Shown: positions 1 through 64,000 of the stretch, in pieces
Position numbering within the stretch: position 1 is the first letter of the stretch
Layout of the letters: the number at the start of each line of letters is the position of its first letter
DNA from: an uncultured Gammaproteobacteria bacterium
Lineage (GTDB): Bacteria > Patescibacteriota > Patescibacteriia > JAHIZJ01
Reading direction: 5' to 3'
NCBI GenBank assembly: GCA_964594455.1
Contig: CAZQLY010000001.1
Span: forward strand, 97 to 64,096
DNA length: 64,000 nt
Position numbers and translations under genes: made by a program
The notes under the pieces: generated by a model
The model's input: only the letters and a program-made list of their open reading frames with translations
The model's database searches: none
Told to the model about the DNA's origin: nothing

Positions 1-28
1 GGACATCTGACCCGTTTTTTATTTATAA

Positions 29-340
29 ATGCACACAAATTCACATCTAAGATCGCCGGCACTAGCCTATAGGGCTTTGGGCAGTGAAAGACGCTTGTAT
101 ATTTTGGAATTATTGTCTGAACGTAAATATACTTGTGGAGAATTGTCTGATAAACTGTCTATTACTATGCCAGCCATTTCTAAACATTTGAATTTATTAA
201 TTAGAGCAGGTTTTGCTAAAGGGAAACGCGAAGGAGCATCAGTTAAGTTTAAAATAGAGAATGATTATAATATTGAGATGATTAAGGATACTTACAACCT
301 TTTAACTAAAAGGTTTAAAATAGTGGATAAACCATATTGA
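29..340 (+). CDS. ArsR/SmtB-family HTH transcriptional regulator
   Basis: 103-aa ORF. HTH segment '...YTCGELSDKLSITMPAISKHLNLLIRAGFA...' is typical of ArsR family. The 3' end is part of a 75-bp direct repeat. Confidence 0.6.
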   Translation: MHTNSHLRSPALAYRALGSERRLYILELLSERKYTCGELSDKLSITMPAISKHLNLLIRAGFAKGKREGASVKFKIENDYNIEMIKDTYNLLTKRFKIVDKPY

Positions 341-370
341 CCAGGAAGGAGTGAAAGGAATAAAATATTG
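296..370 (+). repeat. 75-bp direct repeat copy 1 (copy 2 at 988-1062, 1 mismatch), contains palindrome ccttttaactaaaagg
   Basis: aaccttttaactaaaaggtttaaaa(t/c)agtggataaaccatattgaccaggaaggagtgaaaggaataaaatat occurs twice. Confidence 0.8.
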
Positions 371-407
371 TATTGCCGCATTGTAGGTGCTGAATGATTA
401 GTGTAAA

Positions 408-950
408 ATGGATAAACAGTATATTAATAACAACATGAATCTTTTAAAGAAATCAAAATCAAACATATTTTTTATTATGACGCCTAGTATTATTGCAATA
501 ATTGCTTTGAGTTATATTGGGTATAAAGAATATTTTGGGAGATTTGATATTCAACATCTCATGCCAGACAAGAATTTCGAGTACACGGACGAAATGTCAT
601 GTCAGGTAGTATACTCAACATATAGAGATCTTGGAGAGTCGTCAATGAAATATTACTCTAATAACGAATTCTCCGTCACGGGTCTAACAACAGGAAGTCC
701 CCAACTGACGATAGATGGATTTAGCAGAGCCTTAATAAATGTACGTGATGGCGAATATACAAGTACGTTTATTACTGAGGCAATTTCAGATGATATTGAA
801 GATTCATCAGTAGAAATGATTCAATTTCATAAACTTGATGGAACATTTGTCAGAACTTTTGTGGGAACTAACCAATATTTTGGTCCTATGGAAGTTTTTC
901 ATCCCGAGGGTTTTCACCTCGTTATCGCTCAGAAAGGCCGATGCGAATAA
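408..950 (+). CDS. hypothetical membrane-anchored protein (inserted cassette gene)
   Basis: 180-aa ORF with N-terminal TM helix (IFFIMTPSIIAIIALSYIGY). Flanked by 75-bp direct repeats (296-370 / 988-1062). Confidence 0.45.
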   Translation: MDKQYINNNMNLLKKSKSNIFFIMTPSIIAIIALSYIGYKEYFGRFDIQHLMPDKNFEYTDEMSCQVVYSTYRDLGESSMKYYSNNEFSVTGLTTGSPQLTIDGFSRALINVRDGEYTSTFITEAISDDIEDSSVEMIQFHKLDGTFVRTFVGTNQYFGPMEVFHPEGFHLVIAQKGRCE

Positions 951-1169
951 ATTTATAAGCAAGAGTTGAGGGGTATTCGTTTTTAAACCTTTTAACTAAA
1001 AGGTTTAAAACAGTGGATAAACCATATTGACCAGGAAGGAGTGAAAGGAATAAAATATAGTTGAAAGAGACGGGCTTTCCCCGCATCAAGTGCGGGATAA
1101 ACTAGGCTCGTTCTTTTCATTGTGAGTTGGTGTTCACTTGGCAATTCTGCTGAAAAGGAGGTATCTGAA

Positions 1170-2093
1170 ATGAAAGGCAATACCTGGCTCGGTCCGCCCA
1201 CGATCCTGCTTCTCATCCTCGGCCTGTGTGTCGTCCTCTCAGGCTGTGGGGATGAAGGGAATGAAGTCACTGGAGTTGAAACCGAAGAGATCACTGAGCT
1301 TCAATTGATTTCCGAGGAAGAGGCTCGAGACGTTGTTTATGTCGCGGGAATCGATGAGGAACAGATCGTCTATTTCGATGTTGTTCCTTATGATCTATCT
1401 GGTTCCAGTGAATTCGAGGTAGCGTGGATTGCTGTCATCAACGCAGATGAACAGTTCTTGGGTACGTTTGTTAATGCGTTCACAGGAGAATTGTTGTCTG
1501 TGAATACAAATGTGCCCGAGAGGATATCTGCACGGCTTGATGACCTTGGCCTGAACGAGGAGTCTAAGAAACTCCGAGGCATCAATCACTATGAGAGTTA
1601 TCCCTGGGGCTATGATTTGCCTACGCCGTTTGGTAATCACCGACTGACCTGTGGCTATGGTTGCGGATATCATACTGGTTCGAACCATTACGCTGTTGAC
1701 CTTACCCTGAGTCACGGTGAGTGTGTTCCCGCACCAGGCTCTGGTTGGTGTATGTTTGCCGGCGATCGCGGAGATGGATATGGCCGTCAGGTTATTATCT
1801 TAGGTGGTCAGGCCAATGGCTCCAACCGGTACGTTTACCGTATGGCTCACTTCAGCTCGATCTCCGTTGTTCCCGGTTGGTGGATCGACAAGGGTAGAGG
1901 GGTAGGAGCCGCGGGTTGTACTGGCAATTGCACGGGGACGCATGTGCACTTCTCAATACACAGAGGGTATTACTCTGGGGGGCGCATTTATGGTAATAGT
2001 GTTCCTCTGGATCGCTGGCCCGGCCCGAACGATCGGGTGGACTACTTCAACCGCAATAGCACTTGGCAGTTTTCTTTCAATTACTGCCACTAG
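1170..2093 (+). CDS. M23 family metallopeptidase lipoprotein (LytM-like peptidoglycan endopeptidase)
   Basis: RBS AAAGGAGG 6 nt upstream of ATG 1170. Lipobox LSGC. M23 motifs HYAVDL (HxxxD) and THVHFSIH (HxH). G+C visibly far above flanks. Confidence 0.75.
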   Translation: MKGNTWLGPPTILLLILGLCVVLSGCGDEGNEVTGVETEEITELQLISEEEARDVVYVAGIDEEQIVYFDVVPYDLSGSSEFEVAWIAVINADEQFLGTFVNAFTGELLSVNTNVPERISARLDDLGLNEESKKLRGINHYESYPWGYDLPTPFGNHRLTCGYGCGYHTGSNHYAVDLTLSHGECVPAPGSGWCMFAGDRGDGYGRQVIILGGQANGSNRYVYRMAHFSSISVVPGWWIDKGRGVGAAGCTGNCTGTHVHFSIHRGYYSGGRIYGNSVPLDRWPGPNDRVDYFNRNSTWQFSFNYCH

Positions 2094-2190
2094 ACTTCGG
2101 GGATAGGGAGAGTTAAACTCCCTATCCCTGACAATTTTATTTTGATGTATAATGAATTTAGATGAACAATAATCATTAAGTGAAAAAACG

Positions 2191-2685
2191 ATGAAAAAAA
2201 CAATCTATCTCTCAATTATTATCATCCTCGCAACAGCAGGGTTTAATCCTGGGACAGCTCAAGCTGATGTGGCTGATTATAACGGGAGCATCCTCCTAGA
2301 CGTTGAACGTCACGGTGAGGCATATTATATTTACCAAGGTTATAAGCATTACTTAGGCAGACCTGATCAAGCTTTTGAGATAATGAGGCGATTATCGTTG
2401 GGGATATCCGAAGAAAATTTTAACAATGGGTTTAGACAGGTAAACGATGTTTGGCAGATTTATCGTATAGTTGATTCTAGTTTATTTCCTTATATTCAGG
2501 GCCGGATTATTCTGCGACCGCACTCCCACGGTGAAGCTTATTATGTGACACCTGGTTTAGCTGCTGGTAATGGCTATTCAGCTGAGTATCTTGGCCGGCC
2601 ATATGATGCTTTTCAGATAATGACGAAGTATGGTCTTGGTGCGCGTTCGGAATTTATTGATTCAATACCGGATGGGAGTTTATAG
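2191..2685 (+). CDS. secreted protein with two internal repeats (HGEAYY...YLGRP..AF.IM)
   Basis: Signal peptide then duplicated ~45-aa module. No family recognised. Confidence 0.5.
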   Translation: MKKTIYLSIIIILATAGFNPGTAQADVADYNGSILLDVERHGEAYYIYQGYKHYLGRPDQAFEIMRRLSLGISEENFNNGFRQVNDVWQIYRIVDSSLFPYIQGRIILRPHSHGEAYYVTPGLAAGNGYSAEYLGRPYDAFQIMTKYGLGARSEFIDSIPDGSL

Positions 2686-2790
2686 TTAAATACCCTTTTC
2701 GCCATAAGACTTGATCATTAACAATGATATTTGTTTTATTTGCCGTGAATGCAAAAATGTGCTATAGTATCTTCTCAGGAGGGGCATTTC

Positions 2791-2871
2791 ATGGATATGA
2801 AGAAATTAACCCGAAAAACACAAAGCCAAACAAAAAAGGTTAACCAAGCTAGCCTTTCGCGACCATTGTAG
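2791..2871 (+). CDS. 26-aa basic mini-ORF (MDMKKLTRKTQSQTKKVNQASLSRPL), leader-peptide-like
   Basis: Extended -10 TGnTATAGT (2760-2768). RBS CAGGAGGGG 6 nt upstream. Stop codon lies inside an intrinsic terminator hairpin. 32 nt upstream of the next gene. Confidence 0.3.
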   Translation: MDMKKLTRKTQSQTKKVNQASLSRPL

Positions 2872-2887
2872 TAGTGGTCGTTTTTTA
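2860..2887 (+). terminator. intrinsic terminator / attenuator hairpin (cgacca-ttgtagtag-tggtcg + TTTTTT)
   Basis: 6-bp GC-containing stem followed by T6. Overlaps the mini-ORF stop codon. Confidence 0.5.
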
Positions 2888-2902
2888 ATTTGAGGACGGG
2901 AA

Positions 2903-3571
2903 ATGGATATACACGGAATTATACTTTTAATTATTGCTGCTTTAGAGCTAATATTATTGCTTTATTTACTTTTTACTCGCTCAAAAGGGCATATTATATA
3001 TGCGTTTACCATATTTACGGTTGGGGTTATTTTTTGGGTGATGGGGAATGGTCTTTATCGTTTGGTAAAAACTAATGAGTTAGCATTTTTATGGATAGAT
3101 ATAAATCAATTTGCAGCCATGGTCATCGCGGTAGGATTGGTATATCTGTCGTTATCTTTTCCTTATTTAGAAAAAAGGATAACCAAAATAATACTGGCAG
3201 TGTGGGTTTTTATTTTGTTTGTTTTTGCGTACTTATTGTTTTTTACAGACTCTGTAATAAAAGGTGTATCTGGTCCAATCAGCGATCGTTTTGCTGAGAA
3301 AGGCTCGTTGTACCATATGTATGCGATAGTGTTTTTACTTATGTTTGTTTGGGCATTTGTTAACTTTTTTAAAAAGTACGGGCGAACCGCAGGTGTACAA
3401 AAGTGGCAAGTAGGAGTTCTGTCTGTAGGTTTAATTGGATCAGCAATCTTTGGCACTCTGTTTGATTTATTCCTGCCTTGGTTTGGCGGCCCTCAATATT
3501 TTTATCTGGGACCAGAATCTTCGGTCATATGGTTAGCTTTTACAGTCTATATTGTATTTAAAAAAGCTTAG
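2903..3571 (+). CDS. stand-alone multi-TM protein homologous to N-terminal 7TM sensor region of the downstream histidine kinase (paralog 1)
   Basis: 222 aa, about 6-7 TM helices. Pattern ...L(R/F)xxxKxxINxxFF...W(V)..(T)N... shared with paralogs 2/3 and residues 1-250 of the 6103-8859 kinase. Confidence 0.6.
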   Translation: MDIHGIILLIIAALELILLLYLLFTRSKGHIIYAFTIFTVGVIFWVMGNGLYRLVKTNELAFLWIDINQFAAMVIAVGLVYLSLSFPYLEKRITKIILAVWVFILFVFAYLLFFTDSVIKGVSGPISDRFAEKGSLYHMYAIVFLLMFVWAFVNFFKKYGRTAGVQKWQVGVLSVGLIGSAIFGTLFDLFLPWFGGPQYFYLGPESSVIWLAFTVYIVFKKA

Positions 3572-4195
3572 ATGGCTCTCCAAATCTACATTTTAATATT
3601 TGAGTCAATACTACTTTTACTCTTGGCTTTTTATGTTTGGCTGAGAAATCCAAAGCAAGCAATCAATATTTCATTTTTTGTAATGGTGCTGGGAGCGGCT
3701 GTTTGGGTTGGGACAAATGGTATTTTTGAAGAGACTCAGAGTCAGTTAATGGGAAGGCTCACTTTTACAGGTGCAATTATGATCGCTGCAGCATTCTTAT
3801 ATTTTTCATTTTTATTTCCTTACAAAGCTCGTTTTGTTAAATGGTATGTTCATTTATTATCAATAGTTCCTGCTGTTGTGCTTAATGCAGTTTTGTTTAC
3901 CTCTGATTTATTCGTGGGTGGAGTTATCTCTGAGGACACTATGGAACAAGGGCCTTTTTATCATGTGTTTGCGGTTTATTTTTTGATTATGTGGGCTTGG
4001 GGGATTTATAATTTAGTAGAAAAGTACAAAAGAGCAGACGGACTACATTACTGGCAATTAAAAAACACTTTTTATGCTTTAAGTGTTTCACTATTAGCAG
4101 GTGTTACTACCAATTTAGTAATGCCGTGGTTGTTTCACATACAATATTATGGTTGGGTCGGGCCAATGTTCTCAATAGTGTTTTTTGGTTCATAA
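3572..4195 (+). CDS. stand-alone 7TM sensor-domain paralog 2
   Basis: 207 aa. Near-identical to paralog 3 over WLRNPKQAINISFFVMV. Shares C-terminal motif HYWQLKNTFYALS...GWVGPMFSIVFFG. Confidence 0.6.
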   Translation: MALQIYILIFESILLLLLAFYVWLRNPKQAINISFFVMVLGAAVWVGTNGIFEETQSQLMGRLTFTGAIMIAAAFLYFSFLFPYKARFVKWYVHLLSIVPAVVLNAVLFTSDLFVGGVISEDTMEQGPFYHVFAVYFLIMWAWGIYNLVEKYKRADGLHYWQLKNTFYALSVSLLAGVTTNLVMPWLFHIQYYGWVGPMFSIVFFGS

Positions 4196-4223
4196 GCTAT
4201 ATACTGTTTAAGAAAAACGTTTA

Positions 4224-4880
4224 ATGGGATTGATTAATTACATTTTAATATTCGAAGCTATTTTACTTCTGTTTCTTGCTTTTTATGTTTGGTTGAGGAA
4301 CCCGAAACAGGCAATTAATATTTCTTTCTTTGTTATGGTTTTCGGATCGGCTATTTGGGTATTTAGTAATGCTACTGATTATGTTTATGAGAAACTATTT
4401 TTAACACAATTTACTTACATAGGAGCCATACTAATAGCTTCGGGGTTCTATTATTTTTCTTATTACTTCCCTTATAGAAGAAGTAGTATGAATATGATTT
4501 TAAGCTGGTTTGTGAATATTATCTCAGTTTTCTTGATAGCAAGTTTGTTTATTAACAATCTTTTTTATAGCAATATTAATTATAATGACGTTAATTCAAA
4601 GGTTTTTGCCGGACCCACATTTCACATATTTAATATATTTTTTATCGTTGTTTGGATCCTGGGAATTATAAATTTGATACTTAAATACAAAATTGCAGAT
4701 GGAATACACCATTGGCAGATAAAAAACACATTTTTTGCATTAAGCATATCGCTAGTAGCTGGAACAACAACGAATCTAATTTTGCCTTGGATATTTGATG
4801 TATGGACATTTGGCTGGGTCGGGCCTATGTTTTCAATCGTCTTTTTTGGGTTTTTGAGTTATATATTGTTTAAGAAGTAG
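4224..4880 (+). CDS. stand-alone 7TM sensor-domain paralog 3
   Basis: 218 aa tandem paralog. Confidence 0.6.
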   Translation: MGLINYILIFEAILLLFLAFYVWLRNPKQAINISFFVMVFGSAIWVFSNATDYVYEKLFLTQFTYIGAILIASGFYYFSYYFPYRRSSMNMILSWFVNIISVFLIASLFINNLFYSNINYNDVNSKVFAGPTFHIFNIFFIVVWILGIINLILKYKIADGIHHWQIKNTFFALSISLVAGTTTNLILPWIFDVWTFGWVGPMFSIVFFGFLSYILFKK

Positions 4881-4906
4881 TTATAAAACGGATATTAATA
4901 TTCTTT

Positions 4907-6097
4907 ATGAAGTATCTTAAAAAAAGCATTAGAGAGATTGATCACTTAGGAAATTATCCGATTATTGATACAATAGAATCCCCGATTGGTCCAAAGGTAA
5001 AAATAAAAGGAAGAGAGTATTTATTATTCAGTTCGAATAGTTATTTAGGCATTACTACAAATCAACGGGTTGTAAAATCTTCAATTAATGCAATAAAAAA
5101 ATATGGTACTGGCTCTGGTTCATCAAGAGTTGTTGCGGGTACATTTGATATTCACACCAAACTTGAAAATGAGATCGCGCTTTTCAAAGAAAAAGAAGCG
5201 GCCATGGTATTAACCAGCGGTTATTCTACAAATGTAAGTTTAATTCCTGCATTAGCCAATGTATTCTCTATATATGGAAAGAAACCAGAAATTGAAACAG
5301 TGATCTTTAGTGACAGACTTAATCACGCTAGTATAATTGATGGAATAAAATTATCCGGTTGTAGGGTAATTGTATACAATCACCGTGATATTATGTCTTT
5401 GGAAAAAGCACTTGAGGAAAACAAGGGTTGTCGCAAATTAATAATAACTGATAGTATTTTTAGCATGGATGGAGACATTGCACCTTTAGATAAAATAGTA
5501 GAATTAAAAAAAAGATACAGTGCCCTATTAATGATAGATGAAGCACACGCAACCGGAGTATTTGGTAAACATGGAAAAGGTATTGCTAACTTTTATAATG
5601 TTAGTAAAGATGTTGATATTATAATGGGCACATTAAGTAAATCTTTCGGGTCTATAGGAGCCTATGTTGCAGGTGATAATGATATTATTCGTTTATTAAA
5701 AGTATCTGTTAGAGGTTATGTTTTTTCTACAGCTCTTACACCACCAGATATTTCTACCAGTAGGGAAGTAATTGCAATACTTAATGAGAATCCCGATTAT
5801 CCTAAAAAGATATTAGATTTAGCTAATTATTTAAGAGTAGGATTAAACAAAATTGGGTTTAACACACTAGGTAGCGAAACACAAATAGTGCCAATACTCA
5901 TTGGTGATATGATCAAATCTTTAAAGTTTCAATCAGAATTAAAAAAAAGAAGAATTATTGCGCCATGTATTCAGTGGCCTGCAGTAGAAAGAGATAAGAG
6001 TAGAATACGTTTTTCGGTAATATTGACACACACAAAAGAAGATATTGACTTTTTAATAAAATCGTGTAGAGAAGTCAAAAACAAACTAAATATTTAA
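4907..6097 (+). CDS. PLP-dependent alpha-oxoamine synthase family acyltransferase (AONS/KBL/SPT/CqsA-like)
   Basis: 396 aa. PLP-lysine motif GTLSKSFGSIGAYVAG. Also ...DEAHATGVFG.. and N-terminal substrate region typical of the class II aminotransferase / alpha-oxoamine synthase family. Confidence 0.75.
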   Translation: MKYLKKSIREIDHLGNYPIIDTIESPIGPKVKIKGREYLLFSSNSYLGITTNQRVVKSSINAIKKYGTGSGSSRVVAGTFDIHTKLENEIALFKEKEAAMVLTSGYSTNVSLIPALANVFSIYGKKPEIETVIFSDRLNHASIIDGIKLSGCRVIVYNHRDIMSLEKALEENKGCRKLIITDSIFSMDGDIAPLDKIVELKKRYSALLMIDEAHATGVFGKHGKGIANFYNVSKDVDIIMGTLSKSFGSIGAYVAGDNDIIRLLKVSVRGYVFSTALTPPDISTSREVIAILNENPDYPKKILDLANYLRVGLNKIGFNTLGSETQIVPILIGDMIKSLKFQSELKKRRIIAPCIQWPAVERDKSRIRFSVILTHTKEDIDFLIKSCREVKNKLNI

Positions 6098-6102
6098 AAT
6101 CT

Positions 6103-8859
6103 ATGTTAAGTGTATTATTAATTATTGCCGGTTGTGGAGATATAATTTTAGGTTTGATTGTTTTGCGTGCGGGATACAAGAAGAAATCAAATGTATTGTT
6201 TTTTATTTTTGCATCTATTATTGGGATTTGGGTCTTAACAAATTTTCTAATTGGATATGGTGAAGATATATTTTGGTTAAAACTAGCATATGCTCTGGGG
6301 CCATTTATTTATTCATTGAGTTTAATATGGATACTCAATTTTCTATTTGGAAAAGTAAGAAGAACTTATCTTATCGCTATTTTAGTTATTTCTTTATCTT
6401 TTTCTGTATTATCATTTATTAATGGTTATATTGTTAAGGATGTTAATGAGTTATATGTGGGAGGGTTTGAGGGCGAACTGGGAATCTTTTTTCTTCCATA
6501 TACGGTTTTTTCTATTTTTATGACAGTACTAAATGTTGTTGCTGTAATATACGGAGTAAAAAAAAGTAAAGGACAAAGAAAACAGCAACTAGTATATGTA
6601 CTGTCCGGCTATTCTATTTTTGGTATAGGCGCTTTATTTGCTTCATTTATTTTGCCGTCTTTTGGATTCACTAAGTATATACCGTTAGATTCTGTGTCAT
6701 CGTTGGCTTTTTTAGGATTTACATCATACGCAATAGTAAGACATCGTTTATTAGATATTCGCATCATAGTTACAAGATCAGTAGTTTACTTCTTCCTGAT
6801 CCTGTTTGTTACTCTGGCGTTTACTACGATGACATTCTTGACCGGTTTGTTTATCCAAGAACTCGGCGGGTCTCAGACCTTTACTACGATATTGGTTTCA
6901 CTGATTATCGTATTTGGATTTGATCCGTTGAAACGCTTGCTGGGTCGGATCACAGATGCGGTATTCTTTAAGAGTGAGATTAACTACACAAAAGCCACCC
7001 AGATATTGACTCAGATGATCAGCACCAAGATTGAGCTGGACGAGGTTATTAATTCTACCAATGAGAAGCTAAAGGATATATTAAAAATCAAAGAAGCTAA
7101 TATTCTAATTCAAACAAAGAATAAGCAATCCTTTGTTTTGCGTAAAAACGGCAATAGCAATGGTCGTTCCTTGAGACTGGACTCAAAAAGCTCCTTAGCA
7201 GCCTATGTAATAAATAGGCAAAAGATATCCGTCTTGGAAGAATTGGAGCGCCGGATATCTGATACTACCAATGATCGGGAGCGTAAGAAGCTGGAACGCT
7301 CGCGCTCGGACTTCGAAGCGCTGGGTGCGGATGTGGTGGCGCCGATCATCCTGGAGGGTGAGGTGACCGGCCTTTTTGTGCTCGGCGGCAAGCGCTCTGG
7401 CGATACTTACAACAATAATGATCTAAATATTCTCAACACCCTGGGGCCTTTGATGGGTTCGGCGATCGAGAAATCCAGGCTTTATGATGAGGTGAAATCA
7501 TTTGGTGAAAAGATGAAAGTCGAGGTGGAAAGAGCCACAGCTGATCTCCAGCTGGCCAATGTCGAGCTGAAGAATCGCAATGTTTATTTGAATGCCTTGC
7601 AGAATATCGGCAATATCATCACGCGCTCGCTTGATTTCAAAAAAGTTACCCAGACCATTGCCGATGGCATATCCACTGAGCTGGGCTATATCGGCGGCGT
7701 GATTATTCTGAAAGGCGAAGGCGAGACTACTCATCCGGCTGCGATGACTATGACTACGCTGACCCGAGCCGCCTTGAAACTCTTGCCCAAGAAGCTTCCT
7801 GAGTTCAAGGGCAAACTTTCTGACAAAGATCTGGCCACTGAAGCCATGCGTTCCGGGACTACCCAGATCAGTGACAAGCTGGCTGATTTCTTGAATCCGC
7901 CCATTCCCAAAGCTATTTGCGCAGCCATGCAGAAGTTGGTCAAAGCCCAGACCATCATTGCCGTGCCCATCCCTTCAGAGGTCGCTATCATCGGCAGTAT
8001 TGTTTTCGTCATCCAGAAGCCGAAGAGGGAAGTATCTGAAGACGAAGTCCAGATGATGAAAGCCTTGGCTGACCAGATGGGTATCGTGACCAGAAACGTG
8101 CAGTTGGTCGAAGAACTGCGCGATACAAATTTGGAACTAGAAAAAGCTAACGAGCATTTAAAAGAATTGGACGAAGCCAAAAACGAATTTATATCTATTG
8201 CCTCGCACCAATTGCGTACGCCTTTGACTGGAATCAAAGGCTATCTAGCCATGATTGTGGATGGCGACTTTGGCAAGGTACCGGCCCAAATGTTTGATAT
8301 TTTGAAACAAGTATTGGAAGCTTCGAAGCGCATGATCCGTTTGGTTAACCTATTCTTGAACATTACCAAGATCGAAGCTGGCAAATTCACCCTGGAAAAG
8401 AAACCAACTGACATAGTAGAATTAGTCCAATCGGAAATAACTGAATTGATCAAAGTAGCCGAAGATAAGGGCTTGAAAATAGAATTCAAAAAACCAAAAA
8501 CTAAACTGCCTGATGTTACGATCGACGGTGATAAACTAAAAGACGTGGTGCTGAATTTGATCGACAATGCTATCAAGTATACAGACAAAGGAAAGATAAC
8601 TGTTTCAGTGGAGAAACTGAACGGTGATGTGCGCGTCTCTGTCAAAGATACCGGCCGGGGTATTCCGCATGATGATGCCAAAAAACTTTTCTCCAAATTC
8701 GTACGTGGTGAGGGTATAGCTCAAGTTCAGCCAGATGGCTCTGGACTAGGTCTTTATATCGCTAAACGCATAGTTGATGCTCACAAGGGCGAGATTTGGG
8801 TGGAGAGCGAAGGATTGGGTAAGGGTTCAACGTTTATCTTCACAATCCCAGCGAAATAG
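6103..8859 (+). CDS. sensor histidine kinase (N-terminal 7TM domain, GAF-like domains, HisKA, HATPase_c; no receiver)
   Basis: 918 aa. H-box SIASHQLRTPLTGIKGY. N/G boxes LIDNAIKYT, DTGRGIP, GSGLGLYIAKRIV. Confidence 0.85.
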   Translation: MLSVLLIIAGCGDIILGLIVLRAGYKKKSNVLFFIFASIIGIWVLTNFLIGYGEDIFWLKLAYALGPFIYSLSLIWILNFLFGKVRRTYLIAILVISLSFSVLSFINGYIVKDVNELYVGGFEGELGIFFLPYTVFSIFMTVLNVVAVIYGVKKSKGQRKQQLVYVLSGYSIFGIGALFASFILPSFGFTKYIPLDSVSSLAFLGFTSYAIVRHRLLDIRIIVTRSVVYFFLILFVTLAFTTMTFLTGLFIQELGGSQTFTTILVSLIIVFGFDPLKRLLGRITDAVFFKSEINYTKATQILTQMISTKIELDEVINSTNEKLKDILKIKEANILIQTKNKQSFVLRKNGNSNGRSLRLDSKSSLAAYVINRQKISVLEELERRISDTTNDRERKKLERSRSDFEALGADVVAPIILEGEVTGLFVLGGKRSGDTYNNNDLNILNTLGPLMGSAIEKSRLYDEVKSFGEKMKVEVERATADLQLANVELKNRNVYLNALQNIGNIITRSLDFKKVTQTIADGISTELGYIGGVIILKGEGETTHPAAMTMTTLTRAALKLLPKKLPEFKGKLSDKDLATEAMRSGTTQISDKLADFLNPPIPKAICAAMQKLVKAQTIIAVPIPSEVAIIGSIVFVIQKPKREVSEDEVQMMKALADQMGIVTRNVQLVEELRDTNLELEKANEHLKELDEAKNEFISIASHQLRTPLTGIKGYLAMIVDGDFGKVPAQMFDILKQVLEASKRMIRLVNLFLNITKIEAGKFTLEKKPTDIVELVQSEITELIKVAEDKGLKIEFKKPKTKLPDVTIDGDKLKDVVLNLIDNAIKYTDKGKITVSVEKLNGDVRVSVKDTGRGIPHDDAKKLFSKFVRGEGIAQVQPDGSGLGLYIAKRIVDAHKGEIWVESEGLGKGSTFIFTIPAK

Positions 8860-8962
8860 CACTGTTTAAGGTACCTCTCCACAAGGTCGAGGAATATTTA
8901 TTTTAATATTTCTCGACCGAGAGAGTGAAACGAACGAGTGGAGAGATACCTAATAGTTTCTC

Positions 8963-8992
8963 TTGACACCTGAAATAGAAATACGCTAAAAT
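8963..8992 (+). promoter_or_regulatory. sigma70-like promoter (TTGACA-18-TAAAAT) for the 9095 gene
   Basis: Consensus hexamers read directly. Confidence 0.4.
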
Positions 8993-9094
8993 ACCGAATG
9001 TGTAGGAAAGACGTAAAAAAATACAATAGAATCAGCCAAAAAAAGGGAAAGACGGGACCCAACGGAGTTACCGTCGTTTATTTATTAAAAAGAC

Positions 9095-10711
9095 ATGAAA
9101 GACAATAATCCACAGGGTCTATCCACAATCGCGCTAGTATTAATCACAATAGTTGTGATCGCATCCGCGGGTTTGATTTGGTGGGAATTCAATAAACAGG
9201 AAACCGAAGAAGACAACGTGGTTATTAATAGCCAAACCAATACTACAGAAAATGTTAATTCTTCTGTTAATACCTCAGATTGGCTGACTTATACAAATGA
9301 TGAGTATGGGTATTCACTTAATTACCCAAGCACGTGGTTTATGGAAGAGCGAGTAATAACTTATGAAAATAATAATGTTGATCAGGCATATTGGTATATA
9401 AATATTACTCCCGAAAACCCAAGTCAGAGTGATATTCAAACACAGTTTGCCATCACTCTATTTAATGCCTTGTCAGACGAAGCACCTGATCAAACATTTC
9501 TACGCGTAACGGGTAAAGATATATCTAATCTGAATAAAGAAATAAAGAATGTTGATGGACTTGAAGGATATTATTACAAAGATGTGCCTGCACTTACTCC
9601 ATACAATATGATACTAATTGAAAAAGATAATTTGTTATTTTCTTTAGAACAAGGAGAAATTTCAGAAGACGATTATTTCGATATTATCGATAACGTTCAG
9701 TTTATAGATAGTAATGTAGATACTTCTAGTTGGTTGATTTACACGAATGAGGAGTATGGGTACTCTTTTGAGTATCCACAGAACTATCAAGTGAAGGAAT
9801 TAGTAAATGTTGATGTAGAGGGGTATGTGAATTTAAGTAATAATGATGCAAGTATGAGTTTATATGTCATGGACGGACCGCTTGATCCTATGCATATCCA
9901 AGGTATATATGGAGAAAGGACAGCCGATGAAATAACTACGGTATCTGTTAGTCTCCAAACGGGATATCAATATCGTGAAGGAGATGCGGGGTGTGGTGGA
10001 GATAACGTCCAAACATCATTAACGAATGGCATGATATTAAAGATACAGTTTACTGAATGTATGGATACAACAAATATCCTGTATTCAAATATTGCTTTGC
10101 GCAATCAAATCTTATCAACATTTGTATTTTTTGATAGTTCAGTTGACGTTAATTCCATGTTAAACTCTAACACTAATTCCAATACAAGCAGTAATACAAA
10201 TTCAAGTAATACTAATGAATCAGAAAGCACGGGAGATAAATCATCTGAACCAGAAGATGAAGATATTAATGATTCGTCCTGGTCCGTCTATGAAAATGAT
10301 TTGAGGAAATTTAGGATACAGTATCCCGGTGGCTGGGAGGCTGTTGAGTATCAGGATTATACAGTGGGGTTTCAGCCAGAGGGGTGCTCGTATTATGAAA
10401 CTTATCCAAGCGATACAGCTTATCCGATTCATATTTCGTATAGTACGGATCATAAATCAATCCAATCTATTTTAAAAAACCACCCCACAGATTACTATGA
10501 TAAATATGAACTTGGCAACGTTACTGGTTATGGTATATACGAAGATTATGATGATATTGAACAGGTTTATGCACCGGTGCCCGCAAGCCGAACAGTATTT
10601 ATACAAGGGCAGTATTATGTCGAGACCGAGGATGATTGTACAATGGACAAGGAATATTTTCGTAATACATATTTATCTATGTTAGAGACATTTGAAGTCA
10701 TTGAGGATTAA
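9095..10711 (+). CDS. membrane-anchored exported protein with N/S/T-rich linkers and two copies of a conserved W..Y.N.EYG(Y/F)S..YP module
   Basis: 538 aa. N-terminal TM helix. Repeats DTSDWLTYTNDEYGYSLNYP and DTSSWLIYTNEEYGYSFEYP. Low-complexity SNTNSNTSSNTNSSNTNESE. Confidence 0.55.
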   Translation: MKDNNPQGLSTIALVLITIVVIASAGLIWWEFNKQETEEDNVVINSQTNTTENVNSSVNTSDWLTYTNDEYGYSLNYPSTWFMEERVITYENNNVDQAYWYINITPENPSQSDIQTQFAITLFNALSDEAPDQTFLRVTGKDISNLNKEIKNVDGLEGYYYKDVPALTPYNMILIEKDNLLFSLEQGEISEDDYFDIIDNVQFIDSNVDTSSWLIYTNEEYGYSFEYPQNYQVKELVNVDVEGYVNLSNNDASMSLYVMDGPLDPMHIQGIYGERTADEITTVSVSLQTGYQYREGDAGCGGDNVQTSLTNGMILKIQFTECMDTTNILYSNIALRNQILSTFVFFDSSVDVNSMLNSNTNSNTSSNTNSSNTNESESTGDKSSEPEDEDINDSSWSVYENDLRKFRIQYPGGWEAVEYQDYTVGFQPEGCSYYETYPSDTAYPIHISYSTDHKSIQSILKNHPTDYYDKYELGNVTGYGIYEDYDDIEQVYAPVPASRTVFIQGQYYVETEDDCTMDKEYFRNTYLSMLETFEVIED

Positions 10712-10750
10712 TATAATGATCAATTATTCAATAAATAAGGTATAAAAACC

Positions 10751-11500
10751 ATGGTAGAAAACATTAACCAATCATCACCCAAAGGTAATAAAACAGGCCT
10801 AATCATCCTAATCCTGGCTGCTGTCATTGTAATCGCTGGAGGTTTATGGTACGCCTTGGCTGGAACTGATGAAAATACCAACAATGAAAATAATACCAAC
10901 ACTGTAGCCAATGAGAATGCAAACACGAATGTTAATACCAACACTGCAGCAAACACCAACGCAGAAACAAATTCCAATACCAATACTGCAACCAACACCA
11001 ATTCCTCTGTGGATACTTCTGATTGGCTGACTTATACGAATGAGGAGTATGGGTTTAGTTTTAAATATCCACAGGATTGGAAGCAAGAATATATATTTGA
11101 AAACGATAGTACGAAAACTGTATATGAGAAACCGCTTCAATATTCACTTATTACAAGTGCTGATGGAAATTATGAGCTTGTATTGGGTGTAAAACGTACA
11201 AACGATAAGGGAACAATTTACTATAGAACTGGTATTGGCGCAGGAGACATCAGTGAAGGTGATCCAATAATAATTATGAATACGAGCATAAGTACATGGA
11301 AGCGCGTTTTTGAGGACAAAGTTGTAGAAATTTTCCTTTTTCCAGTTGAAGAGGGAGTTTCACCAAACATAATAAACAATCACGAAGTGATAGCTAGCTT
11401 TAGTATAGTGAATAGTGATACCTTAAATTCACCTAATCTGGTTGATACTAACGAGTATAGAATAGTGCTTTCAATACTACAGTCATTGGAAGTATCATGA
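10751..11500 (+). CDS. paralog of the 9095 family (TM anchor, NTNT-rich linker, W-module)
   Basis: 249 aa. Module VDTSDWLTYTNEEYGFSFKYPQDW. Confidence 0.55.
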   Translation: MVENINQSSPKGNKTGLIILILAAVIVIAGGLWYALAGTDENTNNENNTNTVANENANTNVNTNTAANTNAETNSNTNTATNTNSSVDTSDWLTYTNEEYGFSFKYPQDWKQEYIFENDSTKTVYEKPLQYSLITSADGNYELVLGVKRTNDKGTIYYRTGIGAGDISEGDPIIIMNTSISTWKRVFEDKVVEIFLFPVEEGVSPNIINNHEVIASFSIVNSDTLNSPNLVDTNEYRIVLSILQSLEVS

Positions 11501-11583
11501 GGACCCTCTTATTAGCTAGATAGATATACTATCTAGCTAATTTGGAGGCTTTGTTCTTTCACAACCAAAAAAGGAGTCTTACG

Positions 11584-12162
11584 ATGAAAGGGACTCTGTT
11601 TATTCTAGGGTTGCTGGTCCTGGTACTTTGTTTTCCGGTACCATCAATGGCTGGTGATGAGTCGTGTTGTGGACATTCATCTCCAGGTAACCCTTACCTT
11701 TGCTATGGAGATGGAAATTGTACCTGGTGGGCGTGGCACTGCCGTCAAGATCTACCAGCATGGAGTGGTAATGCTGCAACTTGGCTAGCTAATGCTGAAA
11801 ACGATGACATCGACACTGGAACGACACCACTAGTGGGAAGCATCGCTTGTTTCCCAAATATGGCCGGAGGTGCAGGACACGTTGCCTGTGTTACAGCAGT
11901 ACACCTCGACGGTTCATTTGATGTAACGGAAATGAATTGTTGGCCAGGGTTTAATGGTGTTGATGCAAGGCTCTACTCATCGGGAAGCGCTACAGGCTTC
12001 ATCTACGGCGGCCCGGTCAACATGTATAGTCTCACCTACGCCGGTCAGTCTCCGACAGATCCATCCGGGATTCTGAAGCTCCGTCCTCTGGAGACCGTGA
12101 ACTGCTGGCTGGATGTGAATGTATTGAGCGGTAGTGCCCCGATCTCCAGCATGATACAATAA
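11584..12162 (+). CDS. secreted CHAP-domain amidase/peptidase (peptidoglycan hydrolase)
   Basis: RBS AAAAGGAG upstream. Signal peptide. CHAP catalytic Cys context GNCTWWAWHCRQD and His GAGHVACVTAV. High G+C. Confidence 0.65.
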   Translation: MKGTLFILGLLVLVLCFPVPSMAGDESCCGHSSPGNPYLCYGDGNCTWWAWHCRQDLPAWSGNAATWLANAENDDIDTGTTPLVGSIACFPNMAGGAGHVACVTAVHLDGSFDVTEMNCWPGFNGVDARLYSSGSATGFIYGGPVNMYSLTYAGQSPTDPSGILKLRPLETVNCWLDVNVLSGSAPISSMIQ

Positions 12163-12282
12163 CTCTGTGCACAACTCCTCTTGACCCTTAATTCTCTAAG
12201 ATTTAACATTAAAGTATATGAGAAAGACGGGTCTCAAGAGAGTTCCGTTTTATTTATTTAATAAAGTTATTAAGAAACACCT

Positions 12283-12984
12283 ATGAACAACCTAAACCAA
12301 AAAGGGTTATCAACAACAACTTTAACTATTATTATCCTGGCAATTATTATTATTGCCGGAGGTTTATGGTACGCTCTTTCCGGAACCAATGACAATACCA
12401 ACAATTCTAATAACACCAACACTGTAGCAAATGGGAATGCAAACATGAATGTGAATACCAGCACTGCGGTAAACACCAACACAGAAACAAATTCCAATAC
12501 TAATACTTCAACCAACACCAATTCGTCTGTTGATACTTCGGATTGGGAACTATACGTTAACTCTAATCATAATTTTAGCCTAAAATTTCCCAGAGACTGG
12601 GGGTTTATCAGTGAATTTGATGGTAGTTTTAATCCTGATATTTTGAGCGCATCCTATATGACAACAAGTTCGTTTGTTACGGGTACAGAAGATTCTGGAC
12701 TAATGTTGTCATTTACATTTGGCAGTGGTAAAACGATAAACGATATATTGAATGAGGTTCATACGACCTCTGAAGGAAGTAGCAAACTGGTTATAAGTCA
12801 TAAAGAAGTAACTTTATCCTCAGGTACATCTACTACAGTGGTTAAATACGATCCTACGATAAAAGGACATACAACAGAGTATTTGTTTCAAACTGACTCT
12901 GGTGTGATTGCATTGGGTCTTTTATCAGAGAACGATGAAACTGTTATGGTTTTGAATACCTTTTTATTGGTTAGTAACCCATAA
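12283..12984 (+). CDS. paralog of the 9095/10751 family
   Basis: 233 aa. N-terminus and linker nearly identical at the DNA level to the 10751 gene. Module VDTSDWELYVNSNHNFSLKFPRDW. Confidence 0.55.
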   Translation: MNNLNQKGLSTTTLTIIILAIIIIAGGLWYALSGTNDNTNNSNNTNTVANGNANMNVNTSTAVNTNTETNSNTNTSTNTNSSVDTSDWELYVNSNHNFSLKFPRDWGFISEFDGSFNPDILSASYMTTSSFVTGTEDSGLMLSFTFGSGKTINDILNEVHTTSEGSSKLVISHKEVTLSSGTSTTVVKYDPTIKGHTTEYLFQTDSGVIALGLLSENDETVMVLNTFLLVSNP

Positions 12985-13063
12985 AGCGATTCATATCGTT
13001 TTATGTATGTATAGAGCTCATTAACAATTAGCCCGTAGAAGAGCAACAGGAAAGGAGAGAATC

Positions 13064-15379
13064 ATGAAGTGGTTTATTTTCGCAGGCGTTATTATGGGTT
13101 CGTTATTCGTTGGAATCCAGGAATGCAGTGGTTACGCTTGTCCATTGATTGAGATGGAGCTTGTTCAGGGGTTTGGTGGCACGCACGTAGGTGCAGATTA
13201 CGATGCAGATGCTGGTGACCACGTCTATGCCCTTGCTGATGGTAGGGTGTGCTTCTACAAAAGTGATGCAAGTTGTATGGGGGGAGGTAATGGCAAGGAC
13301 TGTGATTGTGTGGATGGGGAAGTAATCTTTGTTCGTCATCAAAAACCCAGTGGGACCTACTTCATCGCGATGTATGGTCATATTAAGAACGTCCCGTCTG
13401 AATTTGCTGCAATCACGCAATACACTGAGAGTGGGCCCATTGTAGAAGCAGGGGAACAGATTGCTGAGATTGGTGTTTATGCTCCTTGTAGGGACTGTAG
13501 TCCTCGTTGCGATCACCTTCATCTGGGGATCTGGGATAGCGAAAACCAAATGCCATCTAGTGGATGGGGATATGGTAATGCATGCTATAAAAATCCTTCA
13601 GGTTGCTGGGTTGCTCCTGAGTCATTTCTAGGAACCTGTACTGATCCTCAGGTCCTCACCTTCCTTACTTCTTTCGTCGACTTCACTGTCCAGGAAGAAG
13701 GACCGTACTTTCCCAACCAGGTGATTCATTGCACTATGAGATGGAAGAATGAGGGAAGTGCCACTTGGTCAAGCACTCCGGGTGACAACTACGTTGAATT
13801 GGGTTCGTGTAACATCAACCAGAACATCGTACCTAGCTGGCTCTATGATTCTAGCTTGGGTTGGATCAGCAACTTGGTGCCGTGTACATTCGATGGAGAC
13901 GATGTCGGCCCAGGCGAGACTGCGACATTTGCTTTCCCTGGCAAGATTCCGAGTGATGCTCAAGCAGGACAGACGCCGGTTTACTTCGGCGCTGTCTACG
14001 ATGCGGCTATCATGGAGGAATGGGAAGGTAACGGTATCACTCTGACAATCGTCGAAACTCAGCCTGCCCCTGAAAACACCCCTGACGTCGTTCGGCTGAG
14101 GCCGGATGGAGAAGGGGGGTGTGATTTCCGGGTAGCAGCCAGTGATGGAGATGATGCCTACGACTATGGTTCCTGGCTGGCCATTGATTGGATGCCGGAT
14201 ACCTGGTTTGTGGCAGATGTGCACAACGATGGTCTGGATGATCTGGTCTTGGTCCGGGGCGATGACATCTACGTGTCTAAGTCCTATGACGACCATTTCC
14301 GAGACTCGCCATTGCTCTGGAAGTCCAATTGGGGCAATCCGTCCGGCACCTACGGCTATCTGCCGTGGATGTACTACGGAGACAGCCGGGTTGATCTGAT
14401 CCATTACCGGGCAGTCAGCGCCACCCAGGTCAGATGGTGGGGACTGAAGTCGATGGACACCTACTATTCGGATTTGGGTGTGTTGGTCAGCAATGCTGGC
14501 AACCAGAGTGATTACTTTTTCAGCGTTGGTTCATTCCATGGGCAACGCCGGGAGGATATCATCTTTGGCCGGAGACTTTCTGGGTCAAACCAGCTGCACT
14601 ACCGGGTCAGTGAGCAGATTACGGATGGCAGTTTCCAGGATAACGGATGGTGGGATGGCAATTTCGGGTTCTACTATTCTCGCATCCTGGTGGCTGACAT
14701 TGACGGCGATGACTATGACGATCTGGTGGGCGTGACTCATCAGGGCAGCGATGTCATGCGGGTAACCTGGGGCCGGAATACTCACAGCGAATCGTTCACT
14801 TATGGTTCTCTTCTGAGTTCCGACTTTGGCAACGGTGACAGCCAGTACTTCATTGCTGACGTTGACCAAGATGGCCACGATGATCTCATCTATGTCGGTG
14901 GCAACGGCAATATCTATTGGGCCAGGACCTATCACGATGGATCCGCCTGGAGACTTTCTTCTCGAAACACCTGGATCAACTACTTTGCCCAGGGATCGGC
15001 TGATGAGTTCAGGTTCGGCAACGTGACCGATCAGATCCCAAGCGGTCAGGGCAGGTTTACTCCTGAGAATCCGGGAGTGAGCTTGAAGGAAGTGGCGACA
15101 ACCACTCAGCCGGGTGTTTCCAGACTGCAGCTGTCAGCTTCACCCAACCCCACCAACCTCTCCACGGTCATTGCCTATGCCTTGCCGCAAGCCGGCCAGG
15201 TGAATCTGAGTGTCTACAACGTGGCTGGACGTTTGGTCAAGACGTTGGTCGACTGCCGACAGCCAGCGGGCGAGTACAGCGTTACTTGGGACTCAAAGCA
15301 GGAGGACTTTGGGATCTACTTCTGCCGCCTCAGCTTGGGGAACGATCTTTCCTCTCGGAAAATCGTTCTGCTGAAGTGA
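13064..15379 (+). CDS. secreted multidomain protein: N-terminal M23 peptidase, FG-GAP/VCBS-like repeats, C-terminal T9SS-type (Por_Secre_tail / FlgD-Ig-like) sorting domain
   Basis: RBS AAAGGAGAG upstream. M23 motifs HVGADYD and HLHLGIWD. Repeats D.H/D.DG.DDL(V/I). C-terminus ...NVAGRLVKTLVD...YSVTWDS...GIYFCRLSLGN...KIVLLK matches the T9SS CTD consensus. About 57% G+C. Confidence 0.7.
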   Translation: MKWFIFAGVIMGSLFVGIQECSGYACPLIEMELVQGFGGTHVGADYDADAGDHVYALADGRVCFYKSDASCMGGGNGKDCDCVDGEVIFVRHQKPSGTYFIAMYGHIKNVPSEFAAITQYTESGPIVEAGEQIAEIGVYAPCRDCSPRCDHLHLGIWDSENQMPSSGWGYGNACYKNPSGCWVAPESFLGTCTDPQVLTFLTSFVDFTVQEEGPYFPNQVIHCTMRWKNEGSATWSSTPGDNYVELGSCNINQNIVPSWLYDSSLGWISNLVPCTFDGDDVGPGETATFAFPGKIPSDAQAGQTPVYFGAVYDAAIMEEWEGNGITLTIVETQPAPENTPDVVRLRPDGEGGCDFRVAASDGDDAYDYGSWLAIDWMPDTWFVADVHNDGLDDLVLVRGDDIYVSKSYDDHFRDSPLLWKSNWGNPSGTYGYLPWMYYGDSRVDLIHYRAVSATQVRWWGLKSMDTYYSDLGVLVSNAGNQSDYFFSVGSFHGQRREDIIFGRRLSGSNQLHYRVSEQITDGSFQDNGWWDGNFGFYYSRILVADIDGDDYDDLVGVTHQGSDVMRVTWGRNTHSESFTYGSLLSSDFGNGDSQYFIADVDQDGHDDLIYVGGNGNIYWARTYHDGSAWRLSSRNTWINYFAQGSADEFRFGNVTDQIPSGQGRFTPENPGVSLKEVATTTQPGVSRLQLSASPNPTNLSTVIAYALPQAGQVNLSVYNVAGRLVKTLVDCRQPAGEYSVTWDSKQEDFGIYFCRLSLGNDLSSRKIVLLK

Positions 15380-15506
15380 GGACGGTGCTTAGCTTTTTTA
15401 CGCATATTGACGGGATATGTACGGGTATCTTGTTATTATGCAAGTGCCCGTATTTTTTTCTATGCGGCTTTTATTGTATTAAAAAACATGCTATACTATT
15501 AGCGTT

Positions 15507-16415
15507 ATGATGTATGTTTTGTCCATATTAATAAGGAAATTCGTCAGGGACGTGATTTTGATTCTTGTTATAAGTGCGTTGATAATTACGTACTTTGTTT
15601 TTTATACTAATGTTCATCCGGAGCAGATTGTAGATGAGAGAGACCCCAGCTATGTAAATCTGGATGATTTTGAGAATGTGAATTTTACCAGCACGGTTGA
15701 TGAAAAGATTCTTAAAGGCTGGTTCATCCCGGCGGATCGAAAATCGCGCGAAGATCCCAGGCCGACCATTATAGTAATGCATGGCTATGGATTGTCTAAG
15801 TCGCATTCTCTAGACTGGAGTTACTATTTGGCTGAGGATTATAATCTGTTTCTTTTTGACTTCCGAGGGCATGGCGCCAGCGAGGGTACGGTCACAACAT
15901 TTGGCAACAAAGAAACCAGAGATCTCTTGGGCGCTATTGAGTATTTGAAAACCAGGGATGATATCGATACTACTCGCTATGGCTTGTTGGGATACTCTTT
16001 GGGTGCCAGCACAGCGGTCATTTCAGCTCAGATTACAGCTGATATAAAAGCCGTAGTGGCTGACAGCCCCTATGCTTATTTGACCGATGAAATGGACCGC
16101 TTATATGAGGATTATTGGATATTCCAGAAACCCTTATCTTGGCTGACAGGTCTCTGGGCGCGCGTTCTCATCCGAACCAATCCGTCGGACGTAACTCCGG
16201 CCGAGAGCATCAAATATACAACAGCTCCGATGCTGTTGATGGGAGCAGAAGATGACTCTGAAGATGCTGGCAATAGCGCTCAACGTATATATGACAATGC
16301 CCTGTCTGAGAATTCAGCCCTCTGGACAGTGCCAGGCAATCATATGTCGTTATTTGGCACTCACCGGGAAGAATACAAACAAAAGGTCCAAGATTTCTTT
16401 GATGCGAATTTATAG
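15507..16415 (+). CDS. alpha/beta hydrolase (S9/dienelactone-hydrolase-like), membrane anchored
   Basis: Nucleophile elbow GYSLGAS. HGYG oxyanion region. N-terminal TM. Confidence 0.6.
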   Translation: MMYVLSILIRKFVRDVILILVISALIITYFVFYTNVHPEQIVDERDPSYVNLDDFENVNFTSTVDEKILKGWFIPADRKSREDPRPTIIVMHGYGLSKSHSLDWSYYLAEDYNLFLFDFRGHGASEGTVTTFGNKETRDLLGAIEYLKTRDDIDTTRYGLLGYSLGASTAVISAQITADIKAVVADSPYAYLTDEMDRLYEDYWIFQKPLSWLTGLWARVLIRTNPSDVTPAESIKYTTAPMLLMGAEDDSEDAGNSAQRIYDNALSENSALWTVPGNHMSLFGTHREEYKQKVQDFFDANL

Positions 16416-16443
16416 TATAGCCTAGTTGTTATCGGAGGTATTT

Positions 16444-17679
16444 ATGCCCAGTTCAGGGCATTTTTATATTATCGGGAAATATGGTATAATCACTGACGTG
16501 GATAACAAAACAATTCGAAATATTTCTCTGAAAGGGAAACGCGTTTTGTATCGCGTAGCCTACGACGTTCCGCTGACAAAGAAAGGCGGCCAATATGTGG
16601 TTCAAGATGATACCCGAATCCAGGCCTCTATCCCAACTCTGCAGTATTTACTGAAAAATAATTGTCGGATTGTTATATTAACTTGGTTGGGCAGGCCAGG
16701 AGGACGGCGTCAAAAGAAATACCAACTTGATCCAGTAGCCAAACGCCTGTCTCGACTTATAAAAAAGCCTGTTGTTAAGTTGAATGATTGTGTTGGGACT
16801 CGAGTAAAAAAGCGTGTTTTAAATATGAAACCCGGAGAGGTAATCCTGCTTGAGAACGTTCGTTTTCATAAAGAAGAAGACAAAAAAGATGTCAGGTTTA
16901 TGAAACAGCTGGCTGAGTTGGGAGAGATCCAGATTTTTGATGCTTTTGCTCAAGCTCATCGGGATGTTGCTTCAATCATGGGGCCGCAGCGTTATTTGCC
17001 CACTGTGCCGGGGTTCATTTTAGAAAAAGAAATCAGCCATCTGGGCCAATTAATCAAAAAGCCTAAACGTCTTTTTGTAGCTGTCATCGGCGGAGCCAAA
17101 ATAGAAGATAAAGTGGCTTTGTTGGAACAGCTTCTGAAAAAAGCCGACTCTGTGCTGATGGGTGGTGTTTCAGCTAACGCGTTATTGCAGGCTAGGGGTC
17201 ATTTTGTCGGTAAATCAAAAATAGACTCCCAGGCGATTAGGGTGACTAAACGCATTAAACTGAGAAGTCCTAAACTCATACTGCCGATTGATTTCGTTAC
17301 AGCTCAAGGTATTGGAAAAAAGTATCCAACCCAAGTTAAAGCGATAGATGACATTGAGGCCAATGATTATTTGTTTGATATCGGACCCAGGTCAATAAAA
17401 CAGTACTCTTCAATAATTAAAAAAGCTCGAACGGTGTTGTGGAGCGGACCGCTGGGATATTTTGAAATGCCACAGTTTAGCCAGGGCACTTATCAAGTCG
17501 CCCGAGCTATCGCTCGAACCAAAGGCCAGACGATTGCTGGCGGAGGAGACACTGAAGCGGCATTGGAGCTTTCTGGTGTGGAGAAGAAGATTGATTTTGT
17601 TTCTACCGGCGGCGGCGCCATGCTGGAGTATTTATCAGGTAAAAAATTAGTAGGTTTAAAATTTTTAAATAATAAATAA
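16444..17679 (+). CDS. pgk: phosphoglycerate kinase
   Basis: ORF track gives 16426; ATG 16444 with GGAGGT RBS is preferred. Motifs KRVLYRVAYDVPL and AGGGDTEAAL. Confidence 0.9.
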   Translation: MPSSGHFYIIGKYGIITDVDNKTIRNISLKGKRVLYRVAYDVPLTKKGGQYVVQDDTRIQASIPTLQYLLKNNCRIVILTWLGRPGGRRQKKYQLDPVAKRLSRLIKKPVVKLNDCVGTRVKKRVLNMKPGEVILLENVRFHKEEDKKDVRFMKQLAELGEIQIFDAFAQAHRDVASIMGPQRYLPTVPGFILEKEISHLGQLIKKPKRLFVAVIGGAKIEDKVALLEQLLKKADSVLMGGVSANALLQARGHFVGKSKIDSQAIRVTKRIKLRSPKLILPIDFVTAQGIGKKYPTQVKAIDDIEANDYLFDIGPRSIKQYSSIIKKARTVLWSGPLGYFEMPQFSQGTYQVARAIARTKGQTIAGGGDTEAALELSGVEKKIDFVSTGGGAMLEYLSGKKLVGLKFLNNK

Positions 17680-17697
17680 TTCTTTTTCGGAGGAACT

Positions 17698-18966
17698 ATG
17701 TCAACAAAAATTGAAAAAATGATTGCTCGGGAAATATTAGATTCACGCGGAAACCCGACGGTAGAAATCCGAGTATATTTAGAAAATGGAGTTCGGGGCC
17801 GGGCTTCAGTACCAGCCGGCTCCTCAAAAGGGTCCAAAGAAGCCTTAGAGCTTCGAGATGGAGACAAAAAGCGTTATAACGGACTAGGCGTACTCAAGGC
17901 CTGTGAATTAATCAATGACAAGTTGAGCCAAGAGTTAAAAGGCCTGGATGCTCTGAAGCAAAGCGAGGTTGACAAACGATTAATCGAATTAGACGGTACG
18001 GATCAGAAAACAAAATTAGGCGGAAATACTATTTTGGCCGTGTCTCTGGGCGTGTTAAGGGCTGCAACCAAGTCGCAGAAGCTCCCTCTTTATAAATATC
18101 TCCGCCAGCTGTCATCCCAGGCCACTTCAAAGGACTATCCTTTGCCAACGCCAATCATGAACATTTTTAATGGCGGAAAACACGCTGATACTAATCTTGA
18201 TTTCCAAGAATTTTGGATTATCCCATCAGCTGGGGACACGATCAGAGAAAGAATCAGAGTTGGCTCTGAAATCTTCCATCAATTAAAGGAAATTCTTCAG
18301 GCCGAAGGTTTGGATACCGACGTAGGTAATGAGGGTGGTTATGCTCCAGACATTAATTCTAGTATTGATGCTATGGAGTGGATAGTAGAGTCAATTAAGA
18401 AATGCAAGTATAAGCCGGGCAAGGACGTGTTTATGGGTATTGACGCTGGGGCTAACACTTTTTACGATCGGGAGCGCGACACCTATTTCATTGAAGTAGA
18501 GGATGCAGCATTTGATACAGACAAGTTGATCGATTTGTATGATCGTTGGGCCAGTCAATATCCGCTCCGACTGCTTGAGGATGGTTTACGCGAAGATGAT
18601 GCGATCGGTTGGCAGAAACTGACCAAAAAGCTCAAGGACAAAATGACTGTTATTGGCGATGATATCTTTTGTACCAATCCTAAAATCTTGAAAGATGCTA
18701 TCAAGAAAAAAATTGGTACTGGCATACTGATTAAACCGAACCAGGTCGGTACTATTACCGAGACGATAGAAACGCTGGAGCTGGCAAAGAAAAATAATTA
18801 CGAAACAATAGTATCTCATCGTTCGGGCGAAACAACCGACACTACCATTGTTGATTTGGCTGTGGGATTAAAAGCTGACTATCTGAAGGCTGGTTCGGTC
18901 TCGCGCGGTGAACGTGTAGTCAAATATAACAGGTTAATGGAGATCGAAGACGAACTCAAGCGGTAA
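17698..18966 (+). CDS. eno: enolase
   Basis: N-terminus REILDSRGNPTVE. Catalytic loop SHRSGETTD. Confidence 0.95.
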   Translation: MSTKIEKMIAREILDSRGNPTVEIRVYLENGVRGRASVPAGSSKGSKEALELRDGDKKRYNGLGVLKACELINDKLSQELKGLDALKQSEVDKRLIELDGTDQKTKLGGNTILAVSLGVLRAATKSQKLPLYKYLRQLSSQATSKDYPLPTPIMNIFNGGKHADTNLDFQEFWIIPSAGDTIRERIRVGSEIFHQLKEILQAEGLDTDVGNEGGYAPDINSSIDAMEWIVESIKKCKYKPGKDVFMGIDAGANTFYDRERDTYFIEVEDAAFDTDKLIDLYDRWASQYPLRLLEDGLREDDAIGWQKLTKKLKDKMTVIGDDIFCTNPKILKDAIKKKIGTGILIKPNQVGTITETIETLELAKKNNYETIVSHRSGETTDTTIVDLAVGLKADYLKAGSVSRGERVVKYNRLMEIEDELKR

Positions 18967-18989
18967 TTTTTAAACGTAACTAGTTTGTA

Positions 18990-20561
18990 ATGGTTCCAAA
19001 AATTAAAAACAAACCTGTAGTCTTGATCATCATGGACGGTTGGGGCGTGGCCCCACCCCATAAAGGCAATGCGGTAATTTTGGGAAAGACTCCAGTCTAT
19101 GACAAGATTCTGGAAAAATACCCCAACACACTGCTCAATGCTTCTAGTCGAGCCGTCGGTTTACCGGTAGGGCAAGTGGGAAATTCTGAGGCTGGTCATA
19201 TGAATATCGGAGCTGGTCGAGTAGTTGAGCAGGACTCGGTTACTATTTCCAAGGGTATCAGTGATGGTACTTTTTTTAAGAATCCGGCTTTTCACGAAGC
19301 GATTGGCCACGTCAATCGCAATAAGTCTAGATTGCACATCATGGGCCTTCTATCTGGTGAACAAAGTGCGCACAGCGACCCAGACCACCTCTTGGCTTTG
19401 ATAACTTTGGCTGAAGATGCCGGGGTAAAAGATATAATTCTTCATCTTTTTACTGATGGTCGAGATTCACCACAGTACTCATCCATTGGCTTCTTAAAAG
19501 ATCTCCAGGCCTCTTTGAAGAAATTCCCCGGGGTAAAGATAGCCTCGATTCAAGGTCGTTTCTATGCCATGGACCGAAAAAAGAAATGGATCAGGACCCA
19601 ACTGGCTTACGAAGCAATTGTATTGGGTAAAGGGAATAAATATAGTGATCCTGAGAAGGCTATTGTGACTGCCTATAACAGAGGCGAGAGTGACGAGTTT
19701 ATCAAACCGAGTGTAATAGTGAATAAGGACAAACCGATCGGCACCGTTAACGAGAATGATTCGCTGGTTTTCTTCAACCTCCGGTCTGACCGGGCTCGTC
19801 AATTAGCCAAAGTTTTTGTGCAACCTGACTTCCAGGGATTTAAGAGAAAGAAGATAGTCAAAGGTCTGCGTTTCATTGCTATGACTGATTTTGGACCCGA
19901 TTTGCCAGGCATTTTGACCGCTTTCCCTAGCGTTGATCTAAAAGGCACCCTACCGATGGCTTATAACGATTTCCGTCAATTATATATTGCCGAATCAGAA
20001 AAATATGCTCATGTGACTTATTTTATGAACGGTGGTTATGCTGATCCAGTGGGAGGTGAAGAAAGAATTATGGTTCCCTCTCCCGATGTTAAGTCTTATG
20101 ACTTAAAGCCGGAAATGAGCGCTTATCAAGTAACCCAAGTTATTGATCATAATATCAGGTCGGATGTTTATGATTTTTATTGTGTTAATTATGCTAATCC
20201 GGACATGGTAGGCCATACCGGTAATCTAAAATCAGCTATCAAGGCGGTCGAAGTAGTGGACGATTGTGTCGGTAAAATTATCAAGGCAGTTTTGGCCAAG
20301 AAGGGCGTAGTCTTTGTAACGGCTGACCACGGTAATGTTGATGAGATGATCAATATTAAAACCGGAGAAGTTCATACTAACCACACCATTAACCCGGTGC
20401 CCTTCATTGTGGTTTCAGACACCTATAAAAAGGTAAAACTGAAAAAGACCGGAGTTTTGAGTGATATTGCCACTACAATATTAAATTTGTATAAAATAAC
20501 TCCACCCAAGGAAATGACCAGCCAGCCGCTGTGCAAATTTCCCGGTGGCTTTGTTAAGTAA
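18990..20561 (+). CDS. gpmI: 2,3-bisphosphoglycerate-independent phosphoglycerate mutase
   Basis: iPGM N-terminus VLIIMDGWG. 523 aa. Metal-binding His and Asp motifs. Confidence 0.9.
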   Translation: MVPKIKNKPVVLIIMDGWGVAPPHKGNAVILGKTPVYDKILEKYPNTLLNASSRAVGLPVGQVGNSEAGHMNIGAGRVVEQDSVTISKGISDGTFFKNPAFHEAIGHVNRNKSRLHIMGLLSGEQSAHSDPDHLLALITLAEDAGVKDIILHLFTDGRDSPQYSSIGFLKDLQASLKKFPGVKIASIQGRFYAMDRKKKWIRTQLAYEAIVLGKGNKYSDPEKAIVTAYNRGESDEFIKPSVIVNKDKPIGTVNENDSLVFFNLRSDRARQLAKVFVQPDFQGFKRKKIVKGLRFIAMTDFGPDLPGILTAFPSVDLKGTLPMAYNDFRQLYIAESEKYAHVTYFMNGGYADPVGGEERIMVPSPDVKSYDLKPEMSAYQVTQVIDHNIRSDVYDFYCVNYANPDMVGHTGNLKSAIKAVEVVDDCVGKIIKAVLAKKGVVFVTADHGNVDEMINIKTGEVHTNHTINPVPFIVVSDTYKKVKLKKTGVLSDIATTILNLYKITPPKEMTSQPLCKFPGGFVK

Positions 20562-20567
20562 AAAGGT

Positions 20568-21587
20568 ATGTTTAGAAAAAGATTTGATGTAGTTACAATC
20601 GGCGGGGCCACTCGTGATATAATGTTCTTTACTGATGCTGGTGTTATCGTATCCAACCCCGGTGATATTTTGAGACAAAAGCTGGTTGGCTACGAGTATG
20701 GTGCTAAGATCAAGCCCAATGATATCCATTTCGTCTTGGGTGGCGGTGGCTGTAATACTGCAATCAACTTTGCCCGACTCGGATTAAAAACAGCAACTTT
20801 TCTTCGATTGGGCCTGGATCGTGATGGAGACACAATTCAAGCCGAACTAAGCAATGGCCGGGTCAATACTCAATTCATTGAGCGTGATTCCTCTGAAGGA
20901 ACCGGTTTTTCATTCATCGCGATTCATGAACCGAGCCGGGAGCACACGGCTTTTCTCTATCGTGGGGCTAACAATCAGATGAAGATGACCCAGGCCGAGC
21001 TGCGCCGAGCTCGTGCTAAATGGTTTTATGTTTCCTCGCTTGCGGGAAAGAACTGGGCAGTAACTTTAAAAAATCTAGTCAAGTATTTAGGCACGGAAAA
21101 GAAGACCAAACTAGCCTGGAATCCAGGCTCAACCCAGATAAAAAAAGGCAAGCGGGCTTTAGCACCATTATTGAAATATACTGACACTTTTATTGTGAAT
21201 AAAGATGAAGCGATCGAGCTGGTTCTTTCTGAATCAAAAGCCAAAGGCCAAACCAGCATTTGGAAATTAGCCAAAACACTCCAGGGCTGGGGGCCGAGAC
21301 GGGTGGTAATAACTCACGGCAGCCGGGGAGCCTACGTCTTTGATGGCGAGAATAAATATTATGAGAAAGCAATTACCCGAGTCGAAAAGGACACCACGGG
21401 TGCGGGTGATGCCTTTGGATCAACTTTTATCGCTGGTTTAATCTTGTTCCGAGGAAATGTGAAGCGTGCTCTCCGTTCAGCTATCGTTAACAGCAGCTCT
21501 GTGGTCGGCCAGGTTGGAGCCCAGAACGGATTACTCTCTCGCAGCAGCTTGCTAGATTCCGTCAAGAAAAAATATAAAGATTGGTAA
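20568..21587 (+). CDS. PfkB-family carbohydrate kinase (ribokinase-like)
   Basis: GG motif VLGGGGCNTAINFARLG. C-terminal TTGAGDAFGSTFIAG. Confidence 0.8.
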   Translation: MFRKRFDVVTIGGATRDIMFFTDAGVIVSNPGDILRQKLVGYEYGAKIKPNDIHFVLGGGGCNTAINFARLGLKTATFLRLGLDRDGDTIQAELSNGRVNTQFIERDSSEGTGFSFIAIHEPSREHTAFLYRGANNQMKMTQAELRRARAKWFYVSSLAGKNWAVTLKNLVKYLGTEKKTKLAWNPGSTQIKKGKRALAPLLKYTDTFIVNKDEAIELVLSESKAKGQTSIWKLAKTLQGWGPRRVVITHGSRGAYVFDGENKYYEKAITRVEKDTTGAGDAFGSTFIAGLILFRGNVKRALRSAIVNSSSVVGQVGAQNGLLSRSSLLDSVKKKYKDW

Positions 21588-21591
21588 AAAT

Positions 21592-22182
21592 ATGAAAAAA
21601 ACATTCAAAACTCTAGTTGAAGTATCAGCCCGGCATATCCATTTAAATCAGACAGCTGTAAAAAAACTGTTTGGAGCTAATTATGATTTAAAAACACATA
21701 AAATAATTTCTCAGCCCAATCAATTCGCAGCCGCTGAGACAGTGAAGGTTATCGGTCCAAAAGGCAGCTTCAAAAGGGTGCGGGTGGTTGGACCGATACG
21801 ACCCAGGACCCAGTTGGAAATATCAGTTACAGATTCGTATATATTGGGCATTCAGCCCCAAGTGCGTGTTTCCGGCGATCTAAAAGGTACTACCGGCGGT
21901 GTTAAGATTGTCGGTCCTCGTGGGTCCCTAAATATGCGTGACGGGGTGATTATCGCTCAGCGTCATTTGCATCTTCAGCCCGAGTTAGCCAAGAAATATG
22001 GCTTGAAACACCGCAGCAAGGTCAGCGTTCAGCTCGGTGGAAAAAGATCAGTAACTTTTCATCAAGTTGTCGTACGGAGTCGGCCGGGCATTGATAAGTT
22101 ATCTTTTCAAATAGATACCGATGAAGGCAATGCTGCCGGGATTGCCGGACGAGCCTATGGACAGGTAATAATAGAAAAGTAG
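21592..22182 (+). CDS. pduL: phosphate acyltransferase PduL (phosphotransacetylase, PduL type)
   Basis: Two PTAC repeats. RHIHL...G.....V.GP.G and HLHLQPELAKKYGL. Confidence 0.75.
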   Translation: MKKTFKTLVEVSARHIHLNQTAVKKLFGANYDLKTHKIISQPNQFAAAETVKVIGPKGSFKRVRVVGPIRPRTQLEISVTDSYILGIQPQVRVSGDLKGTTGGVKIVGPRGSLNMRDGVIIAQRHLHLQPELAKKYGLKHRSKVSVQLGGKRSVTFHQVVVRSRPGIDKLSFQIDTDEGNAAGIAGRAYGQVIIEK

Positions 22183-22183
22183 C

Positions 22184-22489
22184 ATGAAGCTTAAATTTAC
22201 TAAGCAGTTTCGGGAAAACGAAAGAATGCTAATGCGACACTGCGGTTATTTTCCGTCCGTTAACAGAAGAACAGGTGAGTTAAGCTATATCCGTCAGCTA
22301 AGACGAACGCCTTATCCCAGATTCCACATTTATATTAATTCACCCATCAGGCAGGGCTTGGTTATAAATCTGCACTTGGATGCCAAAAGACCAAGTTATG
22401 AGGGCTCGCACGCCCACTCAGGCGAATACGATTCTGACATTGTAAGCGAGGAAGCTGAGCGTATTAATACTATTTTACAGCGTTTATGA
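22184..22489 (+). CDS. hypothetical 101-aa protein translationally coupled between pduL and ackA
   Basis: Overlaps ackA start by 4 nt (ATGA). No family recognised. Confidence 0.45.
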   Translation: MKLKFTKQFRENERMLMRHCGYFPSVNRRTGELSYIRQLRRTPYPRFHIYINSPIRQGLVINLHLDAKRPSYEGSHAHSGEYDSDIVSEEAERINTILQRL

Positions 22490-23658
22490 AAAAATCATCC
22501 CCCTACATTTTAATATTGAATGCCGGCAGTTCCACAGTTAAGTTTTCTATTTTTTCAAAACCGGATCTCAAGCAAGCTGTCGGGGGAATAGTGGAGCGTA
22601 TTGGCTTAAAGAACTCCTTTTTTGAATATAAAGAAAAAGGAACTAACCCGGTTCGAATAGATTACCCCAAAGGAGTAAAAAACCATACTGAGGCTGTTCA
22701 ACTTATTTTGGGTGAAGTGGAAATGCTGGGTTTAAATATTGATATGGTGGGACACAGAGTAGTTCACGGAGCAGAAGAATTTCGAAAACCCACTCATTTG
22801 ACCCCTGCGGTTGTAAAAAGAATTGAGCAGTATTCTAATTTGGCGCCGTTACACAATCCGGCTAACATTGCTGTTATCCGATCTTGTTTTAAGTTGTTAC
22901 CTGGTGTCAAGAATATGGCTCATTTTGATACGGCCTTCCACGCCACTCTGCCACCTAAGGCTTACCGGTATTCAATACCAAAAAAGTATTATAAAAAGTA
23001 TCGTATCCGCAAATACGGTTTTCATGGATTATCGCACCAATATGTGGCCGAAGAAGCAGCACGGCGTTTAAAAAAACCTCTCAGTCGGTGCAATATGATA
23101 ACCTGCCATTTGGGTAGTGGTTGCAGTATCGCAGCCATCAAAAACGGCCAGTCGATCGATACTACTATGGGCTTTACGCCTTTGGAGGGCTTGACTATGG
23201 CCACGCGGTCAGGCGACATTGATCCAGCAGTGGTTTTATTTTTGATCGACAAGGTTGGCTTAACAGTTAGCCAAGTGGATAATTTACTAAATAAAGAATC
23301 GGGCTGGAAGGGCTTGAGTGGTATTAGTTCTGATCTTCGTGAAATATTAATCGCAGCCGGATACAGAGTCCCGGGTTTCCGCGTCAAACATAAGTTTACT
23401 CCCAGCCAAAAGAAAGATGCCCAACTGGCCCTAGAAGCATTTGTTTATGATGTTCAAAGATATATCGGATCATATATATCGCTTTTGCCCAGAACTGACG
23501 CCATTGTTTTTACCGCTGGAGTTGGAGAACGTAACCAAACAGTACGCGGGTTGATAATACGAGGAATCCGAAAACCCAAAGAAACGAAAGTGTTAGCCAT
23601 TCCCACTAATGAAGAATATTTTATAGCTCAATCAGCCGACAAATTGTTTGGGGGGTAG
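22486..23658 (+). CDS. ackA: acetate kinase
   Basis: N-terminus ILILNAGSSTVKFSIF. 390 aa. Confidence 0.9.
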   Translation: MKKSSPYILILNAGSSTVKFSIFSKPDLKQAVGGIVERIGLKNSFFEYKEKGTNPVRIDYPKGVKNHTEAVQLILGEVEMLGLNIDMVGHRVVHGAEEFRKPTHLTPAVVKRIEQYSNLAPLHNPANIAVIRSCFKLLPGVKNMAHFDTAFHATLPPKAYRYSIPKKYYKKYRIRKYGFHGLSHQYVAEEAARRLKKPLSRCNMITCHLGSGCSIAAIKNGQSIDTTMGFTPLEGLTMATRSGDIDPAVVLFLIDKVGLTVSQVDNLLNKESGWKGLSGISSDLREILIAAGYRVPGFRVKHKFTPSQKKDAQLALEAFVYDVQRYIGSYISLLPRTDAIVFTAGVGERNQTVRGLIIRGIRKPKETKVLAIPTNEEYFIAQSADKLFGG

Positions 23659-23664
23659 TTAGAG

Positions 23665-24090
23665 ATGAAAACCAAAACAAATAAAGCTGCTGGGATAATA
23701 GTGGTGCACTCAAAAACAAAAAAAGTGCTGCTACTTTATCGTCCGCAATATCGTCATTGGGAGTATTCCAAGGGCAGGATTGAGTCAGGCGAAAAGGAAA
23801 TCCAAACAGCTAAACGTGAGTTGAAAGAAGAAGTGAATATTCGAAAAATAAAGATTGCGCCTGATTTCAAAGAAAGGATCAGATATAGTTTCAAGGCTGA
23901 CGGCATGATTATTCGCAGGAAAGTAGTTTATTTTTTGGGTTTTACTAGCGATCGCATCAAGCTATCATCGGAGCATTCAGCCTATCGCTGGTGTACTTTT
24001 GCTGAGGCCAAAAGAAGGTTTAAGCACCGAAATTACATTATCTTATTGAACAAGGCAAAAAAATACCTGGAAAGAAACATTGAGCCGTGA
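23665..24090 (+). CDS. NUDIX hydrolase
   Basis: Nudix box GRIESGEKEIQTAKRELKEEVNI. Confidence 0.75.
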   Translation: MKTKTNKAAGIIVVHSKTKKVLLLYRPQYRHWEYSKGRIESGEKEIQTAKRELKEEVNIRKIKIAPDFKERIRYSFKADGMIIRRKVVYFLGFTSDRIKLSSEHSAYRWCTFAEAKRRFKHRNYIILLNKAKKYLERNIEP

Positions 24091-24114
24091 TTTTTAATAT
24101 GATAAAATAATTGT

Positions 24115-24672
24115 ATGATTAATAGGTTTTTCAAGTCGAGATCAAACGGTATCATGGTCATAACTTGGTCAATGATAATATTTTTCATTGGCATAGCTAC
24201 AACCATCGGTTTATTAGTTTTGCAAAATTATCAGTCAAATAAGCGCGATGAGACTCGTCAGGGAGATATGTCTAAACTGGCTAATGCCTTGGGGCAATAC
24301 CATGATCAATATGGCACATTTCCTACCGGGGAAGGAGCCAGCACTGATAAAGTATGGGGACAGCCAGTAAATAGCGAGTCAGGTAATCCGCTTCAGGTCT
24401 TAGTAGCTGAGGGTTTTATAGACAAATTGCCTACTGATCCCATTAATAAGAATAACGGCTGTCGATGCGGCGGAGGATACAAATATTATTACTGTTATTA
24501 CGAAGAAGGCAGTGAGCGGAGTTGCATCAGAGACGGAGACAGTAAGGATAGTTTTAATACCGACAAATTTCATCTCAGTACTTGTTTAGAAAATACGGAT
24601 ACTGAATGCCAGATTACTTGCGGAGGAATAATATCTGCTTTTGGAAATTATTGCCCCGTTGACAAATCTTAA
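24115..24672 (+). CDS. pilin/pseudopilin-like protein with Cys-rich C-terminal domain
   Basis: N-terminal hydrophobic segment. Pseudopilin-like RDETRQGDMSKLANALGQY. C-terminus has 10 Cys. Confidence 0.4.
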   Translation: MINRFFKSRSNGIMVITWSMIIFFIGIATTIGLLVLQNYQSNKRDETRQGDMSKLANALGQYHDQYGTFPTGEGASTDKVWGQPVNSESGNPLQVLVAEGFIDKLPTDPINKNNGCRCGGGYKYYYCYYEEGSERSCIRDGDSKDSFNTDKFHLSTCLENTDTECQITCGGIISAFGNYCPVDKS

Positions 24673-24771
24673 TTAGATAGTTAAATCATCACAACAAATG
24701 GGCGGGAGTAACGCCTATTTTGTTACCAAAAATGCTTTACCGTAATTTTTTTAAATGATAGAGTAAAGAAT

Positions 24772-26481
24772 ATGGAGAAAAAATGGATTGTAGCCGAACC
24801 GATGCCCAAAGATTTTCAGGACAACTTCCCTGAAGTAAGTCCGGTGGTTTTGCAATTGTTGTATAACCGAAATTTGAAAACCCAGGATGAGATAGACGAG
24901 TTTACGAATCCGGACTATGGCCAGGATATCCATGATCCTTATTTATTTAAGGATATGAAAAAGGTGATAGCCAGGATTCAGCAGGCCCTAAAGAATAAGG
25001 AAAAAATCTTGGTACACGGTGATTATGATGCCGATGGAGTATGCGGTGCGGCTATTATAGTGAGCGCGTTAAAAATCATAGACCCGGATTGTAATGTGGA
25101 CGTCTATCTGCCGCATCGAGAAATAGAGGGCTACGGAATGAATGTCAATTCGGTGGAAGAGTTTTCAAAAAACGGGGTTTCGTTAATAATTACGGCGGAT
25201 TGCGGTACATCCAATATCGAGGAAGTAAAATTAGCCAACGAACGAAATATCGACGTTATAATTACCGATCACCATGTCCCGCACGAGGAATTACCAGCCG
25301 CATACGGGATTATCAACGCCTGGGTTGAGGGTGAAAATTATCCTTGCCAACAGCTAGCCGGTTCAGGCGTGGCTTTTAAATTGTGTCAGGCTTTGCTGAA
25401 AGAAAATAAGATAGAGGAGGCACAAGAAAAATGGCTATTAGATCTTGTGGCTATTGGAACAATCGGTGATTACGTGCCCTTAGTAGGCGAAAACAGAACC
25501 CTGACTAAATATGGTATGATTGTTTTGAAGAAGACGCGTCGGCTGGGCCTGCAATCTCTGATGAAGGTAATTAATCTCCCTGTTAATAAGATCGATACGC
25601 GTTCCATAGCTTTTCAGCTAGTGCCCAAGCTCAATGCGGCTGGCCGGGTGGATCATGCTAATACCGCTTATCAGTTGTTAGTATCAGGTTTAAAAGAGGA
25701 AGCCGACAAAGTGGCAGTGGGTTTAAATAAATTAAACCAGGAAAGACAGAAAATCACTGAACGCATGACTCAAGAAGCCAAAGCCCAGCTAGGCGAAGTA
25801 ACGGATGATCAATACGTCCTGATGGCTGAAGGCAAGGATTGGCCGGCGGGTCTGGTTGGTTTAGTAGCTTCCCGCTTGATGGACGAGTATTGTCGACCCA
25901 CGATAATAGTAGGCCGTCGCCAGGGTTTAGTGATAGGCTCAGGCCGAAGCTTGCCTGAATTTCATATTGCCAATGCTTTAAAGGAATTAGAAGATTTATT
26001 TACCCACTACGGGGGACATCGTCAAGCCTGTGGATTTACGTTAAAGGATGGGGTCAAAGTCAGTGATTTGAAAAAAGCCATTAACAACCTAGCGCGTCAG
26101 CAGCTCAAAACCGAAGATATGGCACCAAAAGTTTATGTTGATATGGAGATAAAATTTAACCAAATTGATTGGGATTTAGTTCAAGTCTTGGAATCGTTTG
26201 CCCCATACGGGGAAGGAAATTCAACTCCACTTTTAGTATCTAAACAGCTTGAAGTTATTGATTGGGAAAGAGTTGGAGCTGATCGCAAGCATTTGCGCTT
26301 GGTGGTGCGGGACGATTCAATGGTGGTTCGTCGTTTTATTGGATTTGGTTTTGGCCACTGGGGTGATAAATTAACTACTCAGGATCGGATTGATGCGGTT
26401 TATGAATTAGGTGTTAACGAATGGAATGGTACTCGTGAGCTCCAGCTTAAATTAGTGGATTTAAAATATTCAAAAGTGTAA
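24772..26481 (+). CDS. recJ: single-stranded-DNA-specific exonuclease RecJ
   Basis: DHH motifs HGDYDADGVCG and ITDHH. DHHA1 region. 569 aa. Confidence 0.85.
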   Translation: MEKKWIVAEPMPKDFQDNFPEVSPVVLQLLYNRNLKTQDEIDEFTNPDYGQDIHDPYLFKDMKKVIARIQQALKNKEKILVHGDYDADGVCGAAIIVSALKIIDPDCNVDVYLPHREIEGYGMNVNSVEEFSKNGVSLIITADCGTSNIEEVKLANERNIDVIITDHHVPHEELPAAYGIINAWVEGENYPCQQLAGSGVAFKLCQALLKENKIEEAQEKWLLDLVAIGTIGDYVPLVGENRTLTKYGMIVLKKTRRLGLQSLMKVINLPVNKIDTRSIAFQLVPKLNAAGRVDHANTAYQLLVSGLKEEADKVAVGLNKLNQERQKITERMTQEAKAQLGEVTDDQYVLMAEGKDWPAGLVGLVASRLMDEYCRPTIIVGRRQGLVIGSGRSLPEFHIANALKELEDLFTHYGGHRQACGFTLKDGVKVSDLKKAINNLARQQLKTEDMAPKVYVDMEIKFNQIDWDLVQVLESFAPYGEGNSTPLLVSKQLEVIDWERVGADRKHLRLVVRDDSMVVRRFIGFGFGHWGDKLTTQDRIDAVYELGVNEWNGTRELQLKLVDLKYSKV

Positions 26482-26490
26482 AATATAATT

Positions 26491-26910
26491 ATGGAAAATC
26501 AAAAAATCACAATTTATTCCGATGGAGGCGCCCGTGGTAATCCTGGCCCGGCTGCGATCGGGGTAGTGATATACGATCAGGACAAAAAAATAATTGATAC
26601 AATTTCCGAGTATATTGGAGAAACCACCAATAACCAAGCTGAATACCAAGCTATTTTAAAAGGAATAGAACGATCCCAGGAATTAGGAGCCCAGGAGTTA
26701 GAGTGTTATTTGGACAGTGAGCTGATAGTTAATCAATTACAGTTGAAGTATAAGGTCAAAAATCAGGGATTGGGACCACTTTTCATAAAAACCTGGAATT
26801 TAGTTCAAAAATTTAAAAAGGTTGAGTTTTTTTTCATACCTCGAGAACAGAACAAAGCTGCTGACAAACTGGTTAATGAAGCTTTAGATAAACAAATGAA
26901 AAATAATTAA
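26491..26910 (+). CDS. rnhA: ribonuclease HI
   Basis: IYSDGGARGNPGPAAIGVVI and RNase H catalytic residues. Confidence 0.85.
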   Translation: MENQKITIYSDGGARGNPGPAAIGVVIYDQDKKIIDTISEYIGETTNNQAEYQAILKGIERSQELGAQELECYLDSELIVNQLQLKYKVKNQGLGPLFIKTWNLVQKFKKVEFFFIPREQNKAADKLVNEALDKQMKNN

Positions 26911-26921
26911 TATTTCACACT

Positions 26922-27176
26922 ATGTCAGAAAAAAATTCCGAAAAACAAAAAGAAGAATTCACTGTCTCAGGGGAGAAAGTAGTGGAAAAAGTCAAAGAAT
27001 TGGTCCAAGAAGGCAATACTCGCCGGATTATCATCAAAAATGAAAAAGGAGAAGAGATTGTTGAGTTCCCATTGACCTTTGGCGCAGTCGGAGCAATCAT
27101 TGCCCCTATCTTAGCTGCTGTTGGTGCGGCTGCGGCCTTGCTGACAAAATGCACTATCGTAGTAATAAAAAAGTAA
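26922..27176 (+). CDS. DUF4342-like small protein
   Basis: 84 aa. ...RRIIIKNEKGEEIVEFPLTFGAVGAIIAPILAAVGA... Confidence 0.45.
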   Translation: MSEKNSEKQKEEFTVSGEKVVEKVKELVQEGNTRRIIIKNEKGEEIVEFPLTFGAVGAIIAPILAAVGAAAALLTKCTIVVIKK

Positions 27177-27179
27177 AGC

Positions 27180-27808
27180 GTGACTCAAGCCGCATTAAAG
27201 AAAGCACTGCATCGTAAAATTGATGCAGCCAAGTTTGCAGATTATGTAATAAAGCAGCCAAGCTTGTTGAGTGTTTTGTATGATAGTATTCAAGACAAGC
27301 CGGCTTCGGTTAAATTCCAGTCAGTTAAAGTACTTTCATTGATAAGTCAAAAAAAACCGGCCTGATATATCCGCAGTTTGATTTTTTTGTGAAACTTCTC
27401 AGCCTAGACAATAATATCATTAAATGGAATGTGGTTGTTATAATAGCAAATTTAACCACGGTTGATAAAAAAAAGAAGTTCGAGAAGATATTCCGTCAAT
27501 ATTACGATTTGATGAAGGAAAATGTTCTGGTTACAGCGGCTTTGATTGCTTTTAATTCCGGAACTATTATTATAGCCAAGCCCATATTAAGACAAAGAAT
27601 CATTAGTGAGCTGCTTAAGGCTGAACAATATAAATTACCCACCAAAGAATGTCGTAACGTTTTAGCTTGGAGAACAATCCAATGTTTTACCGAATGTGCT
27701 GATGTGGTTTCAAAAAACAAGCGGGTTGTAGCTTATGTCAAGAAACATCTGAGCAATAGACGCCCATCAACAAAAAAAGCGGCGGAGCAGTTTTCCCAAA
27801 AAATCTAG
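27180..27808 (+). pseudogene. possible frameshifted gene (two adjacent ORFs 27180-27365 and 27389-27808); HEAT-like/DNA-alkylation-repair-like helical protein
   Basis: Second ORF begins with GTG 23 nt after first stop. Combined length about 200 aa. Weak resemblance only. Confidence 0.25.
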
Positions 27809-28585
27809 TTATTCCGGTTCGCGATAGCCTTTGCGTGAGATTTGATATATGAATATAATTGCCAGGATAGCAAATAAGCCAATCTCGGCATAAATGGAAA
27901 TTCCATGTAGGCGCGGAATAAATTCCGGATTCTTTTTTACTATTTCAAAATCGGTCACGTAGATAACTTCGCAAGCACCATCGCTAGTATCGTCACGGGT
28001 CGTACTAGTACCGCGCAGGCCGATAATCTGGCCGGTTTCATCGTCAGTGACTTGGTAAGTTACCAAATAGCCAGAAAAAGAAATTTGATCCCCAATCCGT
28101 ACCTGTTCTATGCTTTTGGCTATTTCGTCGTTGGCTGGAATCAAATGGTTATTGGAAATCGCTCGGTGTGAAAATTCAGAAAAGAGTTCCTGGCTATCAA
28201 AATACCAATAGCAAGTAAATTCACCGCTGCTAAAATCTCCCTTTTTATAAATATCTGTTTCAATATTTTCTCCCCAGACTACACAGACATCCTTGGTATT
28301 GAAAGGGTCGTTTTTGTGAATGTAATCATACCAAGTATCTGATTCGTATTGGGTGACCACTAGTCCAGAAATCTCGTAGACAAATTGGGGAGACAATAAA
28401 GCGGTATAGCCATCTTGGCTAATAGTGATATCGCTGGCGCTAGTCGTGTACTGGCTTGGTTCTTGAATAAGATTGGTTAGTAATTCATCCGGGTTTGGCA
28501 AGGTGTAGCGAAAAAAGTAAGTCCCAACAAAAACCAGCACACAAACGTAAAAAGCGTTCTTCAGTATTATATGCAAAATTCTCAT
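27809..28585 (-). CDS. hypothetical protein with N- and C-terminal TM helices
   Basis: 258-aa ORF. No recognised motif. Confidence 0.45.
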   Translation of the reverse strand: MRILHIILKNAFYVCVLVFVGTYFFRYTLPNPDELLTNLIQEPSQYTTSASDITISQDGYTALLSPQFVYEISGLVVTQYESDTWYDYIHKNDPFNTKDVCVVWGENIETDIYKKGDFSSGEFTCYWYFDSQELFSEFSHRAISNNHLIPANDEIAKSIEQVRIGDQISFSGYLVTYQVTDDETGQIIGLRGTSTTRDDTSDGACEVIYVTDFEIVKKNPEFIPRLHGISIYAEIGLFAILAIIFIYQISRKGYREPE

Positions 28586-28633
28586 AATATTAATAATACA
28601 GGTATTAGAAATAAATTACGAGCCAGGGGGATC

Positions 28634-28661
28634 TTGACATAATAAATGGTTGTGGTAATAT
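28634..28661 (+). promoter_or_regulatory. sigma70-like promoter TTGACA-16-TAATAT driving an untranslated about 195-nt transcript
   Basis: Consensus hexamers. No ORF follows. Confidence 0.4.
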
Positions 28662-28667
28662 CGCTTT

Positions 28668-28867
28668 CGATAGTACCTTGACCTATAATGTGGCGGTACA
28701 CCACTGCTCTTGTCGTGCTGGATGTACTGGGACGTTTTGAGTCCTGACAGGCTCGGAATCAGACTGGTGCATACGCGTTAGCGCGGTATAGAATAAGACA
28801 TCATTGCTTTCCGCCACAGTTTTCATGAGCGCCGATTCCCTGATGGGAAGAGGTGCTCTTTTTTATT
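28668..28867 (+). ncRNA. candidate structured small RNA (identity unknown; 6S-like size and closed 5'/3' helix)
   Basis: Own promoter. Closing helix gtggcgg (28690-96) / ccgccac (28811-17). Internal hairpins (cgcg-ttag-cgcg). Weak terminator aagag-gtg-ctctt+T6 at 28848-28867. Next promoter follows immediately. Confidence 0.35.
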
Positions 28868-28894
28868 GACTGGAGTTTTATTTAACGGTAAAAT
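28866..28894 (+). promoter_or_regulatory. promoter TTGACT-17-TAAAAT for flavodoxin gene
   Basis: Hexamers read directly. Confidence 0.4.
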
Positions 28895-28915
28895 CTTAAA
28901 AGAAAGGAGATTATC

Positions 28916-29365
28916 ATGAAGACCTTAGTCATTTACGATTCAAATTTTGGCAACACAGAAAAAGTTTCCCAGAAAGTTGCCGAGGGAGTCAGCGCGGAGG
29001 CAAAAAAAATAACCGACGTCAATCCAGAGCGATTGGAGGATTTTGAGATGGTAATTGTTGGTTCACCTACTCACGGTGGTCGTCCATCTCAACAAATGAA
29101 ATCGTTTTTGGACAAAATACCGAGTAATTCTTTGAAAGGTAAAAAAAGCGCTTGTTTTGATACCAGCATACCAGTAGAGGGCCAATCCCTTTTTCTGAAA
29201 ATGATCATAAAAATATTCGGTTACGCCGCCAAACGTACCGCTGCGATAATGGTTAAAAAAGGCACCCAAAACATTGCCAGTGAATCTTTCTTTGTTTTGG
29301 GAAAAGAAGGCCCGCTAAAAGAAGGGGAGCTGGAAAGAGCTAAGGATTGGGCCGAGCGACTCTAA
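28916..29365 (+). CDS. flavodoxin (short-chain)
   Basis: MKTLVIYDSNFGNTEKV... FMN-binding T/S-x-T-G-x-T loop variant. 149 aa. Confidence 0.75.
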   Translation: MKTLVIYDSNFGNTEKVSQKVAEGVSAEAKKITDVNPERLEDFEMVIVGSPTHGGRPSQQMKSFLDKIPSNSLKGKKSACFDTSIPVEGQSLFLKMIIKIFGYAAKRTAAIMVKKGTQNIASESFFVLGKEGPLKEGELERAKDWAERL

Positions 29366-29390
29366 TAATTTAGAGATTTACCCTTGACAG

Positions 29391-29433
29391 GAACCACGCA
29401 TTGTGATTAGCTTGGGTGGTTCTTTTTGTTTTT
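29391..29433 (+). terminator. intrinsic terminator (gaaccac...gtggttc + T5)
   Basis: 7-bp stem then T-run after flavodoxin. Confidence 0.5.
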
Positions 29434-29461
29434 GAGTGGCGCGCAAAAAAAGGAGGGTCGC

Positions 29462-29905
29462 GTGAAACGTAACGTTTCCCGATGCGTTTGCGGTCTAATG
29501 TTCTTGTTGGTCATCTTTGGAGCCGTTTCCTGTGGAGGCTACAGCGAGCAGGACGAGCAGGCGATCGCCCAAGGCCGAGCCATCGCCCAGCGTTTCCGTA
29601 CCTGGATCGACCAGAATGGGGAATACCCTGAAAGTGACAGTATGTATGTCGAGATCGGTTTGCGCGGTGGAGAAGCCGCCAATGTCTATACCAGCCTACC
29701 GGTCGTGATCACGTCCTGGAGTAACGTCCCCTGCGGGACGGGAGACTATTTCATCTCTCAGATGATGTCATCCGGGGATGGAGACTTTGTTTTCCAGATT
29801 GATCTGAAGGGGCCGACCGATGACGATGGTTACTCCAAGTGGACTTATCGTTTCCGGCTGGATCGTACCATGTCGGGCGTCATCCAAGAGGAAAAAATGG
29901 ATTAA
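29462..29905 (+). CDS. high-GC hypothetical lipoprotein
   Basis: GTG start with AAGGAGGG RBS. Lipobox AVSCG. About 55% G+C. Confidence 0.5.
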   Translation: MKRNVSRCVCGLMFLLVIFGAVSCGGYSEQDEQAIAQGRAIAQRFRTWIDQNGEYPESDSMYVEIGLRGGEAANVYTSLPVVITSWSNVPCGTGDYFISQMMSSGDGDFVFQIDLKGPTDDDGYSKWTYRFRLDRTMSGVIQEEKMD

Positions 29906-29912
29906 CACCTCT

Positions 29913-29943
29913 GTCTCGTAATTTGCTGGCGAGACTTTTTTTT
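29913..29943 (+). terminator. intrinsic terminator (gtctcg...cgagac + T8)
   Basis: Read directly. Confidence 0.55.
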
Positions 29944-30021
29944 ATTGACAAAGAAGATTGATTGAGATAAGCTGGCAGAGTTTATTTCAGGCTATGTTTA
30001 TCGCACAAAGGAGGGGCAAGC

Positions 30022-30267
30022 ATGAGAGCCATTGTTGATGTAGTCAGAATCGAGAGACGTATCGTGGTTAAAGTAGAGGGCGGTAGTGACACATCAACCG
30101 TCGAGGAAGTACTTCGTCAGACTGGCCTAGAATTCAATCCCGACACGCATCAGATCGTCAATCCGGATGAAGGCCAGTTCGAACTGGACGGGTTGGTCAT
30201 GATGGATGAACGTATCTTGGTCATACCCAAGGAGCCGGATCAGGACGAAGGTGATGGCGCAGTCTAA
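30022..30267 (+). CDS. high-GC small acidic hypothetical protein
   Basis: RBS AAGGAGGGG. 81 aa. Followed by terminator gaggtgaa...ttcacctc+T5 (30282-30309). Confidence 0.4.
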   Translation: MRAIVDVVRIERRIVVKVEGGSDTSTVEEVLRQTGLEFNPDTHQIVNPDEGQFELDGLVMMDERILVIPKEPDQDEGDGAV

Positions 30268-30311
30268 GAATTCCAGATTGCGAGGTGAATTTGTTTCACC
30301 TCTTTTTATTA

Positions 30312-30340
30312 TTGACAAAATAAAGCATTTACGGTATGGT
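30312..30340 (+). promoter_or_regulatory. rnpB promoter TTGACA-17-TATGGT
   Basis: Hexamers 30312-17 and 30335-40. Confidence 0.45.
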
Positions 30341-30344
30341 ATGA

Positions 30345-30897
30345 AGGCCTTAAGAAGACCGGATGGTTGCTCCATTGTGTGTAATAAGCGATGGGGAGGA
30401 AAGTCCGAACACCCCTGCGTTTTTCAAGGCGTAGGAGCATGGCACCTTCGAAAAGAAGGCGGAAATAAGCAAAGGATACAAAAAGTTCTATAGACTTTTT
30501 GGATTCTAACCAAGCCCAGGGAAAGTGTCACAGAGACTATACCGCTCTCCTTTCCGTTAATGACTTGGCGGATTGGACAGTAAGGGTGAAAAGAGTGGGC
30601 CCACCTAAGCGTGGGATAGCTCGCTTCGGCGGGTAAAGTAAGAGCCCACAGGTTCGGTTAGTAATAACCGAATGTGACAAACCCTGCCTGGTGCAAGACC
30701 GAGTAGGCCCCGACCGTTAAGGCCAGGGGCGGGTAGGTTGCTAGAGCCCCGCAGCAATGTTGGGCCCAGATAGATGACCATCCACCTACGCCCTTCGGGT
30801 TTCGGCGGACGCAGTCCAATAATTTAAGGACAGCGTCACTCGAAGCTCGGAGAGCGTAGAGTGACAGAATTCGGCTTATAGGTCTTCTTAAGGCATT
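30345..30897 (+). ncRNA. rnpB: RNase P RNA (bacterial type), unusually long (about 550 nt)
   Basis: P4/CR-I GGAGGAAAGUCCGAACAC. AGGGUGAAA.G...GGGCCCACC. CAGAUAGAUGACCAUCCAC. ACAGAAUUCGGCUUAUAGGUC. P1 pairing 30347-60 with 30881-94. Confidence 0.8.
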
Positions 30898-30909
30898 TGA
30901 AAGAAGAAT

Positions 30910-32298
30910 ATGAAGCGGGCTGAATTACTTTTCAGTGCTATTTTAGTACCCGTCGATTATCTGATGATAATTTTAGCGGGGCTGGCCGCATACCGATTGC
31001 GTTTCTGGGAGATAGCGAGTCTCCGGCCAGTTGTTTATGAACTTCCATTTCGGGAGTATTTTTCGATTGTTGTAGGTGTAGGCATCGTCTGGTTAGCGGT
31101 TTTTGCGTTTAGTGGCCTGTACGCTATCCGAAGTACCAAACGTTTTCTAGATGAGCTGGTCAAAATATTTTTGGCCTGTTCTACCGGAATTCTTTTAATT
31201 ATTGTTTTGATCTTTTTTCAACGTGAACTATTTTCTTCCCGATTTATCATCTTAGCCGGATGGCTTCTGGCGGTGGTTTTTGTGAGCATCGGTCGGTTGA
31301 TTGTCAGAAATATTCAACATTCGGCGTTTCGTAAGGGTTATGGAGTTAGAAATATTATTGTAGTCGGGTCGGGAGATACTGGAAGTTTTTTAATGGAGCA
31401 TTTCAAAGCTGACCCTAAGGCCGGATATAGGATCATTGATTCCGTAGAAACAATAAATGATGAATCTCTGCAAAAAATAGATTCTGAAATTGCCCAGAGC
31501 AAAATTGATGAGATTGTTTTATCTGATCCTAGCGTGGATCGAACCGATCGACTGAGGCTTTTAGACCTATGCATCAAACATAATACGGCTTTTAAATACG
31601 CTGCTGATATGCTGGATGCCAAGATATCAAACGTTCGTTATGAAACCATAGCCGGTCAGCCAATAATCGAGATAAAAAGAACTCCTCTGGATGGTTGGGG
31701 CAGGATCTTAAAAAGGATTGGAGATACAGTTCTAGCAGCTTTATTCTTAGTAGTTTTTAGCCCACTGTTTTTAATCGTAGCGATAATAATAAAAATTGAT
31801 TCACCCGGCTCAGTATTTGTCAGATTGGAAAGAGTAGGAGAGAGTAATAAGCATTTTTCTTTGTATAAGTTTCGTTCTATGGTGCAGAACGCCCAGGCCA
31901 TGAAAAAAGACTTGATGAAATATAACGAACGTCAGGATGGCCCGTTGTTTAAGATAAAAGATGATCCCAGAGTGACTAAGTTTGGGAAATTCATCCGTCG
32001 AACCAGTATTGACGAATTACCTCAATTTATTAATGTAATAAGAGGAGAAATGAGCATTGTCGGACCCCGCCCACATGAGCCTGAAGAGGTAAGCAGATAT
32101 CAGAAAGAACACCATAAACTTTTAGCAATTAAGCCTGGAATTACCGGAATGGCCCAGATATCTGGTCGGTCGGATCTCAGTTTTGAAGAGGAGGCGCGAT
32201 TGGACATTTACTATGTTGAAAATTGGTCACCATTGCTGGATTTAAAAATAATGTTACGAACTCCGTTAGTAGTCTTAAGCACAAAATCAGCCAGTTAA
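30910..32298 (+). CDS. polyprenyl-phosphate sugar phosphotransferase (bacterial sugar transferase, WbaP/EpsL-like)
   Basis: N-terminal TMs. C-terminal motifs LYKFRSM and DELPQFINVIRGEMSIVGPRP. Confidence 0.85.
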   Translation: MKRAELLFSAILVPVDYLMIILAGLAAYRLRFWEIASLRPVVYELPFREYFSIVVGVGIVWLAVFAFSGLYAIRSTKRFLDELVKIFLACSTGILLIIVLIFFQRELFSSRFIILAGWLLAVVFVSIGRLIVRNIQHSAFRKGYGVRNIIVVGSGDTGSFLMEHFKADPKAGYRIIDSVETINDESLQKIDSEIAQSKIDEIVLSDPSVDRTDRLRLLDLCIKHNTAFKYAADMLDAKISNVRYETIAGQPIIEIKRTPLDGWGRILKRIGDTVLAALFLVVFSPLFLIVAIIIKIDSPGSVFVRLERVGESNKHFSLYKFRSMVQNAQAMKKDLMKYNERQDGPLFKIKDDPRVTKFGKFIRRTSIDELPQFINVIRGEMSIVGPRPHEPEEVSRYQKEHHKLLAIKPGITGMAQISGRSDLSFEEEARLDIYYVENWSPLLDLKIMLRTPLVVLSTKSAS

Positions 32299-32301
32299 AT
32301 T

Positions 32302-33408
32302 ATGAAAATAGCTTTAATTCATGAGCATTTAGCGCAGGACGGAGGAGCCGAACGGGTACTCCAGGCTTTCCAAGAGATTTATCCGGATGCGCCGACCTAC
32401 ACTCTAGTTTATGACAAGAAGAACGCCAGCCCGGTTTTTCATGATAAAAAAATTCATACTTCTTTTATTCAAAAGATGCCATTGGGAGTAAAACGTTATC
32501 AGTGGTGGCTGCCTTTTATGCCAACTGCGGTTGAGAAATATAACCTGACTGATTATGATGTGATCCTGTCTTCTTGCTCGGCTTTTGCCAAAGGAGTAAT
32601 TACGCGCCAAGATAGCATCCATATCTGCTACTGCCATTCACCTACCCGCTATCTTTGGAGCGATACTTTTAGCTATATTGATGAACTGCATTATCCAAAA
32701 ATAGTCAAAAAAATGATCCCGTTTTTCTTGCCCCGAATCAGACTTTGGGATCAGATGGCCGCCCAACGAGTTGATAATTTTATTGCTAACTCTGAAGCAG
32801 TACGACATCGCATTGAAAAATATTATCGTCGACCGAGCACGGTTATCCATCCGCCGGTTGATACGGAAAAGTTTACGGTCAGTGACAGTTTCGGTGATTA
32901 CTTTCTTATGGGTGGTCGGATGGTTCCGTATAAGCGGTTTGATTTGGCTATTCGAGCATTTAATAAGCTTAATTTTCCTCTTAAGATATTTGGCAGTGGG
33001 CAGGAAGAAAAATATTTGAAGAAGATAGCCAAGCCTAATATAGAATTTCTAGGTCAGGTTTCCGAAGAGGAAAAAGCAGAATTACTCCGCCGAGCCAAAG
33101 CCTTCCTTTATCCTCAAGAAGAAGATTTTGGCATTACTGCTTTGGAAGCAATGGCGGCTGGTCGTCCAGTGATTGCTTATGCCAAAGGTGGGGCCTTGGA
33201 AACAGTTGTTGAAGGTGAAACTGGTGCTTTGTTCCCCGATCAAAATTGGGCTGCTTTGGCCGATACTGTTTTACGCTTCAAACCAGAACAATATAACCCT
33301 AGAGCTATCCGATACCATGCAGAGAAATTTAACATTGACCAATTCAAAGAAAAAATCCGTAACTATGTGGAAGAACAGGTTAAGCAATCAAAATTAAGTA
33401 ATAATTAA
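32302..33408 (+). CDS. glycosyltransferase family 4
   Basis: E..G.T.LEAMAAGRPVIA motif. Confidence 0.8.
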   Translation: MKIALIHEHLAQDGGAERVLQAFQEIYPDAPTYTLVYDKKNASPVFHDKKIHTSFIQKMPLGVKRYQWWLPFMPTAVEKYNLTDYDVILSSCSAFAKGVITRQDSIHICYCHSPTRYLWSDTFSYIDELHYPKIVKKMIPFFLPRIRLWDQMAAQRVDNFIANSEAVRHRIEKYYRRPSTVIHPPVDTEKFTVSDSFGDYFLMGGRMVPYKRFDLAIRAFNKLNFPLKIFGSGQEEKYLKKIAKPNIEFLGQVSEEEKAELLRRAKAFLYPQEEDFGITALEAMAAGRPVIAYAKGGALETVVEGETGALFPDQNWAALADTVLRFKPEQYNPRAIRYHAEKFNIDQFKEKIRNYVEEQVKQSKLSNN

Positions 33409-33418
33409 ATATAGTAAT

Positions 33419-34030
33419 ATGGAATTTATTGAGCACAAACAACTTTGGAAAAGAAACATTGTTTTGATAATAATTCTAACGTTGTTGTTGGGAGCGGCCA
33501 GTTTTATCTTTTCGTATTATTCGCCAACCGAGTATAAGTCATCAATCTCGTTTGCGGTCAATAGGATTAACAAGCAGGAAACCGTTGATTATCAATATGA
33601 CGGATATTACGCTATCCAGGCCAGCGATCTGTTTTCACAAACAGTTGTCAGCTGGTTCTTTACCCCTTCGGTACTGCTGGAGATTTACGAAAAAGCCAAG
33701 GTAGATCCGCATATCGACACTCTAGAGCGATTTGCTAATCGGTTTAAGACCAAGAAATACTCCTCTCAGAATATTGTTGTAACTTTCAAGGAACGTGATC
33801 AGAACACGGCGGAACAGATATCGGACTCAATAATTAAAACGGTCCAGGAAAGAGGAGCGGCTTTGAACCAGACAGCTGACCAGAAGGCCTTGTTTGAAAT
33901 AGTTGGATCATCGCCGGTAATCGTTGAGCAGAAACCAATGATTATTATCAATACAGCTGTTGGGTTGATAGTTGGATTTTTCTTGAGTATTGGCTTAGTT
34001 TATCTGATACGCTACTTTAAGACCCCGTAA
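33419..34030 (+). CDS. Wzz-like polysaccharide chain-length determinant protein (two TM)
   Basis: N- and C-terminal TM helices flanking a periplasmic domain. Sits within EPS cluster. Confidence 0.45.
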   Translation: MEFIEHKQLWKRNIVLIIILTLLLGAASFIFSYYSPTEYKSSISFAVNRINKQETVDYQYDGYYAIQASDLFSQTVVSWFFTPSVLLEIYEKAKVDPHIDTLERFANRFKTKKYSSQNIVVTFKERDQNTAEQISDSIIKTVQERGAALNQTADQKALFEIVGSSPVIVEQKPMIIINTAVGLIVGFFLSIGLVYLIRYFKTP

Positions 34031-34035
34031 GACTT

Positions 34036-35169
34036 ATGCGCATTGGGGTCGATATTCGATCACTGGCTGAAGCCCAGCCCGGAGGTGTTACTGGTTACAC
34101 TCGGGATATTTTGAGACATCTTTTGAAGATTGACCAAAAAAATGAGTATGTGCTGTTTTCCAATTCATGGGCTCGACCCAAGTTTAAGATCACAGGAGAA
34201 AACGTACAAACGGTAGTCGCGCGTTGGCCGAACAAACTCTTTAACTCATCCCTGGCACTTCTGAATCAACCCAAGCTAGACAAAATGGTCAAGCCAATTG
34301 ACCTTTTTTTTGTGCCCAATTTAAACTTCGTCAGTTTTTCTGAGAACTGTCCGGTAGTGATGACGTTTCATGACCTGTCTTTTGAACTTTATCCGGAATT
34401 CCTTTCGCGCAAACGTCGGCTCTGGCACAAGTGTGTCGCACCAAAGCGATTAGCTCGTCAGGCTCAGCGTATTGTCGCAGTATCAGAAAGCACCAAGAAC
34501 GATTTGATAGATTTATATGGTTTAAATTCAGACAAAATAGACGTAGTATATTCAGGAGTGTCTGATGAATGGGCTGATGCCATATCTGGTCAGGAAGTTG
34601 AGCAAGCCAAAGAATCATTAGAAATCAACCAGCCTTATATCTTGTCAGTTAGTTTCTTGGAACCACGAAAAAATATTGCTGCCTTGCTTAGAGCCTTTGA
34701 TCAATTGAAAAGTCGTTTTCATACCCCACACCAGCTGATTATTGTAGGCCATACATCTTGGGATCAAAAAAACCTGGAATCGATTCAGAAAGGTTTAGAT
34801 CACAAAGACTCAATTCGCTTTGTCGGATACCTAGACGTTAAACAAAAAAACGCTCTGCTTAAAGGCGCTGAAGTTTTTGTTTATCCTTCGGTCTATGAAG
34901 GATTTGGTTTCCCTCCTCTCGAAAGTATTCTGGCCGGCACTCCAGTAATTGCTTCCGCGGCTTCGTCCTTGCCCGAGGTCTTGGGTGAAAGTGCTATTTA
35001 TGTTCAGCCATACAACGTATCTGAATTGACGCAGGCCTTATCCAGCTTGATCAACGAACCAGAATTAAAAGCTAAGCTATTAAATAAACGCGACTTGCTT
35101 AAAAGCAAATATAGCTGGGAAAAAGCTGCCCGAGAAACCTTGAAAGTATTTGAAAAAGTAATATCTTAA
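34036..35169 (+). CDS. glycosyltransferase family 4
   Basis: [21 protein letters not shown]. Confidence 0.8.
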
Positions 35170-35173
35170 ATAC

Positions 35174-36307
35174 ATGCGCATAGGCATTGATGCCAGATTC
35201 TACGGCTCGGTGGGAAAAGGTTTGGGCCGGTATACAGAGAAATTAGTTAATAATCTGGAAAAAGTAGATCGAGCCAACGACTATGTTGTTTTTTTGCGTG
35301 ATGAAAACTTTAACGATTACCAGCCCAGCTCACCTAACTTTCAAAGGAAGAAAGCTCCGTTTCGCTGGTATTCATTGGCTGAACAAATTTATTTTCCTAA
35401 ATTGCTAAATGAACATAATTTTGATCTGGTTCACTTCCCGCACTTCAATGTGCCTATGTTCTATCGCCAGCCATTTGTAGTAACTATTCATGATTTGATC
35501 ATCACCCATTTTCCAACTACTCGAGCCACTACATTGGGTCCGATTAAATACGCCCTGAAACGCTCAGGCTATAATTTGGTTATTTCTTCAGCAGTTAAGC
35601 GTTCCAAGAAAGTAATCACTGTCTCAGAATATACCAAGCAGGAATTGATCCGCCATTTTAATATTGCTGATCAGGATGTTGCTGTTACTTACGAAGCGGC
35701 CGACCCTTTTCCCGGATTTCATGACATTTCTTTAGACAGCGTGTTACATAAATACAATATTAAGCAGCCCTATCTTTTGTATGTTGGTAATGCTTACCCA
35801 CATAAAAATTTAGAGCTTTTGCTTGAAGTGTTTAAGGATCTATTAGAGGAATTTACAGAGCTGAGCCTAGTTTTAGTAGGCCGAGAAGATTATTTTTTTA
35901 AACGTTTAAAAACCCGGAGCCTAGAGCTTGGTTTAGAGAAAAAAGTAAAATTCCCCGGCTATGTTCCGGATGAGGATTTGCCACCGATATATCAAGGGGC
36001 CCGTTTGTACGTATTTCCATCACTGGCTGAGGGATTTGGTCTGCCGCCCCTGGAAGCTATGCAATACGGAGTGCCAGTAGCCAGCTCGTCAGTTTCCTGT
36101 ATGCCGGAAGTTTTGGGCCAAGCTGCAGCTTATTTTGATCCAAAAAACAAACATGCTATAGTAAAGGTGATTTCGGAGTTATTGCGCGATCCGCAAAAAA
36201 CTGATGTTTTAGCCCAACGAGGACTGGAACAGGTGAAAAAATATAGTTGGTCAAAAATGGCGGAAGAAACCCTCCAGATTTATCGACAAGTAAAAAATGG
36301 CAGCTAG
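35174..36307 (+). CDS. glycosyltransferase family 4
   Basis: AEGFGLPPLEAMQYGVPVASS. Confidence 0.8.
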   Translation: MRIGIDARFYGSVGKGLGRYTEKLVNNLEKVDRANDYVVFLRDENFNDYQPSSPNFQRKKAPFRWYSLAEQIYFPKLLNEHNFDLVHFPHFNVPMFYRQPFVVTIHDLIITHFPTTRATTLGPIKYALKRSGYNLVISSAVKRSKKVITVSEYTKQELIRHFNIADQDVAVTYEAADPFPGFHDISLDSVLHKYNIKQPYLLYVGNAYPHKNLELLLEVFKDLLEEFTELSLVLVGREDYFFKRLKTRSLELGLEKKVKFPGYVPDEDLPPIYQGARLYVFPSLAEGFGLPPLEAMQYGVPVASSSVSCMPEVLGQAAAYFDPKNKHAIVKVISELLRDPQKTDVLAQRGLEQVKKYSWSKMAEETLQIYRQVKNGS

Positions 36308-38627
36308 AAAGAAGAAAAAAAGTATTTCAAAAAAAGTAAATTTGAATCGGTCCACGACCGACGATGCTTCAATTCCCGAATCCAATGTGATAAATCTACG
36401 GGAGGTAATGCTCCAGCGGGAAGTAGAGAAACTGCGCAAAGAGCTGGAGAAGAAGCAGCGTTCTTCAGGCATCGGTAAAGTCAAAGATTGGATTTCTAGC
36501 GCTTCAAATAAACCGCCCGAATCATTGGAGAGAATAGAAATACCTCAACCAGGAGAAAAAACTGAGTTTGTTCAACCGATTGCCAGCAAAAAAAAGCGTC
36601 CTAGTCTGAAGGTAAAATTTTCCAGACCTCAGATCAAAGTAGAACAAGCCCACGTAAAATCTTTGATGGTTTTTATTTCGATTTGTTTACTTTTAGTATT
36701 GCCGATCTTTGGATTGTGGGGCTATCAATATTTATCTGATTTGCGAGGTCGAATAGTAGACGTATCTATGGATGCCTTTGATCAATTGATCTTGGCCGGT
36801 GAAGCAGCTACTGAGAATAACTTTGATATTGCACAGCAAAAGTTTTCTGAGGCCTCTGATACTTTTATCTTGGCTCAGAAAGAATTGGATAAGATGGGCG
36901 GTATCATGTTTAATTTGCTGCGCTACGCGCCCTTCAAAGGCAAGGTCTTGACTTCCGGCCAGCATCTTTTGGAGGCTGGGCAAGCTATCTCTCTAGCCGG
37001 TCAGGATATTACTGAAGTAGTGGAAATATTTAATCCCCAGGTAGCCAATAGCGATAATTTTTTAGTTCAAAATAGCTTAACCGGACTTTTGAATTCCAGT
37101 CAAGATTATCTTGTACCAGCCCAAGAACGCATCCGTCAAGCTGTTGATCATCTTAAACAAGTAGACTCTGAGGCTTTGCCAGTTGAGTATCGGGACGATA
37201 TAGATAATGTTAAAGCCAGCCTGCCCTTGTTAGAGGCTAATTTTGAGCAGTTTATTACATTCAGTGATCTGTTTTATACGCTGTTAGGCGGTGATGTATC
37301 GAAACGCTATTTACTGATCTTTCAGAACAATCGGGAGATGCGAGCCACGGGCGGTTTTATCGGCAGTATAGCATTAGTTGAAGTCAACAATGGAGAGATT
37401 ACCAAAATGGAAGTCCCGGGCGGTGGACCCTACGATCTACAAGGACAGTTAAAAGAAAAGGTAATTGCTCCGGCGCCGCTTCATTTGGTAAATCCGCACT
37501 GGTATCTGCAGGACGCAAATTGGTTTCCGGATTTTCCCGCCTCAGCCCAAAAGATAATGTGGTTTTATGAAAAGAGCGGCGGTCCGACTGTAGACGGTGT
37601 TATTAGTCTGACCCCGGATGTAATAATTGATCTGTTGAAGATAATCGGCTCAATAGACCTCCAAGAGCAGTATAGCGTAACTATTACCAGCGAGAATTTC
37701 ATAGAAGAAACACTTAACCAGGTCGAAAACGAATACGACGTTGAAGAAAACAAGCCGAAACAGTTTATTGCTGATTTACTGCCTATAGTGCTTGAAAGGG
37801 TATTTAGCGGCAACCAGCAAGAATTCTTTGCTTTACTAGGAGTATTGAGCGAAGCTTTGGAGCAAAGGCATTTAATGTTTTATATGTCTGATCAAACAAC
37901 TCAAACCCAAGTTGATCAGCTGGACTGGGGCGGTGAAATCAAACAAAGCAGTGGTGATTATCTAATGGTAGTGAATACCAATATCAGCGGGGGTAAGACT
38001 GATGCGGTTATAGACCAGACTATCAACCATAAGGTTGAGATCCAGCCCAATGGAGAAGCTATAACCACTGTTGAAATAACCCGTTTGCACAATGGGCAGA
38101 TAGATGACCAGTGGACTGGTTCCAAAAATATAGACTTTATGAGGCTGTATGCTCCACAAGGGTCTGAGCTAATTGAAGCGACGGGGTTTGAATCTCCAGA
38201 TCCGAAGCTTATGCAATGGCCTGAACCTGGTTATGAAGTTGATAGTGATTTAAGTGATATAGAAGGACAGGTTATCATTGACGAAAGAACTAATACCCGG
38301 ATCAATAATGAGTTTGGTAAGACAGTATTTGGTAACTGGGTCCAAGTAGAGCCAGGGGAGAGTGTTACCGCTACTATTACTTACAAATTGCCGTTTACAG
38401 TAACTACAGGCGGATTTATCAATACCTCAACGCCTTATAGCCTCTATGTTCAAAAACAGTCGGGCAGCTTTGACAGTGTTTTCCATTCGGAAATAGATTT
38501 CCCCGAAGATTACTCGATAATTTGGCAGTGGCCTGATCAGTCAGAGCTGGTTCAAGATGGCAATTCATTGAAACTGGAAAAGGTATTGAAAAGCGATATG
38601 TATTTTGGGGTAGTTTTCCAGAAATAA
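36297..38627 (+). CDS. large membrane-anchored exported protein, DUF4012-like (polysaccharide-cluster associated)
   Basis: 776 aa. TM at about residue 125. ...NNREMRATGGFIGS... motif. Confidence 0.5.
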   Translation: MAARKKKKSISKKVNLNRSTTDDASIPESNVINLREVMLQREVEKLRKELEKKQRSSGIGKVKDWISSASNKPPESLERIEIPQPGEKTEFVQPIASKKKRPSLKVKFSRPQIKVEQAHVKSLMVFISICLLLVLPIFGLWGYQYLSDLRGRIVDVSMDAFDQLILAGEAATENNFDIAQQKFSEASDTFILAQKELDKMGGIMFNLLRYAPFKGKVLTSGQHLLEAGQAISLAGQDITEVVEIFNPQVANSDNFLVQNSLTGLLNSSQDYLVPAQERIRQAVDHLKQVDSEALPVEYRDDIDNVKASLPLLEANFEQFITFSDLFYTLLGGDVSKRYLLIFQNNREMRATGGFIGSIALVEVNNGEITKMEVPGGGPYDLQGQLKEKVIAPAPLHLVNPHWYLQDANWFPDFPASAQKIMWFYEKSGGPTVDGVISLTPDVIIDLLKIIGSIDLQEQYSVTITSENFIEETLNQVENEYDVEENKPKQFIADLLPIVLERVFSGNQQEFFALLGVLSEALEQRHLMFYMSDQTTQTQVDQLDWGGEIKQSSGDYLMVVNTNISGGKTDAVIDQTINHKVEIQPNGEAITTVEITRLHNGQIDDQWTGSKNIDFMRLYAPQGSELIEATGFESPDPKLMQWPEPGYEVDSDLSDIEGQVIIDERTNTRINNEFGKTVFGNWVQVEPGESVTATITYKLPFTVTTGGFINTSTPYSLYVQKQSGSFDSVFHSEIDFPEDYSIIWQWPDQSELVQDGNSLKLEKVLKSDMYFGVVFQK

Positions 38628-39187
38628 TTTAAGTTAAAAACAAAATAGCTGTTGTTAGCTGTTTTTTTATTGGTTTTTATGCTACCCCTTGACAAAATCA
38701 GGCAAATGAGCTAAACTACTCGGTTAAACAATAGCCATTTTAAATATTAGGCGCAAAGCTATACAGGATCTGGGAGGGTTTTTTGTTGGCTTCTGGAAAA
38801 TGGGTGCATTTGGCTTCTTACTTTGAGTTCTCTCTTCTAATTAGACCACGGAAGGCGAGATGAAGAAGCCTATTAATCAGCACCCATTTTTTAGGAGCTA
38901 ATATAGGTTCATTGATATTAGTTCTAAGGCGCATATTTGGAGGGGTGGTGGAACACGGCAAGACAAATCGTTCGGGTTTCGACTCGAACTGTCCTGTCAC
39001 TCCATCAGGTACCGTTTCCGGCTTTCTAGTCGGAACAAGCGGGCCAACACCTCCAAATATGTTCTTTTGAGAGCAAATAGCGGATAATCAATCTGTCGGT
39101 GTTTTTTCTGACTGATTGATTATACGTTGTATATAGATTGATGTATTTTCTCTTTTTTTGGTGTCCCTGTTTCAAGGAGGACGTCTC

Positions 39188-39616
39188 ATGTACCAGGTCA
39201 TGGTCGAAGCAAGCTCGAACGGCACTTTCACTCCTGCGCGCTGGCCTCTGATCATCAATGGTGGTCAGAGAGTCGAGAAGACGGCTGAGCAGCTGTCCAA
39301 TCCCCAGGCCACCTTTGCCTGCGGTTGTCACGGCGAGGATGCGAAAGGCGAGCCCTGTCGCTGTAAGGCCGAGCATACGGCCGACAAGATGAAGGCCGCC
39401 GTGGCTCCGGACGGGACGATCGTGGTGGTGTGCAACGAGCACGGCCCGGCAGTGCATCAGCAGTTCAACGTTCCCACTAACCGGACACTGCGCGACGTCC
39501 TCGACAGCATGGTGATTCCGAGACTGAACACCTCGGATGATTTCCACCGCAGTCGCTGGGAGCGTCGTCAGCAGGTCACCGGTCTGAGCAACATCTTCGC
39601 TGAGGCTGCATCGTAG
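39188..39616 (+). CDS. high-GC Cys/His-rich hypothetical protein
   Basis: RBS AAGGAGG 7 nt upstream of ATG 39188. CGCHGE..CRC...VCNEHG. Confidence 0.45.
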   Translation: MYQVMVEASSNGTFTPARWPLIINGGQRVEKTAEQLSNPQATFACGCHGEDAKGEPCRCKAEHTADKMKAAVAPDGTIVVVCNEHGPAVHQQFNVPTNRTLRDVLDSMVIPRLNTSDDFHRSRWERRQQVTGLSNIFAEAAS

Positions 39617-39775
39617 CATCGATCTGATCTCTCCTCGGAGCAGTTAGTATTCGCTGACTGCTCCACCTACCTGAGTGTTTTACAAATAATGGTAAAATGT
39701 TCAGGTAGGGCTTTGCTCTTTTCTAAATAGATGTGGTGAGACGACAACAAGAACTCCTAAGCAGGAGATAGAGTC

Positions 39776-40027
39776 ATGGACGCATGTCAAATTATAGGCT
39801 TGATCCTAGGAATACTTGTCCTTGGTGCCTTCCTACGTTGGCGCCGGAGTATCCTAGACGACCCTCAGGGTTTCCAACTGACAATGATGTTTTTTTGCGC
39901 CTTTGCTGGATGTGTCTTGGAGGTTGCCAACATCTTGGAGGAAAACGGTGCCGGATTCGGCATTGCAATTGCCGGCATCGCCTTTTTCTTCTTCTATGGC
40001 TTTTTTGCCATGTTGGAAAGCCGTTAG
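39776..40027 (+). CDS. high-GC small membrane protein (2 TM)
   Basis: RBS GCAGGAGA. 83 aa. Confidence 0.4.
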   Translation: MDACQIIGLILGILVLGAFLRWRRSILDDPQGFQLTMMFFCAFAGCVLEVANILEENGAGFGIAIAGIAFFFFYGFFAMLESR

Positions 40028-40226
40028 CCAATTTCGGGGCAGATTGTTACACAGTTTGCCCCACCTACCTGAGTGTTTTATTTTTTAGAACCCTCAGATA
40101 GGGTATAAAAGCCCGATCTGAAGACTTGAGTCATAAATCGTTCTTTTAAACATCAACTCAAGTCTTCCGATTGGTCTTTTCAACAGAACCAGAAGCGAAC
40201 ACAACCCAAGGAAGGGGGTGATTCAG

Positions 40227-40376
40227 GTGAAGGATCCATGTAGTAGTCAGAACCAGTACAACCGCATGAGGTGGTATGAGTATGCTGGGCTGGCCTTGCT
40301 GGCTCTGAGCGTGGCTGTTCTACTCTATACCAGATTCTTCCAACCGGAGGTGTGGGCCCATGCCTTTCGCTTCTAA
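40227..40376 (+). CDS. possible 49-aa small membrane protein (GTG start)
   Basis: RBS AGGGGGTG. Hydrophobic segment AGLALLALSVAVLLY. Followed by terminator gggaggg...ccctccc. Confidence 0.25.
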   Translation: MKDPCSSQNQYNRMRWYEYAGLALLALSVAVLLYTRFFQPEVWAHAFRF

Positions 40377-40622
40377 GCGCTACAACTAGGGAGGGTAACA
40401 GTTAGGCTGACCCTCCCCTCGTATTTTTATCAATTATCGTATGCGAGGATGATCATCCTCGCTTGCGAAAGGAATTAGATGATTATCAGCCAATTCGAGG
40501 TTTAAGTCTTGAGCTGGTTGCTAATCAAGTAGGTTAGCGATGGCTGGCGCAGAACGTCAGTACGGCTCTTTTCATAGACACTCCAGGGCGTCGATCGTTC
40601 CGGTGTCTTGTAAAAAGGGGGT

Positions 40623-41180
40623 TTGATGATGTATGAGAAAATGGATCCTGTGGAACGTAAACGGAGAATCCATTGGAACCTTGCCTTACACATGGCAACG
40701 CTCTTTGCCATTCTTTCTTTAACGGTTCTGGGATATGTAATATTCCAAACCCCAACTGTTTTTAGTGACTTTTTCAGCAACCAGAAGGCGCTGATTTTCA
40801 CTCTCATCTCAGGATTTGTCCTAGGTTTGTCTCTCTGCGTTGTTCGCGAACCAGAGATGAATCGCAGAAGGTTCTATAACACTTTTCACCTCGTGGCCGG
40901 TTCTGCGACTCAGGAGGCAGTAACAGAATTCTTGACTGCTATAGCAGAGACGATCCGGAGAGACGATGAACGGCTTATCGAGCTTCAGATAAGACTAACG
41001 AATGATGAAGGTGCTGATCTCGATGAGTTGAGAAGGGGAATTGATAGACTGGAAGAGGAGTACAGAAGACTGAGGGACGACTTCTGGTATGCGCATAGGA
41101 TGGCTCAAAAGTGCGGTTTCAAGACACTCCCACGCTGGAAGTTCTACCTCAATAAACAGCTCGTGGCCCAGTTGAAGTGA
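40623..41180 (+). CDS. hypothetical membrane protein with cytoplasmic coiled-coil tail
   Basis: 185 aa. Two TM, then charged helical region. Confidence 0.45.
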   Translation: MMMYEKMDPVERKRRIHWNLALHMATLFAILSLTVLGYVIFQTPTVFSDFFSNQKALIFTLISGFVLGLSLCVVREPEMNRRRFYNTFHLVAGSATQEAVTEFLTAIAETIRRDDERLIELQIRLTNDEGADLDELRRGIDRLEEEYRRLRDDFWYAHRMAQKCGFKTLPRWKFYLNKQLVAQLK

Positions 41181-41523
41181 TAGGGGCAGGATGATCTTTG
41201 CGGGGCGGATCTGCTTATTTGCGGATTCGCTCCTTTTTCGTTTTAAAACGCAAGCGGACAAACGTTTGTCCGCTTACAGAAGTAGGAAATTTTTCTCTTC
41301 ACAAATTTAAATAGGGTAGTATAATTAGTAATTGAAACCCAAGTTATACACACCCTTTGACACTTTGATTCCTGCCGATAACGAGGGACTCGATGTTATC
41401 GGACTGTAAAGATAAAATCCTTTGTCCTACTTTTTTTATAGGACTGTTCTTTTGATTTGGATTTTCAGATTTCAGTCTTTCAAATCGACATCACTCTCTC
41501 AAATCGGCAGAAATCAGGGTATC

Positions 41524-41562
41524 AAACTCCCTTATATCAAGGGAGTTTTTGTGTTGTTTTTT
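41524..41562 (+). terminator. intrinsic terminator (aaactccctt-atatca-aagggagttt + T-rich)
   Basis: 10-bp perfect stem followed by ttgtgttgtttttt. Confidence 0.55.
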
Positions 41563-41592
41563 GCCTATAAAAATGGTAAAATGCTACCACCT

Positions 41593-43212
41593 ATGTTGAG
41601 TCGGATATTGTATAAGCTACAGACTACGATCATGGGCGGTGCGATTATAGTTGGTACTGCCTCTGTTGTCAGTCGTCTGATTGGGTTGCTGAGAGACAGG
41701 TTATTGGCTTCTACCTTTGGGGCTGGCGATACCCTTGATGTGTATTATGCCGCTTTTCGTCTGCCTGACTTTATTTTTAATATTTTGGTATTGGGCGCCC
41801 TGTCCTCGTCCTTCATCCCGGTTTTTTTGGATTATTGGTGTCGTGACAAGAGTAGTCAGGAATCTCAGCAGCAGGCCTGGAAGATTACAAATTCAGTCTT
41901 GAACTTAATTTTGATTGGACTGATTGTTGTGGGCGGGTTGATGGCATTATTTGCTCCCCAACTGACTGAATTAATTGCTCCAGGATTCTCGCCGGATAAG
42001 CAAGCAGAAACAGCCCAGCTGACCCGGATCATGCTATTAAGCATTGTGTTCTTTGGTTTGAGTAATGTGGTCAGTGGAGTACTCAATTCGTTCAGAAAGT
42101 TTTTTGCCTATTCACTGGCACCCATTATGTATAATTTGGGAATCATTTTTGGCATAATGGTATTAGTCCCGCAATGGGGCAAGCCGGGCTTGGCGATCGG
42201 TGTAGTCATGGGCGCTTTGGCCCATTTGCTGGTGCAGCTACCGGCTGTTTTCAAATCAGGCTATCGGTACCGTTGGATAATTGATACCACCCATGCCGGC
42301 GTTAAGAAGATTGGTAAATTGATGGTCCCCAGAGCTTTTGGCTTGGCCGTGGTTCAAATAAATCAAATAGTCATTAACGTAATTGCTTCAACCTTGCGCA
42401 CCGGAAGCGTAGCTATTTTTAATTTGGCCAATAACTTACAAAGTTTTCCGATCGGCGTGTTTGGTGTTTCTCTGGCGGTTTCGTCTTTTCCAGTTTTTAG
42501 CAAGGCTTTTGCCGAAAAAGATACCCAAGGATTTGTCTTTCACTTCTCAGAAACATTTCGTCGGGTTTTATTTTTTATTATTCCTGCCTCGGTAGCCATC
42601 CTTCTGCTCCGGGCTCAGATAGTACGTTTGATATTGGGCGCCGGACAGTTTGATTGGACTGATACGGTCTTAACAGCTCAAACCTTGGGGTTATTTTCTA
42701 TCTCGCTTTTCGCTCAAAGTCTGATTCCTATGCTGGCTCGGTCGTTTTATGCTTTTCAGAATACTAAGACGCCTGTAATAATCAGCTTGATTTCCATGGC
42801 AGTTAATGTAGTTTTGGGTTATTGGCTGAGTCAGCGCTGGGGTATCTCGGGTTTAGCTATGGCTTTTTCGTTTGCCAGCGTATTGAATATGCTGTTATTA
42901 TTAGCTACTCTAAGGGTTACCATTGGTTATTTGGATGATAATAGGATATTGCGGTCAGTGTTCAAAATTATGGTAGGTTCTGCAGCTTTAGGCTTTGTCA
43001 TACAATGGCTGAAATATGTCATTGCGCCGGTAGTTGATATGCAAACTTTTTGGGGCGTTTTTGCTCAGACAGCCGGGTCTCTCATAGTCGGAATAATAAT
43101 TTATCTTGTTGTAACGATGTTGCTTCAATCCGATGAAATAGAAGTTGTTCGTAAGTGGTTGGCCAAGGCTCGAGTGCAGTTTTTCAATAATTCTAATCGT
43201 ACTGATGAATAA
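41593..43212 (+). CDS. murJ: lipid II flippase MurJ (MviN)
   Basis: ASVVSRLIGLLRDRLLASTFGAGDTLDVYYAAFRLP aligns with the MurJ N-terminus. 14 TM. Start uncertain (41581/41593/41632); the ORF-track start 41422 is too far upstream. Confidence 0.8.
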   Translation: MLSRILYKLQTTIMGGAIIVGTASVVSRLIGLLRDRLLASTFGAGDTLDVYYAAFRLPDFIFNILVLGALSSSFIPVFLDYWCRDKSSQESQQQAWKITNSVLNLILIGLIVVGGLMALFAPQLTELIAPGFSPDKQAETAQLTRIMLLSIVFFGLSNVVSGVLNSFRKFFAYSLAPIMYNLGIIFGIMVLVPQWGKPGLAIGVVMGALAHLLVQLPAVFKSGYRYRWIIDTTHAGVKKIGKLMVPRAFGLAVVQINQIVINVIASTLRTGSVAIFNLANNLQSFPIGVFGVSLAVSSFPVFSKAFAEKDTQGFVFHFSETFRRVLFFIIPASVAILLLRAQIVRLILGAGQFDWTDTVLTAQTLGLFSISLFAQSLIPMLARSFYAFQNTKTPVIISLISMAVNVVLGYWLSQRWGISGLAMAFSFASVLNMLLLLATLRVTIGYLDDNRILRSVFKIMVGSAALGFVIQWLKYVIAPVVDMQTFWGVFAQTAGSLIVGIIIYLVVTMLLQSDEIEVVRKWLAKARVQFFNNSNRTDE

Positions 43213-45010
43213 ACCAGATTCATTAATCAGAAACTTTTGTGTCATTGCCCATATTGACCACGGTAAGTCCACGCTGGCGGACCGGTTTTTAGAATATACT
43301 AAAGCGGTGCCAGCCAGGCAGATGAAGGAACAGCTGCTGGATCAGATGGATATTGAGCGGGAAAGAGGAATTACGATCAAGCTCCAGCCTGTTCAAATGC
43401 ATTATCAAGCCAAGGATGGAAATAACTACGTACTCAATTTAATAGATACCCCTGGGCACGTAGATTTTTCCTACGAGGTTTCTCGTACTCTGGCAGCGGT
43501 CGAAGGAGCCGTCTTATTGGTCGATGCTACTCAAGGCATAGAAGCCCAGACTTTGTCCCATCTTTATTTGGCCATAGAGGAAAATTTAACCATCATTCCA
43601 GTAATCAATAAAATAGATTTACCAAACGCAGATGTCGAAAAAGTATCCCAAGAGTTAGTGAAACTTCTGGGAGTCAAGGCGGAAGATATTATCGCTGTAT
43701 CTGCCAAGACGGGAGAGAGTGTCGAGTCGATAATAGAAAAGATAGTTGATCAAGTGCCTCCACCACAGTCTGCACAGTTGGATAAATTACAGGCTCTGAT
43801 ATTTGATTCGACTTATGATGAATACCGAGGGGTGATTGCCTACGTTAGGATATTTAACGGCCGGGTCAAAGCGGGAGATAAAATTCATTTCATGCAGACA
43901 AATAAGATTACTGAGGTTCTGGAAGTAGGTATTTTTGCGCCTCAATTGATCAAGCAGGAGAAGATTGAAACGGGAGGCATTGGTTATATCGTAACGGGCT
44001 TAAAAGAGGTTAGTCACTGTCGGGTTGGTGATACTATAACCTTGAATCAAAAAGATTTGCCTGGTCCCTTGCCCGGCTACAAAACCGTCAAACCCATGGT
44101 TTTCGCTGGCCTATATACTAAAGAAGGCGATGAATATCCCAACCTGCGTGAAGCAGTGGAAAAGTTGAAACTGAATGATGCGGCTTTTACGTATGAGCCA
44201 GAACATTTTCCGGCCCTGGGATTTGGATTTCGAGCTGGTTTTTTGGGACTACTGCATTTAGAAATAATCCAAGAAAGATTAAAACGCGAATACGATTTAA
44301 ATATTATTGTCACAGCGCCAGGTGTAGCCTATCGCTTGAAGAAAAAAAGTTTATCTGAGGTAATAATTATTCGCAGTGCACAGGATATGCCCGATCCAAC
44401 TGAGATAGAATTCATTGAAGAGCCTTGGCTGCAGGTGGATATAGTCAGCCCTGCGGAATATATTGGATCGATTATGAAATTGGTACAGGAAGCACACGGA
44501 ATATACCGTTCGATGGAGTATTTAGACCAAGATCGGGTGATACTGCATTACGAGGTGCCCTTAGCTAGCGTAATAATTGATTTTTATGATAGACTAAAAA
44601 GTGCCACTCGCGGTTACGCTTCTTTAAATTACGACTTTTTAGAATATCGCCAGGCTGATTTGATTAAGCTGGACATATTGATAGCTGGAGAGGTTGAAGA
44701 AGCCTTGAGCTCGATAGTTAGAAAAAATGAAGCTTATAGCCAGGGTCGTTTAGCAGTCGATAATTTGAAAAAGGTAATTCCGAAACAACAGTTTGAGGTT
44801 AAAATTCAAGCAGCCATTTCCGGAAAAATTATTGCGGCTAGTCGCCTGGCAGCTCTTAGAAAAGACGTTACGGCTAAACTTTACGGAGGAGATGTAACCA
44901 GAAAAAGAAAGTTGTTGGAGAAGCAGAAAAAGGGCAAGAAACGAATGAAAGAGATGGGGCGAGTTGATATTCCGTCCGATGCGTATATTTCGCTCTTGAA
45001 AAGAAAATAA
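43205..45010 (+). CDS. lepA: elongation factor 4 (LepA)
   Basis: IRNFCVIAHIDHGKSTLADR. GTPase G1-G4. LepA C-terminal domain. ATG 43205 overlaps murJ stop. Confidence 0.95.
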   Translation: MNKPDSLIRNFCVIAHIDHGKSTLADRFLEYTKAVPARQMKEQLLDQMDIERERGITIKLQPVQMHYQAKDGNNYVLNLIDTPGHVDFSYEVSRTLAAVEGAVLLVDATQGIEAQTLSHLYLAIEENLTIIPVINKIDLPNADVEKVSQELVKLLGVKAEDIIAVSAKTGESVESIIEKIVDQVPPPQSAQLDKLQALIFDSTYDEYRGVIAYVRIFNGRVKAGDKIHFMQTNKITEVLEVGIFAPQLIKQEKIETGGIGYIVTGLKEVSHCRVGDTITLNQKDLPGPLPGYKTVKPMVFAGLYTKEGDEYPNLREAVEKLKLNDAAFTYEPEHFPALGFGFRAGFLGLLHLEIIQERLKREYDLNIIVTAPGVAYRLKKKSLSEVIIIRSAQDMPDPTEIEFIEEPWLQVDIVSPAEYIGSIMKLVQEAHGIYRSMEYLDQDRVILHYEVPLASVIIDFYDRLKSATRGYASLNYDFLEYRQADLIKLDILIAGEVEEALSSIVRKNEAYSQGRLAVDNLKKVIPKQQFEVKIQAAISGKIIAASRLAALRKDVTAKLYGGDVTRKRKLLEKQKKGKKRMKEMGRVDIPSDAYISLLKRK

Positions 45011-45171
45011 AAAACACCGCCGATCAGTGTTTATACTATTTTAGATGGATATTATCTAAAGGCCGGAGCAATAGTAAAAGCAACCATGGCAAGAATTCCG
45101 ACCAGAGTAATGATTATCCAAATTATACGTATTCTTTTTTGATGTTTTTTTACCAGCATAATTGATTTCGT

Positions 45172-45813
45172 ATGTTCGAGGGTTATTATACCAAAAATTT
45201 AAAAGAAGGGGAAGAGTTGGTTCAAATAGTCCGACGATATTATTTGACCTATTCTTTTCATATCATATTAGCCTTTATAATCATACTGCTGCCATTCTTT
45301 TTCCTCTACCCACTTTTTCGAATGGGAGGCTGGGGAATATTCTTTTTCTTTTTAATGCTGTTGGTTGGCGTTTTTTATGCTTTGCGCCAGTCAATAATCT
45401 ATTTTATGAATGGATTAGTGATTACCAGGGATCGAATTATAGATTTTGATCAAAAAGGACTTTTTAACCGAGTAGTTTCCGAATCTAGTTATGGCAAGAT
45501 ACAGGATATTAGTTTCAAGATAAAAGGGATCTGGCAGACCGTGTTTAATTATGGAGATATCGAGATTCAAACAGCCGCCTCTCAGGCAAACTTAGAAATA
45601 AAAGATGTGGCTGAACCTCAGAAAATCCAGGACTTGATAGTCAAAATACAGCAAGAAACAGCCAAACCACCGGAAGATCTATCAGCCCAGGAGTTAGTTA
45701 CCATGGTGACCAAGATAAAGAAAGGATTAGGTGAGGAGAAATTTCAGGAGCTTGTCCGATCAAACACGGAAACTAAGCCCAAAAAGCCAAAAAAGAGGAT
45801 TGCCAAGGAGTAG
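45172..45813 (+). CDS. membrane protein with bacterial PH (bPH_2/YdbT-like) domain
   Basis: Two TM. DRIIDFDQKGLFNRVVSESSYGKIQDISFK. Confidence 0.5.
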   Translation: MFEGYYTKNLKEGEELVQIVRRYYLTYSFHIILAFIIILLPFFFLYPLFRMGGWGIFFFFLMLLVGVFYALRQSIIYFMNGLVITRDRIIDFDQKGLFNRVVSESSYGKIQDISFKIKGIWQTVFNYGDIEIQTAASQANLEIKDVAEPQKIQDLIVKIQQETAKPPEDLSAQELVTMVTKIKKGLGEEKFQELVRSNTETKPKKPKKRIAKE

Positions 45814-45834
45814 ACTCTCTGTTATACTCATTTT

Positions 45835-46248
45835 ATGAAATCCAAGAAACAGACAGGCACTTGGAAACGTTTTCTGGGCTCTCGAATGCTGCTAGTGTTC
45901 GAAATAGCAGTGATTGTGTTGTTTTCGGTAGCCTTGGCTAAAGAAATAATCAGACGCTGGGAAGTAAGAACTGAAATTACCAAACTAGAAGATGAAATAG
46001 AGCAACTAGAAACTCAAAATGCTGAACTATCTGGTTTGATATCCTACTTTCAATCTGATTATTACAAAGAGCGTGAGGCAAGGTTGAAGCTTGGCCTACA
46101 AAAAGAGGGGGAGTCAGCCCTGAGTTTACCGGTGATTCAAAACTCCGATTCTGAAACAGAAGACGGGTCGGGAACGCCGATAGCAGCTCGATCGGGGGAT
46201 ACAACCATTCCTCAAAAATGGTGGAACTATTTTTTCTCAAAACAATAA
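45835..46248 (+). CDS. septum-formation initiator FtsB/DivIC-like
   Basis: TM plus coiled coil. YYKEREARLKLGLQKEGE. Confidence 0.55.
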   Translation: MKSKKQTGTWKRFLGSRMLLVFEIAVIVLFSVALAKEIIRRWEVRTEITKLEDEIEQLETQNAELSGLISYFQSDYYKEREARLKLGLQKEGESALSLPVIQNSDSETEDGSGTPIAARSGDTTIPQKWWNYFFSKQ

Positions 46249-46268
46249 ATTAATTAATAGGAATAATT

Positions 46269-47510
46269 ATGCCACGCAAAAACACCAACAATAATGCAAC
46301 TAAGAAGAAGAGCGTAAAGAATGGTAAAAACAGTAAGACTAAAACCCAGAATAATGTTGTTGCCGCTGAGACGGATCCCAATGAGACTAAAAAGGCCCGA
46401 AAAGAGATATTAGAGATTATCAGTCAGGATAATATCGATAACAACACAGTCAAAGAGCCAAAAAGCCAGCCCAAAAAAGAGGTGGTCAGCGAGTCTCCCA
46501 AAGAATCTCCCATAGAGCCCCCCCAAGAGTCAGCGAAGGCTAAAGTAGAAACCAAAGCCAAACCTCAAATAGGGGTAGGCCGAAAAATTGGTTTAGCAGC
46601 TTTGGCCGTGGTATTGGTTTTTGTGGTAGCGATTGGTGTTTTTGCTGTTGGTCTATATGGCTATGGTTGGGATGATGAAATGATTACCCAAAGAGTGGTC
46701 AAGGTTATTCCTTTTCCGGCAGCTATCGTCCAAAACAGCCCAGTAACTTACAGCCAATTTTTCAATGATCTTAGCGCTCTAGAACAGTATTATCAAAAAC
46801 AATACGAGTTAAATCCGGACGCAGTAACTATACCATCTAAGGAAGAGCTGCAATCAGTGATAATGGACAAATTGATACAGGACAAACTCTTACTCAAGCA
46901 GTTGCGTGAAGCCGGATTAAAAGTAACTCAGAACGACATTGATGAAGAATTGGCCAATGTGATTGCTGAATCCGGTGGCGAGGAAACTCTAGCTAAATCA
47001 TTGAATGAATTATACGGTTGGACTATTGATGATTTTACCGACAGTATTTTGAGAATATATTTGGCTCGAGAAAAAATGCAGGGTTATCTGTCATTTAACG
47101 AATCTCTGTCTTTTAACCAAGAAGCCAAAGAACGAATTGAGGAAGTAGCAGATAAGTTAAAAAACGGCGAGTTGGATTTCAAAGAAGCGGCTGCCCAATA
47201 CAGCGAGGATGTTACAGCCTCTAATGGTGGTAGTCTGGGGTTTCTTGCCAAGGATGAGCTGGAAGATAATTTTGCCCAGGTAGCCTTTTCTCTAGAAGAA
47301 GGCGAAACTAGCGATGTCGTGCACACTTTGTATGGGTACCACATTATCAAAGTGGAAGAAGTAATTATGGGAGTTGATTCTGAAGGAGAAGCAGACGCCG
47401 ATGGAGAAGAGCGACGCAATCTTTCTCATATTTTGATTAAAACCAAAGATTTGGATGAATGGTTGAACGAGTTACTAAACAATTCAAAAGTCTATAACTT
47501 TGTACAATAA
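46269..47510 (+). CDS. membrane-anchored PpiC/parvulin-type peptidyl-prolyl isomerase (PrsA/SurA-like)
   Basis: C-terminal parvulin ...ASNGGSLGFLAKDELEDNFAQVAFSLEEGETSDVVHTLYGYHIIKVEE. Confidence 0.7.
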   Translation: MPRKNTNNNATKKKSVKNGKNSKTKTQNNVVAAETDPNETKKARKEILEIISQDNIDNNTVKEPKSQPKKEVVSESPKESPIEPPQESAKAKVETKAKPQIGVGRKIGLAALAVVLVFVVAIGVFAVGLYGYGWDDEMITQRVVKVIPFPAAIVQNSPVTYSQFFNDLSALEQYYQKQYELNPDAVTIPSKEELQSVIMDKLIQDKLLLKQLREAGLKVTQNDIDEELANVIAESGGEETLAKSLNELYGWTIDDFTDSILRIYLAREKMQGYLSFNESLSFNQEAKERIEEVADKLKNGELDFKEAAAQYSEDVTASNGGSLGFLAKDELEDNFAQVAFSLEEGETSDVVHTLYGYHIIKVEEVIMGVDSEGEADADGEERRNLSHILIKTKDLDEWLNELLNNSKVYNFVQ

Positions 47511-47585
47511 ATGAGATCAAAATAGCCGCCAGTTGTGTTGGCGGTTGTTTTGTGTGGATATGGTTTTTAATCTGTTAAGAATTTT

Positions 47586-47661
47586 TGGAGCCGATGGTCG
47601 GAATCGAACCGACAACCTCTCCCTTACGAAGGGATTGCTCTACCAATTGAGCTACATCGGC
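47586..47661 (-). tRNA. tRNA-Thr (anticodon CGU)
   Basis: Cloverleaf read by hand. D-arm UAGCUCAAUUGGUAGAGC, anticodon loop UUCGUAA, T-arm GGUUCGAUUCC. CCA encoded. Confidence 0.85.
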
Positions 47662-47805
47662 GTGTTATAAGTTGCTCTACCCGCCTCGACTCGCCGCTCA
47701 CTTTGTCACGGTTTTGCGAGATGAGTCTCGGCGAGGCGGGCCCAGCCTAGACTTGCCTTCTCGGCGAGGCGGGCCAGCTGAGCTACTTCGGCCTAAACAA
47801 CTTGA

Positions 47806-48576
47806 TTGTACCAAATATTTATGAATGATCAAACTGTCAAAACTGGTTTACTTTGGAGCGGTGTAGACAACATGCCAGCCATTATCTTGATTCATGGTTT
47901 TACAGGCAGTCCATACGAGTTAGAAGGGTTTGCTGAACAGCTTAATCATGCGGGTTTTACTGTTTTGAGGTCAAAGCTGGCTGGACATGGAACTACTCCA
48001 GCAGATTTAAATAAACAAAAGGAGACCGATTGGATTAAGGGGTTAGTAGCTGAATACCAACAACTGTCGGCTCGTTATAACACTATCTACATTGTAGGTA
48101 TCTCGTTTGGGGGAGTTGTGGCCCTGGAGGCAATCAGGAGAAAGCTGATCGACCCCAAAGGGATTATTACGATCAGCACTCCGGTTTTTATGCCCAAGGA
48201 AAAATCCCAAAAATGGGTGGTACCGATTTTACGCTATTTAAAAAGAAGTGTTAAAAAATCTTGGGTCAAACCAGAGGATTATGGAAAGTATGAGGAGTGG
48301 AAAGTGTACACAAAAATTCCTTTGCACGCCCTATATTATTCAAACAAACTGACCGTAATGGTAAGGGAAAGGCTCAACGAAATATCATTGCCCATAATGA
48401 TAATTCATTCAAAGAAAGATCCCGTAGTTGATTCGCTCAATGCTGAATATCTTTACAACCGTATTGGATCTAGTAATAAGATATTGGAATTAACAGAGGA
48501 GCCCAATCACAGTATCTGGAAAGTAAATACGGTACAAATTGTAGAAAAGATTATGCAATTTATTAAAACAACATAG
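47806..48576 (+). CDS. alpha/beta hydrolase (carboxylesterase/monoacylglycerol-lipase-like)
   Basis: LIHGFTGSPYE and GISFGG (GxSxG). Probable true start ATG 47821. Confidence 0.65.
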   Translation: MYQIFMNDQTVKTGLLWSGVDNMPAIILIHGFTGSPYELEGFAEQLNHAGFTVLRSKLAGHGTTPADLNKQKETDWIKGLVAEYQQLSARYNTIYIVGISFGGVVALEAIRRKLIDPKGIITISTPVFMPKEKSQKWVVPILRYLKRSVKKSWVKPEDYGKYEEWKVYTKIPLHALYYSNKLTVMVRERLNEISLPIMIIHSKKDPVVDSLNAEYLYNRIGSSNKILELTEEPNHSIWKVNTVQIVEKIMQFIKTT

Positions 48577-48577
48577 T

Positions 48578-48982
48578 ATGAAGAACTCAATTCTTTTAGT
48601 CGAAGACGAACGTGATTTGATCAAAATGTATCGAGATATATTTAACCGGCACAAAAAGTTTGATTTACTGACAGCCGAGAATAAAGTTGATGGGATACAA
48701 ACGATCAAGAAACATCAGCCAGGGGTTATTTTGCTGGATTTAATAATTCCAGAGGAGCCAGGCGGAATGGTGGCTTATGACCAAAGAGTGGGATTTGATT
48801 TATTACGAGAAATTAGATCTGAACCGAATTTAAATAAATTGAGATTCTTTGTATTCAGCAATATTGATACACACGAAGACCGCCAAACTTCAGATGAGTT
48901 GGGCGTTCAGGAATATTTGTTGAAAGCTGATTATACACCAACTGGGTTGATCAAAAAGTTAGAAAAAAACATTATCGGATGA
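48578..48982 (+). CDS. stand-alone response-regulator receiver domain (CheY-like)
   Basis: ILLVEDE...VILLDLIIP and conserved Asp pocket. Confidence 0.7.
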   Translation: MKNSILLVEDERDLIKMYRDIFNRHKKFDLLTAENKVDGIQTIKKHQPGVILLDLIIPEEPGGMVAYDQRVGFDLLREIRSEPNLNKLRFFVFSNIDTHEDRQTSDELGVQEYLLKADYTPTGLIKKLEKNIIG

Positions 48983-48984
48983 TC

Positions 48985-49058
48985 TGGAGCGGGATACGAG
49001 ACTCGAACTCGCCTCTCTTGCTTGGGAAGCAAGCGTACTACCCCTGTACTAATCCCGC
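48985..49058 (-). tRNA. tRNA-Gly (anticodon CCC)
   Basis: Anticodon arm CUUGC-UUCCCAA-GCAAG. T-arm GGUUCGAGUCUCG. CCA encoded. Confidence 0.85.
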
Positions 49059-49089
49059 TGGAAGATATTATCGAACACGACTATGTCGC

Positions 49090-49111
49090 ACCTGCCTGCC
49101 GGCAGGCAGGT
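49090..49111. repeat. perfect 22-bp palindrome acctgcctgccggcaggcaggt
   Basis: Read directly. Lies between tRNA-Gly and the RlpA-like gene. Confidence 0.7.
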
Positions 49112-49141
49112 ATTACCACTATACTACACCCGCAGCATTAA

Positions 49142-50374
49142 TTGACAATTTTTGAAAAAGAAGTTTTACTTATACTGTTACTCATGACCATTATAACGGC
49201 CAAAAAAGCTATAAGTCAAACGGTTTTCTCCGGTCTAGCTTGTCTGGGGATTTTTTTAGTATTTACTACTCCGGCTCAAGCCCAGGAACGTTTAGCAGAC
49301 GTTCATCTGGATACTGCTACAATTGAAAAAGGCTATACAGTTTCTACGCCTGAAAGCAACTTCCGTTTGGGCGTTTTGCCCGGAGTTTTGCATCAAACAG
49401 TCAAGGTTACTCTCAAGACATTTGACGCTGAGGATATAACATTGCCGGAAAACAAGATTTTGGTCAGCCCCTTGATCGAATATGATCTCAGAGGAGATAC
49501 AAATCCTTTGCTGATTGATCAGCCTTTGGCTTTAACTTTTTCTTATGAGTCAGACAATTACTATCCTAAAAAAGTTTATTTCTGGAATTCAACGACTGGG
49601 GGTTGGGTAGAACTACCCGGCCAAGAAGTTTGGGACCAATCATTAGTTCAGGCGGTGAGTCATTTGCCTTACTCTGTTTTAGCAGTCTTTGAAGATTTAC
49701 CGCCCAGTCATGCTGTGGCCTCGTTCGACTTTTTGTCTGAGGACGCTGCTTTGGGTCAGAGCGTGGCTTTTGATGATCGGTCTTTTAAGGTGGAAATGGT
49801 TGAAGGTGCCGTCCAAAACAGGGTTAAGATAAATTTAAAAGACAAAGAAGTACTCCCGGGCGATGTACCTGAGGGACTGACTCTAGTCTCTCCATTGTAT
49901 CAATTTCATGTTTACACAACTGAAGAGGAGACTGTAGCCGAGCCGATGTATGTGAATGTTAAATATTACTCTCCCAACTTAACTGAAAAATCATTACGCT
50001 ATTGGGATGGTAATAGGAATGATTGGGTGGAATTACCCAGTGACGTTGATTATGATGGCTGGAAAGTGCGAGGTATGATACATTTACCTTATGCCGTGGT
50101 TGGCGTCTTTGAAACGGATGAAATAACAGTCCAGGAAGGGGTGGCCAGCTGGTATTACAGTAGCCGATATCCGTTTGGGGCGGCCAATAATGAGTTTGAG
50201 TATGACACTCAGCTCCGGGTAACAAATTTGGAAAACGGCCAGTCGGTAGTAGTAACTGTTGTTTCGCGTGGCCCTTTTGTGCCAGGCAGGGTAATAGACT
50301 TGTCCAAAACCGCTTTTTCCGAAATAGCCGATGCCTGGCAAGGAGTAATTAACGTAAGAGTGGAAAAATTATAG
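49142..50374 (+). CDS. secreted RlpA-like (double-psi beta-barrel) lytic transglycosylase-family protein
   Basis: Signal peptide. C-terminal DPBB EGVASWYYSSRYPFG...RVTNLENGQSVVVTVVSRGPFVPGRVIDLSKTAF. Confidence 0.65.
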   Translation: MTIFEKEVLLILLLMTIITAKKAISQTVFSGLACLGIFLVFTTPAQAQERLADVHLDTATIEKGYTVSTPESNFRLGVLPGVLHQTVKVTLKTFDAEDITLPENKILVSPLIEYDLRGDTNPLLIDQPLALTFSYESDNYYPKKVYFWNSTTGGWVELPGQEVWDQSLVQAVSHLPYSVLAVFEDLPPSHAVASFDFLSEDAALGQSVAFDDRSFKVEMVEGAVQNRVKINLKDKEVLPGDVPEGLTLVSPLYQFHVYTTEEETVAEPMYVNVKYYSPNLTEKSLRYWDGNRNDWVELPSDVDYDGWKVRGMIHLPYAVVGVFETDEITVQEGVASWYYSSRYPFGAANNEFEYDTQLRVTNLENGQSVVVTVVSRGPFVPGRVIDLSKTAFSEIADAWQGVINVRVEKL

Positions 50375-50377
50375 ACC

Positions 50378-51058
50378 ATGATACGCTTTAAAAACGTAAC
50401 CAAGGTATTTAAACCAGAAACCATGGCCTTAAAGGGCCTCAGTCTTCATATCCGTCCGGGAGAATTTGTTTCCGTCGTTGGACAGTCTGGTACTGGGAAA
50501 ACAACCTTGGCGCGTTTGATAATTGCTGAGGAAAAAGTATCTAAAGGCAAGATAGTTGTGGGTGGCTGGGATATTACCAATATCAAACAAAACGAAGTGC
50601 CCATTCTCCGGAGGCAGATCGGGGTGGTTTTTCAAGATTTTAAGCTATTGCCCAGAAAGACTGTTTATGAAAATGTGGCTTTTGCCTTGGAAGTGGCTGG
50701 AGCTCAGCCGGAAAAGATGAGAAACATCGTTCCCCAGGCTTTAAAGATAGTAAACCTAGAAAAGAAATTTGACCGTTTTCCTAATCAACTGTCGGGCGGA
50801 GAACAGCAGCGTGTCGTGATTGCTCGCTCATTAGTGCATCGACCCAAGATTATTATTGCCGATGAGCCAACTGGCAACTTGGACTCAATCAATGTTCAAG
50901 AGATTATAGACTTATTATTGAAGATCAATAAATTTGGAACCACTGTAGTGTTAGTTACTCACAATCGAGACATTGTTAATTCTTTGCGTAAACGTGTCAT
51001 TACCCTGGATCAAGGTCAAATAATATCAGATCAAGAGGCTGGTAAGTATTTACTCTAA
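50378..51058 (+). CDS. ftsE: cell-division ABC ATPase FtsE
   Basis: Walker [10 protein letters not shown]. Signature LSGGEQQRV. Confidence 0.85.
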
Positions 51059-51062
51059 TAAT

Positions 51063-51974
51063 ATGATTTCTCTTTATCGAGCTCTTAAATTCGCCTTTCA
51101 AAGTTTTTACCGAAACTTCTGGTTGTCAGCTGCAACAATTTTGATTTTGGTTTTGACGCTTTTTGCCGTTAGCTTGTTGGGTACCATAAACTTGATCGGC
51201 GATCGGGCTATCCAGTCGGTCAAAGACAAAGTTGATTTGAGCGTCTACTTTTATCCTGATGTGGCAGAAAAGGAAGTTAAAACAGTCCAAGCTCAGCTGC
51301 AGTCATTATCTAGCGTTAAAACCATAGAGTATATACCAGAAGAAGAAGCTCTCGAACAATTTAAAGAAAAGCACCAGGATGATCCGGTAATCCAGGAGAC
51401 TTTGGAAATATTAGAAGATAATCCTCTGGGAGCCACGTTAGTTATCCAGGCCAAGGATATTGATCGCTATGCTGAAATATCCGAAGTCTTGGCTGATCCG
51501 GATTACGCTGAACTGATTTATGATAAAGATATTGAAGATTATCAAACCGTTATACAGCGTTTGGGCAATCTAACGGATCGGATTTATCAGATAGCCTTGA
51601 TAGTTAGCTTAATATTTGTGATAGTGGCCGTGCTAGTAATTTTCAATACCATTCGTATTACTATTTATACCCACCGGGAAGAAATCGGCATTATGAGGCT
51701 AGTCGGTGCTACTAACTGGTTTATTCGCGGACCTTTCATTTTGGAAAGCGTGATTTATGCCGTTATCGGAACAGTCATTACTACTGGCATCCTTTACCCA
51801 ATCCTCAGAGTGGCCTCACCTAGAATCAGTGATTTTTTTGATGGTTATAATTTAAACCTATCGACTTATTTTGCCGATCACTTCCTGGAAATATTTGCTC
51901 TCCAGCTGATAGTGGCTATAGTTTTGGCGGTAGTTTCGTCAATCGTAGCAGTGGGCCGGCATTTACGGGTTTAG
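51063..51974 (+). CDS. ftsX: cell-division permease FtsX
   Basis: 4-TM FtsX topology immediately after ftsE. Confidence 0.8.
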   Translation: MISLYRALKFAFQSFYRNFWLSAATILILVLTLFAVSLLGTINLIGDRAIQSVKDKVDLSVYFYPDVAEKEVKTVQAQLQSLSSVKTIEYIPEEEALEQFKEKHQDDPVIQETLEILEDNPLGATLVIQAKDIDRYAEISEVLADPDYAELIYDKDIEDYQTVIQRLGNLTDRIYQIALIVSLIFVIVAVLVIFNTIRITIYTHREEIGIMRLVGATNWFIRGPFILESVIYAVIGTVITTGILYPILRVASPRISDFFDGYNLNLSTYFADHFLEIFALQLIVAIVLAVVSSIVAVGRHLRV

Positions 51975-51997
51975 TAAAATAAAAATCACGGCCTTAG

Positions 51998-52068
51998 CTG
52001 CCGGACCAGGATTCGAACCTGGATAGCCGCCTTCAAAGGGCGGAGTCCTACCGTTAGACGATCCGGCA
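51998..52068 (-). tRNA. tRNA-Gln (anticodon UUG)
   Basis: U1-A72, G73. Anticodon arm CCGCC-CUUUGAA-GGCGG. T-arm CCAGG-UUCGAAU-CCUGG. CCA not encoded. Confidence 0.8.
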
Positions 52069-52132
52069 GCCAAAACCGCGAAATATTTGACTTACTTAAT
52101 AGATTCTAGCAGATTTAGTTAAAAATTCAAGT

Positions 52133-52501
52133 ATGGGTAGTATAATAGAGACAAACGATACGCTCCAGATCACTCGGGAACAAGGATTTCCTGAGGAGTT
52201 GGATTATGATCAGCATCAAGCCAAACCTTTTACAGCTGACGATTTCAAGGACCGGGTATTTGAATTCCAGGACAAGCCAAAGGTTAGGATCTTCCACGCT
52301 CCACCTGTACGCAATTTCCTGGTTGAGAACAGAGATGGTAAATGGATCTATTGGGGATTGATTCACGTTATCGAAGAAACACACGATTTAGTTAAGCAGA
52401 CTACGTCCGGTAAATTTACCATCAAATATATTTACACACCCGAAGAAATGAAAAAAGCTCAGGACATGCTGGATCGTCGGCCGGACGTAACAATAAAATA
52501 A
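52133..52501 (+). CDS. hypothetical protein
   Basis: 122-aa ORF. No motif recognised. Confidence 0.4.
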   Translation: MGSIIETNDTLQITREQGFPEELDYDQHQAKPFTADDFKDRVFEFQDKPKVRIFHAPPVRNFLVENRDGKWIYWGLIHVIEETHDLVKQTTSGKFTIKYIYTPEEMKKAQDMLDRRPDVTIK

Positions 52502-52503
52502 CA

Positions 52504-53460
52504 ATGAGATATTTCACACGCGGACCATTGCTAATAATGATTGCAGCTGCCTTGTGGGCTCTGGATGGATTGATACGTTCTCATTTGACGGAAAACATTC
52601 CGTCAATCGCTATCGTCTTCTATGAGCATTTAGTGGGCTTTATTTTACTGCTGCCGTTTTTTATTAAAGCTTGGAAATCATATAAGACCTTAAACGCCGT
52701 CGAATGGATTCAGTTCATTATTTTAGTATTAGTCAGCAGTGTTTTGGGAACTGCTTTATTCACTGAGGCTTTTGCCCGTAGTGCTGAGTTTTATGATTTT
52801 GTTACTCCAAATCTATTGCAGAAACTTCAGCCGGTATTTGTGGTTTTCTTTTCCTGGTTGATGTTAAGAGAGAAGATTAGCATGAGGTTTATTTCTCTAG
52901 CCGGATTGGCGTTGGTGGGCAGTTACTTGGTAACGTTCGGCTCCGAAACAATTGATTTTTCATTTACCGGCAAAGAAATGGTTTTTGTCCTGGCGATTGG
53001 TGCCGCCCTAGCTTGGGGGTTTGGTACGATATTGAGCAAGCGCGTTTTACAAAAATTATCGTTTAGCGGAGCTACAGCCATGCGGTTTGGGCTAGCTATA
53101 CCAATTAGCTTTATATTCATGCTAGTTCAAGGTAAAAGTTACACCCCAACTGATATTAGCGGGGCGCAGTGGTTACTGTTTTTAGCAATTGCTATAGCTA
53201 CAGGTGCCGGAGCTATATTAATCTATTACCGGGGTTTAAAGATCACCCAAGCCAAAGTTTCTACCTTTGCCGAATTAATGTATCCAATCATGAGTTTAAT
53301 CATTGCTACCACGGCCTGGAATCCTTTTGGTGAACCTCAGAAACTAATGGCCGCTCAAATCGCAGGCATTGTAATATTAATTGGTGCAATTATAGCTATT
53401 GGATTAACAGAATCTCCCTCGAGAAATAATAAAGCAATTGACACTCCGGCCTCAGTTTGA
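52504..53460 (+). CDS. EamA/DMT-family transporter (10 TM)
   Basis: Two EamA-like halves. Confidence 0.7.
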   Translation: MRYFTRGPLLIMIAAALWALDGLIRSHLTENIPSIAIVFYEHLVGFILLLPFFIKAWKSYKTLNAVEWIQFIILVLVSSVLGTALFTEAFARSAEFYDFVTPNLLQKLQPVFVVFFSWLMLREKISMRFISLAGLALVGSYLVTFGSETIDFSFTGKEMVFVLAIGAALAWGFGTILSKRVLQKLSFSGATAMRFGLAIPISFIFMLVQGKSYTPTDISGAQWLLFLAIAIATGAGAILIYYRGLKITQAKVSTFAELMYPIMSLIIATTAWNPFGEPQKLMAAQIAGIVILIGAIIAIGLTESPSRNNKAIDTPASV

Positions 53461-53597
53461 TACAATTAAAATATATGAAATCAAGAAGCAACAACCAAGC
53501 CAATAATAATAACCAGTTCTGACTGGCTTGAGTTAGTTTTGTATAAAGATGAGCCAGTCATAGAACGACTGGTCGTTTTAGTTATTGGCCTCAGTGT

Positions 53598-53670
53598 TCC
53601 GGGATAGTTTAATTGGTAAAACCCTGCACTGTTAATGCAGTGACTCCAGGTTCAAGTCCTGGTCCCGGAG
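53598..53670 (+). tRNA. tRNA-Asn (anticodon GUU)
   Basis: Acceptor UCCGGGA/UCCCGGA. Anticodon loop CUGUUAA. T-arm CCAGG-UUCAAGU-CCUGG. Discriminator G. CCA not encoded. Confidence 0.85.
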
Positions 53671-53678
53671 CATTGAGG
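53664..53678 (+). repeat. 15-bp direct repeat cccggagcattgagg (copy 1, tRNA-Asn 3' end); copy 2 at 54709-54723
   Basis: Exact 15-nt match. att-like. Confidence 0.6.
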
Positions 53679-53947
53679 CTTATTTATTATAGAATCTTGA
53701 CATTTACTGAATAATATGATATCATGTTCTGTCTGTTCATTACACATACTATTTACTTGTCACGTTTTACAACGGGATAAACTCCGTGGCCATAGCTAAA
53801 AGCGACCGGAGGTCGCCCTGAACTTGATTCAGGGTCTATGAGATTTTGAAACAAGTTCAGAATGACAAACTGGACGGTCGTTTCTAGCTATGGCTGCACG
53901 GTGTAGCCACAAGCAAAAACGGCCAAAAAACATAAGGAGGTCTGACC

Positions 53948-54571
53948 ATGTCGGAAGGCATGCTCGGCAATCTCTCGCTCTCCGAGGTACGGGGACCGAA
54001 GAACGACCTGGATGAGAAACTCGCCAGCAAGCAAGGCCACATGTGGCTTCGCGCCCTGAACCGTTTTCTCCGCCGGGAGAATCCGTGGGGTATTCCTCAG
54101 AACATCGAGGTGACCACAAGAGGCCGCACGGGCGAACAGTGTATAACCTCTCTGGAGGAGCAGAACTTCCGCCTTGGAAGCTATGGGAAAGAACTGCTCC
54201 GAAGCGAGGCGTTTATTGCCACCAACGGCACCATCTACAATCTCGTCGTCATCTATGGTAACGAGTTCGAAGACAGTGAACGTACGAACGCCAACATCAG
54301 AGCCGAAGGGACGCTACGCGGCTATCTCACCCCTCCGATGGAAGTCGCGCCTTACCTGCGTGAAATGTTCTCGGATGAAGACCTGGAACAGATAGGCATC
54401 TGGGCGCTTGTCGTTATGCACGAACCCGTTAACGCTTCGGACGGCTTTGCGCTCGTGCTCGGTGACATCCGCGGCGTTGAGGGTCGATGGCTGGGCACGT
54501 ACGACGGTCACCCTGGCGGCAGGTGGAGTCGTGAGTACGGTTTCGTATTCCTCGCTCCCGCAAGTAATTAG
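53948..54571 (+). CDS. high-GC hypothetical protein (island cargo)
   Basis: RBS AAGGAGG. 207 aa. About 58% G+C. 230-nt structured leader. Confidence 0.5.
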   Translation: MSEGMLGNLSLSEVRGPKNDLDEKLASKQGHMWLRALNRFLRRENPWGIPQNIEVTTRGRTGEQCITSLEEQNFRLGSYGKELLRSEAFIATNGTIYNLVVIYGNEFEDSERTNANIRAEGTLRGYLTPPMEVAPYLREMFSDEDLEQIGIWALVVMHEPVNASDGFALVLGDIRGVEGRWLGTYDGHPGGRWSREYGFVFLAPASN

Positions 54572-54638
54572 CTCTTAGAAATTGTGTTCTTAGGTCTCCT
54601 TGACTTTAGAACTCAGCTCTTAGGACTTTGTCCGCTCG

Positions 54639-54695
54639 ACCCGCGCTGTCCTCCTACGCTAAAGCTACGGAGGATGGCGCGGGTGTTTTTTATTT
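54639..54695 (+). terminator. strong nested intrinsic terminator (acccgcgc...gcgcgggt + T-run)
   Basis: Read directly. Confidence 0.6.
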
Positions 54696-54966
54696 TCAAA
54701 AAGTAGCCCCCGGAGCATTGAGGTCAAATGACCATTGACCGAGTTTATGAATGCTGCTAAAATAATTTTGAAACTTATACACATGTCTAACACCAAGCGC
54801 CAACTTAACCGAATTATTAGAAAAGACATTCGTTTTTTCTTTTCTTTTGGTTTTGCGGGCGGTGGAGCATAGAGACAAAGTAGCTACTAGGACACCAAGT
54901 CCAATGACTACCGCCCAAAAGACCAGGCGGTGTTTTTGTTTGCACCTTAAATCAAGGAGGAGAGAA

Positions 54967-55353
54967 ATGAGCTTTGTTAGACATCCTGGTTTTACTGATC
55001 GGGAGTTGAGAGCGCTGAAAGGAGGTGAACAGATGGATTCGGCATTCTGTGGAGATCTGGGCTGGGAAGACGATGACAATCTGCGAGTGGTTAGAGGACG
55101 TATAGTGGATCGAAGTGCACGGGCCGAAGAGCTATGCCGTCAGGCGGCTACCGAAGATCGGGAAGAAGATCTAAGACAAGTCTTAGTAGCAGAGCTGTCC
55201 AAGGATGAGCGGGGTGGTCGCCGAGCCTCCAGATTCTGGCTGACCGTGCCTTTTGGTGAGGCCCCGGGGGTTACTATTCGTATCGAGCCTGACGGCAGGT
55301 GTATCGAAGATGCTACCGGCAGAGTAATCCACCGGCTGGGTAAACAAGTTTAG
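54967..55353 (+). CDS. high-GC hypothetical protein (128 aa)
   Basis: RBS AAGGAGGAG 5 nt upstream of ATG 54967. The longer ORF-track start 54847 is not supported. Confidence 0.45.
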   Translation: MSFVRHPGFTDRELRALKGGEQMDSAFCGDLGWEDDDNLRVVRGRIVDRSARAEELCRQAATEDREEDLRQVLVAELSKDERGGRRASRFWLTVPFGEAPGVTIRIEPDGRCIEDATGRVIHRLGKQV

Positions 55354-55476
55354 TTGAGAAAATTGTTCATTCATTGAAAAGCGACCTAATTTCGGCCGCT
55401 TTTTTTTATTTCTTGATTTAAAGTGTAATATTTCATATAATTTAAGAAGAGTATTAAGCCTTTTATTAAAAAACTT

Positions 55477-58400
55477 ATGAAAAAAGCGACCTGGTTAAAA
55501 ATTATTCCAGCCATTGCCTTAGTAGCTCTTTTGGGGCTATTTTTTTATCTTTATGAGCCAGACACTAAAACCACTGAGCCGGGAGACAAACCATTCGTGC
55601 CAGTCAGTATTGAAAACGCTGAAGGCAATTTCAAGCTAACTGCAGAATCTCAAGATAGTCTGGGCATAGAGCCGGACACCAAATTTATCCTGACTAGTCA
55701 GGAAGATGTTTCTAAATCAGAGGTAGAAGAAAGCATAGCTGTTGTTCCGGCTCTAGACTTTGAAGTAAAGGAAACATCAGAAAACAACTTTGAAATAATT
55801 CCGACAGCCTCGTTGACCGAGAACCAGATTTATAAATTTTCTATCGGTACAACAGTAGACGGCCAGGCTTCAGTTGCTTTAGCGGCTGAGGAAGAAACGG
55901 ACGTTACAGAATATCGTTGGGCTTATCAGGTCAAGAAAAACGTGAAGATTACCGGTACGCTGCCGCGTGATAAGGGCACTGGTGTCCCAACCAATTCTGG
56001 AATTGAAGCGACTTTCTCTACAGACACCTTCTATGACTATGATCAGTATTTTGAAATTATGCCTGATGTAAATGGCACTTTTGAAAAGCATAAGAGAACA
56101 GCAGTTTTTGTTCCAGAGGCATTGGAGTCCGATACCTTATACACAGTTACCATCAAAGCTGGTTTGCCATTTGATGGCACTGATGATGTATTGGCTGATG
56201 ATTATACGTTTAAATTTGAGACTACCTCCGGAAGGCAGGCTGGTTATAATTATGATTATTTCTCTTTTCGTGATTCAGTCTATGATTATACTGATCAGTC
56301 AGAACCAGTGCTAGAAGTATATAATTATCCTAAAGATACTGAGCGAGAGTTCACGGTCTATCAGTATCCCAATTATGACACTTTTGCCAATGCTTTATCA
56401 GACTATGTTCAGTATCCAGCCTGGGCGTACTATTCGAGAAATACTTTTACCACATCGACTGATGGACTGACTCAGGTTTTGAATTTCAAGGCTGTGCCAG
56501 AAACTTACCAGTATCGCTATTATGTGGTTTTGCCCAGTACTCTGGAAAATGGATACTATTTGATTGAGACAAAAACCTCTGATCAAACCATTCAGTCATG
56601 GATCCAAGTCAGCGATCAAGCCGCATATTTAAGCGTCAGTAAAATAAACACTTTAGTTTGGTTAAACGATTTAGAGAGCCAGCAGCCGATTGCAGGCGGC
56701 ACAGTAACCATACCTGGGCTTGAGTTGGAAGAAACAACGAATGAGTATGGTATTGCTTTTTTTGAAACTCCGGATGAATTGTCCAGTGATGAACCCGACA
56801 AATCGTATATATTTACTCTAACTGGATCAGATGGGACGAAAACTGTAATTCCTGGTGCCCAGAGCTCGTCATATTACGATTATTCATCAGAAAGCCGCAG
56901 CGACGAATTCTGGCAATATTTGTATGTTGATCGCCCGATTTATCAAAAGTCCGACACAGTAAATTTTTGGGGATTAGCCAAGTTGCGTGGTAGTGAATCA
57001 ATTCCCAGCCAGGCCACGGCCCAGCTTATAGGTTTTGATTATACTAGTTATTATGGTGAAACTACTAATATAGCTGAAACGACAGTCGAGTTAACCGATA
57101 CTGGCACGTATTTAGGTAAGCTATCTTTCCAAAACCTTATTCCCGGCTATTATACCCTTAAGATATTGGTGGATGGGGCAGAAGTTAGCCGATCCAGTGT
57201 TTATATACAAAACTACGTTAAACCCAGCTATATGATAGAGCTGGGTACTGCCAAGAAGGTAATAGTAGAAGATGAGAACAATACGGTTACGGTTAGTTCA
57301 CAGTTTTTTGAAGGCACGCCTGTGCCAAGTGTTGATTTGACCTACAATAGCAGTTTTGGGTCGGGCGGGTTGACCACCGATGAGAATGGTAGTGGATCGT
57401 TTACTTTGACAGCCGATGGAGTATCCAACTATTCCGAAACAGATTATGTCCGGGTTTATGCTGATTCAGCTGAAGCGGCAGATATCAGTTCCGAAGTTCG
57501 CTACCGGGTGTACCCGTCAGATATGTGGCTAGAATATGATTCTGAGGTGGATGAACAAAAAGCCAGCCTGGAGATGGATTTGAATTATTTAGACTTGAAA
57601 GCCATGAACAAGGATGATTATGATCTTTGGAGTGATGAGATTTATTCCGGTCCAGTATCAGATCATAAGATAACTGGTACGGTTAAAAAGGTGGTATACG
57701 ATAAAATTGAGACGGGTCAATATTATGATTTTATCAATAAAGTTACTCGCAAGACCTATCGCTATGATCGACGACTAGAGCCCTACACCAGTTTTGATAT
57801 AACAACTGATACTAATGGCGCGGCATTGTATGAATTCGATGTAGAAAAAGACAGTTCTTATGAAATAGAGACTAGTTATACTGATGATAACAACAGAACA
57901 GTAACCAGCAAACATTTCCTTTGGAGCGGTTATCGTTATTACGATGCCGATTATTCTGATATGGTGCGACTTCAGAATACCGACGAAGATACGATTTATA
58001 GTTTGGATGACCCGGTAAACTTTGCTTTCCTAAAAGGTGATGAACTGTTACCAGACAATGAACAGCCCAATAATTATTTGTATTTCCAAGCCAAAGCCGG
58101 TATCCAAGAATATTGGGTTAATCCGTCATCCAGCTACTCCTTTGATTTTTCTGCCAGCAATATTCCCAATACCTATGTTTATGGTGTGTGGTTTGATGGA
58201 TCCAATTATTCAGCCACGGATTACTATTACTACAGCTATGGGTACGGGATCCAGTACGATACCAGTGATAGTGAAATCAATGTAGAAGTTTCTTCTGACC
58301 AAAGTCAGTACCAACCAGGGGAAGAAGTAACTTTGACCGTAAATACATCTGATTCCAACAGCCAGCCTATATCCGCCCGAGTGAATTTAAATCTAGTTGA

Positions 58401-60792
58401 TGAGGCTATTTATGCTTTGCGTGATGAAGCTGTTGATCCTTTGTCTGCCGTGTACTCTAATGTTTCTTCAGGAATATTGCGTACTTATATTTCCCATGAA
58501 GAAAGCGATCTGGCGGCACCGATGGCTGAGCGCGGAGGGTGTTTTCTCGAGGGGACGCAGGTTTTGATGGGTAATGGCGGAAGTAGACCGATAGAAGAAA
58601 TTTCAGTCGGTGAATATGTCTGGACCAGATTCTCTCCGTCAAACGATCAGCTAGTCACGGCACGCGTTGCTGAAAGGTTTGAGCACATTGTAGACACGGT
58701 GATTGCAGTCAACAATGAGTTGTTCATAACACCTAACCATATACTTTGGCTCAATGGTAACTGGCAGCCAGCCGAGAATATCAAACCGGGCGATAAGTTA
58801 GTCAACAATAAGGGTGAGACCGTGTTAGTCAAAACGGTAGAATACCAAAAGGGATTATTTAAGGTCTACAATCTCCACATTGATGATCAACACACTTTTT
58901 TTGCCTCAGGTATTTACGTGCATAATGACAAGGCTGGTGCCAGGAAGAATTTCCAGGACGCAGCGCTGTTTGAAGAAGTTGAGACGGGCCTCCTCGGGCA
59001 AGCCACTACAACTTTCACATTGCCTGACAATATCACTTCCTGGCGCGTGACCGCTCAAGGCATCAGCGATGATTTGGATGTTGGCAGTACCACCGAATTA
59101 ATACCGGTAACGCTACCACTCTTTGTTGAAACAAATATCGCCCGTGAGTATTTAACGGGGGATCAGCCGATAATAAAAGTCTATGGTTATGGCAGTGATT
59201 TGGAGTCGGGTGACGCTGTAGATTTAAATGTCAGCATTGAGGACCTAAATTACGATACGACGCAAAACGGTCAGGCTTTTGAACCATCCAGTTTTGAACT
59301 GCCGGAAATGACTAGCGGAGTTTATGACGTGTATATTACTGCCACGGCTGGAAATCAAGAGGACACAATTTTGAAGAAGCTGAGCGTGATTGATAGTCAT
59401 TGGGAAAAAGAATCAGCGAATTATTATACCCTAGAAGAGGGTTTGCAGATTGAAGGCGCCGATGACCGACAAACAACACTGTTGTTTATGGATCGCAACC
59501 GAGGATACTTTTATCGCGATTTGTTAAGACTGTATTACAGCTGGGGCGAACGGGTAGACCAAAAATACGCCAAGAAATTAGCTGCGGAGTACATGAATAC
59601 ATATTTTGAAGATAGCTATAATGTTGAAGATTTTGATGGATCAGTTTATCAGACATCAGATGGTGGAATTTCCATCCTGCCGTATTCGTCATCAGAATTT
59701 GAGTTGTCAGCGCATTTAGCAAATCTGGCACCTGGAGAATTTGATGCCAGCGCTCTGACCAACTATTTCACTAACTTTGTAACGAGTGAAGATGCAAATC
59801 TGGAAGAAGTAATTATTGCTTATTACGGTTTGGCAAATTTAGGTGAGGCGGTATTAAATCAAGTTATCCAGATATACGAAAATAATGAGATCAGCGATCA
59901 ACTAAAATTGTATGTGGCCCTGACTCTGGACAAATTAGGGGCTGGTGAATATGCCCGGGTGATTTACAACGATGTTGTTAACCGGCTGGCTGAGACTCAA
60001 GATCCTTATATCAGATTACTTCTAGGAGAAGATGAAGATGATTATTTGAAATACACAGTTTTGGCGTCTATTTTAGCCAACAGTCTTTCGACAGATGAAG
60101 AGAGTGGTTTATATGAGTATGTCAGAAGCAAATGGACTGAGGAAATTTTGATAAACGTTGAAAAATTGATTTATCTACGACAGGCCTTACCCACTGCCGA
60201 AGCCGGACCCGTCAGCTTCAAATACACCGTTGGTAGTCGCTCGGATTTAGTTACCCTAGAGAAATACAAGAAATACAAACTATTATTGTCTCCAGATGAA
60301 CTGGATCAAATAGAGTTTTCTGACATTTCTGGAACTGTGGGTGTGATCAGTTATTATACCGAGCCGGCTAATCCTGATTTGGTGACGGTTGACAATCAAG
60401 TAGGTATATCACGATCCTATCAGGTTGTTGGTGGCGATAGAACTACCAATTTTTCTGAGGGTGACATAGTGCTGGTTACTCTAGATCACCAGATTAATAA
60501 TAACGCCATTGACGAGACATACCAAGTGACTGACTATCTGCCCAGTGGCTTAACTGTGATTAGCGAACCATTCTCTCGACTTCAGTACGGAGCCTATGAA
60601 GCCAATTGGCCTTATTTGATTGATGGACAGAAAGTCGCATTCCGGGCTTGGAAAGGCTGGGATAAATTGATCAAGTATTATGCTAGGGTAAATAACCAAG
60701 GCGAGTTCATGACTGATCCAGTGATGATCCAGGGTTACAGAGTGAAAGACAGTCTCAATATGTCGGATACTGTCACAGTAACCATAGAATGA
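55477..60792 (+). CDS. alpha-2-macroglobulin-like (MG-domain) protein with mini-intein/Hint (BIL-type) domain inserted at the bait-region position; membrane anchored
   Basis: 1771 aa. N-terminal TM. A2M hallmark RKNFQDAALFEE...LPDNITSWRV downstream of the bait region. No CxEQ thioester. Hint blocks CFLEGTQVLMGNG, TPNH, VYNLHIDDQHTFFASGIYVHN at nt 58540-58926. +1 residue is Asp. Confidence 0.7.
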   Translation: MKKATWLKIIPAIALVALLGLFFYLYEPDTKTTEPGDKPFVPVSIENAEGNFKLTAESQDSLGIEPDTKFILTSQEDVSKSEVEESIAVVPALDFEVKETSENNFEIIPTASLTENQIYKFSIGTTVDGQASVALAAEEETDVTEYRWAYQVKKNVKITGTLPRDKGTGVPTNSGIEATFSTDTFYDYDQYFEIMPDVNGTFEKHKRTAVFVPEALESDTLYTVTIKAGLPFDGTDDVLADDYTFKFETTSGRQAGYNYDYFSFRDSVYDYTDQSEPVLEVYNYPKDTEREFTVYQYPNYDTFANALSDYVQYPAWAYYSRNTFTTSTDGLTQVLNFKAVPETYQYRYYVVLPSTLENGYYLIETKTSDQTIQSWIQVSDQAAYLSVSKINTLVWLNDLESQQPIAGGTVTIPGLELEETTNEYGIAFFETPDELSSDEPDKSYIFTLTGSDGTKTVIPGAQSSSYYDYSSESRSDEFWQYLYVDRPIYQKSDTVNFWGLAKLRGSESIPSQATAQLIGFDYTSYYGETTNIAETTVELTDTGTYLGKLSFQNLIPGYYTLKILVDGAEVSRSSVYIQNYVKPSYMIELGTAKKVIVEDENNTVTVSSQFFEGTPVPSVDLTYNSSFGSGGLTTDENGSGSFTLTADGVSNYSETDYVRVYADSAEAADISSEVRYRVYPSDMWLEYDSEVDEQKASLEMDLNYLDLKAMNKDDYDLWSDEIYSGPVSDHKITGTVKKVVYDKIETGQYYDFINKVTRKTYRYDRRLEPYTSFDITTDTNGAALYEFDVEKDSSYEIETSYTDDNNRTVTSKHFLWSGYRYYDADYSDMVRLQNTDEDTIYSLDDPVNFAFLKGDELLPDNEQPNNYLYFQAKAGIQEYWVNPSSSYSFDFSASNIPNTYVYGVWFDGSNYSATDYYYYSYGYGIQYDTSDSEINVEVSSDQSQYQPGEEVTLTVNTSDSNSQPISARVNLNLVDEAIYALRDEAVDPLSAVYSNVSSGILRTYISHEESDLAAPMAERGGCFLEGTQVLMGNGGSRPIEEISVGEYVWTRFSPSNDQLVTARVAERFEHIVDTVIAVNNELFITPNHILWLNGNWQPAENIKPGDKLVNNKGETVLVKTVEYQKGLFKVYNLHIDDQHTFFASGIYVHNDKAGARKNFQDAALFEEVETGLLGQATTTFTLPDNITSWRVTAQGISDDLDVGSTTELIPVTLPLFVETNIAREYLTGDQPIIKVYGYGSDLESGDAVDLNVSIEDLNYDTTQNGQAFEPSSFELPEMTSGVYDVYITATAGNQEDTILKKLSVIDSHWEKESANYYTLEEGLQIEGADDRQTTLLFMDRNRGYFYRDLLRLYYSWGERVDQKYAKKLAAEYMNTYFEDSYNVEDFDGSVYQTSDGGISILPYSSSEFELSAHLANLAPGEFDASALTNYFTNFVTSEDANLEEVIIAYYGLANLGEAVLNQVIQIYENNEISDQLKLYVALTLDKLGAGEYARVIYNDVVNRLAETQDPYIRLLLGEDEDDYLKYTVLASILANSLSTDEESGLYEYVRSKWTEEILINVEKLIYLRQALPTAEAGPVSFKYTVGSRSDLVTLEKYKKYKLLLSPDELDQIEFSDISGTVGVISYYTEPANPDLVTVDNQVGISRSYQVVGGDRTTNFSEGDIVLVTLDHQINNNAIDETYQVTDYLPSGLTVISEPFSRLQYGAYEANWPYLIDGQKVAFRAWKGWDKLIKYYARVNNQGEFMTDPVMIQGYRVKDSLNMSDTVTVTIE

Positions 60793-61676
60793 GGCCAAAT
60801 CGTTCAGTCACTATAACAGTAAGTGCCGCCGCTGTCGCACTAGCGGCTGGTGCTTTCGTATTCTGTCGCTCTGGTGTTAACAGCGAATCGGCTAGTTATA
60901 AATCCCAAGCGTTAAATCCGAGCATGTTTTCAGTTACTGATTTTTTTGCTGAATACGATAACCCTTCTGAAGATGTATGCCATAATTCAATGCTGGGCGG
61001 GATTACCACCCATCATCAGCAAGCTAGTGCCTTGATCGGTCAGTTTTTCAGATGCTTAGCTGTTTCTACCCAACCAGAAACCGTTATTCTAATTGGACCC
61101 AACCATTATCATCAAGGTAGTCGGGGAGTGCTAGTAGCCAGCCAGGCCTGGAATACTACATTTGGAATTGTTGAACCTGACATTGAAAAGATATCAGAAT
61201 TAGCTGAGTCGGATTTAATAGAGATAAATGATTATGTAGTTAGTCAAGACCACGCAGTTGGTTTGCTAGTTCCGTATCTGTCATATTACTTTCCTGAGGC
61301 CAAGGTTGTGCCTTTGTTAATTAATTATAGCGTTAGTGAGTCTCAAGCCGAAAGATTTCAGGAATTCTTATCTCGAGTTATGGATGAAAACACAATAGTT
61401 GTTGGTTCAATAGATTTTTCCCACTATTTAGCCTCAGCTGAGGCGTCTCAGATGGACATTGAAACAGAAAAATTGGTTACAGAATTTAAATTGGATGAAG
61501 TTTACGAATACGGCGATGAACACTATGATACTGCCCCAGGCCTGTATACTATTTTAGCTTTAATGCAAAGACAAAACGCTCGGGCGGAAACGATTGCTCA
61601 CTCAGACACTTCGGCATTTAACGGCGTTTCCAGCTATGTAACCAGTTATTTCAACTGGGTGTTTCTGTCCAAATAA
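60789..61676 (+). CDS. MEMO1/AmmeMemoRadiSam-system-protein-B-like (class III extradiol-dioxygenase fold)
   Basis: GGITTHH...ILIGPNHY..G and DHAVG motifs. Confidence 0.55.
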   Translation: MRPNRSVTITVSAAAVALAAGAFVFCRSGVNSESASYKSQALNPSMFSVTDFFAEYDNPSEDVCHNSMLGGITTHHQQASALIGQFFRCLAVSTQPETVILIGPNHYHQGSRGVLVASQAWNTTFGIVEPDIEKISELAESDLIEINDYVVSQDHAVGLLVPYLSYYFPEAKVVPLLINYSVSESQAERFQEFLSRVMDENTIVVGSIDFSHYLASAEASQMDIETEKLVTEFKLDEVYEYGDEHYDTAPGLYTILALMQRQNARAETIAHSDTSAFNGVSSYVTSYFNWVFLSK

Positions 61677-61736
61677 ATTGTATTTATAGTTATGAATGTG
61701 TTAAAGTCAACACATTGTCATTAACTATATTTATAT

Positions 61737-63767
61737 ATGCATGATAATAATCATCAGCACTATCATAACGATGGCGTGGGAAGTGTTGATCACAACATCC
61801 ATCATAAACATATGGTGGCTGATTTTAAGAAAAGATTTTTCATTTGTACTGTATTAACCTTTCCGGTGTTAGCACTAACACCCATAGCCCAAGATCTATT
61901 GGGATTAGAATTTAGCTTTTTAGGTGATTCCTATATTGTCTTAGCGATTTCCACCTTTATCTATTTTTATGGTGGGTGGCCCTTTTTGAAAGAGTTTGTA
62001 AACGAGCTAAAGAAAAAATCGCCAGGTATGATGACTTTAATTGCTGTGGCGATTAGCGTCTCATATATTTACAGTGCTAGCGTAGTATTAGGCGTATCTG
62101 GTAAGTTGTTTTTTTGGGAGCTAGTTACTTTGATTGACGTTATGCTTCTGGGGCATTGGATAGAAATGCGCTCAGTTTTGGGTGCCGGACAAGCACTGAG
62201 TAGTTTAGCTAAATTGATGCCTTCTACAGCCCATAAGATATCTGAGAATGGCGACAGATCTATAAACAACGCCCAGACGGTCAATGATGTACCAATAAAT
62301 TCATTAAAATTAGGGGACTGGGTTCTAGTTAAACCGGGGGAGAAAATCCCGGTAGATGGAGAAGTAACAGAGGGTAAAAGTTCAGTTAATGAGTCAATGC
62401 TGACGGGTGAATCAGAACCGGTTTTGAAGAACCCAGGCCGTAAAGTAGTTGGTGCTTCGATAAATGGTGAAGGATCTCTTTCGGTGCGTGTTGAAAAGGC
62501 TGGGGAAGATTCATATCTAGCTCAAATGATTAATCTAGTTAACGAGGCCCGAAAAAGTAAATCACGGACTCAGGATTTAGCAAACCGGGTGGCTTTATGG
62601 TTAACGATCATTGCTCTGATAGTTGGCAGCGCGACTTTTTTGGTTTGGTTGGTAGCGTCAAATCAGGGTTTATCATTTGCCATAGAACGGGCGGTTACTG
62701 TTATGGTGATTACTTGTCCACACGCTTTAGGTTTAGCCGTTCCACTGGTAGCGGCTGTTTCTACTTCCTTGGCAGCCCGTCGAGGTTTTTTGATCAGAAA
62801 TAGATCAGCCTTTGAAAAAATGAGAAACGTTGATGCTATAGTTTTTGATAAAACAGGTACTTTAACGAAGGGGAGCTTTGAAGTTACAGATGCAATTGCA
62901 TTAACAAACGAGCTAGACGTTGAAGAGGTGATGCGATTGGCTGGCTCGGTTGAAGCACGCTCTAGTCATCCAATCGCTCAAGGCATTGTTAAATCGTCTG
63001 ACAATACATATCAGGTTAAGGATTTTCAAAATATTCCCGGTAAAGGCGCCAAAGCTATCGTAAACGGTAAAGCAATATCTGTTGTCAGCCCTGCCTATTT
63101 GAAAGAAAAAGAAATTTCCATTGATTCAGATAAAATAAAACCAGAGGATAAAGAGGGAAGGGGTGTTGTTTATGTATTGGACAATGATAAACCAATTGGT
63201 GCGATTTATTTAGCCGATATAGTCAGACCGGAATCTAGGCCAGCCATAGAGAAATTAAATGATATGGGTATTAAAACGATAATGATGACTGGTGATAATC
63301 AGCAAGTGGCAGACAGAGTGGCTAAGGAAGTTGGAATAAAAGAATATTTTTCTGAAGTTTTACCAGAAAATAAAGCAGACAAGATAAAAGAAATCCAGTC
63401 CCGCAGCGCCACTGTAGCAATGACCGGAGACGGCGTTAATGACGCACCAGCGTTGGCACAGGCTGATGTTGGAATAGCCATTGGAGCCGGGACTGATGTT
63501 ACGATTGAAACCGCTGACGTCATTTTGGTAAGAAGCAACCCAAAAGATATTGTGGGAATTGTTACCCTATCTCAATCTACCTACCGTAAGATGATCCAGA
63601 ATCTGGTCTGGGCGGTTGGATACAATGCTCTGGCCATACCTTTGGCTGCTGGCGTTTTGTACTACTCGGGTATTGTGCTGGGACCTGCCTTGGGCGCTTT
63701 GCTTATGTCTTTGTCTACAGTGATAGTGGCCGTGAACGCCAGATTTTTGAAATTAAAGACTGCATAG
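61737..63767 (+). CDS. copper-translocating P1B-type ATPase (CopB-like, His-rich N-terminus, CPH motif)
   Basis: His-rich N-terminus. [32 protein letters not shown]. Confidence 0.85.
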
Positions 63768-63768
63768 T

Positions 63769-64000
63769 TCAATCCATATTGACACTGAAGCGCCAAAATG
63801 GAGCGGTCAGGTTTAATCCTCCAGAAGCAAGGTTAATAGCGCGTTTAAGCATGAGTTGAGATAATTGCTCATCCAGAGCACCACGTTTCTCAATATTACC
63901 GGAATAATATTTTTCTAGATTCGATACTGCTCGATCATCACCCAGCTGCCCAAGAGCCCAGATGGCTGAATTTCTGCTGCGTAAGTCATTATCTTCATCG
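63769..64000 (-). CDS. HEAT/PBS-lyase-repeat protein, C-terminal fragment (gene continues beyond window)
   Basis: Reverse translation ...DEDNDLRSRNSAIWALGQLGDDRAVSNLEKYY... ends with TGA at 63769-63771. Confidence 0.4.
   Translation of the reverse strand, partial: DEDNDLRSRNSAIWALGQLGDDRAVSNLEKYYSGNIEKRGALDEQLSQLMLKRAINLASGGLNLTAPFWRFSVNMD

Follow-up and report, generated by a model that had tools for sequence, protein, structure and literature searches.

LytM, lysostaphin and zoocin A are secreted enzymes of the M23 fold that carry HxxxD and HxH zinc ligands and combine a catalytic head with a separate wall-binding or targeting module. These properties recur in the M23 enzymes encoded in the window, by which we mean the whole 64,000-nucleotide stretch of DNA that was analysed, and both of its M23 domains keep the HxxxD and HxH ligands. 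The N-terminal alpha/beta domain of one of them, a lipoprotein, additionally recalls the latent M23 enzymes. However, LytM, lysostaphin and zoocin A use SH3b, TRD or LysM modules, whereas the corresponding part of the 771-amino-acid (aa) protein of the window combines an Ig-like module with an FG-GAP propeller and a T9SS-type C-terminal domain (CTD), and the window M23 domains are 17–32% identical to solved M23 domains. In contrast to lysostaphin-type systems, there is no adjacent FemABX-type immunity gene in the window; a transmembrane (TM)-anchored PsbP-like partner stands in its place. The CHAP hydrolase of the window resembles PcsB, its best NCBIfam match, in having a CHAP domain with catalytic Cys and His and a secretion signal. 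It nevertheless reaches 45 bits against a PcsB cutoff of 450, is not an equivalog, has no coiled-coil region, and represents a truncated form of the CHAP + Ig-like (+ propeller + CTD) architecture found in the related proteins P0108 and P0002.

Cargo proteins of the type A T9SS in Bacteroidota and the FCB group provide a further parallel. The C-terminal 80 residues of the 771-aa protein exceed the cutoff of NCBIfam TIGR04183, the T9SS type A sorting domain (31.9 bits vs 23), and this CTD models as a beta-sandwich with the motifs PNPFN ... YF.RL ... K..LLK. To our knowledge, Patescibacteria have neither an outer membrane nor a T9SS, and no T9SS gene was found within the window, which argues that the CTD has probably been reused, for example for surface attachment.

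Polymorphic toxins and effector-immunity pairs share with this locus a conserved scaffold whose heads can be swapped, a small partner gene conserved beside each effector, rapid divergence, and mobility between loci. Here, however, the partner lies upstream and is membrane-anchored, its inhibition of the enzyme is putative, and the hydrolases vary at the N-terminal head and not, as polymorphic toxins do, at the C-terminal tip. No components of a dedicated secretion system or particle were seen. The propeller also resembles the lectin spokes (UmbA) of Streptomyces umbrella toxins: in Foldseek, the 771-aa model finds its best PDB match in the UmbA4 lectin bound to teichuronic acid, a wall polymer of the target cell (E = 8e-12), as a global alignment of a multi-domain model with a TM score of ∼0.3. 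Lastly, as in the variable lipoprotein gene families of Mycoplasma (vlp, vsp, vsa), a conserved 5′ region of promoter, UTR, Shine-Dalgarno (SD) site and prolipoprotein signal precedes unrelated mature regions, in tandem in the sister genome L010. The mature parts here are enzymes instead of repetitive antigens, and no phase-variation device was seen beside the leader copies, whether a homopolymer tract, an invertible element or a site-specific recombinase.

Organization of the hydrolase locus

The nearest named relative of the window is L011, "MAG: Patescibacteria group bacterium" (histidine kinase 65% and alpha/beta hydrolase 55% identical). Assembly GCA_016294925.1 is syntenic with the window (kinase 72%, 7TM genes 54–74% and a 164-aa gene 84% identical) and has a CHAP gene after the orthologous kinase. 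The region is part of a variable cell-surface neighbourhood in a small Patescibacteria (CPR) genome. Its features are:

29–340, + strand: ArsR-family HTH regulator gene (103 aa; Pfam HTH_5, 43.6 bits)
296–371, + strand: first copy of a 76-nt palindrome and promoter element (direct repeat D5, 97% identical to 986–1061)
985–1169, + strand: leader of the M23 lipoprotein gene (palindrome, promoter-like site, structured 5′ UTR, SD site)
1170–2093, + strand: lipoprotein M23 endopeptidase (307 aa; Pfam Peptidase_M23, 53.5 bits; AF2 model and Foldseek)
2097–2131, + strand: intrinsic-terminator-like hairpin with a 14-bp stem, directly 3′ of the M23 lipoprotein gene
6103–8859, + strand: histidine kinase, 7TM-GAF-GAF-HisKA-HATPase (Pfam), the synteny anchor of the neighbourhood
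9095–10711, + strand: PsbP_2-like exported protein with a duplicated domain (538 aa; Pfam PsbP_2, 35.6 bits; repeats D2 and D4)
10751–11500, + strand: partner gene of the CHAP hydrolase (249 aa; Pfam PsbP_2, 31 bits; pair table)
11571–11576, + strand: SD site AAGGAG of the CHAP gene (7 nt before ATG; −8.4 kcal/mol)
11584–12162, + strand: predicted secreted CHAP amidase/endopeptidase (192 aa; Pfam CHAP, 58.1 bits)
12283–12984, + strand: partner gene of the 771-aa hydrolase (233 aa; pair table; 61% identity to the L005 gene)
13052–13057, + strand: SD site AAGGAG of the 771-aa gene (6 nt before ATG; −9.0 kcal/mol)
13064–13663, + strand: signal peptide and M23 head of the 771-aa protein (Pfam M23, 30.2 bits, above cutoff; native synonymous codons)
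13664–15379, + strand: GC3-rich segment encoding the Ig-like module, FG-GAP-type beta-propeller and T9SS type A CTD (AF2 model)

The three hydrolase genes lie on the + strand where an earlier note had placed them (1170–2093, 11584–12162 and 13064–15379), and its assignments (M23 lipoprotein, CHAP, M23+FG-GAP+CTD) have Pfam and NCBIfam support, with FG-GAP_3 just under its Pfam cutoff. The predicted export has support as well: all three products have hydrophobic N-termini, and the first has the lipobox LSGC.

In the lipoprotein enzyme, the signal peptide and lipobox are followed by the alpha/beta N-domain (residues ∼49–125) and the M23 domain (∼157–277), and Foldseek matches its AF2 model to LytM, lysostaphin and EnpA. 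Its leader has a perfect 22-bp palindrome, AAACCTTTTAACTAAAAGGTTT (985–1006), and a promoter-like site (1027–1056), with the structured 5′ UTR and the SD site AAGGAGGT (1155–1162) downstream. The leader (∼290 nt) is present three times in L010, where the tandem copies are joined to three unrelated mature domains, and the DNA is ∼90% identical between the window and the three L010 paralogues. The window holds a single full copy plus the 76-nt partial copy, which lies upstream of the low-G+C gene 408–950 and has the promoter-like site TTGACC-18-TAAAAT (337–366).

The CHAP protein retains its catalytic residues, Cys in NCTWW and His in GHVA. Its Ig-like module is cut off after 42 residues, whereas relatives have the module in full; P0108, 63% identical to the CHAP protein, is 290 aa long. 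The CHAP partner combines an N-terminal TM anchor with an Asn/Thr-rich stalk and a PsbP_2-like domain, and the product of 9095–10711 is a paralogue of both partner genes. In the partner of the 771-aa hydrolase, a TM anchor and an Asn/Thr-rich stalk accompany an extracytoplasmic domain; this protein is an N-terminal duplicate of the 10751–11500 product (repeat D1) and is 61% identical to the product of the gene upstream of the L005 hydrolase. In the 771-aa protein itself the Ig-like module spans residues ∼200–330, the propeller ∼352–640 and the CTD ∼689–770, and FG-GAP_3, FlgD_ig and Por_Secre_tail all score slightly under their Pfam cutoffs.

Translation signals and base composition

The SD sites of the three hydrolases, in gene order AAGGAGG, AAGGAG and AAGGAG, lie 6–7 nt from the ATG with anti-SD duplex energies of −13.1, −8.4 and −9.0 kcal/mol. 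Among the other window genes, 4 of 41 reach −6 kcal/mol or below (Fisher p = 0.003), in agreement with the earlier observation that neighbours mostly have no such site. A strong SD site precedes all five hydrolases checked among the eight partner-hydrolase pairs described below. It is conserved in the relatives checked, some of them genomes whose G+C matches that of the gene, and the L005 counterpart of the 771-aa gene keeps it as AGAAGGAGAGAGAC-GTG. Thus the SD site marks a class of gene and not a foreign origin.

The hydrolase genes are compositionally atypical. Whole-gene G+C is 0.512 (1170–2093), 0.506 (11584–12162) and 0.522 (13064–15379), about 2 sd above the window mean of 0.42 (600-bp windows, sd 0.048). 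The elevation reported before is therefore real, but the reported 55–58% is too high for whole genes (51, 51 and 52%); 0.54–0.58 is reached only in some 300-bp sub-windows. The flanks, put at about 35–40%, measured 30–37%, with a GC3 of 0.21–0.32 vs 0.40 in core genes (z −2.5 to −8). As claimed, the transitions are sharp, with steps at the gene edges that span ∼60–120 bp. Seven window segments have at least 50% G+C (600-bp windows), and these are not hydrolases alone, since they include part of the histidine kinase (7201–8100) and the non-hydrolase gene 53948–54571.

Amino-acid composition alone gives an expected G+C of 0.46–0.49. GC3 is native in the CHAP domain (0.35 vs 0.44 expected) and the M23 head of the 771-aa gene (0.40 vs 0.41), and all of the G+C excess of these two domains is due to amino-acid composition. 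Anomalous synonymous codon usage is absent there and is seen, among the hydrolases, only in 13664–15379 (GC3 0.63 vs 0.41 expected, z = 11), the CHAP gene tail 11944–12162 (0.62) and, more mildly, 1170–2093 (0.52 vs 0.40). These segments begin and end within genes. A synonymous excess is also present within the neighbouring histidine kinase, where GC3 runs from 0.19 through 0.62 to 0.42 along the gene; its orthologues in L008 (72% identity) and L011 (64–65%) retain the same gradient. In other relatives, GC3 is 0.42 vs 0.44 in the neighbours for a shorter family member in L016, and near-native (0.40) for the M23 lipoprotein orthologue of L002.

Chimeric joining of low-G+C and higher-G+C organisms during assembly or binning could produce sharp steps in a metagenome-assembled contig. 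We consider such an artefact scarcely credible. The Logan assembly of SRR7048224 (L001), an independent one, is 100% identical over 1029–4270, a stretch that takes in the whole M23 lipoprotein gene together with its 3′ junction and, on the 5′ side, 141 nt of flank. The high/low alternation is repeated in separate samples and assemblies (L005 and L015, L008 and L010, L011, L018), and in both the kinase and the 771-aa gene G+C shifts within one intact ORF. Furthermore, a low-G+C promoter element is physically joined to a high-G+C signal peptide both in the window and in L010.

Pairing, module exchange and position in relatives

The earlier note described the hydrolase genes as embedded in low-G+C DNA. 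In eight partner-hydrolase pairs from seven genomes (background G+C 0.42–0.60), a membrane-anchored, Asn/Thr-rich, PsbP-like partner is followed by a hydrolase that is the G+C-richer of the two in every case (by 0.08–0.20 in G+C and 0.12–0.32 in GC3). The gene immediately upstream is a conserved partner and not an unrelated flank. This step in every pair, together with the conserved kinase gradient, shows that differing G+C can persist with no renewed transfer. The GC3 excess may come from exchange or from maintenance in place.

Comparison of family members points to exchange of parts. The 771-aa protein is similar to the L005 protein only in the head (66.5% identity) and the CTD, while its closest C-terminal relative, P0002 (L006, on a 60% G+C contig), is CHAP-headed and matches over residues 199–771 (52% aa identity). 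Another close full-length relative of the C-terminal part lies on 52% G+C DNA in L014. The CHAP protein P0108 and the M23 protein P0003 share 73% identity in their Ig modules, and members of the family from outside this lineage have different signal peptides. Catalytic heads (M23 and CHAP), Ig-like modules and the promoter/SD/lipoprotein-signal leader are thus swapped between genes and genomes.

The position of the module varies as well. It adjoins PGK in the window and, going by the alpha/beta-hydrolase gene conserved next to it, occupies the matching position in L011. In L005 and L015 it is found between RecJ and RNase P, in L018 it follows FtsEX, and in L014 and the P0255 contig its neighbours include integrase, serine recombinase and Replic_Relax genes. 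Between the window and L005, the M23 head and the partner (61%) are more similar than any of eight syntenic housekeeping genes (40–61%). In L011, the orthologous alpha/beta hydrolase gene is immediately preceded by an M23-...-CTD gene, and this positional counterpart is only 25–27% identical vs 55–65% in its flanks, a case of fast divergence at a fixed position.

Recent insertion of three whole genes from unrelated higher-G+C donors, each bringing its own SD site, would explain the contrast of 0.51–0.52 G+C with flanks of 0.30–0.37, the steps at gene edges and the strong SD sites in an SD-poor genome. It would also fit the nearest C-terminal relatives on 52–60% G+C DNA and a T9SS-type CTD whose other matches are in proteins from Zixibacteria, Ignavibacteria, Bacteroidota and Calditrichaeota. 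However, catalytic domains are native in GC3 in two of the three genes, the anomalies start inside genes, hydrolases occupy matching positions in relatives, the upstream flank is itself the partner, and the SD site is kept where G+C matches the genome. Inspection of 1–16.5 kb of the window revealed neither an integrase nor a transposase gene, and the best candidate-donor identities, 52–63%, are too low for a recent transfer. We therefore regard this explanation as improbable. Homology searches identified no donor outside the hydrolase family pool and no phage relatives. The atypical composition, membership of a mobile pool and the C-terminal relatives on G+C-rich DNA speak for the acquisition from higher-G+C donors first proposed, and the import of whole genes has partial support only.

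That related genomes share the G+C and SD pattern argues instead for a mobile, shuffled cassette and against three simple foreign insertions. A family of shuffled, laterally exchanged hydrolase-plus-partner cassettes is the reading we favour, at slightly better than an even chance, on the observed domain content, catalytic motifs, SD sites, compositional mosaic, pairing, module swapping and variety of loci. Such a cassette consists of two genes, the anchored Asn/Thr-rich PsbP-like partner first and the secreted hydrolase with its strong SD site second. The hydrolase has an M23 or CHAP head, to which an Ig-like module, a propeller of the lectin-like FG-GAP kind and a C-terminal T9SS-type beta-sandwich are usually added. 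The remaining hydrolase of the window is the lipoprotein M23 enzyme under its conserved promoter/5′ UTR/SD/lipoprotein-signal leader. G+C would be raised in two ways: by a composition rich in Gly, Ala, Pro, Cys, Trp and Asp, and by GC3-rich modules from a pool shared with higher-G+C relatives and recombined at domain boundaries. L006, L007 and L014 are candidates for such relatives, but they could also belong to other phyla.

Putative function and target

FtsEX controls M23/EnvC-type and CHAP/PcsB-type hydrolases in other bacteria, and the FtsEX neighbour in L018 is compatible with a division-autolysin role. The window enzymes might accordingly be vertically inherited housekeeping autolysins for growth and division of the cell's own wall, their G+C raised by amino-acid composition and by selection (strong SD sites, preferred codons) and not by lateral exchange. 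The composition-based expectation of 0.46–0.49, the native GC3 of the CHAP domain and M23 head, and the positions kept in relatives agree with this. So do G+C contrasts that survive in orthologues saturated at synonymous sites, and best NCBIfam matches that include PcsB, MepM, ShyA and DipM, all far under cutoff. Against it, heads and modules are exchanged between genes, the L011 counterpart has diverged far beyond its flanks, the module occurs at varied loci and beside mobile-element genes, and the head is closer to L005 than any syntenic housekeeping gene. Additionally, enolase, which has an SD site and is probably highly expressed, has an ordinary GC3 of 0.44, and therefore translational selection does not obviously yield a GC3 of 0.6. 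We judge purely vertical autolysins rather unlikely.

Under the exchanged-cassette reading, the hydrolase would be exported by Sec, after which the head would cut peptidoglycan cross-links or stem peptides and the propeller would bind a wall glycopolymer. The partner may be a surface anchor or a self-protection (immunity-like) factor. Circumstantial features lean towards an intercellular role, and the enzymes may act on a host or prey wall. We give another cell's wall, that of a host or competitor, somewhat more than an even chance of being the target, and take the cell's own wall as the less probable choice.

The ArsR-family gene (29–340) adjoins the first palindrome/promoter copy, and its product may bind the palindrome and regulate the cassette.

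Three predicted exported cell-wall hydrolases

An ORF check combined with Pfam and NCBIfam domain searches confirmed the three hydrolase genes that an earlier note on this DNA had placed in the window:

1170-2093, + strand, M23 lipoprotein
11584-12162, + strand, CHAP protein
13064-15379, + strand, 771-aa protein with an M23 head, an Ig-like domain, an FG-GAP propeller and a T9SS-type C-terminal domain (CTD)

Peptidase_M23 (PF01551) is matched by 1170-2093 with 53.5 bits and by 13064-15379 with 30.2 bits (Pfam gathering cutoff 28.7), and 11584-12162 matches CHAP (PF05257) with 58.1 bits (Pfam cutoff 26). The zinc ligands HxxxD and HxH, which are invariant across M23 family alignments, read HYAVD and HVH in the lipoprotein and HVGAD and HLH in the 771-aa protein. 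The catalytic residues of the CHAP domain are also intact (Cys within GNCTWWAW and His within AGHVACV). All three proteins have a hydrophobic N-terminal signal; that of the lipoprotein, MKGNTWLGPPTILLLILGLCVVLSGC, carries the lipobox LSGC, which by eye fits [LVI][ASTVI][GAS]C. Family matches, intact catalytic motifs, hydrophobic signals and the one lipobox all agree with the earlier description of exported cell-wall hydrolases. Their membership of families M23 and CHAP is clear, and hydrolase activity is predicted from their sequences.

The CTD of the 771-aa protein matches the T9SS type A sorting domain TIGR04183 with 31.9 bits (NCBIfam cutoff 23) and by sequence satisfies the definition of that domain, while PF18962 scores 25.3 bits, slightly below its Pfam cutoff of 27. 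FG-GAP_3, FlgD_ig and Por_Secre_tail likewise fall slightly under their Pfam cutoffs. No T9SS component genes were found within the 64-kb window. T9SS machinery is not expected in Patescibacteria, the group to which the closest named relative belongs; for these reasons the protein is not classed here as functional T9SS cargo. The occurrence of T9SS-type sorting domains where no T9SS is expected calls for a systematic survey.

AlphaFold2 modeled the M23 lipoprotein (pLDDT 74) with an alpha/beta domain at the N-terminus and, after it, an M23 domain that matches the catalytic domains of EnpA, LytM and lysostaphin (target TM-scores 0.65-0.77), so that the model gives the enzyme a predicted LytM-type beta-fold. 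The 771-aa model (pLDDT 78) consists of five parts: a signal helix, the M23 head, the Ig-like domain, a beta-propeller and a C-terminal beta-sandwich, the CTD, with pLDDT ~90. Among its PDB matches, UmbA4 of the Streptomyces umbrella toxin, solved with bound teichuronic acid, leads by five orders of magnitude; we treat it only as a lead because the alignment is a global one of a multi-domain model. The next matches are Photorhabdus propeller lectins, integrin-type FG-GAP propellers and the T9SS proteins PorZ and PorU.

Anomalous composition starts and stops inside genes

The hydrolase genes are indeed richer in G+C than their surroundings, and the steps fall within ~60-120 bp of the gene ends, but the 55-58% given in the earlier note is overstated. 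Whole-gene G+C is 0.512-0.513 for 1170-2093, 0.506-0.510 for 11584-12162 and 0.522 for 13064-15379, where the window mean is 0.42 (sd 0.048, 600-bp windows). The neighboring genes, at 30-37% G+C, are themselves lower than the core genes, and the flank genes have a G+C at third codon positions (GC3) of 0.21-0.32, significantly under core (z -2.5 to -8). By the 600-bp windows, seven segments of the window reach at least 50% G+C, including a stretch within the histidine kinase gene and an ORF at 53948-54571.

Using a codon table derived from 27 core window genes (11,977 codons), we redrew the codons of each test gene with its amino acids fixed.

Composition of the hydrolase genes, observed and expected after codon redraw
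Segment; coordinates; G+C (expected); GC3 (expected); z
M23 lipoprotein gene; 1170-2093; 0.513 (0.463); 0.52 (0.40); 4.5
CHAP gene, whole; 11584-12162; 0.510 (0.492); 0.45 (0.44); 0.3
CHAP domain; 11584-11943; 0.486 (0.502); 0.35 (0.44); -2.2
CHAP gene, last 73 codons; 11944-12162; 0.545 (0.468); 0.62 (0.43); 3.5
771-aa gene, M23 head; 13064-13663; 0.476 (0.476); 0.40 (0.41); -0.3
771-aa gene, remaining 572 codons; 13664-15379; 0.539 (0.461); 0.63 (0.41); 11.1

In the M23 lipoprotein gene about half of the G+C excess can be put down to amino-acid composition, and in the CHAP gene nearly all of it. Synonymous composition is atypical in 13664-15379 and 11944-12162 and mildly so in 1170-2093; to this extent codon usage agrees with the earlier note, but the CHAP domain and the M23 head of the 771-aa gene have native GC3.

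The window's histidine kinase gene is a GC3 mosaic as well, with 0.19-0.23 in its 7TM part, 0.57-0.62 in its GAF part and 0.42-0.47 in its catalytic part. This gradient is common to three orthologues that are 65-72% identical (window 6103-8859; L008, a locus of GCA_016294925.1, 6254-9022; L011, a locus deposited as 'MAG: Patescibacteria group bacterium', 147-2930), over which the ranges are 0.14-0.23 for 7TM, 0.4-0.6 for GAF and 0.3-0.8 for the catalytic part. Since the orthologues keep the low-to-high gradient at such divergence, G+C contrasts in this lineage can last without renewed transfer. Taken together, the codon redraw and the kinase mosaic indicate that the truly anomalous stretches start and stop inside genes and that two of the three catalytic domains look native. 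In two loci of other assemblies (L014 and L006) hydrolase GC3 agrees with most neighbors, and a shorter family member (L016) has native GC3. Translational selection as the source of high GC3 is unsupported: enolase, which has a Shine-Dalgarno (SD) site and is probably highly expressed, has a GC3 of only 0.44, in the single gene available.

Strong Shine-Dalgarno sites

Each hydrolase gene carries AAGGAG(G) 6-7 nt before its ATG. When 44 window genes were scored by duplex energy against the anti-SD sequence, 1170-2093, the CHAP gene and the 771-aa gene reached -13.1, -8.4 and -9.0 kcal/mol, respectively. Only 4 of the 41 other genes reach -6 kcal/mol or lower (enolase, 2903-3571, 40623-41180 and 53948-54571; Fisher p = 0.003), and the remaining 37 have A/T-rich upstream regions without a detectable SD. 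The genome is thus SD-poor, and the claim that strong ribosome-binding sites mark the hydrolases and are mostly absent from their neighbors stands.

Relatives carry hydrolases at matching positions

A genome-collection scan anchored on the histidine kinase returned one true relative, L011, with a kinase 65% identical; the window's own genome was not returned. GCA_016294925.1 is also syntenic (kinase 72%, three stand-alone 7TM genes 54-74% and a 164-aa gene 84% identical). There, a CHAP homologue (P0108, 63% identical, 53% G+C) follows the kinase, and three genes of ~51% G+C with strong SD sites, M23-type lipoprotein cassettes, lie at the position of the window's M23 lipoprotein gene. In L011, the gene immediately before the alpha/beta hydrolase orthologue encodes an M23-Big_1-CTD protein (1029 aa, ~49% G+C) and so occupies the window position; it is 25-27% identical to the window's hydrolase, with flanks at 55-65%. 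Hydrolases are therefore present at syntenic positions in these close relatives, rather than absent as with a recent island. Within window 1-16.5 kb there are no integrase, transposase or tRNA genes, and the sole flanking repeat is a 76-nt promoter element. L005 and L015, from separate samples, have an M23-...-CTD gene of 54% G+C amid 34% G+C genes at another locus, between RecJ and RNase P.

A chimeric assembly join, which would make the G+C islands an artifact, is strongly argued against by these independent assemblies of relatives (GCA_016294925.1, L011, L005/L015). A Logan contig (L001, run SRR7048224) that is 100% identical to window 1029-4270 likewise argues against a join. By exact protein look-up among encoding contigs, the M23 lipoprotein was found, on that contig, and the CHAP and 771-aa proteins had no record.

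A conserved partner precedes the hydrolase

Directly upstream of two of the window's hydrolases lies a gene for a membrane-anchored, Asn/Thr-rich protein, hereafter the partner:

10751-11500, partner before the CHAP gene
12283-12984, partner before the 771-aa gene

A like partner lies upstream of a hydrolase in L005, L011, L014, L018 (GCA_964415025.1), L007 and L006. Each has a TM anchor at its N-terminus, a stalk rich in Asn and Thr, and an extracytoplasmic domain of PsbP_2-like or related type whose opening motif is VDTSDW.TY. Over the eight pairs from seven genomes, with background G+C of 0.42-0.60, the hydrolase is always the G+C-richer member, by 0.08-0.20 in overall G+C and 0.12-0.32 in GC3. 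Because the step is found in all eight pairs, the 5' G+C step is a conserved property of a co-inherited pair, not of a gene set against an unrelated flank. SD sites follow the same division, being strong in all five paired hydrolases scored (window CHAP, window 771-aa, L005, L014 and L018) and absent in all four partner genes scored; the L005 hydrolase has a true GTG start with the same SD site, AGAAGGAGAGA, as in the window.

Sharp G+C steps and SD sites are therefore unreliable marks of foreign genes in this lineage: steps occur inside single genes and are kept between co-inherited neighbors, and about half of the G+C excess comes from amino-acid composition. The pairs also show, with swapped heads and modules, the small conserved partner next to a variable secreted effector that characterizes effector cassettes. 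Region 55-157 of the 12283-12984 partner has a weak likeness to cellulase CBM46 (PDB 5xrc, E = 2e-4; Pfam CBM46, E = 7.5e-4), a score that the Asn/Thr-rich stalk may inflate.

Shuffled hydrolase modules and a recurring leader

Similarity between family members is mosaic. The 771-aa protein matches its L005 counterpart only in the M23 head (66.5%) and the CTD (47%), and the best match to residues 199-771 is P0002 (52%), a CHAP-headed protein from the L006 contig, which is uniformly 60% G+C and also encodes a kinase homologue. The Ig-like module of P0108 (CHAP) is 73% identical to that of P0003 (M23). The window's CHAP gene ends 42 residues into the Ig-like module found in P0108 and so is a truncated derivative with its catalytic domain intact. 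Between the window and L005, the M23 head (66.5%) and partner (61%) exceed all eight syntenic housekeeping genes compared (40-61%) in similarity.

The M23 lipoprotein gene begins with a leader that spans promoter, 5' UTR, SD and signal peptide and is ~90% identical in DNA to a 290-nt element of GCA_016294925.1:

985-1169, leader with a 22-bp perfect palindrome AAACCTTTTAACTAAAAGGTTT, promoter TTGACC-18-TAAAAT, 5' UTR, AAGGAGGT SD and lipoprotein signal

The element occurs three times in that assembly (L010 9797-10086, 11851-12140 and 13268-13557), before three unrelated mature domains, and family members elsewhere have other signal peptides. An inner hairpin of the 5' UTR shows compensatory changes between genomes. 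The first 76 nt of the leader are duplicated at 296-371, upstream of a low-G+C gene (408-950). Next to this copy is a gene for an ArsR-family HTH protein (29-340), which could bind the palindrome. Just upstream of the first leader cassette, L010 has two identical, tRNA-like 64-nt copies on the reverse strand (9454-9517 and 9550-9613).

Links to mobile elements come from two unrelated contigs, L014 (1519-2631 and 14204-17100) and that of family protein P0255, in both of which genes for a Replic_Relax relaxase, a tyrosine integrase and a large serine recombinase adjoin the module. This recurrence suggests that the module is carried on an integrative mobilizable element. A metagenome scan with a 6-sequence family alignment returned 3 loci, a number too small for statistics. 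Phage origin is unsupported, as viral-contig scans with all three proteins, which detect close relatives only, returned no phage relatives. No donor outside the hydrolase family could be named.

Based on the mosaic matches, the shared leader and Ig-like module, the differing loci and the mobility genes, we view the hydrolases as a pool of modules exchanged among genomes of differing G+C and recombined at domain borders. Of the earlier proposal of acquisition from higher-G+C donors, module-level exchange is thus the part that is likely. That three whole genes were brought in from foreign donors is not likely, since relatives hold hydrolases at matching positions and the CHAP domain and M23 head have native GC3.

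Possible roles in cell-wall attack

The prevailing view is that Patescibacteria live attached to other cells, and little is known of the molecules with which they breach or remodel the wall of a partner. Action of the hydrolases on other cells, as opposed to housekeeping, is favored by their rapid divergence at a fixed position, the exchange of heads, the paired partner, the lectin-like targeting domain, the mobile-element links and the adjacent 7TM receptor and kinase genes. In such a scheme the enzymes would be exported by Sec, the first (1170-2093) being lipidated in addition; the propeller and Ig parts would bind a wall glycopolymer, and the M23 or CHAP head would cut cross-bridges or stem peptides. 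The stalk-borne partner might either anchor the enzyme or shield the producer.

A housekeeping role as autolysins for the cell's own wall stays a live alternative to action on other cells, since any walled cell generally needs such enzymes. Furthermore, in L018 (5053-8656) two FtsE/FtsX pairs, one of them including an FtsX_ECD domain, stand immediately before the module, a hint that FtsEX may control some members of the family as division hydrolases.

At the level of genes, the module is organized like polymorphic effector cassettes (variable secreted effector plus partner), and the shared-leader arrangement is like that of mycoplasma variable lipoprotein families. Our literature searches turned up no account of the hydrolase-partner module, nor any of T9SS-type domains or SD usage in Patescibacteria. 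A more elaborate proposal, which we consider rather unlikely as a whole, is that this lineage of Patescibacteria has a polymorphic system for attacking cell walls that has not been described before. Its M23 and CHAP heads would be swappable and its propeller would recognize a host wall polymer. The T9SS-type CTD, reused without an outer membrane, would dock on a cognate PsbP-like stalk partner that also protects the producer. The cassettes would be exchanged between genomes that differ in G+C, and a shared operator/promoter/SD leader, controlled by an ArsR-type regulator together with the adjacent 7TM-receptor kinase, would turn on their expression. Short of that proposal, a recurrent, fast-evolving and laterally shuffled hydrolase-partner module with a lectin-like targeting domain offers concrete candidate host-interaction enzymes, and the paired partner offers an immunity or anchoring hypothesis open to test.

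Other features of the window

The remaining content of the window fits a CPR-type genome, with lower glycolysis, PTAC, acetate kinase, DUF4012 and an RNase P RNA. The latter (class A, 30351-30894) is 544 nt long versus 367 model positions and so has large insertions. At 2903-4880, three tandem stand-alone HisKA_7TM genes (222, 207 and 218 aa) without kinase domains lie upstream of the full 7TM-GAF kinase; GCA_016294925.1 keeps this arrangement, and its cluster adds an autoinducer-synthase/FeeM-like gene and a ThiF gene.

A class I/II aminotransferase gene (4907-6097) has the lowest GC3 of the window (0.21, z = -7.9 versus core), and a relative has different genes there, which makes it no less atypical than the hydrolases. 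The 207-aa ORF at 53948-54571, directly after a tRNA-Asn gene, has the highest G+C of the window (57%, GC3 0.67) and a perfect AAGGAGG SD, with no evident signal peptide and no Pfam or NCBIfam match. The pattern of high G+C plus SD thus extends beyond the hydrolases. With a translation of spurious appearance, the ORF at 39026-39619 (- strand) was rejected as a real high-G+C gene; a likelier gene is the + strand ORF 39158-39616. This and two other small high-G+C ORFs without a family match, 29426-29905 (a probable lipoprotein, ...GAVSC) and 30022-30267, sit where L005 has its M23-CTD module and another gene of 62% G+C.

Follow-up and report, generated by a model that had tools for sequence, protein, structure and literature searches.

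Does the enzyme encoded beside a membrane histidine kinase make the signal that the kinase reads? This question was raised by five co-directional ORFs on the plus strand at positions 2903-8859 of the DNA stretch analyzed here (64 kb, hereafter the window), which a first-pass annotation had described as a CqsA/CqsS-like module; all five were confirmed with their coordinates. They encode, in this order, three stand-alone HisKA_7TM proteins (a, b and c), an alpha-oxoamine synthase (AOS) that is intact, and a histidine kinase of 7TM-GAF-GAF architecture; the intergenic gaps are 0, 28, 26 and 5 nt. As in CqsA/CqsS of Vibrio and LqsA/LqsS of Legionella, a PLP-dependent AOS gene directly adjoins the gene of a polytopic membrane histidine kinase. 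We put at about 0.5 the probability that the locus is a synthase-receptor signalling module, CqsA/CqsS-like in logic and built from different protein families; the best reading, held at the same level, is that a long-chain aminoketone or sphingoid-like product is sensed in the membrane. The features are the following.

2740..2902, plus strand: putative operon promoter and leader (consensus scan, sequence reading and RNA fold; tentative)
2903-3571, plus strand: stand-alone HisKA_7TM protein a, 222 aa (PF16927, 41.5 bits)
3572-4195, plus strand: stand-alone HisKA_7TM protein b, 207 aa as called (PF16927, 54.7 bits)
4224-4880, plus strand: stand-alone HisKA_7TM protein c, 218 aa (PF16927, 46.5 bits)
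4907-6097, plus strand: AOS, 396 aa, a predicted PLP-dependent acyl-thioester:amino-acid C-acyltransferase of the BioF/Kbl/SPT radiation
6103-8859, plus strand: sensor histidine kinase, 918 aa (Pfam domains)
6103..6747, plus strand: HisKA_7TM-type sensor domain of the kinase, aa 1-215, seven TM helices (hhalign, PF16927 homologs, AF2)
6751..6966, plus strand: two extra kinase helices, aa 217-288 (TM8 and TM9/linker), bringing the chain back to the cytoplasm (AF2, hydropathy)
7033..8097, plus strand: two cytoplasmic GAF domains of the kinase, ~aa 311-456 and ~aa 490-665, boundaries of the second approximate (Pfam GAF_3, GAF_2, GAF)
8176..8853, plus strand: kinase transmitter, HisKA aa 692-760 and HATPase_c aa 808-917 (Pfam)
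48578..48979, plus strand: candidate partner response regulator, single-domain CheY-like receiver, 133 aa (Pfam Response_reg, 46.6 bits)

The ORF at 4907-6097 had been called an AOS from its PLP-lysine motif, and this was borne out. It matched Aminotran_1_2 in Pfam with an E-value of 1e-53, and alignment to solved enzymes showed that the catalytic set was kept (His140, Asp211, His214, Thr242, the PLP-lysine Lys245 in TLSKS, and Arg368; the codon of the Schiff-base Lys245 is at 5639-5641); the enzyme is catalytically intact. The best solved match was the broad-specificity BioF/Kbl AOS of Thermus thermophilus (PDB 7poa, 8s1y; 263 bits over the full length, catalytic residues all aligned), nearly equalled by the serine palmitoyltransferase (SPT) of Sphingobacterium (259 bits), with CqsA at 96 bits. 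Compared with the Thermus enzyme, the AOS clade shares an insertion of ~10 residues near aa 117-127, and the genomic context is entirely different. With the NCBIfam models, the AOS scored 391 bits for the BioF-Kbl family, 389 for BioF, 365 for Kbl, 340 for SPT and 207 for the CqsA type, below every curated equivalog cutoff (640 for SPT; the cutoff of the CqsA-type model is 428). Its identity to Kbl-type enzymes was about the same as to SPT-type ones (37-41%), and it had Bacteroidales-type enzymes as neighbours in an NJ tree. The NJ bootstrap for a single clade of all 13 linked AOS was 11/100, so that the deep phylogeny is weakly supported. Judged by these comparisons, the AOS belongs to the BioF/Kbl/SPT radiation and not to the CqsA/LqsA family; its identity to verified V. 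cholerae CqsA was 21.8%, and the proposed membership in the CqsA/CqsS family had to be given up. The first-pass annotation had also named, as speaking against signalling, firm clustering with BioF/SPT together with a biotin or sphingolipid gene context in relatives. The clustering was found, but no relative had a biotin or canonical sphingolipid context.

The three small proteins all exceeded the Pfam gathering threshold of PF16927 (28.6 bits), and Pfam found no kinase part or output domain in them. In BLASTP, the kinase N-terminus matched b with 20% identity across 197 aa (E 5e-5) and a with 36% across 88 aa, with nothing significant for c. PF16927 was not called on this N-terminus at E<0.1, but was called on its homologs of 32-37% identity. 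When the profile of 18 stand-alone proteins, copy a among them, was aligned with that of seven kinase N-termini by hhalign, the probability was 99.6% (E 5.9e-24, 216 columns), and the AF2 models of copy b and the kinase N-terminus had the same pattern of helix and hairpins. At the profile level, then, the kinase N-terminus is a remote, full-length homolog of the small proteins and a divergent HisKA_7TM member, and the homology asserted earlier is solid. The motif blocks quoted for all three copies held mainly for b and its recent duplicate c (53% identity); copy a shares only 28% identity with b. The locus resembles HisKA_7TM kinases and the 7TMR-DISM class, but differs from HisKA_7TM kinases at large in that here a subset of the family is linked with a dedicated synthase and stands in arrays of output-less paralogs.

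In the transmitter part of the kinase, HisKA scored 56.7 bits, with the phospho-acceptor His in SHQLRTPL, and HATPase_c 104.8 bits; Pfam found no receiver domain, and the protein is not a hybrid kinase. A CqsS-like sensor, as first proposed, was not supported: the HMM score was -6.9 bits and hhalign gave 0.2% against verified CqsS, the same as shuffled controls. The 6-TM domain of CqsS is replaced here by a 7TM bundle plus two helices, over which (aa 217-288) the AF2 confidence was lower (pLDDT 50-70), and two GAF domains are placed between the membrane part and the DHp. A further difference from CqsS is that stand-alone sensor paralogs, up to five of them, go with the kinase. The bundle is predicted to be GPCR-like, although its Foldseek GPCR matches had weak E-values (~1e-2) and likeness of fold is no proof of ligand binding. 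The small 7TM proteins look like receptors by their residues, since stand-alone and kinase-fused forms carry identical conserved positions.

The first-pass annotation had called for a survey of synthase-kinase adjacency in relatives and had allowed that a BioF- or SPT-like enzyme lay there by coincidence. Contexts were fetched for nine AOS relatives of 42-63% identity, from Patescibacteria plus one Omnitrophota (L170). All nine had a histidine kinase alongside and a HisKA_7TM gene adjacent, with the AOS immediately upstream of the kinase or one enzyme gene between them. The adjoining kinase was detectably HisKA_7TM in 8/9 loci; at L171, Pfam called no PF16927 on it, but a custom 7TM HMM detected the domain, and a divergently transcribed HisKA_7TM-HisKA gene lay on the other side of the AOS. 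Linked genes were mostly on the same strand with gaps of 1-36 nt, and further 7TM proteins, as well as a single-domain regulator, were often present. In contrast, a 7TM gene was found within 5 kb at only 5 of 160 control AOS loci of 32-43% identity, making the linkage ~30-fold rarer among ordinary BioF/Kbl-type loci; even in this control set, five of six AOS-adjacent kinases carried a HisKA_7TM domain. The Omnitrophota locus extends the linkage beyond CPR. From this pattern of conservation, kept down to 42% AOS identity and in a second phylum, synthase and kinase form a functional unit rather than a chance adjacency, and CqsA/CqsS is well supported as an analogy only. The HisKA_7TM family itself is large (8,060 cluster representatives), and its kinases are frequent without any AOS (L168, L169), indicating that AOS products are not the only business of the domain.

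Enzymes related to lipid metabolism accompanied the AOS at sister loci, all with matches under curated cutoffs. SDR reductases follow it in L001 (best match OleD) and immediately downstream in L002 (best match the 3-ketodihydrosphingosine reductase KdsR, 244 bits against a cutoff of 400). The ligases of L089 and L172 best matched long-chain fatty-acid-CoA ligases (315 and 346 bits), lyso-lipid acyltransferases were present in L005 and L118, and an acyl-ACP-reductase-like gene in L170. An ADC-family protein is encoded between the synthase and its kinase at both L005 and L170, and the two copies are 38% identical. Each locus had at most one or two such tailoring genes, no complete lipid or ceramide pathway was found at any linked locus, and no reductase, ligase, acyltransferase or ADC gene was found in the window. 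Patescibacteria generally lack fatty-acid synthesis, which leaves the acyl donor of the AOS unexplained.

The predicted output of these modules is a single-domain regulator instead of the LuxU/LuxO or LqsR relay of the CqsA/LqsA systems. In the window, the regulator at 48578..48979 is the only receiver gene, and a receiver HMM made from the regulators that modules encode matched nothing else. It lies 40 kb from the kinase, and its identity to the module regulators of L002 and L004 (32-33%) is similar to that between these two; by its sequence it is a candidate partner of the kinase.

In the mechanism that we propose, the AOS would join an amino acid to a medium- or long-chain acyl thioester to give a lipid-like alpha-aminoketone (3-ketosphinganine-like), which one extra enzyme would reduce, decarboxylate or acylate in sister genomes. 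The hydrophobic product would enter the membrane and be bound within or between the GPCR-shaped HisKA_7TM bundles of a multi-subunit receptor, in which the kinase 7TM domain would assemble with the three stand-alone paralogs. TM8-9 and the two GAF domains would then relay ligand occupancy to the HisKA/HATPase core, which would phosphorylate the CheY-like regulator; the single domain of this regulator suggests output by protein-protein interaction, not by direct DNA binding. The product may be a quorum-sensing signal that passes from cell to cell, or it may serve as an autocrine cue or one for membrane homeostasis. A precedent for a synthase-receptor pair is CqsA/CqsS, in which the acyl-derived small lipid CAI-1 binds the outer-leaflet part of the CqsS TM domain at a site to which two protomers contribute. 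CqsS is also bound directly by CqsA, so that the coupling of synthase and receptor is physical as well as functional (PMC13174287). Synthase-kinase adjacency in CPR has already been noted in silico, with 51 cases of a 'CqsA homolog' beside a kinase (Bernard et al. 2020, PMC7567580), and the earlier remark that a reduced genome would not be expected to carry such a system is out of date. Neither the 7TM identity nor the paralog array nor the lipid context seems to have been described in the literature searched, where HisKA_7TM occurs in census-type papers only and no ligand is assigned to it.

The alternative that survives best, possible though on the unlikely side, is that the AOS is an SPT-like enzyme for a structural sphingoid or aminolipid, that the co-regulated 7TM kinase senses another membrane or environmental cue or the state of the bilayer, and that the stand-alone 7TM proteins are for lipid handling or scaffolding. 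The near-top similarity to Sphingobacterium SPT and the Bacteroidales-type neighbours fit this, and the KdsR-like reductase, FadD-like ligases and PlsC-like acyltransferases of sister loci together resemble a ceramide-type route, as with SPT and KdsR of Sphingobacterium and Bacteroides. HisKA_7TM kinases without AOS are also in keeping with it, as are single-domain regulators, which offer no obvious autoinduction loop. However, synthase and reductase both fall well short of the equivalog cutoffs, the tailoring genes make up no full pathway, and the constant partner of the AOS is the sensor kinase and not lipid-synthesis genes. The recurrence of one sensor family in the control kinases would be hard to explain if the product were ignored, and the conserved positions of the stand-alone proteins are those of kinase sensor domains, not of any enzyme family.

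Within the signalling reading, the small 7TM proteins could instead buffer the ligand as decoys or sinks, or act on the lipid product as exporters or flippases, which we think unlikely. They lack an output domain, a locus may have anything from 0 to 5 of them, and TM7 of copy b is shortened by a 1-nt frameshift within a T-run (the ancestral C-terminus runs on in the +2 frame to ~4221), suggesting relaxed constraint on at least one copy. On the other hand, 16 of the 150 best family representatives are multi-domain fusions (14 7TM-7TM-kinase and two 7TMx4-kinase, the latter matching the 3+1 domain count of the window), which argues for joint 7TM bundles in one receptor. Paralogs inside one genome are mostly 25-32% identical, whereas partners in L001 and L002 reach 50%; by these identities the lineages are old and retained as orthologous pairs across genomes. 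The searches with a, b and c turned up neither a transporter-like motif nor a match to a transporter-like family.

True alpha-hydroxyketone quorum sensing of the CAI-1/LAI-1 type, in which the aminoketone would be converted to a diffusible 3-hydroxy-4-ketone autoinducer read by the kinase, is quite improbable. The gene layout is the same, and the SDR reductases of L001 and L002 are suggestive in that maturation of CAI-1 likewise requires a reduction step; the best-matching reductase model, however, is that of ketosphinganine. Neither the AOS nor the sensor belongs with its CqsA/CqsS counterpart, and CqsS is a hybrid kinase. This reading was proposed for CPR by Bernard et al. (2020, PMC7567580), but the CPR hits in their table best match glycine C-acetyltransferase (~47%, against ~28% for LqsA). 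A housekeeping BioF or Kbl of biotin or threonine/glycine metabolism, beside the kinase by chance, is hardly credible: these models gave the top NCBIfam scores and many homologs are auto-annotated as 8-amino-7-oxononanoate synthase, but all three scores are below cutoff, bioA, bioB, bioD and threonine dehydrogenase are absent beside the AOS at all 13 linked loci, and the 7TM linkage is kept in two phyla.

The putative leader contains a sigma-70-like site found by consensus scan (TTGCCG-17-TATAGT with TG), an SD plus a mini-ORF of 26 codons, and a terminator-like hairpin at 2859-2881 with a T-run ~20 nt ahead of the first start codon. Its RNA fold z of -0.7 was not significant, and these features were not conserved in L001-L003. 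Co-transcription would fit equally a kinase that regulates the synthase yet senses something else.

In the pherotype cassettes comQXP (Bacillus) and agrBDC (Staphylococcus), a single unit comprises the gene for signal synthesis and the membrane sensor region of the kinase, and differs from the cytoplasmic region of that kinase. Their signals are peptides, and their proteins are unrelated to those of the present locus. A likeness to this unit, compositional only, was seen here: the AOS has the lowest GC3 of any gene in the window (0.21), and a conserved low-GC3 block runs from the AOS to codon ~200 of the kinase.

The first-pass annotation had described a module of three small membrane proteins, an alpha-oxoamine synthase (AOS), and a histidine kinase, and ORF and Pfam analysis confirmed that it exists as claimed. 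The five co-directional ORFs are separated by gaps of 0, 28, 26, and 5 nt, the last of which places the kinase gene beside that of the AOS-type synthase on the same strand.

Features of the module
2903-3571, + strand, stand-alone HisKA_7TM protein, copy a, 222 aa
3572-4195, + strand, stand-alone HisKA_7TM protein, copy b, 207 aa
4224-4880, + strand, stand-alone HisKA_7TM protein, copy c, 218 aa
4907-6097, + strand, AOS, 396 aa
6103-8859, + strand, sensor histidine kinase with the sensor at its N-terminus, 918 aa

The window resembles a Patescibacteria (CPR) genome: nearly all genes lie on one strand, the RNase P RNA is long, and the nearest named homologs are from Patescibacteria MAGs.

The AOS matched PF00155 at 183 bits with a full-length fold match. 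When it was aligned to the Thermus AOS, Sphingobacterium SPT, and Coxiella Kbl, the catalytic set H140, D211, H214, T242, K245, and R368 was complete and invariant within its clade, and the enzyme has the PLP-binding Lys, stacking His, Asp/His pair, and carboxylate-binding Arg of the AOS class. It scored 391 bits with the BioF/Kbl-family model, 389.3 with BioF (TIGR00858, cutoff 426.45), 364.9 with Kbl (NF005394, cutoff 460), 340, 287, and 209 with the SPT models (NF047600/NF047599/NF047603, cutoffs 640, 500, and 670), and 206.8 with the CqsA/LqsA model (NF005526, cutoff 428). All curated equivalog cutoffs of NCBIfam were above its scores, so it was assigned to none of these families, and the CqsA-type model came only ninth, after the BioF/Kbl, BioF, Kbl, SPT, and ALAS models. 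Comparison with PDB gave 263 bits for the Thermus BioF/Kbl enzyme, 259 for SPT, and 96 for CqsA. Identity was 21.8% to verified V. cholerae CqsA (P0303), 26.9% to E. coli BioF, 30.8% to E. coli Kbl, and 37-41% to Bacillus Kbl-type and Bacteroidales-type enzymes; the CqsA, CqsS, and E. coli reference sequences were confirmed by exact match to named database entries.

In a neighbor-joining tree of 170 AOS sequences with verified CqsA, BioF, and Kbl, 13 of the 15 linked enzymes fell in one pure clade. Bootstrap values were 11/100 for this clade, 33/100 for a core of nine linked enzymes, and 100/100 for the four closest loci only; therefore, neither monophyly of the linked AOS nor a sister relationship to SPT is claimed. 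The gene context pointed to neither biotin nor threonine metabolism: bioA, bioB, and bioD were absent from all linked loci examined, and biotin genes or threonine dehydrogenase were next to the AOS in 0 of the 13 linked loci examined.

The sensor was also distinct from CqsS. Verified V. cholerae CqsS (P0288) scored -6.9 bits with our 7TM HMM, and hhalign of CqsS against the 7TM profile gave a probability of 0.2%, the same as shuffled controls. PF16927 was not found in the CqsS membrane domain at E<=1, and CqsS-type models gave no match to the kinase N-terminus. In CqsS, six TM helices run straight into the DHp and a receiver domain is present (PMC13174287), the latter seen also by Pfam. In contrast, the window kinase has 7+2 helices and two GAF domains, and Pfam found no Response_reg domain in its 918 aa, so that it is not a hybrid kinase. 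With HisKA (56.7 bits) and HATPase_c (104.8 bits), it is a class I histidine kinase.

The CqsA/CqsS interpretation of the first-pass annotation therefore holds for the way the module works, an AOS gene beside a membrane sensor kinase gene, but not for family membership, as model scores and profile comparison place the proteins in neither the CqsA nor the CqsS family. For the CPR matches of Bernard et al., the supplement gave ~28% identity to LqsA and a best reference match to glycine C-acetyltransferase at ~47% (PMC7567580); AOS subfamilies were not separated and 7TM paralogs were not mentioned there (PMC7567580). Our result corrects what has been published on the "CqsA/CqsS" pairs of CPR, as these are no orthologs of the Vibrio proteins. 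The predicted alpha-hydroxyketone chemistry and cross-talk with Vibrio/Legionella should therefore not be taken at face value.

The adjacency of AOS and kinase is meaningful. We fetched the contexts of nine AOS relatives at 42-63% identity, and in all nine the AOS was directly upstream of a histidine kinase or one enzyme gene away from it. The adjoining kinase was detectably HisKA_7TM in 8/9 loci.

Gene order in linked loci of relatives
L001: four stand-alone 7TM genes, AOS, SDR, 7TM-GAF-kinase
L002: five 7TM genes, AOS, SDR, kinase, regulator
L003: 7TM genes, AOS, kinase
L004 (Pacebacteria): AOS, 7TM-kinase, 7TM protein, regulator
L005: acyltransferase, AOS, gene like those of the acetoacetate-decarboxylase family (ADC), 7TM-kinase, epimerase-type SDR
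L006: 7TM-GAF protein, AOS, 7TM-kinase, regulator
L170 (Omnitrophota): acyl-ACP-reductase-like gene, AOS, ADC-like gene, 7TM-GAF-kinase, regulator, GAF-HD protein
L171: divergently transcribed 7TM-HisKA gene, AOS, kinase (no PF16927 call by Pfam; 7TM domain detected by the custom 7TM HMM)
L172: FadD-like ligase and ABC transporter upstream, then AOS, 7TM-kinase, regulator

As a control, we took 160 AOS loci (32-43% identity) among the matches listed in a scan of genome contigs with an alignment query and a scan of metagenome contigs with a single-protein query. The matches listed in both scans were to generic AOS motifs, hence they serve as a background and not as a survey of the clade. A 7TM gene was present within 5 kb in 5 of these 160 listed loci, one of them from a Saccharibacteria MAG. 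Four of the five were among the highest-identity members (40-43%), and the fifth, L118, was at 35%. Five of the six AOS-adjacent kinases in the control set carried a HisKA_7TM-type domain.

Some loci had unusual arrangements. In the distant linked locus L008, the 7TM domain following the AOS (L008:9205-10380) was fused to DUF835 instead of a kinase; after it came an independent PAS kinase gene and six genes with receiver domains. L170 (GCA_043808095.1) had three HisKA_7TM kinases within 13 kb. In L170 and two further loci outside CPR, L089 and L090, a regulator and a protein of the GAF-HD type (HD-GYP-like) extended the module, suggesting that these modules act through cyclic-di-GMP.

The three small proteins had been taken as copies of the sensor domain of the kinase. 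Copies a, b, and c matched PF16927 (HisKA_7TM) at 41.5, 54.7, and 46.5 bits, above the gathering threshold of 28.6. Copies b and c were 53% identical, and a and b 28%. The kinase N-terminus was ~20% identical to b, had no significant BLASTP similarity to c, and received no PF16927 call from Pfam, while its homologs at 32-37% identity did carry PF16927. When a profile of 18 stand-alone proteins from the window and sister loci was compared with a profile of seven kinase N-termini by hhalign, they aligned over 216 columns with a probability of 99.6% and an E-value of 5.9e-24. AF2 models of copy b (pLDDT 88, pTM 0.84) and the kinase N-terminus (pLDDT 72) agreed in the order of their seven helices and in a beta-hairpin that separates helices 4 and 5, and the kinase model had two more helices between the 7TM part and the first GAF domain. 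The small proteins are thus homologous to the sensor, but the relationship is more distant than had been implied. Orthologous 7TM pairs between L001 and L002 were up to 50% identical, and paralogs within one genome mostly 25-32%; the paralog lineages are old.

Copy b itself is 11 residues short. In 4175-4223, the +2 frame past its stop reads FWFISYILFKKNV before the next stop, and this matches the C-terminus of orthologs (FFGFLSYILFKKNV). A 1-nt indel in a T-run is thus implied, and TM7 is either truly truncated or seems so through a homopolymer error. The 207-aa product recurs in an independent Logan assembly.

In the models, the 7TM proteins have the 7TM bundle of GPCR topology. No sequence homology to GPCRs was found, with identity below 12-16% and a Foldseek E-value of ~1e-2, and we read the resemblance of the models as a receptor-type fold shared without homology. 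The positive-inside rule would put the N-terminus outside and, as a consequence, the conserved motifs RNPK and KYKRADGxHxWQ in cytoplasmic loops 1 and 3. Conserved positions were W45, N49, G67, G127, Y152, G157, Q162, and P185. A hydrolase of the CREST/PAQR type, raised by a weak Per1 match (E 0.048), was rejected because no His/Asp metal-binding set is among the conserved positions and the folds matched are those of GPCRs.

Fused counterparts of the array were found in the wider family. HisKA_7TM is a large general sensor family with 8,060 representatives at E<=1e-3. Among the best 150 of the 8,060, 51 were stand-alone, 49 were 7TM-kinase, 28 were 7TM with another tail, 14 were 7TM-7TM-kinase, three were 7TM-7TM with a tail, two were 7TMx4-kinase, two were 7TM with a split kinase-core match, and one was 7TM-7TM. 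The domain count of the fourfold fusions equals the 3+1 of the window, which gives a Rosetta-stone argument that the separate subunits act together with the kinase. Together, the arrays of receptor paralogs that lack an output domain and the twofold and fourfold fusions suggest that the receptor is modular and has several subunits; the searchable literature describes no histidine kinase of such a design. No AOS was found beside the fused multi-7TM kinases P0163 (fourfold) and P0136 (twofold), and the terminal 402-aa gene of L169, a locus without an AOS link, encodes a PLP-decarboxylase-like protein, not an AOS.

We consider it most likely, with a probability of about one half, that a multi-subunit 7TM receptor kinase senses a lipid-like aminoketone or sphingoid product of the AOS within the membrane. 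By their best matches, the tailoring genes of sister modules appear to be consistently of a long-chain-lipid type, all of them below curated cutoffs. The SDRs adjoining the AOS best matched lipid enzymes and not threonine dehydrogenase: that of L002 the bacterial 3-ketodihydrosphingosine reductase KdsR (244 bits against a cutoff of 400, top of 207 families), and that of L001 the 2-alkyl-3-oxoalkanoate reductase OleD. Ligases in L089 and L172 best matched long-chain fatty-acid-CoA ligases, lyso-lipid acyltransferases were present in L005 and L118, and the reductase-like gene of L170 is of the long-chain acyl-ACP type. The ADC proteins that L005 and L170 encode between the AOS and the kinase were 38% identical. 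Partners of a sphingolipid pathway (reductase, acyl activation, N-acylation) occurred as single, sub-cutoff genes in sister loci and were absent from the window, where phmmer searches that used ten accessory proteins of sister loci as queries gave no match. Since no tailoring gene is present in the window, the product here would be an unmodified aminoketone, unless an unlinked enzyme acts.

The main rival, which we regard as unlikely, is that a lipid-biosynthetic enzyme is placed under two-component control and its product is not the ligand of the kinase. The lipid-type tailoring genes are compatible with it, and many HisKA_7TM kinases have no nearby AOS, so that the converse of the AOS-kinase linkage fails; on the other side stands the specificity of the linkage for one sensor family, to which five of the six AOS-adjacent kinases in the control set belong.

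If the receptor kinase does sense the AOS product, HisKA_7TM would gain its first candidate class of ligand, together with a synthase paired with it genetically. This orphan family comprises more than 8,000 clusters of sequences and appears in the searchable literature only in census-type papers with no ligand assigned. Acyl-aminoketone synthases would also have been paired at least twice, from unrelated parts, with sensor kinases that act in the membrane. For Patescibacteria, about whose interactions with host cells little is understood, the module would offer a signalling circuit concrete enough to be tested.

Codon composition divided the module within the kinase gene. GC3 of the AOS was 0.21, the lowest of 44 ORFs (median 0.40), and that of kinase codons 1-200 was 0.18-0.30. 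The GAF region of the same gene had 0.57-0.64, and the low-GC3 block therefore crosses a gene boundary (4907-6700 against 6900-8859). L001-L003 were similar, with 0.26-0.38 in the AOS, SDR, and kinase sensor against 0.66-0.77 in the rest of the kinase. Recent horizontal transfer as the sole cause was rejected because the block is shared with these loci. The block is reminiscent of comQXP and agrBDC, which are cassettes of signal/sensor specificity.

A broader and clearly speculative reading would join these elements. HisKA_7TM proteins would be GPCR-shaped lipid receptors of several separate 7TM subunits, and their ligand, a sphingoid-like aminoketone, would be the product of a dedicated BioF/Kbl/SPT-like synthase in the ultra-small, episymbiotic Patescibacteria and also in Omnitrophota, made from scavenged fatty acids that may come from the host. 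To our knowledge, Patescibacteria generally lack fatty-acid synthesis of their own. The circuit would serve lipid self-signalling or host sensing and would have evolved independently of CqsA/CqsS, and the low-GC3 block would be a co-inherited signal/receptor specificity cassette.

The regulators encoded inside the L002, L004, L006, L170, and L172 modules were single receiver domains. The sole receiver gene within the 64-kb window, 48578-48979 (133 aa), encodes a protein 32-33% identical to the L002 and L004 regulators, which are about as similar to each other, and its product is a candidate partner regulator of the kinase. This ORF overlaps the 3' end of an alpha/beta-hydrolase gene (47806-48576, Hydrolase_4/S33) and is followed by a lytic-transglycosylase-like gene and FtsE/FtsX genes. 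On the minus strand of the kinase gene (7203-8696), four antisense ORFs of 62-168 aa lie within the high-GC3 part and are probably composition artefacts, not genes.

The leader at 2740-2902, upstream of the first 7TM gene, contains a promoter-like site and, with a strong SD, a mini-ORF of 26 codons rich in Lys, Thr, and Gln (MDMKKLTRKTQSQTKKVNQASLSRPL). A terminator-like hairpin of 10 bp with a T-run ends ~20 nt 5' of the ATG and could serve for attenuation or just terminate the gene before it. A conserved riboswitch/attenuator was rejected, as the fold z of -0.7 was not significant, the leader was not conserved in L001-L003, and there was no Rfam match.

Genes for secreted cell-wall hydrolases, two M23 peptidases and a CHAP-domain protein (1122-2093, 11542-12162, and 13064-15379), flank the module at GC 0.50-0.52 against a window average of 0.42. 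The 771-aa M23 protein also matched FG-GAP, FlgD-Ig, and, below threshold, Por_Secre_tail (T9SS sorting), an oddity in a Patescibacteria-like genome. Just 3' of the kinase are three paralogs (9095-10711, 10751-11500, and 12283-12984) predicted to be secreted or anchored. Each combines a hydrophobic segment at the N-terminus with a low-complexity linker rich in Asn and Thr and with repeats of the motif SSVDTSDW-x-YTNEEYG-F/Y-S; two of the three weakly matched PsbP_2. Elsewhere in the window, the class A RNase P RNA (30351-30894) is 544 nt long against a 367-position model, indicating large insertions.

What the first reader, a model, noticed from the sequence alone, without database searches (positions are those of the whole stretch)
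13064..15379. M23 peptidase-FG-GAP protein ending in a Bacteroidota-type T9SS C-terminal sorting domain
**Seen in sequence:**
- The last roughly 80 aa (...NLSTVIAYALPQAGQVNLSVYNVAGRLVKTLVD..AGEYSVTWDS....GIYFCRLSLGN...KIVLLK) match the Por_Secre_tail / T9SS CTD consensus nearly position by position.

**Inference:**
- A T9SS signal has no obvious role in an organism with the gene content seen here. No T9SS components are visible in the window.
- It supports acquisition from an FCB-group donor, and raises the question whether the CTD is inert, repurposed (Ig-like adhesion), or whether the host lineage is diderm.
Basis: partly seen in the sequence, partly recalled or inferred. Interest (0 to 1): 0.55.

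Follow-up and report, generated by a model that had tools for sequence, protein, structure and literature searches.

The report
T9SS-type tail on Patescibacteria wall hydrolase
A secreted cell-wall-cutting enzyme in an ultra-small Patescibacteria (CPR) bacterium ends in a sorting tail normally used only by the type IX secretion system of Bacteroidota-type bacteria; the tail recurs across this phylum, which is reported to lack that system, and has been kept by selection, so it probably does a different job there.

Summary
ORF 13064..15379 (+, 771 aa) encodes a signal peptide, an intact M23 endopeptidase head, an Ig-like module, an FG-GAP-like region and a terminal 82-aa domain. That domain passes the curated T9SS type A model (TIGR04183, 31.9 vs 23 bits) but just misses Pfam PF18962 (25.3 vs 27).

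The host is a Patescibacteria/CPR bacterium. No T9SS or outer-membrane gene was found among the 49 window ORFs scanned.

- The gene belongs to a modular hydrolase family found in several CPR lineages, including Ca. Kerfeldbacteria.
- A membrane-anchored partner gene always precedes it.
- It often lies beside HisKA_7TM-GAF kinases or on integrase/recombinase elements.
- Heads swap (M23/CHAP), and in one relative the tail is replaced by a dockerin.
- The CTD is under purifying selection (pN 0.36–0.43 vs pS 0.67–0.86), whereas the linker looks neutral.
- The raised GC is family-wide, so it does not mark recent transfer.

Best reading: a Sec-exported peptidoglycan hydrolase whose CTD has been repurposed as a T9SS-independent docking tag. 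Absence of T9SS genome-wide could not be tested.

The parts
13064..15379 (+). Complete gene for the modular hydrolase (771 aa plus stop)
   Evidence: ORF list. Identical protein P0001 is on a 198.9 kb NCBI contig.
13064..13132 (+). N-terminal Sec-type signal peptide (aa 1-23, MKWFIFAGVIMGSLFVGIQECSG)
   Evidence: Read directly from the sequence: a Lys at position 2, then a 16-residue hydrophobic core and a small-residue c-region. No predictor was available. All family members have an equivalent N-terminus.
13124..13657 (+). M23 metallo-endopeptidase head (aa 21-198) with a Cys-rich insert
   Evidence: PF01551 30.2 bits against GA 28.7. H41, D45, Y104, H106, H151 and H153 are invariant in 19 family heads. 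The head profile matches M23 structures such as lysostaphin, LytM, zoocin A and ShyA at E 1e-13 to 1e-7.
13658..14068 (+). Ig-like module (aa 199-335) that follows the head in the family, whether the head is M23 or CHAP
   Evidence: No Pfam hit. All-beta in the AF2 model. 61% identical to P0002. Detected after the head in most of the 73 relatives that share a non-CTD module, though only weakly alignable in P0084.
14069..14983 (+). FG-GAP-like, probably beta-propeller region (aa 336-640); the variable middle of the family
   Evidence: FG-GAP_3 24.9 bits against 26.9, sub-threshold. Homologues P0087 and P0089 pass. 55% identical to P0002 but replaced by an unrelated beta-rich region in P0084 and L005.
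14984..15130 (+). Unconserved linker (aa 641-689)
   Evidence: pN is about equal to pS (0.60 vs 0.60 and 0.70 vs 0.68) between family members. pLDDT below 50.
15131..15376 (+). T9SS type A-like C-terminal domain (aa 690-771), ending ...RKIVLLK
   Evidence: TIGR04183 31.9 against 23 bits. PF18962 25.3 against 27. Seven-strand model with pLDDT 88.6. The profile matches T9SS cargo CTDs 8glj_D and 8glk_D, PorU and gingipain end to end, but FlgD only centrally. pN 0.36-0.43 against pS 0.67-0.86.
12283..12984 (+). Partner gene (233 aa): N-terminal TM anchor, Asn/Thr-rich linker, globular domain. It ends 79 nt upstream of the hydrolase gene.
   Evidence: 56-61% identical to the equivalent gene in L001. 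A gene of the same design precedes the hydrolase in all eight contexts, with a gap of 49-84 nt in seven of them and 315 nt in L006. The L007/L009 copy has a weak PsbP_2 hit.
11542..12162 (+). Truncated second family member: a CHAP head plus the first ~45 residues of the Ig module
   Evidence: CHAP PF05257 57.9 bits. 40-41% identical to the N-termini of the 737-834-aa CHAP-Ig-...-CTD proteins P0146 and P0113. Its last 42 aa are 83% identical to P0084 residues 200-241.
9095..11500 (+). Two PsbP_2-like membrane-anchored paralogues of the partner gene (538 and 249 aa)
   Evidence: PF18933 35.6 and 31.0 bits. N-terminal similarity to the partner. The 538-aa protein has a homologue upstream of the cassette in L013.
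2903..8859 (+). Sensor cluster: three HisKA_7TM-only proteins, an aminotransferase and a 918-aa GAF-HisKA-HATPase kinase
   Evidence: Pfam. The kinase is 41.5% identical over its full length, and one 7TM protein 49.8% identical, to genes flanking the hydrolase in Ca. Kerfeldbacteria L011. Similar kinases flank the cassette in L002, L006 and L007/L009.

Best explanation
The gene encodes a Sec-exported, catalytically competent M23 peptidoglycan endopeptidase. The head is followed by an Ig-like module, an FG-GAP-type binding region and a C-terminal beta-sandwich homologous to the type A sorting domain of T9SS cargo. It is one member of a modular hydrolase family resident in Patescibacteria. In this family the head (M23 or CHAP), the middle region and the C-terminal tag (CTD, or dockerin in one relative) are exchanged by recombination. 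The gene is always preceded by a small membrane-anchored partner gene. It is often linked to a HisKA_7TM-GAF sensor kinase cluster or carried on an integrase/serine-recombinase element. Patescibacteria are reported to lack an outer membrane, and the T9SS is reported only from the FCB superphylum. So the CTD most likely does not act here as a T9SS export signal. The inference is that it serves as a T9SS-independent docking or retention tag. It would hold the secreted enzyme on a surface structure, either the bacterium's own or its host cell's, while the head cuts peptidoglycan cross-links, most plausibly during episymbiotic attack or attachment, or during wall remodelling. The partner is inferred to be an immunity, regulatory or anchoring protein. 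Shown: domain identities, intact catalytic motifs, CPR residency, the conserved neighbourhood, mosaicism and purifying selection on the CTD. Inferred: T9SS independence, the docking role, the target wall and the partner's role.
For: Domains. Host: the orthologue is in a named Patescibacteria MAG, housekeeping genes are syntenic with the window at 40-61% aa identity, and the gene content is typical of fermentative CPR, including DUF4012. Family in CPR: P0235 and P0236 [Patescibacteria group bacterium], P0104 [Ca. Kerfeldbacteria]. L013 has the pair embedded between FtsW/MurG-like genes and HrcA-GrpE-DnaK-DnaJ. Partner gene in all eight contexts. Kinase linkage. Mobile-element contexts. Mosaic structure: M23 head 67% identical to P0084, body 52% identical to the CHAP-headed P0002. 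Dockerin in place of the CTD in P0231, 33.2 against 22.9 bits. Selection: CTD pN 0.36-0.43 against pS 0.67-0.86, linker pN about equal to pS. Only one CTD ORF per locus in 175 kb scanned. No T9SS or outer-membrane Pfam family in the 49 window ORFs scanned or in the precomputed annotations of about 120 neighbouring genes. Literature: the T9SS is unique to the FCB superphylum (PMC12421860, PMC12398890); Patescibacteria are described as monoderm or without an outer membrane (PMC8871954, PMC12102498); peptidase and lysozyme homologues are essential for epibiotic growth of a Saccharibacterium (PMC12102498).
Against: No whole genome of any carrier could be searched for SprA/Sov, PorV, PorU or GldKLMN, so T9SS absence rests on the literature and on about 240 kb of local context. 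The tail keeps everything a real T9SS signal has: extreme C-terminal position, the NP(F)N start and the [RQ]K-hydrophobic-LLK end. That is also what a functional export signal would look like. If family members were repeatedly re-imported from T9SS-bearing donors, the purifying selection measured could have acted in those donors. The docking function is an analogy drawn from the dockerin swap and from targeting domains of other M23 enzymes; no receptor was identified. Four contexts (L002, L006, L007/L009, L008) are assigned to CPR only by the shared partner and kinase genes, not by a taxon name.
Confidence: 0.5

Rival explanations
1. One reading: a recent horizontal acquisition from an FCB-group donor, with the CTD an inert leftover that has not yet decayed.
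For: The nearest named tails outside the family are from Zixibacteria, Ignavibacteria, Calditrichaeota, Balneolaceae and Bacteroidota. Gene GC is 0.52 (GC3 0.57) against a window mean GC3 of 0.41. Relatives sit on integrase/recombinase elements.
Against: Named whole-protein relatives are all CPR. The cassette, with a CPR-type partner gene, is shared by lineages whose housekeeping proteins are only 40-61% identical. The GC offset is present in hosts from 0.39 to 0.60 GC and tracks host GC. CTD pN is well below pS whereas the linker is neutral. The ORF is intact in every member.
Confidence: 0.15
2. The tail is a working T9SS signal: these particular lineages have an outer membrane or a T9SS-like translocon that has been missed.
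For: The tail passes TIGR04183 in all five close members at 31.9-43.9 bits. It has a strictly terminal position and a conserved terminal motif. The protein also has the required Sec signal peptide. Whole genomes were not searchable.
Against: The T9SS is described as unique to the FCB superphylum (PMC12421860, PMC12398890) and CPR as lacking an outer membrane (PMC8871954, PMC12102498). No T9SS or outer-membrane family appears in any scanned or precomputed annotation. There is one CTD ORF per locus in 175 kb, unlike the dozens per genome typical of T9SS organisms. A dockerin can replace the CTD.
Confidence: 0.07
3. Host-directed mimicry: the CTD lets the secreted hydrolase dock onto T9SS surface components (for example PorV or Sov) of an FCB-group host cell, giving the epibiont host-specific targeting of its wall-cutting enzyme.
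For: The sequence features recognised by the T9SS are conserved. Patescibacteria are episymbionts that use lytic enzymes (PMC12102498). The tag is exchangeable, as expected for a host-range determinant. The family is on mobile elements.
Against: There is no evidence about the hosts of these lineages. T9SS recognition of CTDs is periplasmic, not at the outer face. Nothing in the data distinguishes this from generic surface docking.
Confidence: 0.08
4. The tail is just a generic FlgD-type Ig-like fold with no relation to sorting. The T9SS label is an artefact of overlapping HMMs.
For: The CTD profile hits flagellar FlgD Ig domains more strongly (E 3e-6) than solved T9SS CTDs (E 1e-3). PF18962 is just below its gathering score. 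Foldseek ranks unrelated Ig domains as high as T9SS CTDs.
Against: FlgD matches cover only the central strands (model 20-59 of 79; query 29-83), whereas T9SS models and cargo CTDs align end to end. All 84 homologous tails are strictly C-terminal. Relatives P0087, P0089 and P0090 pass PF18962 at 38-42 bits. There is no flagellar context.
Confidence: 0.1
5. Assembly or binning artefact: an FCB gene chimerically joined to a CPR contig.
For: The GC of the gene differs from that of its flanks.
Against: The same gene, with the same partner gene, is found in independent assemblies from JGI, NCBI, ENA and Logan. These include a 265 kb contig syntenic with the window and a short Logan contig from another run carrying the identical partner gene.
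Confidence: 0.01

Closest known systems
T9SS type A CTD cargo proteins of Bacteroidota (e.g. P. gingivalis RgpB gingipain; F. johnsoniae RemA and NucA; T. forsythia mirolase)
   Same: An N-terminal Sec signal plus a strictly C-terminal ~80-aa seven-strand beta-sandwich. Passes TIGR04183. The profile aligns end to end with the cargo CTDs 8glj_D and 8glk_D and the gingipain CTD. TM 0.64-0.66 to the mirolase and RemA CTDs.
   Different: The host phylum is reported to lack both an outer membrane and the T9SS. There is one CTD gene per locus, not dozens per genome. In one relative the tail is replaced by a dockerin. There is no evidence of PorU cleavage or A-LPS attachment.
Lysostaphin / LytM / zoocin A: secreted M23 endopeptidases with a separate wall-targeting domain
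   Same: An intact HxxxD and HxH M23 catalytic head fused to non-catalytic targeting modules. A secreted lytic enzyme, often on mobile DNA and paired with a protection gene.
   Different: The head carries a Cys-rich insert and is too divergent for single-sequence detection in the PDB. The targeting modules are Ig, FG-GAP and CTD rather than SH3b.
Dockerin-tagged enzymes (cellulosome-type C-terminal address tags)
   Same: A C-terminal protein-docking module on a secreted hydrolase. A close relative on the same kind of element (P0231) carries Dockerin_1 in the position of the CTD.
   Different: The window protein has no dockerin, and no cohesin-like receptor was identified.
Flagellar hook-cap FlgD Ig-like domain (PF13860)
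   Same: Sequence similarity over the central strands and the same general fold.
   Different: FlgD's domain is internal and lacks the terminal strands and motifs. Not flagellar here. PF13860 is below its threshold.
Peptidoglycan-hydrolase effector/immunity pairs and polymorphic toxin loci
   Same: Recombining heads on a constant delivery scaffold, a small adjacent gene encoding an envelope-anchored protein, and a mobile-element association.
   Different: Immunity function of the partner is untested. The partner lies upstream. No dedicated secretion system is linked.

Membership tests
T9SS type A C-terminal sorting domain (TIGR04183 / PF18962) | Scores at or above the curated NCBIfam cutoff for TIGR04183 | tested here: met
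   31.9 bits against 23, model 2-70 of 72. Relatives score 34.6-43.9.
T9SS type A C-terminal sorting domain (TIGR04183 / PF18962) | Scores at or above the Pfam gathering score for PF18962 | tested here: not met
   25.3 against 27 bits in the window protein. Homologues P0087, P0089 and P0090 pass at 38-42 bits.
T9SS type A C-terminal sorting domain (TIGR04183 / PF18962) | Domain lies at the extreme C-terminus of a protein with an N-terminal Sec signal | tested here: met
   It ends at the last residue. All 84 homologous tails end within 5 aa of the terminus. The signal peptide was judged by inspection only.
T9SS type A C-terminal sorting domain (TIGR04183 / PF18962) | Seven-strand Ig-like beta-sandwich fold | tested here: met
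   pLDDT 88.6 and seven strands. TM 0.64-0.66 to solved CTDs, but other Ig folds score alike, so this is not discriminating.
T9SS type A C-terminal sorting domain (TIGR04183 / PF18962) | Genome encodes the T9SS machinery (SprA/Sov, PorV, PorU, GldK/L/M/N) that recognises the domain | not testable with these tools
   None among the 49 window ORFs scanned or the neighbours' precomputed Pfam lists. Whole genomes could not be searched. The literature says the T9SS is FCB-only (PMC12421860).
T9SS type A C-terminal sorting domain (TIGR04183 / PF18962) | CTD is cleaved by PorU and the cargo is released or attached to A-LPS | not testable with these tools
   Needs proteomics.
Peptidase family M23 | Pfam PF01551 at or above the gathering score | tested here: met
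   30.2 against 28.7 bits.
Peptidase family M23 | Zinc-binding and catalytic HxxxD and HxH motifs present | tested here: met
   H41, D45, H106, H151 and H153 are invariant in 19 heads and align with the motifs of solved M23 enzymes.
FG-GAP repeat / beta-propeller | Pfam FG-GAP or FG-GAP_3 at or above the gathering score | tested here: inconclusive
   24.9 against 26.9 bits in the window protein. Homologues pass at 42.5 and 65.8. The full-length model is too poor to show a propeller.
FlgD Ig-like domain (PF13860) | At or above the gathering score, and part of a flagellar hook-cap protein | tested here: not met
   26.5 against 27 bits, a partial match of 40 of 79 positions. No flagellar genes in the window.
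Hydrolase effector / immunity gene pair | Adjacent gene encodes a specific inhibitor of the hydrolase | not tested

The most novel reading that the evidence does not exclude
Patescibacteria have co-opted the T9SS type A CTD as a functional address tag that works without a T9SS. It would be recognised either by an unknown receptor on the epibiont's own monoderm surface, giving a new CTD-dependent surface-display route, or by T9SS surface components of FCB-group host cells, giving a host-targeting device for a wall-lytic effector. The tag would be exchangeable with dockerin and would spread on integrative elements together with a cognate partner protein.
Probability: 0.2. Interest if true: 0.8.

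Novelty: new variant of a known kind. Interest (0 to 1): 0.5.

Why it matters
The T9SS and its C-terminal sorting domains are treated as a hallmark of the FCB superphylum and its outer membrane. Here a conserved, selected T9SS-type tail sits on a wall-lytic enzyme family in a phylum described as lacking both. That means either the domain has a second life as a docking module, or something in CPR cells or their hosts recognises it. Both options can be tested directly, for example with reporter fusions in Flavobacterium, binding assays and whole-genome T9SS scans. The enzyme family, with its partner gene and sensor kinase, is also a candidate part of the poorly understood toolkit by which ultra-small episymbionts attach to or breach host cell walls. 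In practical terms, automatic 'T9SS type A sorting domain' annotations in Patescibacteria should not be read as evidence of a T9SS.

Tried and rejected
- Exact look-ups of the window protein in the contig index failed. Only a 1.6 kb Logan contig carrying the partner gene was retrievable, so the window's upstream flank and the rest of its genome stayed out of reach.
- The full-length AlphaFold model was poor (pLDDT 44), so only the CTD-only model was used.
- Word-index searches with the M23 head alone and the partner's globular domain alone returned one and two proteins. The exhaustive HMMER search was what revealed the family.
- The metagenome scan added only one new short contig.
- Phage GenBank records and IMG/VR contigs hold no relative, so a prophage lysin origin was dropped.
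- Promoter and terminator scans were not above chance.
- Literature searches found no description of T9SS-type CTDs in CPR.
- GC anomaly as proof of recent FCB import was rejected, because the offset recurs in every host.
- An assembly chimera was rejected because of the independent assemblies.
- A CTD phylogeny was not attempted. The window CTD is as similar to unrelated proteins' tails (45-55% identity) as to its own family's (39-49%), so 80 residues carry too little signal.
Full report
**1. What is there**

The ORF is at exactly 13064..15379 on the + strand and encodes 771 aa. Pfam gives the following:

| Model | Residues | Bits | Gathering score | Model coverage |
|---|---|---|---|---|
| Peptidase_M23 | 40-161 | 30.2 | 28.7 | – |
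| FG-GAP_3 | – | 24.9 | 26.9 | – |
| Por_Secre_tail PF18962 | 694-768 | 25.3 | 27 | 3-74 of 75 |
| FlgD_ig | 708-747 | 26.5 | 27 | 20-59 of 79 |

The curated NCBIfam model TIGR04183 (T9SS type A sorting domain) matches residues 693-768 end to end. It scores 31.9 bits against a cutoff of 23, E 9.4e-8.

Further support for the tail:
- It ends at the last residue, and in all 84 homologous tails collected it ends within 5 residues of the C-terminus.
- A CTD-only AlphaFold model built on 45 tails is confident (pLDDT 88.6) and has seven strands.
- A profile of these tails aligns end to end with solved T9SS cargo CTDs (8glj_D, 8glk_D, PorU 6za2, gingipain 5hfs). It aligns with FlgD Ig domains only over the central strands.
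- Foldseek places the mirolase, RemA and NucA CTDs at TM 0.64-0.66, but unrelated Ig domains score alike, so the fold is consistent without being discriminating.

The M23 head is divergent; a single-sequence PDB search finds nothing. It is nevertheless intact. H41, D45, Y104, H106, H151 and H153 are invariant across 19 family heads. The head profile hits lysostaphin, LytM, zoocin A and ShyA at E 1e-13 to 1e-7 through both zinc motifs. The N-terminus reads as a Sec signal peptide, by inspection only.

**2. Whose gene is it**

Almost every gene in the window is on the + strand, and GC is about 0.42. The gene content is glycolysis, PTAC and acetate kinase, RecJ, MurJ, FtsEX, glycosyltransferases and DUF4012.

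A 265 kb JGI contig (L001) is identical to NCBI JBAYGC010000017.1, 'MAG: Patescibacteria group bacterium isolate SO_2016_GW1_116' (L003/L004). It is syntenic with the window, with housekeeping proteins 40-61% identical, and it carries the orthologue. NCBI already names that orthologue 'T9SS type A sorting domain-containing protein [Patescibacteria group bacterium]'.

No T9SS or outer-membrane family is present among the 49 window ORFs scanned. The literature describes the T9SS as unique to the FCB superphylum (PMC12421860, PMC12398890). It describes Patescibacteria as monoderm or without an outer membrane (PMC8871954, PMC12102498).

**3. It is a family, not a one-off**

The word-index search found only four close relatives. 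The exhaustive HMMER search found 19 proteins at E ≤ 1e-30. Among the top 150, 73 share a non-CTD module with the window protein. Most of these have a signal peptide, a head, an Ig module, a variable middle and a terminal CTD, and many are 650-900 aa long.

All members that carry source names are CPR:
- P0084 – Patescibacteria group bacterium
- P0235 and P0236 – Patescibacteria group bacterium
- P0104 – Ca. Kerfeldbacteria, on a 224 kb contig

The family is mosaic:
- The window protein shares its M23 head with P0084 (67% identity) but not its middle region.
- It shares its Ig, FG-GAP and CTD body with P0002 (52%), whose head is CHAP.
- L005 and P0084 share a different middle region.
- P0231 carries a type I dockerin (33.2 against 22.9 bits) where the CTD would be.

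The window also contains a truncated member at 11542..12162. It has a CHAP head 40-41% identical to the N-termini of the 737-834-aa CHAP-Ig-…-CTD proteins P0146 and P0113. Its last 42 residues are 83% identical to the head/Ig junction of P0084.

**4. Conserved neighbourhood**

In eight contexts (window, L001, L002, L006, L007/L009, L008, L011, L013) the hydrolase gene is preceded by a ~210-250-aa gene. The gap is 49-84 nt in seven contexts and 315 nt in L006. This partner gene encodes an N-terminal TM anchor, an Asn/Thr-rich linker and a globular domain starting 'DTS(D/N)W..Y.N'. The window's partner is at 12283..12984.

HisKA_7TM proteins and a large HisKA_7TM/GAF kinase flank the pair in the window, L011, L006, L007/L009 and L002. 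The window kinase is 41.5% identical over its full length to that of Ca. Kerfeldbacteria.

In L007/L009, L008 and the P0231 contig the pair lies among mobile-element genes. All three have a tyrosine integrase and a large serine recombinase. L007/L009 and the P0231 contig also have Replic_Relax, with a LexA-like repressor in L007/L009 and AbiEii in the P0231 contig. The P0231 element carries a second CTD-bearing protein. In L013 the pair is embedded between FtsW/MurG-like genes and the HrcA-GrpE-DnaK-DnaJ operon. Phage and viral collections hold no relative.

**5. Is the tail a relic**

Between family members the regions compare as follows:

| Region | pN | pS |
|---|---|---|
| CTD | 0.36-0.43 | 0.67-0.86 (saturated) |
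| Linker | 0.60 and 0.70 | 0.60 and 0.68 |
| M23 head (window vs L001) | 0.19 | 0.68 |

The tail has therefore been maintained by selection, including the NP.N start and the [RQ]K-hydrophobic-LLK end.

The gene's GC (0.52, GC3 0.57, against a window GC3 of 0.41 ± 0.08) looked like evidence of import. But the same positive offset is seen in all eight hosts, whose GC ranges from 0.39 to 0.60. It is therefore a property of the gene family, or of its mobility within CPR, and not a mark of recent FCB origin.

Across 175 kb of such loci the hydrolases are the only CTD-bearing ORFs. This is unlike T9SS organisms, which carry many.

**6. Interpretation**

- **Shown:** a Sec-signal-bearing, catalytically intact M23 endopeptidase with binding modules and a genuine type A-like CTD. 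It belongs to a recombining, partly mobile, CPR-resident family with a fixed partner gene and frequent kinase linkage, and its CTD is under constraint.
- **Inferred:** given the reported envelope of the phylum and the FCB restriction of the T9SS, the CTD is not an export signal here. It more likely serves as a docking or retention tag. The arguments are its interchangeability with dockerin (a dedicated protein-docking module), its constraint, and the precedent of M23 lysins that need a separate targeting domain.
- **Possible target:** the wall attacked may be that of a host cell. Peptidase and lysozyme homologues are essential for epibiotic growth in a cultivated Saccharibacterium (PMC12102498). 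It could also be the cell's own wall.
- **Partner:** it accompanies M23 and CHAP heads and both CTD and dockerin tails. It is more likely a general immunity, regulatory or anchoring factor, possibly acting through the shared Ig module, than a head-specific inhibitor. This is speculation.

**7. What remains open**

Whole genomes of the carriers could not be scanned for T9SS genes. The taxonomic assignment of four short contexts rests on shared gene content. No receptor is known. The ultimate origin of the CTD from FCB lineages is plausible, because the nearest named non-family tails are from Zixibacteria, Ignavibacteria, Calditrichaeota, Balneolaceae and Bacteroidota. It cannot be resolved with 80 residues.

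No paper in the searchable library discusses T9SS-type CTDs in CPR. The annotation pipeline does, however, already apply the label.

**8. Verdict**

This is a new variant of a known kind: a T9SS-type sorting domain conserved outside any known T9SS context. Interest is moderate (0.5). It would rise considerably if the tail proves to be a functional address tag in a monoderm episymbiont.

Noticed in passing
window 55477-60792 (+): A 1771-aa alpha-2-macroglobulin-like protein (A2M, A2M_BRD, MG2, Big_5) with a Hint/intein-like segment (PT-HINT 1039-1151, Hom_end_hint, Vint) inserted just before the A2M domain. This may be an intein or a pretoxin-HINT inside a bacterial A2M.
   Followed up: no
window 30351-30894 (+): Bacterial class A RNase P RNA (171 bits). 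It spans 544 nt for a 367-position model, so it must carry large insertions.
   Followed up: no
window 53598-55353: tRNA-Asn (53598-53671) is followed by two high-GC ORFs without any Pfam hit: 53948-54571 (GC 0.57, GC3 0.67) and 54847-55353 (GC 0.53). This may be a small island integrated at the tRNA.
   Followed up: no
window 2903-8859 (+): Three tandem HisKA_7TM-only proteins, an aminotransferase and a 918-aa GAF-HisKA-HATPase kinase. The same 7TM/GAF kinase set flanks the hydrolase cassette in Ca. Kerfeldbacteria (kinase 41.5% and one 7TM protein 49.8% identical). Related kinases flank it in three other contexts, which suggests a conserved link between sensor and hydrolase.
   Followed up: partly
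window 11542-12162 (+): A CHAP-domain ORF with elevated GC (0.50) that is a truncated member of the same hydrolase family. It stops about 45 residues into the Ig module, and its junction is 83% identical to P0084.
   Followed up: yes
window 1122-2093 (+): A second secreted M23 peptidase (53.4 bits) with elevated GC (0.51). Its head lineage is unrelated to the target's.
   Followed up: partly
window 29426-29905 (+) and 39026-39619 (-): Two further high-GC ORFs (GC3 0.63 and 0.58) with no Pfam hit. The first looks like a small secreted protein or lipoprotein. The second is the only sizeable minus-strand ORF in a gene-poor stretch (38627-41400) and may not be a real gene.
   Followed up: no
L007/L009 12302-14842; L008 1628-3696; ENA contig of P0231: The mobile element that carries the hydrolase pair also carries an LVIVD-repeat protein next to the integrase. 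In the P0231 contig the corresponding 657-aa protein has its own weak Por_Secre_tail hit, and a type I CRISPR-Cas (Cas3, Cas7) and AbiEii lie nearby.
   Followed up: no
window 49142-51974 (+): An RlpA-like DPBB lytic-transglycosylase-type protein lies directly upstream of FtsE/FtsX, a division-associated wall-hydrolase control module. It is a candidate housekeeping counterpart to the cassette hydrolase.
   Followed up: no
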